Source of the DNA: Leucoraja ocellata
Taxonomy: Eukaryota
DNA: 64,000 bases
NCBI GenBank assembly: GCA_036785375.1
Contig: JAWMAR010000001.1
Span: forward strand, 18,414,001 to 18,478,000
Reading direction: 5' to 3'
Made by a program: the position numbers and the translations under genes. This document shows, in pieces, positions 1-64,000 of this stretch (positions within the stretch are counted from its first letter, which is position 1; each line of letters opens with the position of its first letter). The notes beneath the pieces are model-generated. The model did not search any database and had not been told where the DNA came from. It saw nothing but the letters and a program-made list of their open reading frames with translations.

Positions 1-3000
1 CCCTTTAAACAAATTTTGCAGGCCATTTTGTTTAAATAATGAAATACATTCATTTTTTTTGTGTGTCAGTCCTGCCTCTCTCTCACTTCTGTCAAAGGTA
101 ATTTATACATTACAGTGTTGTCACCAGCATTGCAGTAAACCGTAATGTACTCTTGGCCACTTAAACCATTGCGAAATTCTAAGTTCTGCCTTCTCAAACA
201 TAACACTCTCCCTGGTTGCAACCCAAGCTGTATAATACTGGGTGAAGTGCATTACTGCCAGTTACTAATCAGTGCTGATAGAGACGGGAACAGTTTTAAG
301 TGGTGAATGAACATAACATCACAGAATGTATTGGCTTGAAGTACTATTATTTTTCCTATAGTGTATTGGCACCATTACGCCAAGTAATTCTAGTGACAAC
401 ACTGCATTTTCTACAGACACGCCGTATCCCTACAGAAATCACTCTGCCACTGAACCCACCTTCAATCCACAGTAAAGATGGTTTGGATGATGATTTTATT
501 TTTGGACAAGGCCAACCAACCACTCTGTTAAACAGGAATGGTGTGTTCACAGAAGAGAAAATGGCGTTAGACTTCTCTTTCCCTCCCAACAACCCCTCCC
601 CAATCTCAAAAAATAAAATAGATGGATTATCCAGTTACCTATGGCAACCCATTGAGTGGTCTGCCTCAAAAAAAAAAGCTTTTAGCCAAACACTGGCAGG
701 TGAGCCAAGTCTGCAAGTGTTAAACCCTCTGCTGCCCTATCTAGGGAGCCAGGCATCCCACTGTATGTGCTACAGGGTTGCCTTGCCAATATTTATCAAT
801 ATAAGAAGCGACAGTCCGATAGCACCAATACTGAACTGGTACCGGGGGCAGGCACGGTAGGAAATCAGACATCCGAATACCAAACAGACCAATTATCCCG
901 ACCACCTAGCTCCATATATTTTTTTTCCTGCAAAACCTATCAAAATACACACATGCTTAATGTATGACATATCAGCAAATTCTTCTGCAAATGTTCTAAA
1001 TTGTTTATTATATAACATTAGGATTATTTTATTAAAAAAATTGAGAAATCCTTGGAACCACGCAATTTAAGATTTTTATATATTTATATATATATATAAT
1101 TCACAGTACTATTAGAATAAGTTTTTTTTTTAATCTCTTCCTTCTTGGTTGCCGAATTCTACATTAGTTGAGTGATAATTGTAAAGGTTTATATACAGGT
1201 TACTTGTCTGCAACTGAAAAATAGTTTCAACTTCTCCTGAGCAGTTCTGATATGCTGCCTCCTTACTGCACTCTGTGTAACTGTCTGCTGCACCAATAAC
1301 CAACTACGCAGGAATCCTTGGCAAGACCACTCTGCTATTTCCACTGAAAGGGGAGGATGCCTAACTAACACTCTCTGCATCACACTGTTGGCGATTAATT
1401 ATCCCAGTTTACATGGCACCAAATTTTCCAATGATACCCTGTAAACTCCAACTAAAACAGAACAAAAATGTTTATTTTCATGTATATTTTGTCATGGTGC
1501 AGCAAAGTAATAGACATCACTCTGAGTCACAGCAGGCAAGTGTAAACAGTGTAATTCAATCTCTTTCCCACCCCACTTCATGATGGATTTTTGTAATGCC
1601 TCTTTGTTCAACACGGGACAATGCAATAGGTCACCCGAGGCCCACCCCATTTTATGGGCAAGGTGAGATTTAATGGAGGCAGGAGGGAAAGGAGATGGGT
1701 GGAGGGTTGCATGAATGCAATCTGTGGGAACAAAAAGGGAGGGGGGAAATAAACCAGAGGATGTGTTGGGAATGCATCACCACATCCCGGGAACAGTGCA
1801 ACAGATGGAGAGGATGAAGACCCATGCCATGCACACAGCTTGGGTCAAATTACATGTGCTATTCTAACAAAATTATTCCCTAAATTAAACTGCTGAATAA
1901 GGATTGAAGCTACCCCCTCCCCCCATGGCCCTCAAAACAATCCATGAGTCTCATTTTCTTTATTTGGTGTTGTGATGAACGTAAACGCACAGGACAAGTT
2001 CTTTACAGAATTACTGGCAGTTGGACTTCTTCCCTGGACTGTGAGTCAACTGGCCAGGAGAGAAAGGCAAACACCAGCAACTGACCAGCGCAGCGTGCAG
2101 CTGCTCTACGCGTTTAAACAGCCAGTGGTGTAGAAGAATGAGAAATTACAAGAAGCAAGTTGCATGCTACGTGCAATTCTAGAAATATTTTTTATGAGGA
2201 GCCATTTCTCTCCCCCATCAAAGTCATTAATACCAAAAAAAAAATCTCTATTATAGAATAAATTCACTGTGCAATATACACACACTGTTGGATTGATCAA
2301 ATCCAAAGCTTTTTGATAGTTTCTTAAAGGAAAATTCCAAAGCAATGCTGATTGTTTCTCCTTGAAGAATGGGAGTTTTATTTCGGCAGATCCTAAGACA
2401 CTGATTACTGCAACTGCCTGTTATCAGGGAGGGGAGATGGAGGACTCGAAAGGCAATTGTCAGAATTGTTTTTTGTAACTTAACAATTTTCCATGCAAAA
2501 AAAAAATTACGTATGCAATCAATCTTATTCTCCCGTCCCCAAAAAACAGGAGAAAGCAAACTATGAACACACCCTGCAATATCGTTGGAAGAAATAATGG
2601 GAGAGCTATGCCCTGGATCATACAATATTAACTAAACAGCAATAATTCAATATAGCAACATCTTAGTCACAGCTATGGATTTCTTTTTAAAATAAGACAT
2701 ACTTTCAAAAAGGCAGAAATTCTCAACACTAAATGTTCCTTTCAAAGTGCGATATCCTTTACAAATTTAAACGGCCAACTTAAGCAGCACAGCTGCACTG
2801 TTTCATGAGAAAGATGTGGCATCCAATCCTCAGCAAAACCCCATTCACCCCAATGTGGCAAGGACTCGAATCTCTCCCTCATCCCTCACACAAAAATATA
2901 AAGATTATAGATACGATTAACACTACTGCCCTAATACAGCTGTGCATACAGATGAACTGTGCAATCAAACTAATAGCAGCACCAATGCATTCACAACTCA

Positions 3001-6000
3001 GGGTTTAGGAAAAAGGAAAAGCAGGATGTTAGCAATACAATCCATACACAGACAAGGGGCAAGCTTGTCAGCTGTTCCATATCCCAGTCAACCAAACCCA
3101 AGCAAAGTAACCAAAGACAATGGATGAATCATCACCAAATCTGATGGGAAGTTTGAAAGCACTTTTCCACCAACAAATGAGATAAACGGGTTCTTCCTGA
3201 TACTCAAGCTGTGGCCCAAACATTTACAGCCAATAAATAGCACAGGTAATAAAAACATTACAATTACATTTTAACATTAAAAAAACGTAGCTGGGAGACT
3301 ACAATCTTGGCTGCGGATGGAACAAAGACAAGGGATCAAGGTACTGAATGCCCCATGAAAAGACTCGATCATGACAGATCCAGTTTAAAGTGTGCGAAGT
3401 TCAGATATGGCTGGTGACATGGGAATCAATTCTCCTTTCAGTCAATGGCGTGTGCTGGGATCACTTCGAGAGTGATCAATTGGTAAGTTTGCATTGGGAT
3501 TTGAGCATCTTTTTAAAAATACTCGGGGAATGCAGTGGATCTACAAGAGACTGCTCAGTAATCTCGCGGTTTCAGGCACTCCTTCAGGAAGAACGATTAG
3601 CACTGCGGTTTGCTGTTGATGAAAATGCCATTCGGCACTGCCAGGAGACCAACAGGTCAGAAAGGGCACCGTCTTTCACCCTTCTTCCCCCCACCCACTC
3701 CAACCCACCAAAAGTCAGGGGATGGCGGTGTGGTTTATGTGACACCAACCGTAAAAGTTAAAACCAGGTGAAAAAAAAATGATACCGTTTGCTGAGGAGA
3801 TGTAAATGAGATAGCTAAGTGTTTAAAGTGCCATCGGGCGCTGCCAAAATCGATTCCTTCTTAATTATTCTAACTGCGGCACTCTTAACACACGGCAGAT
3901 TTTGCATCTTTTTCCCAGCCCCTCTACAAAGGTCAATGTGAGCTGAGTTTTTCTCCACATTGATTATGATCTGGGAAAAGCAACTGACTGGAAACTCGGG
4001 TCAATTCACATTTTCTAATATAGTTAAGATATCTAAGGATATGGTCACGGTTCACAGGCTGATGAATGGGATCTAGAATTGTAAACACCTACCCCTTTAC
4101 TTTACAGAAATTTGCCAGTAACTGATATTTTCAGGTCAGGGTACAATTGTATGCAGACATGGAAGTGAAACCTCTGCTTCCCTCACCTAAAGCACCACAA
4201 TTACAAAGCAATGCAGGACTCAATTACACACGGAAACAGGGGCTGTGTTGTCGGGGAAACCAGCAGGATAGCTAACAAGGAATGATAAGAACCTATGATA
4301 AACCAGAAAATGCTGCAAATTGACAGCAAATTGACTTTCTGAAGAAGAGGTTCAGATGATAAATGATAGGCACCATCTGAAACACTATTTAAGGTGCAGG
4401 GGCTGTGTGTAAGCTACAATTTCTACCCTCCACTTAGCCTTACAGGCTACTCTTCATTGTGATCATTTTAAACACACATTTGCGTGGCTCCACAGGCCAT
4501 GTACAGTGGGGTTCTAGCATGTGTATTATTTTAAGCAGTGTTTTATCTTGTTTGAAAGCAGTGTTTAAATGTTCTGTTTATCTGCAAATCTTGCTTCTCT
4601 CGGGTCTATTGTTTCGTCACAGTCTAAATGCATCCACAAAGTTGGTATATTGAAATCTGCAGCGGTTCTGTGGGTTGGGGGTTAATAATATTCAAGTCCT
4701 GCTGCCCAACATGCGAAGGGTGGTCATACACTTACTGAATAAATACCAGCTTAGCAATTGTCAGGGACTTTTAACATTCGTTTGGAGACTGCCCCACAAT
4801 GCCATCAACATTGACATCTAAAATGGAAATTTGTGTCAGTTGGGAAGAAATGAAAACAAGGAATACTTTTACAACATAAACCAACCAAATTATTCTAAGC
4901 AAGGCAACATTTTTACAATAATTGTTATTCTGGCATGTGCAACTAAGCAATAAAATTGCAGCATGATATATTTATGTTTGAAATGTTCCATGCATAAAAT
5001 GGGCAAGGATGAGATGGGGGGGGGGGGGGGGGAGGGGAGGCACGACACATGCAATGCTAGAGACTCAGGCCGGGCTGGTTTCTGCTGTGGCACTTGCTGA
5101 TCATCTCAAGCTGCTAACTACATTAGTGTGAAGTGCCAGTGCTCAGCTGCCAAACGGTATTAAATGCTGCTCCTCAGCATTAAACAGCACCACACTAAAG
5201 CAGTAACAGCAATATAAAAGGGCCCCGTTCGCTGAGCTCCCCTCATTGCCACCTCTCTGAAGTAATATAGGCAGGGATCCTGAAGAGTTTAAACAATTGC
5301 CGGGGCTGCTGATCAGCACAATAAATTCCTTTACCAAGCTGGAATAAGCCAGGATGGTGCACAGAACGGGGGAAGAGTACAAACAAATTGTGCTTATTTT
5401 GGAATCATTTCCCTTAATTTCATGAAACAATACTTTTTCCTGTTTGAAATATTTTTGGCCACTTTTCCTCCCCCTGTCATAGCATGGATCAGTCAGGTTA
5501 TGGAAGTACAGTGAAAATACAGCACATTAAACACCCTGATCCAGACTAACTGTTCCCACACTCACTGTGGATTCACAAATGGCTTGCTTATAGATTTGGA
5601 CAGGACATTTTGAGTTGCCATGCGTAGTTGAGTGGAGGATTCCATTACTAGGTTGAGGGGCGAGGGCATTTTACAATGGATCTTTGCACATTGGAAAAGG
5701 ATTGATCAGAGATTTAATATTACATTGGGTACACCACAACCCTCCCACCCTTTCCTTTCTCCAATTTCATCTTCTCCAGGATGAGAAGAGTTGTTCTTGC
5801 CAATCAAAGTGAATATGATGACAATTGTGTGTACGTATTACTTCTAACCCAAATATTCCAAAAGGAACGCTATGAGGTATTACTATTTAAGTAATTTCTT
5901 GTCATTAGACGGGTTTGGAACTGGTGCAACAAATAGACTTAAAAATCTAAATCTCAAAGTCAAACATCAGGTTTTTTTTATTCCCTCTTAAAAATAAACA

Positions 6001-6793
6001 ACATTTTGGGAACTGGCTTTTCCCCTAAAAATTCCTGAGAACTTTCTTTAAATTTTAGGAGGAAGTAAAATAATAGAAGCAAAACAAAAAGAAAATGCAA
6101 ACTAAAATAAAAACAACACTGTCAAATGCTCCCAGAGTTTTTCATCTAAAAATACGAAACATATATTTTTGGTCTTTTGTTATCCTGTTTTGATGGAAGA
6201 ACGGTTCAACGTTTTTTTTCTGATTTCGGATTTCTCAATGCATTGGAAATAGAATTTATAGGACTGTGCCGGCAATATTCGAACTTAAGTATTTAAAATC
6301 ATGTATAAGAACAGTTCATATAAATTATTCTCAGAGTCCACACTCTCAAAACAGAAATGTGGATTAAGTGCGATGGAGGACGGGTCGCATCACTCCCTAA
6401 TCCACCTCACCTTGGATTAGTCGGTATAAACGTTACCTTAGTCAGAGGAATATAAGTATTTTGCAGCCTTAGGTAACTGGTACAATAACCAGTCTCCACT
6501 AATGAACGGAGCGAGGGTGGCTGGATCAGATACAGTGCCCAGCAATTTAGTAATATCCCCGTTCTTCCAGACCTAAAGGTCATTAGACTATTCAATCAAA
6601 CTAGACAATTTTTTTGTTTTAAAAATGCAAGATTCTTCAAAATATTTCAATTCGACACAGCCCTAGAGATTATGTAAACAGGACAAGGCCAAACACTTGG
6701 ACACCTCCCTAATATTCTGAATTTTATCACTCCACAAAGTGCTGGAAGATGAGCAAGCACACGCAGGTGTGAGGCGCATTTGGGTGGGTGAAC

Positions 6794-6851
6794 GTGTGTG
6801 TGTGTGTGTGTGTGTGCGTGCTTGTGTGTTTGTATATATATATATATATAT
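6794..6851. repeat. (TG)n/(TA)n compound microsatellite
   Basis: Directly visible. Confidence 0.95.
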
Positions 6852-7539
6852 GAGCTAGAACTGGGGAGGAGGGAAGGGATGGGATAAGCATGGTAAATGC
6901 AAAAGTGACAATATGTATGAGTGGGGGAAAGGCAAAGGTTTTCTCCAGGTTGGTTGGTTGGATCAGAAGGTAGATTAAAATAGTAACTTTTAATGACAGC
7001 TACTTTTAATCACTGAACTGATGCGACAGCGGCGTGCCTTCAAGCTCAAGGTGAAGACATTCAAAGAATGACTAATGTCCTTCCCTTTCCCCTCCACTGT
7101 TTGTCACTGCTCATTGTCCATTACCATGCTGCCCCGTCTCCCTCATACCCATTCTACAATGCTTTACTTTGTTTATAAAGAAAAATAATTAACACTACAG
7201 CAAAACACAATGAGGACAATTAAAAAACAGAAAAAAGGTGCAATACTTTAAACAACATTAACAACATTTTTATATATAGTTTCCTAAACAAGTAAATGCT
7301 TTTCTCACTAGATTCACCCGTGGGCTTAAAACATGAATGGGAGGAAATAAAGGAAAGCACAAACTGCTTTTAAACTACTAAAGAACATTCATACGTAAAC
7401 GTTTATAAATTTTATATAGTGATCGACCAGTGAACAAAGGTACTGATACTCCTCTCTGCGTTCGGCTTTTATCCACCATTCATTGAGACCCAGTACCAGC
7501 CTGTACAGCAGCACGACTGAAATAGTCGGCTACCTATTG

Positions 7540-7540
<1 letters not shown>

Positions 7541-7608
<68 letters not shown>
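7541..7608. repeat. (TG)n microsatellite, about 34 units
   Basis: Directly visible; it explains the CVCVCV ORF. Confidence 0.97.
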
Positions 7609-7611
<3 letters not shown>

Positions 7612-8757
7612 AGATATATTATTAAGGATGTGTGCCAGTTTCCAGCGCAACTGTTGTATACTCAATACAATTGATTGAATTATTTGATTTCAAGAGTGGG
7701 TGAAATCAGCAATAATGTCACTAATTGAAATTTGACAGGAGACAGACACACACCCACTCATTAAATGCGCCTGATGTAACATTTTAAAGAAATACACTTT
7801 CAGTATCTTTAAAGTTTATATTGGACATTTTGTTCGATGCTGTGGTCACGTCAGGTCTGCTTAAGAGTCCCAGCTGTGATCCCTTAATGCACGTGCATCA
7901 TTGCTCTGCATACGCATGCAGACATGCTCAATGTTTGGTGTAAACAAAATAATATGCTAAAGCTATTCCTACACAGTTTGATGTAACCTTAAACCTAGGT
8001 TTGCAGCAACATTTGTTTGCATACTTCAGGTCAGCAAGTACACAGAATGGCCACAGAATGTCTTGCTGTCACAGATGGACCGTAATTTCAAAGAAATAAC
8101 CTGCGTGGTTTAAGGAAAGGAAAGTGAGTTGCGCACAGCAAGCGTTATTGTAGCCTTAAGCAAGGTTGTCCCCAGAGCTCGGTCCTATTCCAAAATCCCT
8201 GTGCAGTTACAGAGAAGGTTTTGTTAAGAGTGGAGATGCCGGGGACTGTGGGATGTAAACAGCTGGCTGTAAACCAATTTTGCAGGCTTGTGCCAATGAG
8301 GCTTTGTGGGTGGCTACAAGCATTTTGTGAAAGTGTCAATTTACAGGCAGTCCAGGTGAACGGAGGGAGAAAGGCTCAAGCCAGCCAAGCCAATTGGAAA
8401 GCTACATTTCTGCTCAAAGATTAAAAAAACACAAAACATATACAAAAGGAGGGAGGACTATTTTCAAAGGAGTTATTTTTATTAAATTACGGCAACACCT
8501 TCATTGGATTAGCTAAGTGTTTTGAAATACCTCAAGGGGGAGGGGGCAGGGAAATGACTGACCCGCCAGGAATCCCCCCAGTTTACAAAATGATAAAGCT
8601 TGTTACAGTACACAATGCAAGTCCCCCTCTACACTTTGAAACTGAGTGCAACATGTACATTTACCTTGAAAACCTCTACACTAACTTTTCTAACCTACAT
8701 TGTTTTTAAGTGCTTATGTCATTAGAGTGTAGCATTCAGAGGGCAGCATAGCCCAGA

Positions 8758-8845
8758 GGGGGGGGGGGAAGGGGGAGGGAGAGAGGGGAACAGAGAGAGA
8801 GAGGGGTGGGGGGGGGGGGGGGAGAGAGAGAGAGAGAGAGAGAGA
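8758..8845. repeat. poly-G/(GA)n purine tract
   Basis: Directly visible; C/CU-rich on the transcribed strand. Confidence 0.9.
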
Positions 8846-10076
8846 AGGAAATAAAGATACTACTGCAACGCTAAACTGTGGCGCGTGGTAAACAGCACCA
8901 GCTATAGGTGATGAAATGACACTATAAGCAGTGTGGTACTATCTTCATCGGCGCAAGATTGTGCCTTGCTATCTATCACTGGATGTGTTACAAATCTTCT
9001 GCAGAAAAATACGGTAACCAAACTGAATAGAGCGCAAAAGAAGCAGCATTGTAGCAAAGGGCTAGGAACATCTTAATTATCAACTGAAATGAGTTAAGAC
9101 AACCTTTGATTGGACAAAGAAGGCAATGGGCAAAATTGGAGTGGAACAGCATCTCCTTGGATTAAAAGACTAACTCTGGGAAGCGATAACCCAAGTTATG
9201 CCCAGAGCCTTAATCAACCAGAGGCACCTATGACGCAAAATACCACTCTCCACACTTCTAGAAGCAGATGGAGGTTAATGCTCTTGAGATGCCATTTTCC
9301 CCCTTCCTTAAGATTATCAGTCATGCTGGGCCAATAATTTAACAGCCCTTTGCAACCTTGCCCAAGCAGCTATTATTCATTCCTGACCCTAGACAACGAA
9401 TGTGGGCAGGGTATTCAACCGCAGAGGCCGTTGCAGCTTTGTTTGACCCTGACCACACCGGAAAGCCACACGTACAAATGGAAACTACGAATGATTTCTT
9501 TCTGACCCTCTGACCAGCTTGTATACAGTGGTGGAGGGGCCAATGAACATCAATTTAAGCCCTAGGATAACAGCCTCTGTGGCTGAAAAAAATAAGCTAA
9601 TTCAGCACTGACCAGAAATCAAGTGGAACTTCTCTGGTCAGTGTGATTTAGTAGTGGTCCTGGTGGTTTATTTAGTTATCAGGGGAGCAGTTTAAGAATC
9701 GGTTCTAAATTCCAACCCCACACCATCCCACAATGCAGGTCTGACATTGGTAACTGCTGCAGCCCAGCCCTGAAGGCTGGCACATACAGCACTGGTACGG
9801 GTGCATAGTAATAGCCTGTAAATTGTACATCTAATAAGTGACTGCGAGGCTCGATATCCGTCCTGGTCAATCACTAGCTTGAATACGTGAGGTTCTGCTG
9901 CGTCTCCGCTATTGCATGTCAGAGGACAGAAACGTGCCCAGTGCAAAAAAAAAGAGAGATTTTAAAAAGCCTGCTTTGTGTTTTCAGTAAATATCCTGTT
10001 GCAACAACTTCTCAATACGGAGGGGGGAAAAAAATCATGTAAGGAAAAAAACTATACTACCTTTTTAAAAAACTTA

Positions 10077-10082
10077 TTTATT
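10077..10082 (-). terminator. Candidate proximal polyadenylation signal AATAAA
   Basis: tttatt on + strand about 325 nt after the stop codon, followed on the minus strand by U-rich sequence (GTAGTATAGTTTTTTTCC...ATTTTTTT). Confidence 0.4.
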
Positions 10083-10405
10083 GTGTGATGGTAAAGTGTA
10101 CTTCACATTTTTAATGTTGGCGTTCATGATTCAAGTATTTTGAAGTGTGATATGTTTTTTTTTGTTTTTTGTTTTTTAGTTTTTTTTGATTAAAAAAAAG
10201 TAGCTGAAAATTAGGAGGGAGGTGTCTATGTGCACAAAAGAGACTGTGGATGACCCCCTTAATTTGTTTCACTTTTTTCTTTTTTTTCTCCTTTTTTTTC
10301 TTTAAACTTGTCTTGAAACTTATTGCAGTTTGAAAAAAAACACATTAGTGCTGCTGTTCAAAAAAGTTCACGAGGTCACAGGTCAAAGGTTGAAAGCTTA
10401 AAAGT

Positions 10406-10775
10406 TCAAATTGAATCAGCCCCTCCACCCAGGAGGTCACCAGGTAGTAGGGGCGCTGGACTGCCCATTCGGTGCGGATCGTCAGAATTCGGGGCACCCC
10501 ACAAGCTTGCCGTGTAGCTCGGGGTGGCCCAGAGCGAAGCTCCCGCCAAGTTCCCACTACCCCTGCCCACTCCTCCGGCACTGTTCCACTGTCCCAGGCT
10601 GGCCCGGCCTCCGAACGAATGCAGGCTGCTCCCCACTGGATCCATCTGACTCTGTCCTGTCTCCAGCGTCTGCCAGCCTGGGGAAGGTGTCGATAACTGA
10701 CCTTGTGCAAAATAGCGGTTGACTTCCTCTTCACTGACAAATTCAGCAAGGATGGTAGTGTTCCCCAACACACAC
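10406..10775 (-). CDS. TNRC6B: TNRC6B last coding exon (end of RRM and C-terminal region, ...[12 protein letters not shown]...[14 protein letters not shown])
   Basis: Acceptor ttttgcag|G. Split codon AT/G matches the upstream exon. TGA at 10406-10408. C-terminus resembles TNRC6[15 protein letters not shown] as I recall it. Confidence 0.96.
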
Positions 10776-11510
10776 CTGCAAAATAAAAATAACAGGGAAT
10801 TGTTTCAAGGAAGACACCGAGACACTGAAAAGTGTTCAAAAATGTCAATGGTGAAGAAGCAGCATATTGTTTTATTTTTCTTTCTCCCTACTAATTTTTT
10901 TTAATTTACTTCCCCAAAAGTGGCATTATTAATTCATCTGCATCAACCTGGTAAAGCATTGGATACATAAATTCACGAGCAAGTGATCTGAGATTTGGCA
11001 ATCTCATCCTGTGACAATTCACTCCAATTGATTAACGCCACCCAAAACAGAAAAGCAACCATTCTGTTGCAGTGGTGTTACAAACCATTGAAAACAAAGA
11101 GAGACAAATGCTGTAAATGTGCAGTGGAGTTTTCAGCACCGTCTAATGCTATGAACTTTGATGAAAACGCACCCAATCATGGTTCTAACCTGCTGTTTCC
11201 CTTTCAGATACTAGCTCTCTGTTGGGGATTTCCAGCATTTTCCCTTTACATTTGTGCTTCCCAATATTGGCAGCTTTTAAGCTCCAGCAGAAAGAACTCT
11301 TCTCATTGCAAGTGAAGGTACGCTTGCTGTTTTAATTGTGTGTTTCTGTATGCATTCTCCCCAGTCATCAAAATTCAAAACAGAATGCAATACTGAAAGG
11401 AGGTCTGGCGTCAACAGTTTGTGAATAGATTGCTGTCACCTTCCTGACTAGGGTGCAATTCAGTTAGGTAGGGAGAAAGCAGCCAGGGAAATCATCTTAT
11501 CTCAAAGCTA

Positions 11511-11804
11511 GTTTAGAGATACAGCGGACCACAGGGCCTTAGGTCCACCGAGTCCATGCCGGCCAGTGATCTCCGCACACTAACACTATCCTACATATAC
11601 TAGGGATAATTTAACAGAAGCCAATTAGCCTACAAACCTGTACGTCTTTGGAGTGTGGGATGAAACCAGAGCACCCAGAGAAAACCCTTGTAGGTTATGG
11701 GGAAAACGTACAAACTCTGTACAGACAGAACCCGTAGTCAGGATCGAACCCGGGTCTCTGGCACTGTAAGACAGCAACTCTACCGCTGCGCCACCGTGCT
11801 GACC
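11511..11804 (-). mobile_element. tRNA-derived SINE (HE1/V-SINE-like), near full length
   Basis: Minus strand reads GCACGGTGGCGCAGCGGTAGAG (A box)...GGGTTCGATCC (B box), then a central domain and a CR1-like tail. Homologous copies occur elsewhere in the window. Confidence 0.85.
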
Positions 11805-11858
11805 TTGAGGTGAAAACATTTCAAAACACAGAATGTTAACAGCACAACAGATACTTAC

Positions 11859-11998
11859 ATGTGCAGCGCAGTCTGGGCCTTGGCAGCCTCTTGTTTGGTG
11901 CTGTACCGGACCAATGCGGTGCCGTGCGTCAGGTTCAGGTGGAATGTTATCAGCGGCCCATGCTGCATGCAGATTGTTCGGAGAGTGGAGCCATCAAT
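11859..11998 (-). CDS. TNRC6B: TNRC6B exon, RRM core ([46 protein letters not shown])
   Basis: ctcag|ATT ... AT|gtaagt; 140 nt. TICMQHG and [15 protein letters not shown] are TNRC6B-type residues. Confidence 0.97.
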
Positions 11999-12409
11999 CT
12001 GAGAGGACGCAATATTAAACTCTCAATTAATTTGGCTATTTTTTTGTTTTAATTGTTCCTCAAAGCTTTGATGAGAGTCTAGCATCTTCCTCAATTATAA
12101 CTGTTTGTCACCCATCCAAATGATTTCATAATTGGATATACAGCAAGTGTTTAGGACTTTTCCAATGAAGGAGTATAATGGTGGAGTTCAATCTCACACC
12201 TACGTTTCCCAGCCAAAGGCCAGTAGCCATTTGGTATGCATCAATTTTCACACAAGCTGTAATCTCGTTATCTGCTCTGCCAAGTCCTGGCCTAGAAATG
12301 CATTCAAAGAACCCAAACACAGATCAATTATATCAACCAAAGGGCAAAGCTTCCAAATGCCCTGGAGCAACACCTGCTAACTTTTCTTCCCCACTGCCTT
12401 CAATTTCTA

Positions 12410-12995
12410 AATTGGAGCACAACTAATTTTGATGCCATTATACTGGAACTTGCAAAGGTTGATTGGGAGAGGCAATTTGCAGCTAAAGGGTGTCTGGCAA
12501 GTGGGAGGCTGATAAATGCAAAATGGGTGGAGTTCAGGAACAGGGCTGGGTTGGTAGAATTGGGAAACCTGGTTGACAAGGAATATTGAAGCATGTCAGG
12601 TTAGGCAGCTGGGACTAAGGAACAAAGGATGTAGGACTGTGCTTACAAAGGATATCAGGAGAGCAAAAAGGAGATGCAAGACATCCTTGGCAGACCAAGT
12701 ATCAGTGTAGAGTCACAAGTCTTGAATGAATACATGGTCTTGAATGAATACTTCTCAACTATATTTACTGTTGAGAAGGTCATGGAGGCTGGGGAATTCA
12801 TAGATAAGAATAGTGATGCCCTGAAACACAGACATTACAAAGAGTAGTAAGAGTACAAAGTTGGTGGTTTTAAGATGTGTCAAACTGTTCAAATCCCAGC
12901 GACTCAACAAAGTGTATCCTAGGACATTGTGAGAGAAGAAATTGGTGAGAGTGGTCGTTGGACAACATGGACTGGGTGGATCAAAGGGCCTGTTT
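12410..12995 (+). mobile_element. Degenerate CR1-like LINE fragments
   Basis: Remnants such as gtcttgaatgaatacttctc, gtgtatcctaggacattgtg and a 3' tail aagggcctgtttccatgct. Boundaries approximate. Confidence 0.55.
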
Positions 12996-13516
12996 CCATG
13001 CTAAACTAAGCTACCCTATTGATCAAGAAATATCCATGGAAAAAGAAACTTCACTTTTCAGCTCAAAAACTATTCATCAGATCAGGTGTCATAATTTCTG
13101 TGTCTTTTTCCCTCAGATTGTATTTGACAGTTTGTTTTTTTGACAGTGATATCCACGTCTTTGCTTTTAAACATTAAACCAAGTGCCACTACACTTGCCG
13201 GAAAATAATAGGTAGTTCAATAAACAACAGCAGTTTCAAATTGTCAGGCTTACACCAGGGTGCTCTGCAATTTACTGCCCTCATAATACAAAGCTTCAGG
13301 AAATTCTATGTTCCTCTTCCTTGAAAGACTCAGTTTCTGGCTCCTTTGCACCAGTAGATCTCCCACCCTGTCTCAATTAGTTTTGTTTCTTGTTGCTCTG
13401 TAATTTAATCTTTCCTTATAATCTGCATTGGATATTAGCTACAGTTCAACACGCCTGCACTCTCCACAAACTAATGTCAGAAAGAGGTCACAAGAGAAAC
13501 ACCCCCCTTTTGTTTG

Positions 13517-13791
13517 GTTTACAGATGGCAGCACGAAAACAGGCCCTTCAGCCCATCGAGTCTGCGCCGATCATTGACCCCCATATACCAACACACTAGC
13601 ATCAATTTACAATTATTACCAAAGCCAAATTAACCTATAAACTTGTGTCTATCGAATGTAGGAGGAAACCGGAGCACCCGGAGAAAACCTGCACAGTCAA
13701 AGAGAGAAAGTACAGATATCACCCGTAATGAGGATCAAACCCGGGTCTCTGGCACTGGAAGGCAGAAAATCTACCTCTACGCCACCGTGCC
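13517..13791 (-). mobile_element. HE1-like SINE copy
   Basis: Aligns by eye to 11511-11804 (ggaaaccggagcacccggagaaaacc...ccgggtctctggcact...gccaccgtgc). Confidence 0.8.
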
Positions 13792-13979
13792 TTGTCTTTG
13801 GGAAAATCCACTTGCTTACACTTGAAGGCTGGTGGATATCGAGACTTGTATGCAATGCCAGCTGACACTCTGTGACCATGATGCTGAATGAACGTCCAGA
13901 GGAAACATTATAAACCCATCAGGAATCACAACCATCGCTGTCACATGCCTCTTGCCAATGATAAGCTTAACGCCATTAC

Positions 13980-14059
13980 CTGGGGAGTGAGATTATGAAG
14001 AACAAGCCAGGAGCTGACTCGGCCAGATCCACCCGAATTGCCATCACTCCAGTTGGAAC
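13980..14059 (-). CDS. TNRC6B: TNRC6B exon (SNWSDGNSGGSGRVSSWLVLHNLTPQ, start of RRM)
   Basis: tctag|GT ... CAG|gtaatg; 80 nt, phase 1 to 0; WLVLHNLTPQ motif. Confidence 0.96.
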
Positions 14060-14589
14060 CTAGAGAAAGACGAGGAGATGAGGTACAGTTCTCTTTAAAA
14101 CCTAGGAGGCTTTATTCCTGCAAATGACAGGCAGCCAGTCATAGATGTGATGTGACAGATAAGAAACTCTAAACTTCATTAACTCTAGGAAACAGAGCAA
14201 AATTGAAATTTGATGGCGAACTGTTATTAATTACTGATAAGTTTGGAGGAAGAAACTTGTGCATCCACAAGAGTCTAAAATACTTTACAGCCAATATTAT
14301 CTTTTAATGCAGGCTCAGAAAATTTACATTTCTAAGATTGCAGAATATCAGATACAGGAGACCACACACTACTTCAAGCCTGCTCCACCATTCAATAAGA
14401 TTGAAGTCTGATATGCAATTGCTGCGAGTATGGCAAGGAAATACAAGCACAGCAAAATTCCGTGAACAGAAACACAATCTGGCTGACTGCAAAATCTGTT
14501 TGTTAAAGCCAACAGTGGCTTCTTTTACTTCTGCTCGAGGATTCAATGCCTTAATTTAATGCCACCCCGGAGGTTGCCGCATCTGGTAT

Positions 14590-15250
14590 ACAGCATTTTG
14601 AGTCATACAACAGTAACAGGTTCTTTGACGCAAAGTGTCCATTCTGAGTATCAAATCCACATCTATACCAATCCCATTTACCACCACTTAATCCATAACC
14701 TTATATGCCTTGGCAAGTACTTTATCTTTTTAAATGTTGTGAGTAAACCTGCCTTCACCGTCTTCTCAGGCAGTTTCCAATCATCCATTTCCTTTAACCT
14801 TGGAACTCCTTTAATCCTTTTACCCCTCACTTTAAACCCATCCCCTGGTTTTAAACATCAAGAGTGAAAGCAAGAGGGTTTTATTGTCAAAGGTCCCAAA
14901 ACAGAATAACAACATTCTTAATTGCAGCATCCACCCTATCCATGCCTCCCATAATTTTGTACTCATCTATCAAGTTCCTCTTCAGCAACCCCACCCCCGA
15001 CCCTTGAAATACAACCCAACCTGTCCAGCCTCTCCTCATAACTGAGGCATTCCATCCTGGTTCATCTCCAGCACCCTTGTGTGATCTTCCTGTACATTGA
15101 TACACACAATACTCCAGCTGTGGCTTAAACCATGTTTGCTAAAGTTGCACCATGCTCTTCCCGTTCTTATATTCCAATGCCTCACCTCAAGTGTATTCTT
15201 CACCACCTTACTTACTTGTACTGCCACCTTGAGGGACATGCTCCCTCTGA
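14590..15250 (-). mobile_element. Degenerate CR1-like LINE 3' region
   Basis: Minus-strand remnant translates to ...RNLIDEYKIMGGMDRVD..., like a CR1 ORF2 C-terminus. Boundaries approximate. Confidence 0.6.
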
Positions 15251-15597
15251 TCAATACTGCCTAAGAACACCACCAAGCCATCCCAAAATATATTACCTTG
15301 CACTTGTCAGGATTAAACCCATTGCACCATCCAATTTACCATCTGGTCAATATGTTTTTCCTTACTGGAAAAGAGATCAGCCTAAACATGTATATAGATC
15401 TTCATTCTCTCAGGACAATTTTTCAGCCACAGAGCCTGACTCGAGCCTTAGGATGTCCTTTCACTAATTATGTATGCATACCCAAAACAAGGATGTGAAC
15501 CCACAGAATTAATCTGATAGCATAACTTTGAATTGGGTAAAGGGATATAGAGAGACAAAACACGGATGAGGGAAAAAGCAGGTAGTAAGGTACGCAC

Positions 15598-15807
15598 TAA
15601 GGGCATATCGTGACTCTTGCATGCCCCATCCTCTGCTGAACCGGGGCGTTCCACTTCCCCACGGAAATGACGGAGGTTTCTGATTAGTCAGTCCTGGCGG
15701 TGGCCGTGTTGGCGGGTTAGTGTTTTTAGATGACATCTGATTTTTCCACATCCTGGGATGTCCAATTGGATCTGGAGACCACGTCGACTTGAAGTCACTG
15801 AACTTGG
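15598..15807 (-). CDS. TNRC6B: TNRC6B exon ([17 protein letters not shown]...[11 protein letters not shown]...ESRYAL)
   Basis: gttccag|CC ... A|gtgcgt; 210 nt, phase 1-1; conserved RPPPGLT motif. Confidence 0.93.
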
Positions 15808-16009
15808 CTGGAACAACAACATGATTATACACCGGTCAGTATAACAAAAGAAACAGCGAAACTGAATCAAAATCCCCAAACTAAGGGGGTCAAACAACAC
15901 CATAATATACTGAAATCATTCTAAAAGATTCACGTACAAGTAGAAAACTAAAATGCACAGCAAATTTCATATTATATATCACATGAATTATAAAGAGTAT
16001 TGCCCTGTA

Positions 16010-16865
16010 AAGCACAGTTGTACAAGGCATTGGGGGGGGGGGTCACATTTGGAGTATTCAGTATTCAATTGGAGTTAGGAGATAAGGAGTAAGCCATTTA
16101 GAACGGAGATGAGGAAACACTTTTTCTCACAGAGTCTGTGGAATTCTCTGCCTCAGAGGGCGGTGAAGGCAGGTTCTCTGGATACTTCCAAGAGAGAGCT
16201 AGATAGGTCTCTTAAAGGTAGCGGAGTCAGAGGATATGAGGAGAAGGCAGGAACAGGGTACTGACTGGGGATGATCAGCCATGATCACATTGAATGGCGC
16301 TGCTGGCTCGAAGGGCCGAATGGCCTACTCCTGCACCTATTGTCTATTATCTATTGTGTTCAGTTTTGGTCATCATGCTATAGGAAGGATGTAGTTAAAC
16401 TGAAAAGAGTGCAGATTTACGAGGATGTTGCCGGCGCTTGAGGGCCCGAGCTATACAGAGAGGCTCGACTGGCTAGGACTGGACTATTTTCCTTGAAGTG
16501 TACACGGGTGATCGTAAGGAGGTTATAAAATCACGAGGGTAATAAATAGGATCAATGCACTAAGTCATTCACCCAGAGTAGGGGAAAAGCAAGAACAGGA
16601 GGACATGGGTTTAAGGTGAGAGGGGAAAGATTTAATAGGAACCTGAGGGGAATCTTTTTCCACAGAGGATGGTGGGGAAATGGAACGAGGTGCCAGAGAA
16701 TGCAGTTGAGGTAGGTACTATAACACCATGTAAAATACATTTAGACTGGTACATGCGTAGGAAATGTTTAGAGAGATATGGACCAAACGCAAGCAGGTGG
16801 GACTATCATGGATGGGGCATCTTAGACGGCATAGGTAAGTTGGGCCAAAGGACCTAATTCTGCGC
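16010..16865 (+). mobile_element. Nested CR1/HER1-like LINE 3' ends (younger 3' end at about 16075-16355 inside an older copy)
   Basis: Inner piece ends ...aagggccgaatggcctactcctgcacctattgtctattatctattg; the outer copy resumes with tgttcagttttggtca and ends near 16865. Confidence 0.75.
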
Positions 16866-16922
16866 TATACAACAATGAAAATAAAGTTTTGACAATGGTT
16901 GGTTCAATGCAGTACTCCTAAC

Positions 16923-17018
16923 CTGAAGTGCTCTGTACGGTGCTGTAGGAGCTGTTTGAGGCACTATAGGACCAGGCACCGGGTGAAGGCAGCGAGGTGT
17001 TCAGGGAGGAACTGGACC
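16923..17018 (-). CDS. TNRC6B: TNRC6B exon ([31 protein letters not shown])
   Basis: ccacag|GG ... G|gttagg; 96 nt, phase 1-1; [12 protein letters not shown] motif. Confidence 0.95.
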
Positions 17019-17278
17019 CTGTGGACCAACAAAAAAGGCACAATCAAAGGTCAGGGAATATTCTTGTCAAGAATGCAGTTTGTGTTTAAATGTTCCGCAT
17101 TAAAATACTTTTCACAATTCCACTATTATGATCACTGCAAAGGGTAAACATGCAGATCAGCAATGGGAAAAGTTTCCACTTCATTCCTTGGGGATGGTGA
17201 GCACTATCCCAGCAAAGCAGACATTAGTCTCTCAGAACTATTGCAACAAAAAATTGGAAATATTGAATGCCCTCATAC

Positions 17279-17425
17279 CTGTGCTCCTGTCCCTGAGAAG
17301 TTGGTGTTCCGAATCTGGGGATGGGGGTGCTGCAGAGCTGTTTATCATGCTCGCTGGGGTCGCATACGGATCCGATTCGGGGTCAATGTTTTGGAAACCC
17401 TTCCATGGCTCCCCAGGGCGGAACT
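17279..17425 (-). CDS. TNRC6B: TNRC6B exon with PAM2 motif ([24 protein letters not shown]...)
   Basis: tttacag|AG ... G|gtatga; 147 nt, phase 1-1; GW182 PAM2 (PABP-binding) motif. Confidence 0.96.
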
Positions 17426-17584
17426 CTGTAAATTAAGGTGGAGGAAGAAAATGCATTATCAATTAATTTTATTGCCTTGCACTTGAGGAACAAAGTGACA
17501 AATAAGAACAACACATAATGACTGTCACTTAAGGTGATGATCCAGAGTAGGACTGAGGAAGTAGCGCATTAGATATTTTTTAAG

Positions 17585-18283
17585 ATTAGAGATTCAGCAT
17601 GGAAACAGGTCCTTTGTCCGTGCTGACCAGCGATTACCTGTTCACACTAACACACAAGGACAATGTTACAAAAGTCAATTAATCTACAAACCTGTTTAAG
17701 AAGGAACGGCAGATGCTGGAAAATCGAAGGTAGACAAAAATGCTGGAGAGACTCAGCGGGTGAGGCAGCATCTATTTTTTCACACAGAGAGTGGTGAATC
17801 TCTGGAACTCTCTGCCACAGAGGGTAGTTGAGGCCAGTTCATTGGCTATATTTAAGAGGGAGTTAGATGTGGCCCTTGTGGCTAAGGGGATCAGGGGGTA
17901 TGGAGAGAAGGCAGGTACGGGATACTGAGTTGGATGATCAGCCATGATCATATTGAATGGCGGTGCAGGCTCGAAGGGCCGAATGGCCTACTCCTGCACC
18001 TAATTTCTATGTTTCTATGGAGCGAAGGAAATAGGCAACGTTTCGGGTCGAAACGTTGCCTATTTCCTTCGCTCCATAGATGCTGCCTCACCCGCTGAGA
18101 TTCTCCAGCATTTTTGTCTACAATCTACAAACCTGCATGTCTTTGGAGTGTGGAGGAAACCGGAGCACCCAGAGGAACCCCAAGCTGTCACAGGGAGAAC
18201 ATACAAATTCCACAGACAGCGGCCATAATCAGGATCGAACCCTGGTCTCTGGCGATGTAAACCGGCAGCTCTAGTGCTGCGCC
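17585..18283 (-). mobile_element. HE1-like SINE interrupted by a palindromic Penelope-derived element, itself interrupted by a CR1 3' end
   Basis: SINE halves at 17585-17694 and 18122-18283. TSD AATCTACAAACCTG at 17681-17694 and 18122-18135. CR1 3' end at 17776-18018 flanked by TCTAT. Confidence 0.85.
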
Positions 18284-19315
18284 TCTGAGCCCATTTTCCC
18301 GGTGATCTAGGTTCACGTTAAAGATCTCATTGCAGAACACAGAGCACTTCAAATAATTTGTTTGCACTTTACACAGCCACACATGGACTGATGTAGTCAT
18401 TAATTTCATTACAATTTGTGGAATTTCCAGAAGGTAAATGGCTGTTGCTATAATGCTGGATTAGTAATCCGACACCTCGACCAAGGAGCTCAGTTCAAAT
18501 TTCACCACAGGATTGTTTTGTGAGATTTAAATTCAGTTGTTTAAATTAATCTGGATTTTAAAAAGCTAGTATCAATAATGGAGACTGTGAAACTAATGCA
18601 GTGTCACAAAAATCCACCTGGATCCTTAATAGCCTTCAGGGAAGGAAACATATACACCTAATCTGGTTTGTACGTGATCAAAACAATGAGTTTGCCCTCT
18701 GAAACTAATCTTGCAAATCACTTTAAGAGATAATAAAGGCTGCCCACGATAGCCACATTCCTGGAATCAGCATAAACAGTTACTATACTTCCAAGCAGAG
18801 GACTTTAACTGCATGTAAAGAACATTCTTGAAAATTGCAATGCTTGTGTATTTGATTTCAGAAATCAGATCTTTGGGCTCCAGAATCAATTAATATTACA
18901 GTAGAACTGTTAGAGTAATTTGATTACCGGAAAATGGGCTGCACTTGGTAAAGTACGATTCAGTTTTCCAGTGAAGATGCATTACCCTGAAGTTCCCATG
19001 GGTATTCCCGATATTTCCCCATGAACACTAACACTCATTAGATGTTCACAATTAGTTCAGTGTAACTTAGACATAAATGTAATGTTTTGCAGATTTGGAT
19101 TCACTTGGGAAGGACTGAACCCAGGTCATGGTCCACCACTACTCACTCTTCAGATTAAGGTTCAACCTTTGCGAAGACACAGATCTGTATCAAGGGCTTG
19201 AATTCCTGCTTTATAGATTAGCTAATCCCACTGGTTCAAACTGAAGCTATTTTACCAGAGTGACCACATTTTACTCGGTCGTATTATTTTAAAACATTTT
19301 GATGTTATTTCTGAC

Positions 19316-19480
19316 CTGGAGGCCAACTGGAGCCGCTGGAACCATTTGAGAGCTTAGGGGTGGACCAGTTATCACTCGTAGGGCCAGAATGGCTGGCCAA
19401 GGAATCACCTGCTATCATTTCATAATAGGGCAAACTATCTCGAGGCTTCACCGGTGGTGCCATGCCGCTCGAAATAGCAC
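19316..19480 (-). CDS. TNRC6B: TNRC6B exon (AISSGMAPPVKPRDS...NGSSGSSWPP)
   Basis: tacag|GT ... CCA G|gtcaga; 165 nt; WPP joins EF of the PAM2 exon. Confidence 0.94.
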
Positions 19481-19869
19481 CTGTATAACAACATAAAATT
19501 ACAAGACTAATAACACACAGTTCTTCTGGGTGATCAGCTACAAAACTCCCAACAAATTAATATCGAATACCTTATACTCAAACCAGTCAGGGGAATGCTT
19601 ACACAAATTAACAACTGAACATATCCCTGCAATAATAAAGCACGGAATAATTAAATATACAAAGTGGAGGCCACACTAGTGATTGGTGATAAAGCAGTAC
19701 TTGGGAATAGTATCATTCCGGCTTGTACCTAGCTTTAGCTCTAAGGTACTCTCTCTTTTAATGTGCAAGAAACATCAGCTGAAGAACTTATCAACCGAAT
19801 GTGCTGAAAGCACTTCATATAACTTGAAGCCTAAATGTCCACTGTTGTTTGTTAGCTACATTAACATTT

Positions 19870-20535
19870 AGGATGAACATGCGAGTAGAATGGTAATTTT
19901 GTTGATGACTTTAAACTTGGTGGTATAGTTAACAGTTACCCAAGATTACAATTGAATCGTGTTTCAGTGGGGCAAGGAATGGATTATAATTCAGATAAAT
20001 GCGAGGTGTAGCATTTTGGTAAGACAAACTAAGGTAGGATTTGCACAGTGAATAGCATGGCAAGTGTTGGAGAACGGTGAAACCCAGGGTTTGAAAGTGG
20101 CAGCACAGGTGCTGATGGTGGCGTTCGGCATGCTTGCCCTCATCGACCAGGGTACTGTGCAGGACTTGAAACGTCATGTTACAGCTGTGCAAAATGTATG
20201 TACGCCCACATTTGGAGTACCGTGTTCAGAACTATATTGGGGTCAATCAGGAAGGAGGAGCTCAGAGGATGTTACAAGGATTTGATGGTTTCAGTTACAA
20301 AGAGAAAGTATAAGTTTAAGATGAGAGGGAAAAGTTTTAAAAGGGGAACAGAGGAGCATTTTCTCCATGCAGTGAGTAATGCATATGTGGACCAAGGTGC
20401 CAGAGACAGATTAAAATATTTACAAGATACTTGGACAGGTAGATGGATAAGAACGGTATTGAAGGTTACAAGCCAAGTACAAGCAAGTGGGACTAGTTTA
20501 GTTAGTTTGGCAAGTCGGGCTGTATGACTATGACT
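19870..20535 (+). mobile_element. Degenerate CR1-like LINE RT/3' fragment
   Basis: ttgttgatgac (FADD-like), aaatgcgaggtgtagcattttgg and a 3' tail ctgtatgactatgactc. Boundaries approximate. Confidence 0.65.
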
Positions 20536-21138
20536 CTTACTGCTTCTTTACATTGTGTATGTCATCAAGAACATTTCCTCATTTTTCTAGAAGCAGTGTT
20601 GCTTTTTTTCTTTGCATCCTGCGATGGTTCAGGTGAAACCTGCCAATCCATTTTGACTCTCCAATTAAACACCAATTTGAATTCATGTTCTTTGAATTAA
20701 TGTTAAGGTTTAATACCGCAGGCTCTCGCAATCACTGTAACCTCCACAGATTCAACATTATGCCGTTCAGCAGGTAGAGAACACTAGTTCAAATCCGGTG
20801 ATTTCAAACTTAGCGGCAATTTAATTTGGGCTCATACACAATGCTATGTGACATGTGGGCCTTTCATTGCGTTTTTTGTTTAAATACGCTCAAATTGTCT
20901 GCAATCAACAGATGGGATTAATGTAAAGGAGTACACAACTTGAAAAGGAGAGAGGCCACGATTAAGTGATTTCAGAGAGGGGCTTATAAAGAGTTTTGGT
21001 TTCAGGAGAAAAAGCATGGAGAATGAAATCAGTAAGTACCCAGTTGGAGAAGTTGCAAACAACGTTGAATGAAAACAAAAGTACATGATGGAATATGTCC
21101 AATACATCCCAAGCCCCATGGAATGTCTGCATAGTTAC

Positions 21139-21294
21139 CATTTTTCAGGGGGTTGTGATCTGGTGGTGGAGTGGCAGGAGAGAGACCATCCATGGTTGTC
21201 CACTGCTTGAGCCGTGATTGCTGCGATTGAGGTTCTTTCATTCCAACAATACTGTTGACGTCTAACTGGTTTACGTTCATGTTTGAGCCCATGC
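21139..21294 (-). CDS. TNRC6B: TNRC6B exon with CIM1-type motif (KEPQSQQSRLKQWT)
   Basis: tttcag|GC ... AAT G|gtaact; 156 nt; QSRLxxW is the GW182 CCR4-NOT-interacting motif 1. Confidence 0.95.
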
Positions 21295-21402
21295 CTGAAA
21301 TGCGAATTATGCTTTAAGTGCCGAGAATCTCAAGCTTAGTAAAAGTTTAAAACCGTTTAATACGGTAGCAGGATTACAAAACAACCTGACGAAGGAACTC
21401 AC

Positions 21403-21604
21403 CCATTGGGTAGCCTGGCTGAATCTGTCCTTTGGTCTGGAAGTCTGGAAGGCCAGTGGGAAGAGAACTAGGCACAACATTATCCAGGTGTTGCTTGGGC
21501 ATGCCGGGATGTGACGGAGAATGCTTCATCCCAGGGGTGTTGTTGTGTCGATGCTGCTGTTGTTGCTGTTGTTGCTGCTGCAGGGCATTAACAATGCGGG
21601 CAAG
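21403..21604 (-). CDS. TNRC6B: TNRC6B exon, Q-rich ([20 protein letters not shown]...MKHSPSHP...)
   Basis: ccatag|CTT ... ATG G|gtgagt; 202 nt; 108-nt intron to the next exon. Confidence 0.95.
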
Positions 21605-23096
21605 CTATGGAAAAGCACAAGCACAAGTTAAAACTGATCACATCTTCACACATTCACTCCCACCAATATATAAGTACATCTATTACCCTTAAAGAACCAC
21701 ATTTTGGAAAATCGGACAATACTTTAACAAAATGTTAGTGGATAGAGCCGATGAAAATGTCAATGGGCAGGATATGTCATAACTGCCTTTACTGCTCCTA
21801 GGTTTATAGAAGGGAAATATAATCCTTTCATAGAGTACGTATTACCAGAACAGAACTCACGGTTTCACCATTAACAATTCAAAATGAGCATGGAAAACCT
21901 AGCAGCAATATGTACGGTAAAACATAGGACTTTTCAAACCTCTTGGGATTAATCAGGAAGGAGCAGAATCTTTGAACCTGCCAATTTGTTTACAATATGA
22001 ACAGGTTCAACTGAAGAACATGCTGGGTAATTCCACCACCTTGCAGTTAAAGGGCATATGAAATTAAATCCTCTGCCCAAAGCTGAACACATCCTGCCAC
22101 CCATCACATTCCAACTTCCTTACTCTGGTCTCACGGGAGTCTTGCCATTGAAATGCAGCATATTTGTTTTTCATTTGCTTCAGAGTACATAACTAAGAGA
22201 ATTTGAAGTGTTAAAGGTTCACCACATGACTGCGCACTGCTAAATGCTGTGATAACCTGCCGAACAATGGCAAATCAGTTTGCATGTTTTCAACGTCTAT
22301 AAAGTTTTGCGTTCATGCTAACTGACATGAACTTTGACCCGAGTCACAACAACAATACAATGATTCACGTACGAACGATGCAGCAGGCGCAACATTTGTC
22401 TTTCACTGTGCTGAATCAAATAATTAATTTTGCTATTTAGTCATTGCCGTATCAAATCACTTTCCAGATTAAATGACAATGCAGCCATTTGATACTACTC
22501 TAGAGTGGGGAGGACATTATTTAATAGAAACCTGAAATAGTGTAATTTTAACTTAAGAACTGACAACCAATCCAGCCAATTTCCCTTAGTATTTAGTTAA
22601 TATTTGACTTGGTAAATGTCATTAAATGGAACCGAGGGGCATTTGCCGATAGCACACGCTGGTGCCAAGAAGGCATACAAAGTCCAACCATTTTCAACCG
22701 CCCCCATTGCAAACTGTGATATTTAAAACTTCATGTGGCACCACAGAGTTTCACCACAATGAGTGATGTTTCTATTTTTAATGTTCAGCACTCCTGGCAC
22801 AAGCTTCAGCAAAGAATGCCGGCATGTAGCAGCAAAGTAGGACTCAAATTTGAGAAGGTGAAAGCAAAGCTGGAGTAGGACATTCTGTCCGCACACCTGC
22901 TCTGCCATTCAATAACATGGTTTATCTTTTACCCCAGCACAACTTTCCTGAACTAACCTCAAAGCCTTTTATTTCCCCAATATCTGACATTTTTGCATCT
23001 GTCTTGAATATACTCACAAATTAAGTTTCCACAAGCTTTGTGGATGAAGAATACCAACAATCTGCTTCCATCTGGATGTTCAGTTTTGTTTTTAAA

Positions 23097-23342
23097 TTTA
23101 GAGATACAATGTGGAAAACAGGCCCACTGACCCCACGCCGACCAATGATACATCAGTTCTATCACACACACACAAGGGACAATTTACAGAAGCCAATTAA
23201 CCAACAAACCTGCACGTCTTTTGGATTTGTAGTGAAAACCCACACGGTCACAGGGAGAGCGTGCAAACTCCTTACAGACAAATCGATCCAGGGTGTCTGG
23301 AACTCTATGGCAGCAACTCTACCACTGCATTACTGTGGCGCT
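23097..23342 (-). mobile_element. HE1-like SINE copy, degenerate
   Basis: gggacaatttacagaagccaattaacc...aaaacccacacggtcacagggagagcgtgcaaactcc matches the other copies. Confidence 0.75.
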
Positions 23343-23544
23343 GAGTTGAGAAACTACCTATTTCTACCCTGAATGGCTGATCCCTTATACTGAGACCATG
23401 ACCTCTGGTTCTAGACACTCCACTCAGGAGAAATGTTATCTCCACATCTATCCTGCAAAGCACCCAAAATGAAAAACGTTCACCACACTGACAAGAAATG
23501 TTCATGGGGTTTGCAAGAGATTCACTATCTTTATAATCACATAC

Positions 23545-23640
23545 TTGCTGTTCTTGTTGTTGTCGGACTGCGGCAGACAGCTTCCGTTGGTTTTGCAGCA
23601 CTTGCTGCTGTTGTTGCTGTTGAAGCAACAGCTGGTAAGC
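23545..23640 (-). CDS. TNRC6B: TNRC6B exon, Q-rich ([32 protein letters not shown])
   Basis: cacag|GCT ... CAA|gtatgt; 96 nt, phase 0-0. Confidence 0.96.
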
Positions 23641-23832
23641 CTGTGTGAAGAGAGTTCAGAGTGAACTTGAGACAGGAAATCACAATGAAAGGAGAGACCA
23701 GATTCTTGCTCATGCTTACTTGCTTATACAAAAGAGCAGCAGAGCAAAGGGACAGGAATTTAATTGCTAATTATAATTGCCGTTCCCCCCGAAAGACTGT
23801 ACACTCACAGCCTTGTAACATGCCACCTAATA

Positions 23833-24427
23833 CAGTGCCCTCCATAATATTTGGGATAAAGACCCATCATTGGTTATTTAAGAAGGAACTGCAGATGCTG
23901 GAAAATCGAAGATACACACATTTGCTGGAGAAACTCAACGGGTGCAGCAGCATCTATGGAGCGAAGGAAATAGGCAACGTTTCGGGCCGAAACCCTTCTT
24001 CGGTCTGAAGAAGGGTTTCGGCCCGAAACTTTGCCTATTTCCTTCGCTCCATAGATGCTGCTGCACCCGCTGAGTTTCTCCTGCATTTTTGTCTACCCAT
24101 CATTAGTTATTTGCCTTTGTACTCCATAATTTGAGATTTGTAATGAAAAAAAAAAAAAAAATCACATGTGGTTAAAGTGCACATTGTCAGATTGTATTAA
24201 AGGCAATTGTTATACATTTTGGTTTCACCATGTAGAAATTACAGCTGTGTATATACATGGTCCCCCCATTTCAGGGCACCATAAATGTTTAAAAATACCC
24301 TTTAATTGAATCTGACAATGTGCACTTTAACCATGTGATTTTTTTCTATTATAAATCTCAAATTGTGGAGTGCAGAGGCAAATAAATAAACGATGGGTCT
24401 TTGTCCCAAACATTGTGGAGAGCACTG
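23833..24427. mobile_element. Non-autonomous Tc1/mariner deletion derivative (IR/DR type) containing a palindromic insertion
   Basis: TA|CAGTGCCCTCCATAAT...ATTGTGGAGAGCACTG|TA termini. Long inverted arms are homologous to the Tc1 ends at 45000-46821. Confidence 0.88.
23877..24096. mobile_element. Palindromic Penelope-derived short element with two head-to-head hammerhead-like motifs
   Basis: About 90-bp inverted arms centred near 24002. TSD CCATCATT(G/A)GTTA at 23864-23876 and 24097-24109. Confidence 0.85.
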
Positions 24428-24672
24428 TAAATATGTGCAAGGCTTTGAAGTTTCAATGAAGCAAAAATGAAATAAACAAAGGGAAAAAAAAAAAATCAAA
24501 TTAACACTTAGCCACAAACAGAAATGTAAAGCCACTCTCAAAGGTGTGGCCCCAGTGTCCTTCTGCATATTCGTTTTCTGTGTCGATGATCGATAGATAT
24601 TAATCGAGGCTGACGGAGATGATACAGCCATTAGAAAATATGTAATTGCTATTATATACATGTGATACTCAC

Positions 24673-24807
24673 CAACTGTAGCTGTGGGAGCTGAGGGAGT
24701 TGGCTGAGCATAGCTATTTGTTGAGGGGTTAGTTGAGGACCAAGGCTAAACAAGGCTGGGTTCAGGGCACCATTCGGAGTGGTATGCTTCAACATGGGGG
24801 CAGGAAC
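24673..24807 (-). CDS. TNRC6B: TNRC6B exon (VPAPMLKH...[18 protein letters not shown])
   Basis: ttgcag|GTT ... TTG|gtgagt; 135 nt, phase 0-0. Confidence 0.95.
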
Positions 24808-25460
24808 CTGCAATTAATCAAAATCATTCATTTGCTGTGTTACTGTCTGAAGAAGGGTCCCGACCCAAAATATTCTCCAGGGTTGCTCCCTGACCCACTG
24901 AGTCGCCGTAGCACTTTGTGTCTTTTGTTTTTAAAAGGAATTAATTGAGCGCAAATGATTGAAACTATAAATTTGACAAAGTTATCCAACCTAAAAAATT
25001 GCCAATTTAACTCAAAAGTCCCGATAATATATATCGTCTGTTCATTAGTTTCATCATGTACAGCAGCAGGGATGACAACGTGGGATTTTAGGTGTTCTTG
25101 TGCCTTGACTAGAATATTTATAATGATACAAGTGTTCGGGAATGAAACACTACAGGCATCCATTGACACCAATCTTCAAAAAAACTGGAAAGAAACAGCC
25201 AATAGTTCAAATCAATATTTTTTAAATTAATCTAAAACCTTAACCATCTCTCTTCCCACAGATACAGTTTACCATGCTGATTATTTCCAGCATGTTGTTT
25301 TTATCTCAGCTGCCAAACATCCAATGTTTAGCATATGAATCCAAGACCAAGAATTGAATGATTACACACAAAGTGCTGTCTTCCCAATCACATTTCCTTC
25401 CCCCATCCCAAAAAAAGGTGCAGGAATCATAAAAAGACGCGACAACTCAACTTTACGTAC

Positions 25461-25595
25461 CTGAGGGGGGGGCAGGAACTGCGGAGGCACTTGAGGCCGA
25501 AGGTTAGGCTGGGATGAATTCATGGACTGCACCTGAGGCGTGTGCACACCTCTGGATTGTGCTGTGCTGCTGCCAAATAAACCATGATTGCCATT
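25461..25595 (-). CDS. TNRC6B: TNRC6B exon ([16 protein letters not shown]...[19 protein letters not shown])
   Basis: cacacag|AAT ... CAG|gtacgt; 135 nt, phase 0-0. Confidence 0.94.
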
Positions 25596-26059
25596 CTGTG
25601 TGCGTACGAGAAAAAGAGACCGATAGGAAACGTTAAATCAATTAGATTTCCTTGTATTAAATATTTTTTATACAGCATAACTTGGTCTAATGCAACCAGA
25701 TAGGGAGACCACCTTAGAATCATATATACCCCCACAGAACAACAGAAACACATGTCTAAGATTAGCTATTCCACCTCACCACCATTCCCAAAGTAATGCA
25801 ACATTCCACTGTGGAGAACTAACATCTCAGAAGTATCAGCAAAAGGGGTCTATTGTAACTGTTACAGCTCCCTAAATGGATTATCTACCTTCCCTCAGGG
25901 CTTTAATATTTCTCCTTTGTATGTTTACTGAATTTCCTCCCACATGTCACCAGTGAATCAGGTTCAAATCCCAGTTGGACTCTGACATAATGTCACTCTT
26001 TCCCCTTCAGGAATGTTTATTGTCAAAGAGGCCACCTTGAGATCTCAGCTTCATTCAAA

Positions 26060-26468
26060 ACTGATGCGTTGAAAACGCCGTCCATTTATACCTCACGCTG
26101 CCTCGGCAGGGCCAGCAGCATAATCAAAGATGAGTCGTCGCACCCTGGCCACTCTTTCCCCCTCTCCCATCAGGCAAAAGGTATGGAAGTGTGTAAACAC
26201 ACACCTCCAGATTCAGGGACAGTTTCTTCCCAGCTGTTAACAGACAACTGAACCGTCCTACCACAACTAGAGAGCAGTGCAGAACTACTATCAACCTCAT
26301 TGGCAACCCTCGGACTACCCTTGATCGGGCTTTGCTGGCTTTACCTTGCACTAAACATTATTCCCTTATCATGTATCTATACACTGTAAATGGCTCAATT
26401 GTAATCACGTTTTGTCTTTCTGCTGACTGGTTAGCATGCAACAAAAGCTGCATAATAAACTAAACTGA
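26060..26468 (+). mobile_element. Rex1/L2-like LINE 3' end
   Basis: Remnant reads SIYTSRCLGRASSIIKDESSHPGHS, followed by a 3'UTR ending aataaactaaactga. Confidence 0.7.
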
Positions 26469-27513
26469 AATGTTCAATACTCTTCAATCTTCATACCAAG
26501 TTATTCCCACAACTATTAACATCATCGCCTACACTGAACTCCTTCTCCCCCTGTCCACCCCTCCACCCCTCTCCAACTCATTCTATTCCCCATACCCTCA
26601 GCTTGTTATTTTCAGGGACTGCAAACAATAGTTTTTTACAGTTTTAAGATGGCAGGATAAAATCTTCACGTGATCAGAATTGGGATTACACCAGTCTGCT
26701 ACAGTAGTTATGCAAATTCTGCATGTTACTGAGGCTGCCTGGTATATCAATGAAAGAAGTGACTTTAGCGAGGGATTAATGAACAAAATTTAGGTTTCAG
26801 AACCGCACTCTGACCGGTGTGAACAGATCGCAAGTTTGCAACCACTTGAGATTATAACCCCTCTCTGCCCTGCTCAGGCAACCCAGCTGAGTCCTGGAAA
26901 AAGAATGATGGGCACATTTGGTGATGAGTTATGAAATTTCCTAACCTACCACCAAACCATCCTGGCAGTTTGATACAGAAAGACCTAAGAAAAACATGAG
27001 CCCTAAAAATAATGAATTTGAAAATTTCTTGGTAGAGCTTGGAAAAGTACAAATGTACAAAAGTAAGGTACGCCTAAAAAAAACCCCCAGAAAACATTTC
27101 ATTGCACAACATGATCAAACACATCAAGTGTTCCTTTTAATGAATAAATATGCTTTGCCCCCATCACTTCCTTTCCCCTAATAATGCCGATTTTGAAATA
27201 ATTGGATACTCTTCTCAGTACATTTTTATTGCTGCAATGGTACAGAAATATCACTGGTTGAGTGGAGGGCAAGGGCAAATGAAAAAAAAGAAACATAGGA
27301 AGTGTATGAATAGGCTTGTCTAAAAGTAGGAAGATAGTAATGGGGCAAGACTTAAATTTAGTACTGATGCGACATTTATTGATCACCTTACTAGGTCATG
27401 GACTGCGACCTCTAGAAAAGTGCAGGCAGAAACAGACACTAAGATTTGCTCACATAGATTGCACAGTATCATGACATCCCAGTCACAAGACACATTCAGA
27501 AAGCAGCCCTTAC

Positions 27514-27684
27514 GTGTCTAGCGTTTAGGTTTTGCATGTTAAGACCAGAGCCGATGCAGCCGAGGCTGGCGGTGGGTAGAGCAGTGCCTGAGGGAGACAG
27601 CTTGCAGCTTGGAGGAGGGGAGAAGGGCGAGTTAGGTGCCTCGTCAGACAGGCACCCATCTTGATTGGAGAAAGGCAAAGTCAG
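27514..27684 (-). CDS. TNRC6B: TNRC6B exon ([33 protein letters not shown]...NARH), symmetrical, possible cassette
   Basis: cttcag|CTG ... CAC|gtaagg; 171 nt, phase 0-0; resembles the TNRC6B [17 protein letters not shown] segment. Confidence 0.9.
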
Positions 27685-28564
27685 CTGAAGGAGGGTTAGC
27701 CAACCAGCATGCGATTGGGGGTGGGGATTGGGGGGGGGGGGGGGGGGAGGGAAGAAAGGGGCAGAGGGTGGGGGTATGAAACAGACAAGGACAGAGCACA
27801 AAAACAAGTTGTGGGTAGAGCGGGAAGAAGAAACAAAAAATGAGAGCAGTTAGGCCTCACACAGACAGTTAGATAAAATTAGTGCCATAATCAAACTTGC
27901 AATTAAAACCCCTTATCAGACACAGGTAACATCTAAGCTTTGTGCAGTGAAAAAGCAAGCCTTGCACTGCAAGATCTTTACTTTCCTATCACTGTACCAA
28001 TCTAAAACACACAAAGGCAACTTTTCATCTGTTAATAATTTATGAAACAAACTAATCTGCCAACTTAGAATTGCAATGGTGCATTCTATGGCGAACTGAA
28101 GTCTCTGCTCAAAAAGACGTACCAATGTTTGTAAGCAAACTGCAAGTAGTTGAAAATCATTCTCTGCACAGGAGGTTCTAGCCTTCTACACCAACAGAAT
28201 TCTGCTGTGGCTGAACTAGTCATATTTTGCCAGAGTAAGATGGGGAAGGGGTTCAAAATTATTCATGGCAGCTCTCAAATGTGTTGTTGATTAATATATC
28301 GATATGCTGGGCAATTAGTGCACTGTGCTTGCAGAATTGGAAGTAAAAAACAAAATCATCCAGATTTTTAAATTTAAAATACTAATAGATTTAATCTGCT
28401 ATAATTTTTTAGAGTTACAGTATGACTTTTTATATCCTTGCATTTTTTAAGCAGCAAGATGAAACAGGAAGTCGGGCCGATTTACAAAGCAAATCCATAC
28501 ATCCGTATTCTTATCGCATTGCTGTACAAAATACGAAAAATCCGTACTACTTGGCAGCTCTGTA

Positions 28565-28745
28565 TACCAAGCCTATTAACCTACAAGCCTATACGTCCTT
28601 GGGGTGTGGGAGGAAACCGAAGTTCTCGAAGAAAACCTACGCAGGTCATGAGAACGTTCAAACTCTGTACGGACAAGCACCCGTAGCCAGGATAAAACCC
28701 GGGTCTCTGGCGCTGTGAGGCAGCAACTCCATCACGGTGCTGCCC
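28565..28745 (-). mobile_element. HE1-like SINE 5' portion
   Basis: gggaggaaaccg...cccgggtctctggcgctgtgaggcagcaactc...gtgctgccc. Confidence 0.8.
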
Positions 28746-29180
28746 TGTCTTGCATGCTCATGGGTTTCTGCCTTTTCTGAGGGGGTTCCGGATGTTGAGG
28801 CTCCCACCGAATGATTCAAATAGTAGCAAGGACATATTTCCACTCCTTCTGGTTATTCCCCTTCCTATAACTACAATCAATTATAAAGTCTGATGAAGCA
28901 AGTATGTCTGGAAACATTTATACTTCAGATACTTGTCCCTTTTGTTTTTATAATTTAATTTATTTTGCCTGCCACAAAAGACCGAGATTTCTTTTCCCTC
29001 CCAATCCCTGTCCTTCCACATTATTAAAGCCCTTTACATTTGTAACCCTTTCCAGTTCTGACAGTAGGTTTTCATTCTAAAATATTAAATCTCTCTCTCT
29101 AACTCTAATGATGCCACGTGATCTTTAGTGATTTCCATCATTTGCTGTCTATCTGACCTTTCAGTGAGTGAATGTTGAGC

Positions 29181-29463
29181 TACAGTGGCGTGGCAGTTGA
29201 GTTGCTGCCTTCCAGCACCTAAGACTCGGGTTCGATTCTGACTAAGGGTGATGTCTGTACGGAGTTTGTACGTTCTCCCTGTGGTTTCCCTCCCACACTG
29301 CAAAGACATGTAAGTTTGTAGATAAATTAGCTTCTATACATTGCCCCAAGTGTGTAGGATGCGAAAGTGGGATGACATGGAATTAGTGTGCGAGTGATCA
29401 ATGGTCAGTGTGGATTTGATAGGCCGAAGAGCCTGTTGCCATACTGTGCCTCCATCTCTAAAC
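29181..29463 (+). mobile_element. HE1-like SINE, opposite orientation to the other copies
   Basis: cagtggcg...gagttgctgcc...cgggttcgattctgact (B box)...gagtttgtacgttctccc...ggccgaagagcctgt. Confidence 0.8.
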
Positions 29464-30038
29464 ATAATGTTAACATGATTGCTCATCACTCTGATATGAA
29501 GTCAATTCACTTGAGAAGAAGTCTGTTCAGATAGTAAATTAAACCTGATCCAACCATCCCCCAATCCAAATCCCACCCAAGCATTTATTTTCTTCTGTGT
29601 CCAACCGAGAGATATTATAAGAATATTGGGCTGCCATAAATGATACAAAGTCACACCCAAATAAAGACAATCTAAGGAAGTACATCATGCACCTCACGTC
29701 CCTGCCACCACCACCTACTCCAGCATTTTGTGTCTATCTTTGGTATTAACCAGCACCTGCAATTGTTTGTTTCTACATAACTAGAGAGAACATGGTCGGT
29801 GTGGACTCGGTGGGCCATAGGGCCCGCTTCCTTGCTATATCTCTGAACCAAGTACAAGATGAGCTGGCCCAGTGCCTAATCCCCAGTATTTTATTAGAAC
29901 ATACAACTGGCCTAAACACAATCATATCCCATCAGATTTGGGTCGCCATGTTCTGCTCCAGATAAATGATTTTAGGATGTTTGTGGAAGAATGGTAAGTA
30001 ATATAAATGTAAGTATTCTCTATCAGTGGAGACCTCAC

Positions 30039-30184
30039 CTTCTCAAAGTAGGGTCCACTGTCTGTGGTGGGCGAATCTTTGGAATTTGATGGCCGGAATC
30101 CAGAACGTTCCTTTCTCATCATTCCATTGTAATCCATGTTCATGCCACGTTTATCAGATTCCAGCTTTTTGTCTGGTAGACCAC
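30039..30184 (-). CDS. TNRC6B: TNRC6B exon ([31 protein letters not shown]...DSGPYFEK)
   Basis: tttcag|GT ... AAG|gtgagg; 146 nt, phase 1-0. Confidence 0.95.
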
Positions 30185-31554
30185 CTGAAAGAAACAGAAT
30201 AATTTAACCATAGCTACGAACCTAGTTAAAATGCATCACTTAAATGCATCACTATAGATAACTGTCCAACAGGATATAGTTGTTAGAAGAAAATGTAATT
30301 ATGACCAGAAAACCTCAGCTTTAATTCATATTCTGGCCTTAATAAACAAACGGTATTTATATCACATGATACAGTGGTAGGCCACACATGTCCTCAAGTC
30401 TGCTTCATCATTCAATATCCGTGCTCACTGTCCTATGGGATCTCCATGTACCTCTATTCTTAAAAATATATTAATCTCAGCCTAAATGTACTTAACATTT
30501 CAACATCCATAGCCCTAGGGAGTTGAAGATTTCAAAGAAGTAAAATCAGAACTGCACATGCTGGTTTACACAAAAGGATCCAAAGTATGGAGTAATTCAG
30601 CAGGTCGGGCAGCATCTCTGGGGAACATGGATCCTTGTTTTCCATAGATGTTGCCTGACACGTTGAGTTGCACCAACATTTCGTGTCCTTATTTCTAGGA
30701 CTTATAGCATATAAAGGTTTTACTTTGTTTGCCCCAAATTAGCACTTATTCTGAGACTGTTCCCCAAATTCTACATTTGTCAGACTGAGGAAACAGCTTC
30801 CAAGCATTGACACTGTTAAGTCACTCTTGGAATCTGTTACATCTAAATCAGATCACCTCTCATTCTCCCTAAACCCAGATACAAGCCAGGTTCTCTTAAT
30901 CCCAAGAATCAATCCAGTGCACGGACTTCAAGGCAAAGATAATCTCTCCAGCATTTTGTGCCTATCTTATGAAATATACTCTCTCATTAGGTACAGATAC
31001 CAAAATTGCCCACAGAACTCCTGCTGCAGCCTCAAAATCCTGTACACTCTCCACAAAACTTTTACTCAAAACCTCTTGCAATAACTACCAACAAACCTGA
31101 TGTACCCCAATGCTTACAGTAATCTGCATTTATCCTTCTTACACAAGTACGCACATTTCTGAAAAATTGGAGTGCATTGTCCTATGTACTGATACCATTA
31201 TTATTAATAGGCTGCAGGCGGCTTGCTTATTGTTAACGATTGACCCATCTTACTTTATGATTTCAATTAAAGAAAAGGGTAAGTGATTAAAGCCAGAAAA
31301 TCAAAACAAAAACTGCAGATGATGAAATCTGAATTAAAAACAGAAAACGTGGATGCTTCAGATGTTTCTTTTTCTGCTTTGATTAAAGTCTGAACTGCAT
31401 CCTGATAAGAATCAGCAATCAGTACTAAGATTGTAATCGCATCAATTTTCAAACTCAGCGCTTCACTCGATAAGACTGCAATTTATCACAGGTACCAGAG
31501 CTACAATCATTTATCTCCTTGAAATAAATCATCTTAATCCCGTTTAATACTCAC

Positions 31555-31603
31555 CAACAGTTAAGTCCATTTTGTTACCAACGCTGTCTTCGGAAGACTC
31601 CCT
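31555..31603 (-). CDS. TNRC6B: TNRC6B 49-nt exon (RESSEDSVGNKMDLTV)
   Basis: ttcgcag|AGG ... G|gtgagt; phase 0-1 links both neighbours; KMDLxVG matches TNRC6B. Confidence 0.9.
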
Positions 31604-33211
31604 CTGCGAATAGAGCAATGACACAATGAATGCAGATAACAGGCAACTTAAAAATCCGTTTCCTGGAGCCCACTCATTGCTAGATTTATTTTACCCACAG
31701 TTATCCTCAGAAACTGTAGGAAGTATAAATGTTTGACAATCTGGTTCTGCAGTTTAGGCTGTACATTTCTGTCTGCTCAGAATTCAGCAAAAGAGGAAAA
31801 GGTTTTATCCAATTGTTAAGACTTGAATTTGACCCCCAATGGTGATCATTAAGCAACAAACCTATGTACCATTCACAAATGTTGGCTGTAAACCCATGTA
31901 CCATTCACATTTAAGTGTTCTAAAATAGAATAGATTTCCAGTTAAAAAAAAACTCCAGACATTTCTAATTTAACTCCATAGCTTACTTAAAGCACAGATT
32001 AGTAAAAAAAAAATACTGTAGTGTAAAATATACTTATAAGCATCTAATTGCAATCTTTATTGAACAATTACATTCTGGACACAGCTGAATCAAATGGTAA
32101 GCAGGTTAAAAACATAACAAAAAACCTTACAGATGTGCTTCTTCTCCTTTTATACAATATATAACAAATTCTACCCTCCTGCTTAACATCTCCCAAGAAA
32201 CTCAAGTTTCTCTGTGTATTTAGCTCTTTTTCCTAGCACCAACTAATATTGGTGTCTCCCATCAAACATCAGGGCTGAAAATTAGTAGCTGTAATCCCCA
32301 GGGATAACCACAAAACATATAAAATCACACCAATCATTTTAAAGACCGTTTTAAAAATATATAAATGTTGGCTGTAACCCAACATTGGTATTTTATGTTA
32401 TATATTGCCGGAAGGCAGCTGGCTTGCGAGGTATTAAGACAGATTATGGTAGTAAAGTTTAATGGTAAAGATTACAAATTATCTGTCATGTAAGGGACTT
32501 GAGGAATCAATAAACAAATATGACCCAATGCAACATTTTACAGTTTCTGAACGATGCCATAATCATAACAGAACTGCAGATCATGTCATTCCAATGTGGT
32601 CACTTGGATTAGTGTGTGTAATTTACAACATTAAGCCTCTGCTGACCAAGGCTCATTACTCTAAGCCTCTTGTGACAGAGGCGGTGTTGGCTGCAGTAGA
32701 AAACATACCAAAATGAGCTGTATAAATCTTCCTGGATCACTGTATTCTTATATGTAGTCCATTTGGACGGTTAAAAGCACCCTGTGGCATAATTATCGAT
32801 CCTTTCCATCTAAATTTATGCTGCAGCAAGATCGAGTATGTTACATTTTGTGCTATATAACACCAGGTTAAAGTTCTACAGCGTAAAGACATAATACCAG
32901 TGGTGGCAATAGTGTTGGTGCAGTTTGAGATAACAAATTGAGGACAGTGCAAAGGAAGTAAATTGCACATTAAAACTGTGCAGTTTGCATTGCAACAAAT
33001 AAACAACACCTTTTTTGTAATAGGAAATAAGTTTACAGTGACTTTCTGTTTAACTTGTATTGCAGATCACTTCAGTCTATTTTTTTGTCACAAAACTATT
33101 TTTCATGAGGTTTACAGTGATAAGGCTAATCAGCAATTGGCTTAATGTGATAAATTTAACTGGCAAAGCGGTACATCAAGGCTTCAGCATGTTCAGTAAA
33201 ACTAATCTTAC

Positions 33212-33286
33212 CAGTAATCCCATTTTGGAAAATTGTGAAGAGAGGGGGTTTATCCATGTGTCATTGTTCCCACCTTTCATGGAGCC
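33212..33286 (-). CDS. TNRC6B: TNRC6B 75-nt exon ([25 protein letters not shown]), degenerate UBA-region start
   Basis: tccag|GGC ... CTG|gtaaga; phase 0-0; resembles TNRC6B KGGNNDSWMNPL..QFS.MGLL. Confidence 0.93.
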
Positions 33287-33613
33287 CTGGAGGAAAGAGG
33301 CAGTGAAACAAGAGTAATCGTCAGAGTAGAAATATTGAGTTGTCTTCTTATTTCAGACACTATTGCTGTGGATTTTCTAATCTTCTTCAGATTTTTGATG
33401 GTAATAGTCTCTCATTAATCCAATCAGATCATTCAGCTGAATTAAATCTGTCTGCTATTTCTTCCTCAAGATCGTGCAAGTACCCCAAGTATTTACCATT
33501 TTGTCAAATTTCGTGGAATGGGTCACATAAAGGATCACTCTACTATTTATACATTTTAAACCTCAATGCTTTTTTGCAAAAAAAGTAATCTAAATCTTCC
33601 ACAATTAAAAAAC

Positions 33614-33721
33614 AGAATTCCTATTTCTTCACAATGCAGGCAAATCTTGTGTTATAGCCATTTGCGTGACAGAAATTTGCCCTTCACAAATCTCCACCCA
33701 AAAGTCTGAGGAGCAGAATAA
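33614..33721 (+). repeat. 108-bp direct repeat, copy 1 (copy 2 at 35039-35146)
   Basis: Ungapped hand alignment with 6 mismatches. Confidence 0.9.
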
Positions 33722-33892
33722 TCCAAAGCCCATTTCCTGAAATTACAGGACACACATTATCATGGGTGATAGGTAAACATTTAAACTAATGTTTCCTCAT
33801 GATTTATCATCAATTTTGATACAAAATTAATAATCATGCTGCAAGAGTATTTTACCCAATGAACCAAACAGGTACCACAGGCCACTATGTCT

Positions 33893-34085
33893 AGGAAAGA
33901 ACTGCAGATGCTGGTTTAAATCAAAGGTAGACACAAAATGCTGGAGTAACTCAGTGGGACAGGCAGCATCTCTGGATAGAAGGAATGGATGGCGTTTCAG
34001 GTCTAGTCCCTTCTTCAGACTGATGTCAGGGGAGTGGGCGGGACAGAGATAGACAGTAAGACTGGTGGGAGAACTGGGAATGGGG
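33893..34085 (-). mobile_element. Penelope-like element terminal fragment with degenerate hammerhead core
   Basis: Closely matches 54195-54400 (actgcagatgctggtttaaatcaaaggtagacacaaaatgctggagtaact...cccttcttcagactgatgtcagg). Confidence 0.8.
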
Positions 34086-35038
34086 CCCCTCCCAGAAAAC
34101 AGGAGCAGAATGGATCAACTCAAACTCCACCCCATTCAAGACGATCGCACCTAATCTGTCCCAAGCTGCTTCTCCTCTTCTGTGCCTGATCCACATTGTC
34201 CTCAGTTCCCCTTAAATACTCTTTAAAAACCTTCAGTGAATCAAGCCCACAATTCTCAGTGGTAGATAATTCCATGAAGTTCAACACTCTTGGTAAGAAA
34301 AATTCCTTGCATCTCAGTTTTAAATTGGCATCCCCTTATCCTGTAACAATGTCCCATGCTTCAACATCTCTGAATAATGGAAACAGCTTAACATCTGACC
34401 CTGTTCTCTGTTTCAATAAGATCACCCTTATTCTTCTAACTCAAAAGAACGTTTGTGATAGGACAATCCGCTCACCCCATGATTAAAAATGAGCAATAAT
34501 ACCCAGACCTCTTTCTACTTCACTCATTTGCAATTAGATAAAATTTCCTTTGTTTCTTCTTTCCAAAGTATAGACCTCACACTTCCCCCTGTTAAACTCC
34601 ATTTGTCAAGTTTCTACTCACTCAAGATATGTCCTACAGCAGAGTAATAAATATCCTCATAACAGCATGCCCTCCAACCATTTTTCACATCATCAGAAAA
34701 TTCTAATGCCTTGTATGCCCCTCCCTCCTCCAAATCATCAATGTAGATACAAAATGATCAAGCAACAAGTTTTTAAAACCCATTAACACACATTTCTCAG
34801 CATCACAAGCTCTTATTTGTGCAACAGCCTTTGATGTGGCACTTTGTCAAACTCCCTCAATTGCAGTAAAGGTCTCCTTACTGGGATTTACATGCATGCA
34901 AGATAATCTTTTTGGAACATGTAACATGCTTCAGAGCACTGAGTGGGATAGACCTTTGGGCATTGAATGGTGCAGCAAACTTGATGGCCCATATGACCCT
35001 ATCTGCTCTTATTTCCTCTGTCATAAAGATATCACTAT

Positions 35039-35146
35039 AGAATTCCTATTTCTTCACAATGCTGGCAAATCTTGCATTATAGCCATTTGCGTTACAGAAA
35101 TTTGCCCTTCACAAATCACCACCCAAAAGTTTGAGGAGCAGAATAA
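35039..35146 (+). repeat. 108-bp direct repeat, copy 2
   Basis: Matches 33614-33721. Confidence 0.9.
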
Positions 35147-36555
35147 AATTTTATCTCTCAAGAGTTTGTGCTGAAGGAAAAAGGTAGCTTTTAACTAAAC
35201 ACAAAATGTTATTATCGTTAAATTTGCATTTCCTAACATATGGGCAGCTAATGCAATTTTGTGTTACAGAAAATCACAGTGCAGGCCGATTACTAGAAAT
35301 GCAACTTGCCTGTAACAGAGGGGGTTGCCTGAAGTCAGCCCTTTCTAATTGAAATTGAAATAAGTCATCAATTTAATGCCAACAAGTGTGAAATAGATGC
35401 AGACTGTTGGGTGTTACAGCTCAGAAAAAAATCAAAGGAAAAAAGTACTGGAGGAATATTCTCACTGTTATTAGGTAGCAACTGCTTAGCTCTAGTTTGA
35501 GTTGCACTTATACAGTGCTGGGATACGGATGATAGATTATCTCACAGCAAGTCGCTGCAATCTGCTTACTGCTAAACTAGAACAAACTCTACATAGCGAC
35601 TACTATGATCAAAATTATATATTTTTAGCAGTACTAATGATTCGGACATGGAGACAGAATAACAATGTCGCACAATTTAAAAAATAACATGAACTTAGCA
35701 TTTTAAATTATTTTCATTAAAACTTTAAGTAAGTAAGTTTATTGACCAAGTATTCACATACAAGGAATTTGCCTTGGTGCTCCGCCCACAAGTAACAACA
35801 TGACATACAGTGACAGTTACGAATGACTCCGAAAACACTAAACATTAATAATAATAAAACATTAATGATAAAACACTATTGATCAAGCATGTGAACCAAC
35901 AAAATACCAGATCAAAGGGAGGCTATAGATTTTTGGCTGTTGAGAACTTCATTACTACTTCATTGACTGCGGATGGTTCGACTCCCCCGACCACGGGAGA
36001 ACAAAGAGGGAAGAAAATTAGACTTTATTCCCAGTGAGAAATGTGGGGAATCCGCTGTGGTGGATGTTTATGTTAACTTTTATGTAGTTGTGTGTCTTGT
36101 TGCTTTTTTTAGTATGGCAGTATGGTAATCAAGTTTCACTGTACCTTAATTGGTACATGTGACAATAAACTGACCCTTGACCTTGAACTATAAATTTACA
36201 CTGAGGAAATTGCACAACCACATGTTGTGAATCTAAAAATAATTTGGATTTGTTCAAGACAGAACTCTCTCTTGTCAACCAACCACTCCCCCCCCCCCCC
36301 CCCCCCACTGCACCCTACAAAACTTGTTAGATTGGGTTTTTGAGCTATTGTAATTATAAATGGATTTATGGAACCGTTATGTTGGAAAATTGAAATACCG
36401 GATGGTGCCCAGGAAGTTGGCTAGCAAACCACTGACATTGTTACAATGTTAACATTACCTCAGATCGCAAGGTGTTTTTTTTTTTGCAGATTACAGTAAA
36501 TTGGATGTATTCCCAAAGCTTCCCACCCCTCTCACTATTGCCAGGTTTTCTTCAA

Positions 36556-36720
36556 GGATAGACACAAAATGCTGGAGCAACTCATTGGGTCAGGCAGCAT
36601 CTCAGGAGAAAAAGAATGTGATGTTTCGAGTTGGAACCCTTCTTCAGACTGGAAGTAGAGGTGTAGGGAAGGAGGAAATATAAACTAGAGGCGAGAAAAG
36701 GCCAGAACCAATCAGGGCCG
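36556..36720 (-). mobile_element. Penelope-derived terminal fragment with hammerhead-like core
   Basis: Minus strand reads GTCTGAAGAAGGGTTCCAACTCGAAACATCAC. Confidence 0.7.
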
Positions 36721-36995
36721 AAAAAAAGTTGTTTTTTTTTTTACCGTCATTGCATGTGTCATTCAATGGCACTATCAAATATCGAGGTTAAATCGCACAG
36801 ATATCACAGCTTGTTCACTTCTTCAAACCTGCAAGTAAATTAAAGTTTCCAAGAACTGTCTATCATCATAGGGAATGCCACACAGAGCAAGACGCTGCCT
36901 CGACTTCTGTCTGAACACCGTTCATGCACCAAGTTCCCGAAAATGAGAAGGCACTTTGCGAACTGCTTATTTTCACAGAACTTTTCCTTTCTTAC

Positions 36996-37180
36996 CTTGT
37001 GAATTTTCTTCCCGCCTGAGGTCCAGTTAGCTGAGTTGTAGGGTGAACTACTCTCCTGAGTTCCAGTACTGTTCCACAGGCCCATTGAATTATCATCATC
37101 TTCTTCCCAGCTTGGGGGACGAGTATTTGCCACAGTAGGTCGATCGCCACCTCCCCATCCATCCTGCATTGATTTTGAAC
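36996..37180 (-). CDS. TNRC6B: TNRC6B exon ([14 protein letters not shown]...[18 protein letters not shown]...GGKKIHK)
   Basis: ttcag|GT ... AAG|gtaaga; 185 nt, phase 1-0; KSMQDGW and SWEE motifs. Confidence 0.96.
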
Positions 37181-40100
37181 CTGAAAAATTCATATTCAGT
37201 ATTTTATATAATTGTTACGTTTTATTTTTCCTTAGCCATTTGATGGCACTATAAAATAAATGTTAAATAACAGACATTACTGCTTGTTTACTGCTTCAAA
37301 CTGGCAAGTATATCAAAGATTCCTAGAACTAACTAGGGAAGGACTCGGAAAGTAAGAATTTAAAACAATTTATAAATAAGCTTTCTAGAAAAAAAAAAAT
37401 CACTGAAGACAGCTTCATGGTTAGACAACCTTTTAACAACTGAGACAGAACAGAAAGGTCATATATCAGTGAGTATCAAGTGCGGACAACTGAGAAAAGG
37501 AAAAAAAAATCCCTGCAAACCCTGAATAAAATCAGTTGTTTGAAAGCATGATCACAAAATTAAAGTTAAAAGGGAAAGTTACACACAGCTATAAAGAAAC
37601 ATATTTCTCGTTGCACAAAACATTGGCATCTGTCCTAAATCCTGAATTGGCTTTTAAGCAGTACAATTAAAACATTTCCTGTTTAGTATTTCTGGAGATC
37701 AAGTAAAGAGAAACAGCATGTTACCAGGGATCCCCAACCACAGTGATGCAACTCCGTTCTTCAAGCTCACTGAAGGTAAAAACTAGTACAATATTGAATC
37801 CAGGACCTTGTTAAAAGATTAAGCAATGGACAGGAAAATAGTGTCACGATATGAAGCTCAAATCCACGGATTGCAGAAATTTCCAAATTAAAAGTGGTAG
37901 TCTGTTGTCGAGCTTCGTTTGAAAGTGTCTAATCGAAAACAGGCAAAATGAGCTTCACTGGAACTTGAGATTAAAATTCCAAGTGTTATTGGATTTTAAA
38001 GTTTACAGCTCCTTTTACATAAACAGTCATTGCTCTACTCACGTGGCTTCCTGCACATGGAGTACACAGAGCTCAGTTCCAATCTGTCACTCATTCAATC
38101 GTATGATAGTCAATGTCGTATAATATTAATCTAATTCACGTATTACACGCCAAACACTAAGTACGCCAAACACTAAGTTGCTGGAATTTATTTACCAGCA
38201 AAATGCAGCAATTGCAGGAAATATATTTTCCTCAAAGGAACACAGTATGATTGAGTATGTTCCCAGAAGCCTTCCAGTAAGCAGATTGCTCAAGTGGCTA
38301 TTTTTAAACGTGGTTTTGGTGATGGAAAATAACAACTTTATATACGTTTGGCCTTACAAACAAGCCCTTATCCAATGGTCTTTCAGGTGAGCAGTTTGGG
38401 GTTAAAGCTGTGGGGAACCCAATGTATGGCAGTAACAAATAAATCGGCTTGTTTCTCATTGTCGATAATTAAACACAAGGTTTTCAAATCATTCAGCCAA
38501 TGGAAAAATCCTTTTGAATGCCGCCAATTGAAATAGCTGGAATTTTAACATTTAAACCAGGGCAAATCCTTAACACCTTCTGCAAAATTTGCTAAACTGT
38601 CGTACTATTTGTTGCCGTTCTGGCATGGATTTAATGCTCAGATCCTGCTTTCTCCTCGACGTTAGTCAGCAATGCCCTTCCCCAGCACTCTCAGCTAGCA
38701 ATTAGCACCCAACATTTCCCTCATTCCCTGTAGCATGATCTGCCCTAAACTCCAACAACCAATTCCCTTCCACCAGCTTTCATTTACCCCCCCCCACCCC
38801 CCATCCCAGCTCCCTTCATACAGTACTGCTCGGCTCAGTTACATTCACTCTGAAGTGACCTGATAAGTGAAACTGAAATACGTTTTATTTACCTGATGCA
38901 TGTTGAATCTGTCAGTCAGAGGCATATGAAGATATGAGATCAAATCTCTATTTGAATAGGCACAAATACAAATGGAAAAAAAGTACCTGAATGTCCTGCA
39001 GACGTACAAATGTTGATTTAATTCACTACTTTTGCTCTTATCAGCAACTATCTTAAACCCCATAAAAGTGGTACGGCAGTGGCTCAAATGAAACATTCAT
39101 TTCCCATTCACCTTTATAACGGGGCATTAAGTTTCGCTTGCTGCTTTGCAACAGCACTACAGAGTGCTGATATTTAGGAAACCAATGTTGGGTATCCCTA
39201 TGGAACTGCAGACAATGCACCAGAAAAATAAAGTCAGCTTGCAATGGTCACCATTGTTGAAGTAAATACTGCAGACAAGCACGTTACATGAAAGATAGGA
39301 TCTTTCCATTTAGCTAACACAGCCAAATCCAAGGGTGCTGTGTGTATTTTAAGCTCAAATTCGTGAGCACTGCTGTCAGCTAACAACTGGAAGCAAGCCA
39401 TGTTAATAACATTTTTGAAAAATATTTTTTAATGATCTTCCATTGACCAGAAGGAATCAGTTATACGTTCCACAGTGTTTTATTAATATCCCAAAGTAGA
39501 ATGCTGACAGATTTAAACTCACTTCCAATTAGGTTTACTTTGTTGAATAAAAATGCACACCAACTCAAGATTCCAAAAACAAGGATCTCCTTCTGGTGGT
39601 TATTATGATCAGATAGAAACTTGTAACATTCTTATGAAATCCAGAGATTCATTTCCCAGCAAGGAGAGGTACAACTTGTACAATACAAAGAAGCCTGTGT
39701 ATGCAAAACTGCAATCTGGACTTCCTGGCATCAGACTGCACCCGCTGCCAAGTTTTCGTGTAGGGCAGTAACTCAAGTGTAATTTGGAAGATGGGAGAGC
39801 TGGCATAAAGTAGTTATCAATACAAGGGCAACCATTGTGTTTAAAGTTTCTTAGATTGAAGCACAGATCACAAACAAAATTAATGCAATCCATTGTCAAG
39901 AAAATAGGGGAGACCACTTGGGGTGAATAGCTATCAAATTTATAACAAATTCATTTTGTACTGAAAACTGGAAAAATATCTACATTACAAGGTGATCAAT
40001 GCAAATTAAGGTAGTCATAACACATTAAATAATTTGTCAGCTAATAACGTGAGAGGACAACCAAAACGTCTACAAAGTCTTCCTCATTCTTTTCAGAATG

Positions 40101-41350
40101 TGCAGTATTTTGGGGCAATGACTACTTTTGAAGTGTCACCACAGTTATAATCCAGGAAATTACAGCAAATATGCAATGGAAACCTCCCACAAACAGCAAA
40201 GTCATCATTGGATGAATTGTGCTGCTGATATTGACTGGGATGATTATCACTGGGAACATCACCCCATCGTTTCATTAAAAACTTGCCATGAGATCTTTTA
40301 CGTGAGAAAGCAGATGAGACCTCAGTTATATGCCTTTTAATAAAGACAGAACCCCTAAAGAAGCATTGGCCCAGATGTTAGTTCTCCAGTCTCTGAGAAA
40401 AATTGGAAACCACATTCATCTGTTTCAGAAATGAGCATTGCCTACTGGGGTGTTGCTGAAACAAGTCCTGGATTAATTTCCTTCAAAGACAAAATGCTGG
40501 AGTAACTCAGCAGGTAAACCAGCATCTGCAGTTCCTTGTTGTTACATTATAATTTCTTGGAAAATATGTCCGGTCAGAGAAGAACATATGGGGATGTAAA
40601 GATGGAAAAACATTTTAAAATTATGCATCAGGAGTGCAGAGAAACGCCACACAGTCTTAATCTATGACTGTTTGTCTCCATCTGTTGAATATAAGCTGCA
40701 CATTAGAAACATAGAAATTAAGTGCAGGAGTAGGCCATTCGGCCCTTCGAGCCTGCACCGCCATTCAATATGATCATGGCTGATCATCCAACTCAGTATC
40801 CTGTACCTGCCTAGGGCAAAACAATAGCTAAACATGCTGCAGGAAAGGATGGTTCAGATCACCATACCAGACATGATTATAAAAAGTTAAACTCTTTAGC
40901 AAATTTGACATGTCAGGTAGACAAAATTAATGACACTGCATACACAGCATGGCCTCTCATAGGGAACTGTTTAAAAGTCTCCTTTTAAACACATGACTCA
41001 ACAAAATTGCTTTCAACAATGGCCAAAAGCACTTTACCATGCATAAAGAACTGAATGAGATGGGAATGCAATGTAGCTTTACAATTGAGAATAAACCATT
41101 CCCAATATTGTCAGGGCATTTGTAGTTAGCTAGGCTTTAATTCCATCCCATGCAAAAACAAGATATTTTACCACAAGAAAATCTGGAAAGACAGACCCTA
41201 CAATGCCTCACCGTTGTAAAAAGCTGCCATGTAAAAAAACATCTACAGAGAACCTCACTTCACTCTCAGCTTCATTTCAACATCAGTGCAATATGAAACA
41301 CAACGATCATCAAATAATAATTAAAAGGGGAAGAATTTGCAACTGCTTAC

Positions 41351-43777
41351 CAGAACTCGATGTGGATCCTCGTCCTGTAACCGCACTTGATGCATTCTGC
41401 TCCCGTTGTATTGGCCCACTTCCAGAGCTATCATTTTGAGAGTTTTTGTCCCACAGATTCACATTCTTATAATTGTAGCTAGTGGGATCACCCCAGGCTG
41501 AGGTGCCATCGTCAATCTCCATCTTTCGGGAGATGGATTGCGGTGAAGGCTCTTCCCATCCAGTAGGTTCTTCCTCCTTTGGCAAAGTTTGGATAGTTGC
41601 AGGTGGGACAGCTGAAGAGGGCATCGGCGGCACAGGTGCCGAGCCCCAACCTGGCCCAGACTGTCGGCTATTAGCAGAAGCGGTGCCCCAGGAACCAGAT
41701 ACCTCTGGCTGCTTGTTCCAATTAGAAGTGGTTGCTTTGGATGGCTCACCCCATCCCTGGTGTCTTGTGGGGTCCTCCCACCCACCTCTTTGATTAGTAT
41801 TAGAACTACTGCCACCACTCCAAGATCCTACATCACCACGGCCACTTTCACCCCATCTCGAGTTTGAACTGTCCCAGCCACCTGCTTTTGGTTGCTCAGC
41901 TGGCTGTCCACTTCCATCACCCCAGCCATTATTGGCAGGCCATCCTTGAGTTTGTTGCTGCTTTGCACCCCAACCCGGTTCCTTGGTTCTAGGCCCATCA
42001 TTCCAAGATGGTGCTTTCTCTTCTGGTGTTCCACCTCCCCAACTTTGACTGTTCTTTGGGTCCACCCATCCACTTGGAGCCTTTGAATCCTTCCACTCCA
42101 TGTTTGAAGACTGGGGAGCATCTCCCCACCCAGAGGTGCAGCGACTGGTTTGACTGGACCCTTCGCCCCAGCCCCCTGAGTTAGTGCTCTGAGTGGCAGT
42201 GCTCTCCCACCCTTCTGTTCCTTTGTCAGTGCGCCTCTCATTCCTGGGTAACTCCTGGACTTCCCAAGTTGTGTTCTGCTTTATCTGAGTTTGGCCCCAC
42301 CCAGTGTTTGACAGCACCCTTGGGTCTAGATCAGCCCTGTTTATTACAGTTTGCAATACTTCCTCTTGGTCAGGATGATCAGCCTTGTTTAAGCGCCGTC
42401 CTCCTGGGTGGTTGTCAGCGCCTCCTTTTTTGTTGTTGTTTCGACTACCAGAGTCACTCCCAGTGGAACTAGAGGCCTTTACCCAGCTGGAATTTTGGGC
42501 ATTCTCTCCTTGGTTTTCTGGGGGGGGATTTACCCTGTGATTGTCCCATCCGCCTGTGCCACAATTCTGTTCATTAGTAGAGCCAACCCAATCTCCTTCT
42601 GACCGATTATCAGTCCCTGGCTGTTGACCCCATAAACCCTGAGCACTACCAGATGCTGTTCTGTTCCCTTTACCCCAATTTTTTGCTTTGTTGGGGTCTT
42701 GTGTCTCAGAGTCCCAGGATCCACCATTATTGTCCCATGATTCAGTTCTTGATCTATTCACCAGTAACTGTTTCATACCAGAGCCATTTTTTGCTGCATC
42801 ATCGCCACTGCGTCCATTATTGCCATCAGTTCCTGTACCATTTTGTCCAGAAATGGAATCGGTTCCAGAAGATCCCCAAACTGTATTCCAAGAACCCCCA
42901 GTTGCCCGTCCCTCCATAGTTCCTCTAATACTGCCTTCGGATGAGGCTTCAGTGCTCACAGATTGATTCAATACCAAGGGGTTTCCCAAACCCATTCCTA
43001 AGGGCATGCTCCAGGTCCCATTCCCTGTTGTTTCAGACACTCCCTTATTTTGCAAAGGGTTCCCGGTGCTCTGTGAGCTTGCATTCAAAGAGTTAGTGTC
43101 GCCATTATTTGGTCCATCAGTGTTAAGAGCTTGAGGCTGTTCTCCAACAGAAGCATTCCATGTAACACCCGCATTTTCCGTTTTAGACTGTTTTGCCCAG
43201 GCGCTTGTAGAAGTACCATCCTGATCCCTAGGGCTTTGACCTACTGCACTAAGTTGTGCACTGGAGCTCGAAATGTCCGTCTCCAAAGTACCTTTTCCAG
43301 AAGTGCCCTCCTGGCCCAATACTGGCCAGGCCGATGGGTTGATATTTGGGTTCAAGGTCAACCCAAGGCCAGCTCCATCAGGGCTGCTCAAGTTTTTCCA
43401 ATTGTTAAGTCCGTCTTTGCTCTCCGAAGAGATGGAAGATGCGTGACTGGGTTTAGGCACAAGGCCCATGTTCCAGGCCCCCAATTTACATTCATTCTTT
43501 CCGCTCCCAGCAGCGAACTGGTTTGCAGCTCCTTTGCAATTCCTGGCAGCGCCACTTCCAGGTGGCAGGCTCTTCTCAGAGCCAAGGTTTGAGGCACCTT
43601 CGTTATCTACGTGTTCCGAAGCCGACTCAGAGTCTCTGCCTGTGATGCAAGGCCAAGCCTCCATATCAGACCCGTCTACGATTAACTTATCCCAGCCGTG
43701 GTTGAGGTCAGTGCTGGATGATCCAGAACCCCAAGCAGAATTTGCATAATTTGAACCAGCACCCCCAGGGTTTGTGT
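41351..43777 (-). CDS. TNRC6B: TNRC6B giant GW/WG-repeat exon (Argonaute-binding domain)
   Basis: 2427-nt open exon, ttctag|AC ... G|gtaagc. Motifs WDKLIVDGSDMEAWP, NPNINPSAWPVL, DLDPRVLSNTGWGQTQIKQ, GWEEPSPQSISRKMEIDDGTSAWGDP. Confidence 0.97.
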
Positions 43778-44049
43778 CTAGAAAAAAACAAACAAACATC
43801 TTATAGATCTCCAAGAAAAAGTATTTATATTTGAATGGCTTTTTAAAACCTATTTTTAACACAATTGACACTTTGATTAAATATACTTCTGCCTGGGTAT
43901 GACATTAAGAAGAAAAGGAAAAGTAAAATCTACCAACACGCAACCTGATAAAATTAATTTTTTTTTAAATAAAAATGAGAGAGAGGAAAATCCATCTTGA
44001 ACACTGTTAACCATGAGAAATGTTGACATGCAAGTTAAATACTATTGCT

Positions 44050-44330
44050 AGCACTTTATTTCTTGGAGCACAGGAGGCTCAGGGATAATCTTATAGAGGT
44101 ATATAATATCATGAGAGGAACATATAAGCAGGGTAATAGAGCTGCCAAAGAAAGAAGTTGAGCCAGGTACAATAAAAATATTTAAAAGATGCGTGGACAG
44201 ATACAGAGTTAGGAAAGGTTTAGAGGGATATGGGCCAAACATGATGAAATAGGACAGCTTCGATACAGCGTTTCGTGGCATGGACATTGAGCTGAAAGGT
44301 CTGTTTCCGAGCTGAATGACTGTGACTCTA
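44050..44330 (+). mobile_element. Degenerate CR1-like LINE 3' end
   Basis: aatcttatagaggtatataatatcatgagagga...ggtttagagggatatgggccaaa...ctgaatgactgtgactcta. Confidence 0.65.
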
Positions 44331-44999
44331 TGTATAGATTCAAGAAACCTGAAACCATCTTGAAGTACGCTAGAAACAAGGGTCGTTAATGAAGAAAGCT
44401 TGTAATCCTAACTAAATCTTGGTTACTTTGCAAACAGCATTAATTAATTGCCACCATCTTGAGACTGTTACCCATTATATTTCAGCAGCTGGCATCTCCA
44501 GGGGGCTGACTGATTGAACTTTGAGCCAACCGTTAACATGCAGAATAATAATCCCATGAACAAATCATTGTTGGCATGATAAACAAAGAGGAAATGTGGC
44601 CACAATAATGCAAAATTTGATTGATTCCTGTCATTTCATCGGTGGCCAGGATTTAAACTTCCAAGTTATAATTAATTTGTCTAATTAGGCTCTCAAAAAC
44701 ACTAGACTGGAACTGGTTAGGTCAGTTAAGTGAAAAAAATCTATGTAGAATGATGTGTTCTACGTTTCTATTAAGGTGGATTCAGGTCTACAACCCCCAC
44801 TTATTTAACAACAGTGATAGATGAGGGAAAAAAACCCTTTGGTCCACACCGACCATCAATCATCTGTATACCAGCTCTATGTCCTACACACCAGGGACAA
44901 TTTACAGAGACCAGTTAACCTACAAACCTACACGTCATTAGTATGTGGGAGGATATCAAAGCACCCGAAGGAAACCCACGCGGTCACAGTGAGAACATA

Positions 45000-46821
45000 A
45001 AGTGCCCTTCATAATGTTTGGGACAAAGACCCAATTTATTTATTTGCCTCTGTACTCCACAATTTCAGATTTGTAATAGAAAAAAATCACATGTGGTTAA
45101 AGTGCACATTGTCAGATTTAATTAAAGGCCATTTTTATACATTTTGGTTTCACCATGTTGAAATTACAGCTGTGTTTTCACATAGTCCCCCCATTTCAGG
45201 GCACCATAATGTTTGGGACACACGGCTTCACAGGTGTTTGTAATTGCTCAAGTGTGTTTAATTGCCTCCTTAATGCAGGTATAAAAGAGCTCTCAGCACC
45301 CAGTCTTTCCATCATCTTTGGAAACCTTTATTGCCGTTTATCAACATGAGGACCAAAGTTGTGCCAATGAAAGTCAAATAAACCATTATGAGACTGAGAA
45401 ACAAGAATAAAACTATTAGAGGCATCAGCCAAACCTTAGGCTTACCAAAATCAACTGTTTGGAACATTGTTAAGAAGAGAGAAAGCACTGGTGAGCTGAC
45501 TAATCGCAAAGGGACTGGCAAGCCAAGGAAGACCTCCACAGCTGATGACAGAAGAATTTTCTCTATAATAAAGAAAATCCCAAAACACCTGTCCGGCAGA
45601 TCAGAAACACTCTTCAGGAGTCAGGTGTGAATTTGTCAATGACCACTGAAGACTTCATGAACAGAAATACAGAGGCTACACTGCAAGATGCAAAATAGGA
45701 TGGCCATGTTAAAGTTTGCCAAGAAGCACTTAAAAGAACAACCACAGTTCTACAAAAAGGTTTAGTGGACAGATGAGACGAAGAATAACTTATATCAGAG
45801 TGATGGTAAGAGCAAAGTATGGAGGAGAGAAGAACTGCCCAATATTCAAAGCATACCACCTCATCTGTGAAACACGGTGGTGGGGGTGTTATGGCCTGGG
45901 CATGTATGGCTGCTGACTCACTTATCTTCATTGACGATACAACTGCTGATGGTAGTAGCACAATGATTACTGAAGTGTATAGACACATCCTATCTAGATG
46001 CAGGAAACATGTCCCCGATGTTGGGGGGAGTCCAGGGGACAGTTGACGAATAAGGGGCAGGCCATTTAGAACAGAGATGAGGAAAAACTTTTTCACAGAG
46101 AGGGCTGTGAATCTATTGAATACTCTGCCTCAGAATGCAGTGGAGGTCAATTCAATGTATGTTTTCAAGAGAGAGTTGAATAGAGCTCTTAAAGATGGCG
46201 GAGTCGGGGGATATGGGGAAAAGGCAGAAACGGGGGGTACTGATTGTGGATGAACAAGCCATGATCACAGTGAATGGTGGTGCTGGCTCGAAGGGCCAAA
46301 TGACATACTCCTGCACCTATTGCCTATCTGCTCAAGTTCAAACAAATGCCTCAAAAGTCATTGGCCAGCAGTTCATTCTACAGCAAGACAATGATCCCAA
46401 ACATACTGCTAAAGCAACAAAGGAGTTTTTCAAAGCTAAAAAATGGTCAATTCTTTAATGGCCAAGTCAATCACGTCATCTGAACCCAATTGAGCATGCC
46501 TTTTATTTGCTGAAGAGAAAACTGAAGGGGACTAGCCCAAGCATAAGCTAAAGATGGCTGCAATACAGGCATGGCAGAGCATCATCAGAGAAGACACCCA
46601 GCAACGGGTGATATCCATCAATCGCATACTTCAAGCAGTCATTGCATGCAAAGGATATGCAACAAAATACTATACATGACAACTTTCATTTACATGACAT
46701 TGGCTGTGTCCCAAACATTATGGTGCCCTGAAATGGGGGGACTTTGTATAAACACTGCTGTAATTTCTACATGGTGAAATTACATGATTGGTCTTTGTCC
46801 CAAACATTATGGAGGGCACTG
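45000..46821 (+). mobile_element. Tc1-like DNA transposon with decayed DD34E transposase (about 45346-46670)
   Basis: TA-flanked termini (A)AGTGCCCT...AGGGCACTG with inner direct repeats. Remnants HTH (ISQTLGLPKSTVWNIVKK), WTDET, KHGGGGVMAW, QQDNDPKHT and LNPIEH fall in different frames. Confidence 0.92.
45996..46322 (+). mobile_element. CR1-like LINE 3' end inserted in the Tc1 transposase
   Basis: Homologous to 16075-16355 and 17776-18018; flanked by CCTATCT at 45989-45995 and 46323-46329. Confidence 0.85.
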
Positions 46822-47708
46822 TACAAACTCCGCACAGAGCGCACTCTTACTCAGGATTGAAGCAGTCTCTGGCGCTGTGAGGCAGCAGTTCTACTATTAT
46901 GCCAATATGCAGTCTAATTTCCCTTTCCAAATGTTGATTTGGTGGCTTTTGTTAATCTTGCACTAAATCAAGTGGCCAACCTGTCCATAATAAATAATTA
47001 TTTGAAAAAGGAATCGCCATCGGGGGAAATAACTATGATTATCTGCCTCTGTGTAATTGAATACCTAGAGAGCCATCCTGGAAAGGAGAAAATTCACAAA
47101 CAGTACAGCTTGCTGCAACCACCGTCATGAAATTGGCAACAATAACTGTCTCTTTAATGCTTTTCTTCTAGAGGTATTATGTGTCTAGAAATGCTCACAT
47201 TTATAATTTGTCCTCTGTTGGTGATAGTTTCTATCCAGTATTTCTATAAATTAGTACCAAAAAAATCAGTAATTCCACTGGGTGAGGAAACAGTATCTGT
47301 GTATTGTGCACACAAAGATTTCACTCTTTTTATCTCATTTGATGCATAACCTTGTCTCAAGAAAGTATCGCCAAGTTTAGGTTTATTATGGTCATGTGTA
47401 ACGAGGTACAGTGAAAAAAATGTATTATGCATGCTATCCCAACCAGTATCAGATAATGCTATACATACTACAATCAAGTGAAACTGGATTACAACAGAGA
47501 GCAAAGGCAATATGGAGGGTAGATGGTGTCAGGGGTAGTGTCTGGTCTGTTGCGATTGCTGGATTGCATCTACAACTCTCTGTAACTTCTTGCGATCTTG
47601 AGCACAGCCTGTACAGTGGAATTGAACAAGATCTTACAGTACTGCTACTGCAAAATCAGTTTAAGAACCTTGAAAAGCGATCTAATATTCACCATTCTTT
47701 TGAGTTTC

Positions 47709-48844
47709 TTATGTAAGAATGCTGTTCATCGATTACAGCTCAGCATTCAACACCATCATACCATCAAAACTGATCACCAAACTCGGTAACCTGGGCATCG
47801 ACCCCTCCCTCTGCAACTGGATACTGGACTTTCTAACCAACAGACCCCAGTCTGTGAGGTTAGACAAGCACACCTCTTCAACCCTCACCCTGAACACCGG
47901 CGTTCCACAGGGCTGTGTGCTGAGCCCCCTCCTCTACTCCCTCTTCACCTATGACTGCACACCTGTACATGGTACTAACACCATCATCAAGTATGCAGAT
48001 GATACAACGGTGATTGGCCTCATCAGCAACAACGATGAGCTGGCCTACAGGGAGGAGGTCCAGCACTTAGCAGCATGGTGCGCTGACAACAACCTGGCCC
48101 TTAACTCCAAGAAGACCAAGGAGCTCATTGTAGACTTCAGGAAGTCCAGAGGCGGCACGTACACCCCCATCCACATCAACGGGATGGAGGTGGAACGTGT
48201 TTCTAGCTTCAGGTTCCTGGGAGTCAACATCTCCGATGACCTCTCTTGGACCCACAATACCTCTACTCTGATCAAGAAGGCTCATCAGCGTCTCTTCTTC
48301 CTGAGGAGACTGAAGAAGGTCCATCTGTCTCCTCAGATCCTGGTGAACTTCTACCACTGCACCATCGAGAGCATCCTTACCAACTGCATCACAGTATGGT
48401 ATGGCAACTGCTCTGTCTCCGACCGGAAGGCATTGCAGAGGGTGGTGAAAATTGCCCAACGCATCACCGGTTCCTCGCTCCCCTCCATTGAGTCTGTCCA
48501 AAGCAAGCGCTGCCTGCGGAGGGCGCTCAGCATCGCCAAGGACTGCTCTCACCCCAACCATGGACTGTTTACCCTCCTACCATCCGGGAGGCGCTACAGG
48601 GTCTCTCCGTTGCCGAACCAGCAGGTCGAGGAACAGCTTCTTTCCGGGCGGCTGTCACTCTACTCAACAACGTACCTCGGTGACTGCCAATCACCACCCC
48701 CCCCCCCCCCCCCCCCCTGGACACTTATTATTATTTATTCAAATCGTTTGCTATGTCGCTCTTCCAGGGAGATGCTAAATGCATTTCGTTGTCTCTGTAC
48801 TGTACACTGACAATGACAATTAAAATTGAATCTGAATCTGAATC
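47709..48844 (+). mobile_element. 5'-truncated, young-looking Rex1/Babar-type non-LTR retrotransposon (RT domain)
   Basis: [55 protein letters not shown]. (AATCTG)n tail. TGAGTTTC duplicated at 47701-47708 and 48845-48852. Confidence 0.9.
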
Positions 48845-48917
48845 TGAGTTTCATCTTTGATATTGACTTTTCCCAATAAAACCATCAGAAGCTGAGAATG
48901 AATCCCACCCTACTTAC

Positions 48918-49264
48918 CCACTGGTGTACTGCCGGTGCTGCAGTGGACCGTTGGGTTGCGTCAATGGTTGTGCAGTGCCGGGGTTTGATCCCGGCAACCC
49001 AGGAGGCCCCAGCCCCACCTCCAAGAAGTCCACAGGAAGGCGGGAGGGGGGCTGACCACGTTTTAGTAACACTTTGTGCTCTTGCTGGCGAAATCGAGGA
49101 GGCACCTCACGGGGCAGATAGCGGGCGGGCGTTCCTGTGGCTGGCCGTTGGTGGCCACCGCCCTTTTGGCATTGTTACCACCGTTGCCGGCTGGTGTTTG
49201 AAACACTGCCAACTGAGGGTGGCAGTTGGAGGCTGGCTTAAGCTTGGCTTCGTCGCTTCGGGCA
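48918..49264 (-). CDS. TNRC6B: TNRC6B exon ([12 protein letters not shown]...NGGNNAKR...[25 protein letters not shown]), frameshifted as assembled
   Basis: ccccag|TG and G|gtaagt splice sites. Conserved peptide blocks are spread over three frames, and 347 nt is not a multiple of 3 although both flanking junctions are phase 1. Confidence 0.85.
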
Positions 49265-49699
49265 CTGGGGAAAAAATGTTTACAACAATTAGCCATTGGA
49301 AATTCAGATATATATGCAAATATAGAAAGGACCTTTAATTTCCTCAGTGATTAGAAAGGAAAAATAAAACCCTTTAATATTTTACCAGATTTAATTAAAG
49401 ATGAAAGGCTGGTCTAACTAAATGTTTTTCAAAGTAATGAAGGACATTAACAAGGATCAGCCAAAACAAGTACAGACAAGATCCAACTCTGCTGAGTGCA
49501 CTGGCCGTGAAGAAAAGCAGCTTAAGTGTAATTTTTGACTCTGAGAAATGTGGGCACATAGCTTGCTCCAGAACTTTAGCACACAATATAGGCTAACATT
49601 ACAATCAAGCTTTGAAGGAATGATGAACTACCACAAGCACTACATTCTAGATGCAATTTTACCTCATGAGCAGTATCTCAAACAGTATTACAACAATAA

Positions 49700-51308
49700 T
49701 CTATATCTATCTATTATTATATTACAAAAACTCTCATCTTGTTTGTTTCTATGTGTGTGTGTGTCCGAGCTGTGCTCCCAGAACCATGCAAAACGGTACA
49801 TGATAGCACAACAATTTTAGGTCCTACATTGTCCATGTGTGTGGTGTATCAGGTTTCTTTCAGATTGATGGTATATTTTACAAGTTATTCACATTTTAAA
49901 GTTTACAAAATCCAATTTGAGAAAAATCACTTGAACTTGCACTGACAGTTAGCAGCTATGTCACAATGGGATCTCATTTTACATAAACTGTCCGTCAGCA
50001 GTGTCCCCACCCCACAATGATGTCACAATGGGATCTCATTTACATTTAAAAAGTCAATTTTAAAAAACACAGCAGCGTTCCATTTAGATTGATGTTATAT
50101 TTTAAACTTCAAAAAATTAACTTTTCACTTTAAAAATCAAACTTTTCACTTTAAAACTTGCTCTGCCTGTTACAATGTTACCAAATGACAGTACACCCAA
50201 TGAGGGTTTGGTTATTGTTGTAAGGAGAGAGAGGGAGTGGGGGGAGGAGAGACAGGACTCCCAGTACAATGAGATTTGTCACATTGTTATAAAGAGAGGG
50301 AGAAAGTGGGGGAGAGGAGGATTTGTTGTTTAATGTTATTTAAACATTATGTTTAGTGGTGGAGTGGGATAGGGGGAGAGGTGAGCAGTGGGTGGAGCAG
50401 GTAGATAGAGGGAGAGGAGGGGTACGGAGGGGAAATATGTTATGGAGGAATGGAGGGACTGAGGGTAAGGGAAATGAGAGAGAAGGAGAGGTGAGGGAGG
50501 GAGTGGGGGAGGGGAGGAGGAGAGGGGAAAGAAGAGGGAAGGTAAAGAGGAGGGGGAGTGCTGGGGATGAGGGGAAATGAGCCACGCCTGCACAGTTGGG
50601 GGCTATGGGTGAGTAGTGGAATACTGCGTTCGGGCCCAGCCCTCCCATGTGACAGGGACCCATCGGGTCACACTTGGTTTAGTTTTTTATTACTAAATCT
50701 CTCATCTTGTTTGTTTTATTACTAAAACTCTCATCTTGTTTGTTTGTATATATGTGTGTTCCCGAACCTCCGCCAGAACGGTACACGATAGCGCTACAAT
50801 TTTAGGCCCACCTTACTCATCATTGTCCTGTGATGTGCATTCGCCAAGTTTTGTTCAGATTGATGTTTTATTTTTCAAGTTATTGACATTTTAAACTTAA
50901 ATTAACTTAAAACAGGCACTCCACTTGCCGGCCGCGACTGTGCAGTTGGGAGGGGCCCATCAGCCGCGTTACAATTGACATCATCGCCCTCACGCGTGCG
51001 TAGTGGGCCCGGCATCTGCGCCTGCGCAGTTGGCGCGTTTGACGAATTTCAGATCGCCATTTTTTTTTTTCCTTGCCTGGCCTCACAACGGGGACACAAC
51101 AGCTCCACGGGTAAGTTTCATTCTATTTTACAAATGTCTCCACGGGTCCTCCATTCACTTTAACTTTAACTTAATTTCTGCCGTCAACGGCACAACTTTG
51201 AACGCGGCAGTCGCACCAGCGCAGTGCGGGTCCATCAGCCGCTCATGCGCAGTTTGGTGGAATATTGCATTTGGAGAACGGGACCCAACGGGTCTGCACA
51301 TGGTCTAG
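49700..51308 (+). mobile_element. Two tandem non-autonomous Helitron-like elements (49700-50682; about 50688-51308)
   Basis: A|TC 5' end. Shared 5' block (tattac.aaaactctcatcttgtttgttt...aacggtaca.gatagc..acaattttagg). Each ends with a GACCC-3nt-GGGTC hairpin about 10 nt before (T/C)TAG|T. Confidence 0.75.
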
Positions 51309-54194
51309 TTTACACATAAATATTAAGTCATTAGCTGCAAAGGTCTTGGGGGTTTCTTGAAAATTTTTAAAATACTATATGAATGCAATTTTTCTTCCAG
51401 CTACACATCAGTTAAATTGGTCATTTATTAAAATGTAGTTACCTGGGAACATTGGGCTTGGAAACTAATGATTGTACAACAGTCATCCACTTCAAATATG
51501 AGCGTGAAATGGTACATTTTCAAGCTATGCCTACTAACTTTGTATAATAACTGTAAAATAGGCAAGATGCTCAAGGCTTTTTTGACAAATTCATTGAACT
51601 ACATTAAGCGACTGTAGGCCAAAGATACTAATATTTTGTTCAGCCTCTGCAAGACTGCTGCTGTTTTTACTAATTTAGGCAATTATTCCACATGCACCTA
51701 ATCTGTGGGGTGCACGTAATAACGCCAATCAAATTCATTTAGAATAGGAATAAGAACTGCTAACAATATTGTGCAAGGTTAGAGTCACAAGCAAAACAGT
51801 TCCAAAAGCTGCCAACCGAGTAAATATTAACACGAGCCATCTGCACAAATAATTTATGGATTAGCAGTCAGAGAGATGAAAATGGGATTCATCAGAGACT
51901 AAAGGTGTAAGCCGTGTTATCAACAGCACTCACTTACAGAAAATCTACGACTGATTTCCTTGCACTTACCACCACCCCGCCAAATGGGATTTCTGAATGT
52001 GTATTTAAATCTGGAGTGCTGATATCACTCGAGCATTAATGCAGAAAAACTATTGAACCTCTCAGCGATAAGGAATAAATTGGAAAAAGCTGGAAACACA
52101 CAGATCAGTAACTATCTCAAACAGCAATTTACCTCCCACTTTTACTCCTGTTGCAAACTGACATTTTCAAAGACTTCCAGCAATTTCTTCTAATCATTAA
52201 GCTTTTATTTGCAGTTTGGGCAGAAAGTATGTCATAATCTTACTAAAGAGCAAAGCAGCCCCAAACGACTGAATATCCTACTCCTGCCACTTTCTATGTT
52301 TTCTTTCTTTACCAATTGTGGTTGATGATTAGCTCTTCAGTCTTTAGTTATCACTACCCTTAACCAGCTCGAGGAGTTCGGCAGCATCAGCACAAAGATG
52401 ACACTCTTTATCCACTCCTTTGTCCATCACTTGCTACAGAAGCGTTTGTTTTCAAGCCTCATGTTTTAGTGGCTTCCACATTAAGACAGGTCCAAACCTA
52501 ACAAAGACGGGGACCATGAAAAGGGATAAAGTTTTGAACATATAATGGACAGAGAAGGGGGGAGGGGGGGGGAACCATAAATCTGGAAGAGAATTTGAGG
52601 GTTAAGACATTTCAGTTTGAAACGGAGAAGGGTGCAAGAGGGTAAAGAATGAGGAAACAAACAAATAGCTAAATTCACAGCTATATTTACAGCTACAAAA
52701 CCCCTGGATTTCAAAATATGTAACCCAGACATTCACAAGGAGAAATGGTTTACGGAATCCAGCTTTAAGGATGATGACTATTTAATGGATACAATGTGCA
52801 TCAAGGTTGAAATCACAAATAAAAATCTGCCCAAGGTGTCAAACACCCATTATAGATTGTACCTTGTCTATCTTAGATTTATTGGGCACCATTTTTGCAA
52901 AAATCAAAATATACATCTACCAGCTGATAACACAGTCCAGAATTCAATTTTAAGATAGGATGCCATATGAAGCTAATGAGAAAAGCCCATTAAATCCCTT
53001 CCACGTAACATTGCATCCCTGTGCACAAATTACACACAGAAGGCAAAATAACTGCAACAGCCAGGTGGCTCCTATCTTCACGGTGGCACAGTAACACAAT
53101 AGTTAGCACTGCGGAATCACAGCTGCAGGGACTCCATACAGCATAAAAAGATGACTCCATATTGCATAAATTGAATTCTTAATTGAAACTGTGCATGCTG
53201 TTGCAAAGTGGACATTCTATGACAAAGCAATACCAAGATATGAAAACATATTTGCTTTCAAAGCCTTTTCCAACACTGCATGAGACCCAGGGTGAAAAGG
53301 GGACACCAATCTCTCCAAATGTATTACATTATCTACAGAGCACAATGTGGACCCATCAGTCTTTACACAGGAATAGCAGTTCCTCTGTTCAGTCCATCAA
53401 ATCTAATTTACAATTGGTTGTGATGGCAGCTCGTTTTGACCCATTTGAACTTTCTTTCCCCATCTTCATACTTATGCTTTGAACTTATTTTAAATGCTTC
53501 AGTATCAATAACCTTTTGAATCAGTGCACTCCACATCAGCACCCGATTTGAACAAAATTGCTTCTTCTGGAATTGATTTTTAACTAGGTTACCTCAAATG
53601 CCACGGTTATATTCCCTTGAACTGGATTCCACCTCCTGAGGGAAAGGATTGCTTCCTTACCATACAGTCAAATTCTTTCTTCACATTTAATGTTTTAGTA
53701 TATTAAAAGTCAGATATTGCAAATTAATTTATAGATTTGAAATGCACAGTTGAGATCTCATGCATTCCCAGCGATATTCTTTGATATAAAAGGTTATTAG
53801 CAACATTTGTCCAGTTTCCCTTAAAAAATGTGATTCATTCAGAAGTAATTGTTGGCTTGCACAATGTCAAAATAGAAGATGCTTAAATAAACTGCTCAAA
53901 ATTCCAGCAAGTAAAAGCAATGGGTGATGAAACATTAAGTCATTCAACCCTCTCGATTCTGACACAGCTAACTCATGTGGCACGTGGTTGAAGATGCTAT
54001 AATTAGGATCCTATTACATACGTATCTGGGTAATAGCAGTCCTAAAGGGAAGACAAGGGATAGAGAATGAATTAACTAATGCTGGTTACCTGCACTGATC
54101 ACATTCTAAATACTCACCTGAAAACTAAACATTTAAAAGAGCAGAAAGCAAGAGCCTTCCAAAGTTGAGAAGACTAACACCACTCGTGTACGAG

Positions 54195-54983
54195 TAGGAG
54201 AGAACTGCAGATGCTGGTTTAAATCAAAGGTAGACACAAAATGCTGGAGTAACTTAGCGTAACAGGCAGCATCTCTGGAGGGAAGGAAAGGGTGACGTTT
54301 TGGGTCGAGACCCTTCTTCAGACTGATGTCAGGCGAGAGTGGGCGGAACAGAGATAGAAAGTAGTCAGAGACAGGAAGACTGGTGGGAGAACTGGGAAGG
54401 GGGAGGGGATAAAGAGAGAGGGAAAACAAGGGCTATTTGAAGTTGAGTAGTCAATGTTCATACCGTGGGGTGTAAACTACCCAAGTGAAATATGAGGTGC
54501 TGTTCCTCCAATTTGCACTGGGCCTCACTCTGACAATGGAGGCAGCCCAGGACAGAAAGGTTAGCTTGGGAATGGGAGGGGGAGTTAAAGTGCTGAGCAA
54601 CCGGGAGATCAGGTAGGTTTAGGCGGACTGAGCGGAGGTGTTCAGCGAAACGATTGCCGAGCCTGCGCTTCGCTGATGTACAGAAGTTGACACCTAGAAC
54701 AGCGGATTCAGTAGATGGAGTTGGAGCAGGTGCAAGTAAACCTCTGCCTCACCTGAAAAGACTGTCGTGGTCCTTGGATGGAGTCGAGGGGGGAGGTAAA
54801 GGGACAGCTGTTGCATCTCCTGCAGTTGCAGGGGAAGGTACCTGGGGAGGGGGTGGTTTGGGTGGGAAGGGATGAGTTGACCAGGGAGTTGCAGAGCGAA
54901 TGGTCTCTGCGCAAAGCAGAAAGAGGTGGAGATGGGAAGATGTGGCCAGTAGTGGGATTCCATTGGAGGTGGCGAAAATGTTG
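54195..54983 (-). mobile_element. Truncated Penelope-like retroelement (Zn-finger linker plus GIY-YIG endonuclease remnant, and terminal repeat with hammerhead-like core)
   Basis: RRDHSL..SLV...PGTFPCNCRRCNSCP...FTCTCSNSIY followed by CSRCQLLYI and RFAEHLRSV...PVAQHFN remnants. Terminus GTCTGAAGAAGGGTCTCGACCCAAAACGTCACC at about 54291-54323. Confidence 0.85.
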
Positions 54984-55100
54984 ACTTCAAAAAGAGGATT
55001 ATATGCTGAAGGATATATTCATGAATGAACTCTCTCTGTGTTCATCTGTGCGCATAGATATAGATAGAAATGTGTCTGCTTCCAAAACAAAGTCTCTCAC

Positions 55101-55122
55101 CTTTGGTTTTTTGTTCTGTAAC
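55101..55122 (-). CDS. TNRC6B: TNRC6B 22-nt microexon (VTEQKTK)
   Basis: gtttcag|GTTACAGAACAAAAAACCAAAG|gtgaga. Joins TG CCC GAA to give VTEQKTKVPE, as in the recalled TNRC6B N-terminus. Confidence 0.9.
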
Positions 55123-55759
55123 CTGAAACACACAAAAAGAAAAATGCTGGTCAGTTCACAGCCATGATTCCAGTACCTATCAAAAAAATCACTAGCAACT
55201 AGCAGGCTCCCAATATTTTTTCCACCATTGAGGCCAAGGCTGAGGGTTACTATCATTTTGCATCATCCTTCCACCAGTCTCTAGAGGACAGTGCTGATCA
55301 GCAAATATAAGAGTTATAAAATACCATATGGTGCCCATCATAATAGTGTACACCTGAGAGCAGTTACCAGAAATAAAACACATTACTAATACCCGAGTAA
55401 TTACTATTAATTTGCACTACAGTATTAGAATACTTTGTTACCCGTGCATAAGGGCAAAGCAACAACTAAGTCAGCTGTCATGGAACAGAACTTTATTCAA
55501 GATAGAGGTCTGATGATCCAATTTAATTCATACACTCTGACACAATGTATATCAGACACTAGCAGGATCAACTGCAATAATGTCACTGGATTTGATTGGC
55601 ACCTTGCTAAACCATGGGGTCAGTTGCACAACCCTGATATTTGGCCAGAATGCTCTGATGAAAGGAGAAAGAGAAGTGGAGAGGAAAGTGCTATTGTAAT
55701 CATTTCATCGGCAGGTCTCAATCAGTTGGGATCTGTAACAACATCTCCTCCTCACTGAC

Positions 55760-56770
55760 CATTTGCAGATGCACCTTAAGGCTACATGGCTAGCCTTATG
55801 CTGTGCTCTCTTGACACCCATGACTGTGTGGCTAAGCACAGCTCCTACAAATTTGCCAACAACACCATTATTGTTGGCCGATTACAGGTGGTTTGAGGCA
55901 GCGTACAGGCAAAAAACTGAACACCTGGTGACTGATGCTGCCATAACAACCTCCCTCTCAACGCAAACAAAACCAAGGAACTAATTCTGTTTGAAGGAGG
56001 GGTCCATCCCAAAACATCACCCATCCTTTTCTCCACAGATGCTGCCTGACACAGAGGTAGACAAAAGTGCTGGAGAAACTCAGCGGGTGCAGCAGTATCT
56101 ATGGAGCGAAGGAAATAGGCAACGTTTCGGGCCAAAACCCTTCTTCAGACCAACACATTGTGTCTGTCTTTGGTATAAACAAGCATCTGCAGTTCCTTCC
56201 TATACTAGGAACTAAATGTTGACTTCAAAAAGAGGAAATAGGGAGACCTTGTGACAGTTTTCATTGGTGGCTCAGCAATGGATAGATTTGGCAGCTTCAA
56301 ATTCCTAAGCATTAACATCTCAGAAGATCTGTCCGGAGCCCACCACATAGATGTAATCAGAAAGAAGGAGCACTAGTGTCTTTATATTCATAGAAGTTTC
56401 AAGAAATTCAAGCCATGTCACCAAATACTCCAACAAACACTTACTGATGCACTGTTGAAAGCATCGTGATTGCTTGCTTGGTGCAGCAATTATATCGCAC
56501 TGATATGCAAGAGGCTACAGAAAGAGGTGAAATTGGCCCGGTGCATCATGAACACAGCCCTTCCTACCATTGAAAGCATCTACATGAGGCCCTGCCTCTA
56601 GAAGGTGGCATCTACCATCAAGAATCCCCACCATGTGTGCTGTGTACTCTTCTCGTTGCTATGCTGCTACACTTGGGGGCATGAAGTACAAAAGTCTGAA
56701 GCACAACCCCACCAGGTTCGGGTTCAGCTACTTTCCTACGACCATCATGTCCTTGAACCAATTTGCACAA
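55760..56770 (+). mobile_element. Old Rex1/L2-like RT fragment interrupted by Penelope-derived pieces (about 55990-56205)
   Basis: Remnants acccatgactgtgtggc, aaaaccaaggaacta, agcttcaaattccta and gaaagcatc, colinear with 47709-48844. Confidence 0.7.
56118..56150 (-). ncRNA. Minimal hammerhead-ribozyme-like motif with intact core
   Basis: GUCUGAAGA-A-GGGU UUUG GCCC-GAAAC-GUU-GCC: CUGANGA, stem II, GAAA, palindromic ACGU stem III, UH site. Activity is not shown. Confidence 0.6.
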
Positions 56771-57189
56771 CACTAATCCTACCTCGGCATCAGAACACTA
56801 CTTGAGCAAACATGCAGTGTGTGCTCAATTCAGCATTAAAAAGAAAGACTGGTGTTTGTTTATATATATCAGAGTGAGAATGGGGTGAGAGGAGGTAATA
56901 CACTGAAGTACCTTCAGGCTACACGTGGACAAGAATGATATGCATCAACAAATCCTCAAAGCCAAATAATATGCTGTATGGTCATTGATTTGGGAATGAA
57001 GTAAAAGCCAGAACATATGCCCTTATACTGTTCTGGAACAGGAACATTGTGACATTAAGATCAAGGTCATCTCAGCATAATAATGAAATTCCAGGTAGAA
57101 GTTTAAAAATATCTGAAGTTCCATGTATTAAGAATAATATGTTCTTGTTTAGCCATCATCAGTGTTATAGGACTGTCTGCATTTATTAG

Positions 57190-57530
57190 AGTGATACTGT
57201 GTGGAAACATGTTCTTCAGTCCAACTTGCTCAAACCGGCCAACATGTTCCAGCTACACTGGTCCCACCTGCCTGCATTTGGCCCATATTCTCCAACGACC
57301 TCCTCTGGCTGCTCGTTCCATGCACCACCACCTTTTGTGTGAAAAAGTCACCTCTCAGGTTCCTATAAAATCTTTCCCCGTTCACCTTGAACCTATATTC
57401 TCTGGTCTTCGAATCTCCCTACTCACAAGTTCATAAGACATAGGAGCAGAATTAGGCCATTCGGTCCACAAGTCTGCCATTCAACCACAGGAGATCTACT
57501 TTTCCCTCTCAACCCCATTCTTCTGTTTTT
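57190..57530 (-). mobile_element. CR1-like LINE 3' fragments
   Basis: cactggtcccacctgcctgcatttggcccata...; cataggagcagaattaggccattcgg. Confidence 0.65.
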
Positions 57531-59819
57531 TCCTGCGTACTGCAGACAGCTTTTTGCAGGAGAAGCTTGCTGATGATGCACGGTAAGTGACTACAAGTTT
57601 AGGGGCTTGAGCTACAACGTGAATTGAAAAACTGCATTCACATAACCAACGATGCAAAAAACTCAAAAAATTAAACATCGAGTTTGAAGTCATTATAAAT
57701 GGCCAAATTGGCAGTTTCTAATTGCTTTGTGTTTTGATCATCTCGTCCATCTACCTGCAACTTCATATTACAAGCATTTTGTTTCCAAAATGTACAATCA
57801 AGTGAAATTAAACAATAGGCCACTAATTTAAAACATATTCTAGTATGCAACAATGTAAATAGATTTGTATAATGGAGTACGCCTTCATTATCGTAAAGCA
57901 GCAGAAATAGCCAGCTCTGATGAAGAAAGAGAAAATGAGTTCTCCAAACCTGAACTGGCCATATCTACTGCAGTCCATGTGATATGGGCTCGTTTTTCTC
58001 CCTCCATTTTGATCCTTTAGCATCCTGATCTCCTGCGCACATCTTCCTGCCTTGCATTTTTCACACTTTGCATTCCCACTGTCTCACAGTCCCTATTAAC
58101 CCACTGAATGTATTATCTCTACAACCTATCCCAATGGCAACCCTGGCCTCACCCTGTTACAGATATTCCCTTTTGTTCTATCCACCCCTTTCCCATCTTT
58201 AACTTCAAACTATTTTTTTCTCTCTTGTCCAATTATAACAACAGGCCTCTAGCCCAAAATATTACAATTTTCTTTCTGCAGCTTCTATTTTTATTTCTAA
58301 AATATGTATTTTGATTTTAATTCACAATTGCAGTTACTCTGCAGTATTAATTAATCATACACCACACTTTGTCTCTCACCCCACCATGCCTCATCAAGCT
58401 TTCTGATAAGATCTGAAATTAATATCCAAGAGGCTCTTAACACTTCTGGATAAAATGTCCTCAATTAACAAGGAAGAAGAGGTCAAGACAGTTATCAACT
58501 TGTCAAAAACCTTACTTACTCTATAATATTCTCCTTCTGATGTATGAATTCCTAACAATCATTCTCTACTCTATTACTATGCTACTAGTTTATCACCTCG
58601 TTCATGTCGACAAGTAACAAATAATACTCCCAAATCTGTTCTCACAAACCAATTTTATAACCAACAATCAAATGAGACACAATCAATCAACAAAGTCTGG
58701 ATTAGAACCTCACAATAAAAGGTGAAAAACCAATTAGATGATGCTACCCGTTTGTATTATCAACAGTTTATTCCAACTATATGGGGCAGGTTATGGGCAG
58801 GGCCACAAGAAACTGCACTGGATGATTGAAAACCATAATGCGTCAAATTTCCTTCTGTAACAGTGGACATTTTAATGGAATGAAATACATGATAAAGGAA
58901 AAAAATCTGATAAAGAATCTGCCAGTTATACATTTCTTAATTCTAACCAGACTCTAAAGGCCATTCAGAAAAAAACTGAATTCAATAGCCATGTGTTTTT
59001 CAAAAAGTGAGCTGTCACACTTTAAACTCAGACAGTAAAGATTACTCTTGTCATGAAATTGCATTTATCCTTCCTTTCTACTTTAGCTTCATATTCCTTA
59101 TGTTTGCAACCACAACAAGAGCAACAAAAAAGACTAAAGTGCTGGAGTAACTCAGCAGGTCAGGCAGCTGAAGAATGTGGAGAGGTGACGTTTTGGGTCA
59201 GGACCCTTCTTCAAGTGCAAAATCTGAGGAAGTGGTTGAGGCTGGGACTGGTATGGTAATTCATAGAATCTTACAGCCTATCATGCCTACAATAGTTCTT
59301 TCAGAAAGTGCTCTGAATTTGAAATTCATACCAAAGAGCGACTAGGCCATGTTAGGGCTCTGTTTTCCCTGCTTTCTTTTATTGGTCAAGTTTCCTGGGC
59401 TTGGCATTGGATATGCCCTCTGCAGCTAAACATTCAATTCTTACCTCAGATTCTCACCACATCTCCCTGGCATTTCTTACAGTCACAACAAGGTGTCATA
59501 GTTGTGGGAGCTTTTTCAAGATGTTGTGACCGATCTAGGAATTCCCAGATCAGCCTCCATGACATCAATTGGGTTTTTTTAGAAAAACAGGGGAAACTGG
59601 TGTCCCATATATGAGGGTGTTCCATATATAGAATTGGTGTCCCATATAAAGAGTCCATGGAACAGATAATATGTGTGTCGGATACAGGATGTCCTGCACA
59701 ATCAATACTGCTCATCTGGCAGCCCAGCCTTGCTAATGCGTCAAAAGAGTAAATACAAGAACTGTATTGTTTGGAAAGTGAGATTTAAAGAGCAACCAAT
59801 CTTGTTTTTTTCCATAGTG

Positions 59820-60002
59820 TTTAAGAAGGAACTGCAGATGCTGGAGAATCGAAGGTACACAAAAAAGCTGGAGAAACTCAGCAGGTGCAGCAGCAGCTAT
59901 GGAGCGAAGGAAATAGGCAACGTTTCGGGCCGAAACCCTTCTTCAGACTGGTCCATAGATGCTGCTGCACCTGCTGAGTTTCTCCAGCTTTTTTGTGTAC
60001 CT
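59820..60002. mobile_element. Partially palindromic Penelope-derived short element
   Basis: Same TTTAAGAAGGAACTGCAGATGCTGG start as 17695 and 23877. Inverted arm at 59952-60002. Imperfect duplication TTGTTTTTT(T)CATA(G/C)TG on both sides. Confidence 0.85.
59915..59950 (-). ncRNA. Minimal hammerhead-ribozyme-like motif with intact core
   Basis: CAGU-CUGAAGA-A-GGGU UUCG GCCC-GAAAC-GUU-GCCU, sense to the TNRC6B pre-mRNA. Activity is not shown. Confidence 0.62.
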
Positions 60003-61749
60003 TTGTTTTTTTCATACTGCTGTTCATGACCTAACATCAAACATGGTTTATTTAACTGCATAAACATTACTCAAGCGAGTTTGTAGTCTGAATCATACAC
60101 TTGTGTTGATGTGTACAATTCCTATTGTAACATGAAGGATTTTATTTTGCTAATTCTCTGCCTTGTTGCTTGTGGAATTATAATCACTCCACTGTGGCAC
60201 ATACTACCTTAAAGGTCAAATCTTACATTGAAGCTACAGCAGTGAGCACTGGCAACTTTCAACCTTTGCAGGACACAGCAAAGAGCTGATCCTAACTCTA
60301 CTTAAGATTTGCCCATGCTTTCCAGCATGGATCAATAAACAGCTAATGAAAAAACTGCCCTTTTCAGCCAAACTCAGCACTGACCATGATTTAATCTAGG
60401 ATTTTACTGTGTTTATTCAGGGACAAAGGAATGCAAAATTATGACCAAACCGAACCATATTACAGAAGCTGCAATAATTGCACAATTTCACAACAGAATC
60501 ATTGCCACCGCCAGAACATCACCAGTGTTGGCCACATGTACCGATCTGATACACGTTAATAATGATATAATGCTTAACGAGCTGCTTTTTACCCTGCTGA
60601 AGGAGTGTTAAATTTGATATGAGCAAAGCACTGATATATTCTATTTTCTAGGGAAATGTACAGGTAATGTTTAATTCACATAGAAATGAAAATTCAGGAG
60701 GAAATTCATTATTTAAATAATGGACTGCAGGCAATTCTGTATTATGGGGAGGAGGAGGGGTCATGTTCCTGGAGGGATGCACATTGCAATTTTCTGTAAC
60801 AAAGCATCAACAAATGTTAATTTACTTACTTATCTTTCCACATAAAATCTGCAAGAGTGAAATCTATTCCATTTCTAAAATATTTGGGTAGTGATTTATG
60901 ATTTCTATAAAGGCAAATTTCCATTACCTTACGTTTTGGATGTGGTTAAGGCAGCCATCTGCAGATTGGGATGGTGAGATATGGTGGGTTGGGGAAGGAA
61001 ACTCACAAAATGTATTTTATGAAGCACCAGATCACCTGGAGGGAAACGGCTACAGATGTGGTCATGTAGAGGAACAGACTCAATGCTTATGTGCAACTTC
61101 AGTTTATTGTGTATCCATGAGGAGGATACGAACAGTAAAAATACGATGCGAGTTATAATATTAAATTAGAAAAAATTTGTAGTGGGCCCATATGTACAGG
61201 AACGCTACTCAGCTAATAGAAGACGTTAGTACACAAAAACAGGAGTCACAAGCAAAGATCTTGCTCAAATGGCATTGCATGAAAGGGCAGCCTTATAACA
61301 TGAATGCAATCGAGCACAATGAGAACATTCAGCTTTTGGATTGCTGATTTGATGGTGCAAGGATGACAGCACTGTTGCAGGGGAAAAGAACATAAGAAAA
61401 ATAGACTTTTATGACTAGAAATGGCAGTAGAATAGATACAGACCACTGTGTGATGAATAGAAGGGGAAAGATCAACATGGAACAAATACACAAAGAAAAA
61501 TTTAACACTAACGACACTGTAAATAAGTCAAAACAAATTTCAGAAAAGGATTGGGGTGGTAAGACCATCACTATACAACCAAAAATAGAAAATGTGATTT
61601 GTATGGCAAGCAAATTTAAGGTAATTTCAACGGTTCAAAGGTCTGTTTATTGTCACGAGTACCACGTAAGGTACAGTGAAACTTGAATTACCATTTCAAC
61701 TGTATATTCACAGCAAGGACATAAGCAAATGATGGATCTCATGTTATAA

Positions 61750-61845
61750 GCTGAAGAAGGGTCTCGACCCGAAACATCACCTATTCCTTTTCTCCACAGA
61801 GATGCTATCTGACCCGCTGAGTTACTCCAGCTCTTTGTGTCTATA
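61750..61845 (+). mobile_element. Penelope-derived short element with hammerhead-like core
   Basis: CTGAAGAAGGGTCTCGACCCGAAACATCACC...gatgct...cccgctgagttactccagc. Confidence 0.8.
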
Positions 61846-62149
61846 TTCACCAACATCAATGTTAGAAATGGGTAGACAGTGACATTAAAATATAGGTTGG
61901 TGAGCCCTATGTGACTCACATAAAATAATTAGCAGGCATATGAGAATATTGGTGCTAAGTCACAGTCATAGAGCACAGAATCAGGCCCATCAGCCCATCA
62001 AGTTTGTGCCATCCAATAGAGCTTAAAAAAAAACCTAATGGTTCTGTGGGGGAAAATGTTGTTCTGCAGATCTTGAGGGATATTCTGCAAATAGGACTCA
62101 GATTACCGCTAAATATTTAACGCATGGCACATATAATTTTTTTTATAGG

Positions 62150-63040
62150 CTGGAGCTAAACATGCCGGGGTATTCGATATTCAGGAAGGATAGACAGAAT
62201 AGGAAGAGGAGGTGGGGTGGCACTGCTGGTTAAAAAGAGGAGATGAATGCAATAGCAAGGAGAGACATTAGCTTGGATGCTGTAGAATCAGTATGGGTAG
62301 AACTGCGAAATAGCCAAGGACAGAAAACGCTTGTTGGAGTTGTGTACAGACCACCAAACAGCAGTAGGGAGGTTGGGGATAGCATCAAGCAGGAAATTAG
62401 GGATGCGTGTAGCAAAGGTACAGCAGTTATCATGAGTGACTTTAATCTAAATATAGATTGGGACAACCAAATTGGTAGCAGTGCTGAGGAGGAGGATTTC
62501 CTGAAATGTATACGGGGTGGTTTTTTAAACCAATATGTAGAAGAGCCAACTAGAGGACAGGCCATCCTGGACTGGGTATTGTGTAATGAGTTAGTGATCT
62601 TGTTGTGCAAAGCCCCTTGGGCAACAGTGACCATAATATGGTAGAATTCTGCATTAGGATGGAGAGTGACACAGTTAATTCAGAGATTAGGGTCCCGAAC
62701 TTAAAGAAAGGGGACTTTGAAGGTATAAGACGGGAATTGGCTAGGATAGACTGTCAAATTATATTTAATGGATTGACAGTGGAGATGCAATGGCAAAGAT
62801 TTAAAGACCGCATGGAAGAACTCCACAAATTGCAGATGCAGTATAATGTGGGTAAATGTGAGGTTATCCACTTTGGTGGCAAGAACAGGAAGTCAGATTA
62901 TTATCCGAATGGTGTCAGATTAGAAAAAAGGGAGGTGCAACGAGACCAGGTGTCCTTGTACATCAGTCACTGAAAGTAAGCATGCAGGCAGTGAAGAAAG
63001 CTAATGACATGTTGGCTTTCATTGTGAGAGGATTTGAGTT
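62150..63040 (+). mobile_element. CR1-like LINE ORF2 remnant (APE endonuclease plus internally deleted RT region)
   Basis: ESVWVEL, VGVVYRPP, IMSDFN, LDWVL, LGNSDHN, then QMQYNVGKCEVIHFGGKN; frameshifted. Confidence 0.88.
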
Positions 63041-63094
63041 GGGAAAACAAAACTATAGCAAGAAAAAAAATTAAATGAAAAAGACCTAAATACA

Positions 63095-63192
63095 TGTCTG
63101 AAGAAGGTTCTCGACCCGAAACATTGCCTATTTCTTCGCTCCATAGATGCTGCCTCACCCGCTGTTTTTTTCCAGAATTTTTGACTACCTTC
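63095..63192 (+). mobile_element. Penelope-derived short element with hammerhead-like core
   Basis: GTCTGAAGAAGGTTCTCGACCCGAAACATTGCCTATTT...gctccatagatgctgcctcacccgctg. Confidence 0.8.
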
Positions 63193-63455
63193 AATACATG
63201 ATCAGATAAGAGCACTGAAGACTGACTCAGATAAAAATAATGCTTTACTATAGTGCAATATTATTGAGCTTAATGCATTGTTTAAGCTAGACATAGGGTG
63301 GTGCCGTCAGTGATAGCAACCTCGCCTACAATCGGGCTGTCTGTCTTTTCATCTTTTATGTTATTTTTAGTGTGTTTTAAAAAGTATGTGTTAATGTTAA
63401 TCTTCTCTGGTTTGTTTTATGTGGGGGGGTCGGGAGTTTTCAATCTCTTACCTTG

Positions 63456-63655
63456 NNNNNNNNNNNNNNNNNNNNNNNNNNNNNNNNNNNNNNNNNNNNN
63501 NNNNNNNNNNNNNNNNNNNNNNNNNNNNNNNNNNNNNNNNNNNNNNNNNNNNNNNNNNNNNNNNNNNNNNNNNNNNNNNNNNNNNNNNNNNNNNNNNNNN
63601 NNNNNNNNNNNNNNNNNNNNNNNNNNNNNNNNNNNNNNNNNNNNNNNNNNNNNNN
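63456..63655. other. Assembly gap (200 N)
   Basis: Directly visible. Confidence 1.
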
Positions 63656-64000
63656 AAGCAGAACAAAACAAAAAAAACAAAAAAAAACATTTTACTTAAA
63701 TAGACTTGTGGCACCCTGGTGGGACGTTTGCATTGTTGAAAAGCTTGGGAGAGTTGAACAGCACAAAATCCACCTCATAGGCTCTGGCAAATAGTGTGCA
63801 CAGGACCAACGATTACAATTAAACCCGAGTGTCACAATAAGAGTGGCCTTTAATTAATTAGAATGCTTTGAGTTAATGAAGTACTTTTTCCAAGTTTAGT
63901 AACTTTTCAAAAGGTAAAATGAGTCTTATTGACAATAATATCATATATAGCAGAATTAAATATCTGTATACACTTATTCAAAATTCAATTAGATCAGAGA

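Follow-up and report, generated by a model that had tools for sequence, protein, structure and literature searches.

Short intronic repeats in a shark/ray-type genome as probable pseudo-LTR termini of Penelope-like retrotransposons carrying a decayed minimal hammerhead

We analyze a family of short repeats in a 64-kb window (the whole stretch of DNA considered here, 64,000 nucleotides) of a shark/ray-type genome. In all likelihood these repeats are the 3′ termini (pseudo-LTR, or pLTR, ends) of several subfamilies of endonuclease-bearing (EN+) Penelope-like elements (PLEs), probably of the Neptune clade. They are the cut-off tail ends of a known type of Penelope-like retrotransposon, ordinary for their class, and not a separate circular-RNA element. 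The best reading of the copies is that they are heavily 5′-truncated or solo pLTR ends, produced by internally primed PLE reverse transcription and decaying since. The anatomy visible in the window runs from an ORF remnant through a pyrimidine tract and a minimal hammerhead to a short end at ~+95 and a tail end at ~+130. The hammerhead is mostly decayed in the inserted copies.

Results

The repeats and their setting

A profile built from the window's own copies gives 24 matches, which resolve into 22 arms in 17 insertions and total 1908 bp, or 3.0% of the window; the host setting is the introns of a TNRC6/GW182 gene. Real matches score up to 107 bits, versus 2 matches, the best at 9.2 bits, in 20 dinucleotide-preserving (Markov) shuffles of the window. 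A 27-nt core pattern allowing ≤ 3 mismatches is found 7 times in the window and 0 times in 100 shuffles, and a looser regular expression for the core was set aside (28 matches, 7 in the family, the remainder unrelated). All 15 coordinates at which an earlier note on this DNA had listed related repeats are matched by the profile, and absent from that list were 18014-18121, the tail part 56150-56205 and the weak arms 25234-25311 and 30943-30968. Relative to the host transcript, 7 cores are sense and 5 antisense, with no signal of bias. For the large host exon, Pfam returned nothing and a PDB sequence search with the exon end gave no significant match; two scans for stray copies in bacterial and archaeal genomes yielded 0 matches each. 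The copies are listed below by window coordinates and strand.

54467-54983, minus: broken C-terminal ORF remnant of an EN+ PLE, comprising an RT-EN linker with a CX4CxxC Zn-finger and then a putative GIY-YIG region
54192-54460, minus: 3′ pLTR of the ORF-bearing copy, with a pyrimidine-rich stretch, an AG/Inr-like site at -4 to -1, the core (C3 at 54321, minus; G12 mutated to A), the short end and the tail
33889-34085, minus: 5′-truncated pLTR of subfamily B, with ~65 nt of upstream pLTR, a tail, and a core in which U16.1 is mutated (C3 at 34018); shares 84% identity with the 54192 copy across 209 columns
36544-36688, minus: truncated pLTR with an upstream pyrimidine tract; core intact (C3 at 36647), palindrome decayed, 3′ end intermediate
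23877-24098, unstranded: tail-out palindrome of two subfamily-A arms, tailed on minus and short-ended on plus (cores at 24003, minus, and 24005, plus); 89-nt arms 92% complementary; 18-bp target duplication (23862-23879/24095-24112); the insertion lies within the terminal repeat of a Tc1-type MITE, and a related element near 45000 has the uninterrupted site
17693-18121, unstranded: tail-out palindrome of subfamily A whose arms meet within stem II; perfect 14-bp duplication (17681-17694/18122-18135); the 3′ end of a CR1-type LINE (17776-18013) has since split the left arm
59819-60001, unstranded: tail-out palindrome of subfamily A, minus arm from -4 to +130 with a fully intact minimal hammerhead (C3 at 59946), plus arm from ~+42 to +95; duplication 59802-59812/60003-60013
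30548-30687, unstranded: older tail-out palindrome without a core, arms starting at ~+43; no duplication found
40487-40540, unstranded: small tail-out palindrome, short-end arm on minus and tail-only arm (+102 to +125) on plus, the two copying non-overlapping parts of the unit
55987-56205, plus: older tailed copy with a decayed core (C3 at 55991); 9-bp duplication (55976-55984/56207-56215); interrupted by a younger subfamily-A copy
56056-56150, minus: young subfamily-A arm, -2 to +95, with a fully intact minimal hammerhead (C3 at 56148), nested in the older 55987-56205 copy
63096-63193, plus: subfamily-A arm from -2 to just beyond the short end; catalytic core intact (C3 at 63098), stem II and palindrome damaged; 8-bp duplication exactly at the ends (63089-63096/63193-63200; null fraction 0.028)
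61751-61846, plus: arm from +1 with a short end, an intact catalytic core and no stem I
59131-59214, minus: arm from +1/+2, decayed core, short end
24845-24923, plus: arm from -2, decayed core, internal deletion, short end
29716-29771, plus: coreless arm from +72 to the tail, found as a profile match
25234-25311, plus: weak, older related arm (+21 to +100; E 5e-4, 15.3 bits)
30943-30968, plus: weak fragment (+71 to +96; E 0.024, 9.9 bits), near the best shuffle score and possibly a chance match

The ORF-bearing copy and its clade

The earlier note had joined the repeat terminus to a GIY-YIG/Zn-finger Penelope remnant, and we confirm this junction at 54192-54983. The ORF remnant is 5′-truncated and contains one in-frame stop and one frame change. 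Its homologues, elasmobranch RT-endonuclease proteins (Stegostoma and Hypanus; P0001/P0003), continue into RT motifs. Because the remnant is 54-59% identical to these shark and ray proteins (54-58% for P0001/P0003), we place the element probably in Neptune, an assignment by protein homology. In a vertebrate survey, Neptune and Poseidon are the only PLE clades in vertebrates. The CX4CxxC motif fits the Zn-finger linker of Neptune type (CX2-5CxxC), a feature common to Nematis. The assignment of the region upstream of the pLTR as a GIY-YIG endonuclease likewise comes by homology only: Pfam gives no match on the window's own remnant pieces, the homologues' GIY-YIG match is weak (E 0.002, below the cut-off), longer relatives list PF01541 together with PF00078, and P0023, which carries PF00078, overlaps the start of the remnant at 66%.

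No RT part is found in the window by tblastn, while RT is present in the homologues, and there is no full-length or partial-tandem element, so the master element is unseen; a partial tandem forming a 5′ pLTR, of which the window has none, is expected for long copies only. The element resembles Neptune EN+ PLEs (PMC8557442) in its C-terminal GIY-YIG region, its linker, a tail at one end, inverted 5′-truncated copies and heavy 5′ truncation; it differs in that neither RT, partial tandem nor microsatellite targeting is seen. At its C-terminus P0001, a zebra-shark protein, runs into a peptide similar to the hammerhead region of the window (7/11 residues, compared by eye and not against a null), and the codons of this peptide can spell a minimal hammerhead. 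An ORF start inside the unit was considered but not shown: by eye, the N-terminus of P0023 is unlike a translation of the unit. A protein search with the hammerhead-crossing open frame 54136-54432 gave 6 candidates, 0 of them significant (proteins of 54-174 residues searched).

The 3′ ends and a proposed internal priming

The 3′ ends fall at two sites ~34 nt apart: classified by eye, 9/22 arms are tailed, 12/22 are short (two weak arms included) and 1/22 is intermediate. The tail measures 34-37 nt in the window arms, compared with a published 30-40 bp at one end of PLEs (PMC8557442) and 34 bp in D. virilis (PMC2377424). All five palindromes are tail-out, each consisting of one tailed and one tailless arm (p ~ 0.03 if the arms are independent). 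Target duplications of 8-18 bp flank some copies; among the 16 insertions tested, 4 exceed the 99th percentile of 399 random flank pairs, 1 more is borderline and 11 have no clear duplication. Two 3′ ends, tail-out inverted arms and target duplications are all ordinary for 5′-truncated PLE insertions (PMC8557442, PMC3846280, PMC11167929).

Work on PAc, a Poseidon element of Anolis in which two 3′ ends, a tail apart, likewise follow the hammerhead by ~100-150 nt, showed that the hammerhead is dispensable for insertion and that both strands are extended (PMC11167929). By analogy, the protein of the present element would nick both target strands, and reverse transcription would start inside the RNA at the two sites and proceed toward the RNA 5′ end. 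Where a single strand is primed, one arm would result. Where both are primed, the product would be a tail-out palindrome, flanked by target duplications and made of one arm with a tail and one without, and this would account for the palindromes of the window. Most cDNAs would stop after 50-130 nt, which would explain the large excess of solo ends over copies with an ORF. The hammerhead would be carried passively as part of the pLTR; cleavage did not define the ends of these copies. The Penelope derivation proposed earlier is supported, and insertion by the PLE RT/endonuclease is the most likely route. Counting against this explanation is that its source system is a Poseidon rather than a Neptune element, in addition to the unseen master, the insertions lacking a clear duplication, the weak Pfam evidence for GIY-YIG, a short helix I, unfavorable folds, modest core conservation and a clustering of 5′ ends that plain random truncation leaves unexplained; the element also differs from PAc in that no conserved ORF start was found across the hammerhead region.

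The earlier note had instead described a retrozyme-like non-autonomous family. As a non-LTR retrozyme, it would make oligomeric transcripts that self-cleave to monomers, circularize and are copied by PLE RT. The copies do share with retrozymes a type I hammerhead, a short non-coding unit and PLE ancestry (PMC7229834; bioRxiv 2026.07.22.740005), and a 2026 preprint traces vertebrate retrozymes to pLTRs and reports them in the sole chondrichthyan it sampled (mean consensus 363 bp; bioRxiv 2026.07.22.740005). Against this reading, there is no head-to-tail tandem among 13 TRF rows, and the nearest same-strand cores lie 732-1827 bp apart in separate insertions; the unit is 95-130 nt rather than 150-450 bp; the hammerhead is minimal rather than canonical, two types that PMC7229834 separates; and intact cores are few. 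Both ends follow PLE geometry, ending at priming sites and not at the cleavage site: 0/22 arms start at +28/+29, which also eliminates self-cleavage as the origin of the 5′ ends, and none is circularly permuted. We regard the retrozyme reading as already largely refuted for this window and highly improbable.

A preferred 5′ end

Nine of the 22 arms start at -4 to +3, within 7 nt of the ribozyme 5′ edge and beside a pyrimidine-AG/Inr-like site, and plain random truncation does not explain this clustering (binomial 1e-6 to 1e-3, by assumed span). In the three arms that extend upstream, a tract of 73-80% pyrimidine ends in CAG one base before the core's 5′ neighbor. These observations leave room for a second reading, possible though doubtful, in which each short unit is a run-off cDNA of full length, its 5′ end defined, and subfamily A might be a genuine non-autonomous element ~130 nt long. 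The template RNA would begin at -4 to -1, either at an Inr-like start or at a splice acceptor that follows a tiny first exon. It would bind the PLE protein, and synthesis primed at +95/+130 would copy it as far as its 5′ end. Both the clustered starts and the CAG-ended tract favor such a template, as do the D. virilis pLTR intron, which ends on the 5′ side of helix I (PMC4209133), the dependence of PAc cDNA length on the RNA 5′ end, and the subfamily-A arms themselves: none of the eight has upstream pLTR or ORF sequence, and the A1 arms are 91-95% alike and therefore young. Against it, 0/8 versus 3/14 arms with upstream sequence is not a significant difference (Fisher p 0.27), no common first-exon sequence is visible upstream of the nine arms, and the junctions could also be biased by microhomology with the target. 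The stricter form, in which the short copies are "strong-stop-like" run-off cDNAs with two internal priming sites, an RNA 5′ end 1-4 nt before the core and a fixed 95/130-nt unit, strikes us as somewhat less probable again. In that case subfamily A may spread solely in this form, non-autonomous and either monomeric or palindromic, without passing through a tandem or circular intermediate. Run-off copying of this kind refines the PLE-terminus explanation and does not replace it.

The hammerhead motif and its decay

A recognizable hammerhead core is present in 12/22 arms and equals the published consensus for minimal hammerheads of PLEs, CUGANGAH-G..C-GAAA-palindrome-UH (PMC4209133, Fig S3), which supports the earlier identification of a Penelope-type minimal type I hammerhead. 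As in the metazoan PLE pLTRs surveyed by Cervera and de la Pena (2014, PMC4209133), the motif combines CUGANGA, one bulged base, G10.1-C11.1 and GAAA-CG-UH without stem III, sits in the 3′ pLTR behind the endonuclease, and occurs mostly as single motifs of truncated PLEs, some closely spaced on opposite strands. Its helices, of 2 bp (helix I) and 4 bp (helix II), lie at the short end of the published range; a 2-bp helix I also appears in the D. virilis, Culex and Oikopleura rows, most rows being longer, and cartilaginous fish are absent from the 56 rows.

The impression that many repeats contain the full motif proved too generous: all catalytic-core letters are kept in 6/12 cores, and core letters, 4-bp stem II and ACGU palindrome jointly in 2/12 (C3 at 56148 and 59946 only). 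CUGANGA is unbroken in 9/12, the bulged A and G10.1 are present in 12/12, GAAA in 8/12, the palindrome 15.1-16.1 in 6/12, U16.1 in 11/12 and H in 12/12; G12 has become A in 4/12 cores, every case in a CpG. Helix I has 2 bp in 6/12, 3 bp in 2/12 and fewer in 4/12, set against the 3-5 bp expected of PLE minimal hammerheads. Helix II, closed by G10.1-C11.1, has 4 pairs in 10/12 and 3 pairs in 2/12 (95.8% of cells paired). Stem II had been said to differ between subfamilies while keeping its pairing, but both subfamilies have the same 4-bp stem and 4-nt loop (a better drawing than 5 bp with a 2-nt loop), and the change is one-sided (U-A versus U-G). The covariation score of 0.242 is reached by 79/500 shuffles, with 1 two-sided change among 12 related rows only. 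An Rfam covariance-model scan at E ≤ 5 returned 7 matches, none of them to a hammerhead family; its miRNA matches on the palindromes are sub-threshold (mir-559 at 60.5 bits versus a cut-off of 95; MIR7996; MIR1507) and arise because the palindromes form long hairpins. Core columns are indeed better conserved than downstream ones (94% versus 86%, permutation p 0.03), but only modestly; the best 11-column block downstream reaches 90%, and the copies compared are not independent. Structure prediction does not favor a hammerhead fold (full unit, z -1.3).

Could the motif be a non-catalytic relic or a protein-binding hairpin throughout the lineage, master elements included? Helix I has 2 bp, stem III is absent save for a 4-bp intermolecular ACGU duplex (-1.7 kcal/mol), alternative folds are preferred, covariation is absent, and the minimal hammerheads in the literature show little or no cleavage in vitro, with 8/9 Xenopus dimers uncleaved. 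We nevertheless judge this unlikely, given that the inferred subfamily ancestors agree at every core position while their flanks differ by ~20-25% between subfamilies, and that the related PAc ribozyme cleaves once its protein is added. Under the PLE-terminus explanation, the hammerhead would probably be kept by selection in active master lineages, and its cleavage would require a dimer or the PLE protein.

Discussion

The known pattern of minimal hammerheads at Penelope ends is now extended to a shark/ray-type genome; our literature search found no paper on such hammerheads in a genome of this type, repeat catalogues lying outside its range. Inserted in a host gene, the long palindromes would give near-perfect hairpins in the pre-mRNA, with no sign here of a host function. 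The value of the copies lies in their use as material: they are densely packed (3% of the window), sharp-ended, and suited to asking in vivo whether priming at two sites and on two strands, shown for the anole Poseidon element, holds for Neptune too. The 5′-end peak at the ribozyme edge could locate an RNA start or splice site. If the short copies are run-off cDNAs, the thousands of copies likely to exist in such a genome would record, in vivo, where PLE reverse transcription starts and stops, together with two-strand priming.

Copy inventory

The repeats are best explained as ordinary truncated ends of Penelope-like elements (PLEs), specifically of the 3' pLTR end, and not as a retrozyme family. 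Searches by BLAST and by profile, both based on window copies, recovered all 15 coordinates of the earlier note, and added the stretches 18014-18121 and 56150-56205 as well as two weak arms (an arm being a single copy of the unit). The profile search gave 24 matches, including two pairs that are halves of interrupted arms, for a total of 22 arms in 17 insertions (one arm or a palindromic pair each) covering 1908 bp; the top profile score in shuffled windows was 9.2 bits. Counted from hammerhead position C3 (+1), the unit spans approximately -4 to +130. Arms of subfamily A1 are 91-95% alike and other pairs 66-86%.

Genomic setting

The minus strand of the window carries a TNRC6/GW182 gene, identified by Pfam domains and an RRM match.

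10409-55119, minus: host gene TNRC6/GW182 (PABC-binding, Ago hook, RRM)
11858-12022: GW182 RRM match (2WBR, E 3e-16)
17241-17432 and 21032-21313, minus-strand host gene: TNRC6-PABC_bdg (Pfam)
36843-37214, minus-strand host gene: Ago_hook (Pfam)
41313-43904, minus-strand host gene: GW-rich exon, 864 codons

The exons located by these matches, which are a subset of the host exons, are free of repeats. The N-terminal exons are probably TNRC6B-like. The 22-nt exon at 55098-55119 is presumably an early TNRC6 exon, in which case the repeat copies beyond 55.1 kb would also be intronic. Other elements are also present, and the assembly has a gap of 200 N at 63456-63655.

17776-18013: CR1-type LINE 3' end, classified by its translation and the C-termini typical of CR1; it interrupts the left arm of a PLE palindrome, and 5 bp are repeated where the two meet
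23831-24429: shorter MITE sharing its ends (~88% identity) with the 44997-46823 element, and carrying the 23877 palindrome
28678-28729 and 29199-29250: inverted repeats with 79% complementarity and a B-box-like motif in one; both are probably copies of a tRNA-derived SINE
44997-46823: Tc1/mariner-type element bounded by terminal inverted repeats, its transposase-like interior decayed
47704-48810, plus: LINE remnant, RT plus ALKBH8_N, 368 codons open
62234-62973, plus: LINE remnant, AP-endonuclease fragment

Link to Penelope-like elements

The earlier note correctly recognised the repeats as Penelope-linked minimal hammerheads. At 54192-54983 (minus strand), two features lie upstream of the unit: a tract rich in pyrimidines, and the remnant of a broken ORF in which a CX4CxxC linker and a region resembling GIY-YIG can be read. 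The remnant shares 54-59% identity with proteins of Stegostoma and Hypanus, which run upstream into RT motifs, and RT and GIY-YIG Pfam domains are listed for its longer relatives. A Pfam search of the remnant pieces in the window returned zero matches, the homologues' GIY-YIG match is below the cut-off, and the window has no RT sequence of this PLE family. As a Zn-finger linker is described as a mark of Neptune and Nematis (PMC8557442), and Neptune and Poseidon were the only clades detected in a survey of vertebrate PLEs, we infer that the remnant belongs to Neptune. Its closest protein relatives are from sharks and rays, which suggests that the lineage is probably elasmobranch. Our literature searches listed no study of this PLE family in cartilaginous fish.

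A perfect 23-bp direct repeat occurs at 54976-54998 and 56214-56236, 1.2 kb apart on either side of a host exon. The first copy overlaps the remnant's 5' junction and the second adjoins the 55987-56205 target duplication; the repeat may stem from a templated insertion at that junction.

Hammerhead motif

Twelve arms carry a core in which CUGAAGA is followed by a single bulged A, a stem II of 4 bp with a loop of 4 nt, GAAA, CG and UH. This is the same as the PLE minimal hammerhead consensus printed in Fig S3 of PMC4209133, a list from which cartilaginous fish are absent. By sequence and position, the motif is a member of this known class. An Rfam search of the window gave no hammerhead family match. 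Core columns are 94% conserved versus 86% downstream (permutation p 0.03, with related rows). The proposed stem II covariation between subfamilies did not hold up, as the difference is U-A versus U-G and its score was reached by 79 of 500 shuffles.

Catalysis is unlikely in most inserted copies. All catalytic letters are kept in 6 of the 12 cores, everything is kept only in those at 56148 and 59946, and G12 has become A in four, each time within a CpG. Helix I has 2 bp, stem III is possible only as an intermolecular 4-bp duplex (-1.7 kcal/mol), and folding predictions favour other pairings. The two fully intact hammerheads are both on the minus strand, the host-transcript sense, 3.8 kb apart, so that in principle they could dimerise within a single pre-mRNA. 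In predicted folds, both motifs lie in or beside long hairpins.

Arm ends and palindromes

Nine of the 22 arms start at -4 to +3 (binomial probability 1e-6 if the span is taken as 145 nt, rising to 1e-3 at 60 nt). Three arms reach further upstream, with a 73-80% pyrimidine tract and a CAG end directly 5' of this cluster. The combination resembles both a 3' splice site and an initiator element. On the simplest reading, the cluster would mark run-off from an RNA whose 5' end is defined. The D. virilis pLTR intron terminates on the 5' flank of helix I (PMC4209133). A literature search listed no paper addressing arm 5' starts at the hammerhead edge. Upstream sequence is found on 0/8 subfamily-A arms versus 3/14 others (p 0.27), and because of this absence subfamily A is possibly a short non-autonomous subfamily.

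Read by eye, 3' ends are short (~+90 to +100) in 12 arms, including the two weak ones, longer by 34-37 nt in nine and intermediate in one. The extra stretch is the optional PLE tail of 30-40 bp described in PMC8557442. Five insertions are tail-out palindromes, each with one tailed and one tailless arm (5/5, p ~0.03), and three of the five have clear target duplications of 14, 18 and 11 bp. The 23877 palindrome lies inside a Tc1-type MITE, in its terminal repeat, and a relative of this MITE near 45000 has the site once. Target duplications were absent in 11 of 16 insertions tested; two others have them:

55987-56205: target duplication, 9 bp
63096-63193: target duplication, 8 bp, borderline

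A young subfamily-A arm (56056-56150) sits inside 55987-56205, an older and oppositely oriented member of its superfamily, which has apparently lost ~10 bp. The palindrome at 23913-24095 is predicted to form an 89-bp near-perfect hairpin (~-160 kcal/mol). As it lies in an intron and the host gene acts in the microRNA pathway, this hairpin is a conceivable candidate for RNA editing or small-RNA production.

The non-overlapping arms of 40487-40540 are the twin-priming outcome expected from a single RNA, whereas the overlapping arms of the other four palindromes need either two templates or fold-back priming, the second of these being the proposal of PMC3846280.

Retrozymes and proposed origin

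The earlier note had read the repeats as a retrozyme-like family. Non-LTR retrozymes are described as units of 150-450 bp in tandem, which bear canonical hammerheads and give rise to circular RNA (PMC7229834; preprint 2026.07.22.740005). The preprint traces retrozymes back to pLTRs and lists one chondrichthyan among their hosts, so that retrozyme arrays may be present in other parts of this genome. In this window, however, tandem units are absent, cores on the same strand are never closer than 732 bp, and 0/22 arms begin at the cleavage site or are permuted; truncated PLE ends explain the repeats better.

For such truncated ends, a model is offered by the anole PLE PAc, in which nicking and extension occur on both strands of the target, reverse transcription begins at two internal sites flanking the tail, and insertion is independent of hammerhead cleavage (PMC11167929). 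Two-strand nicking with two-site internal priming of the PAc type predicts the anatomy of the window copies.
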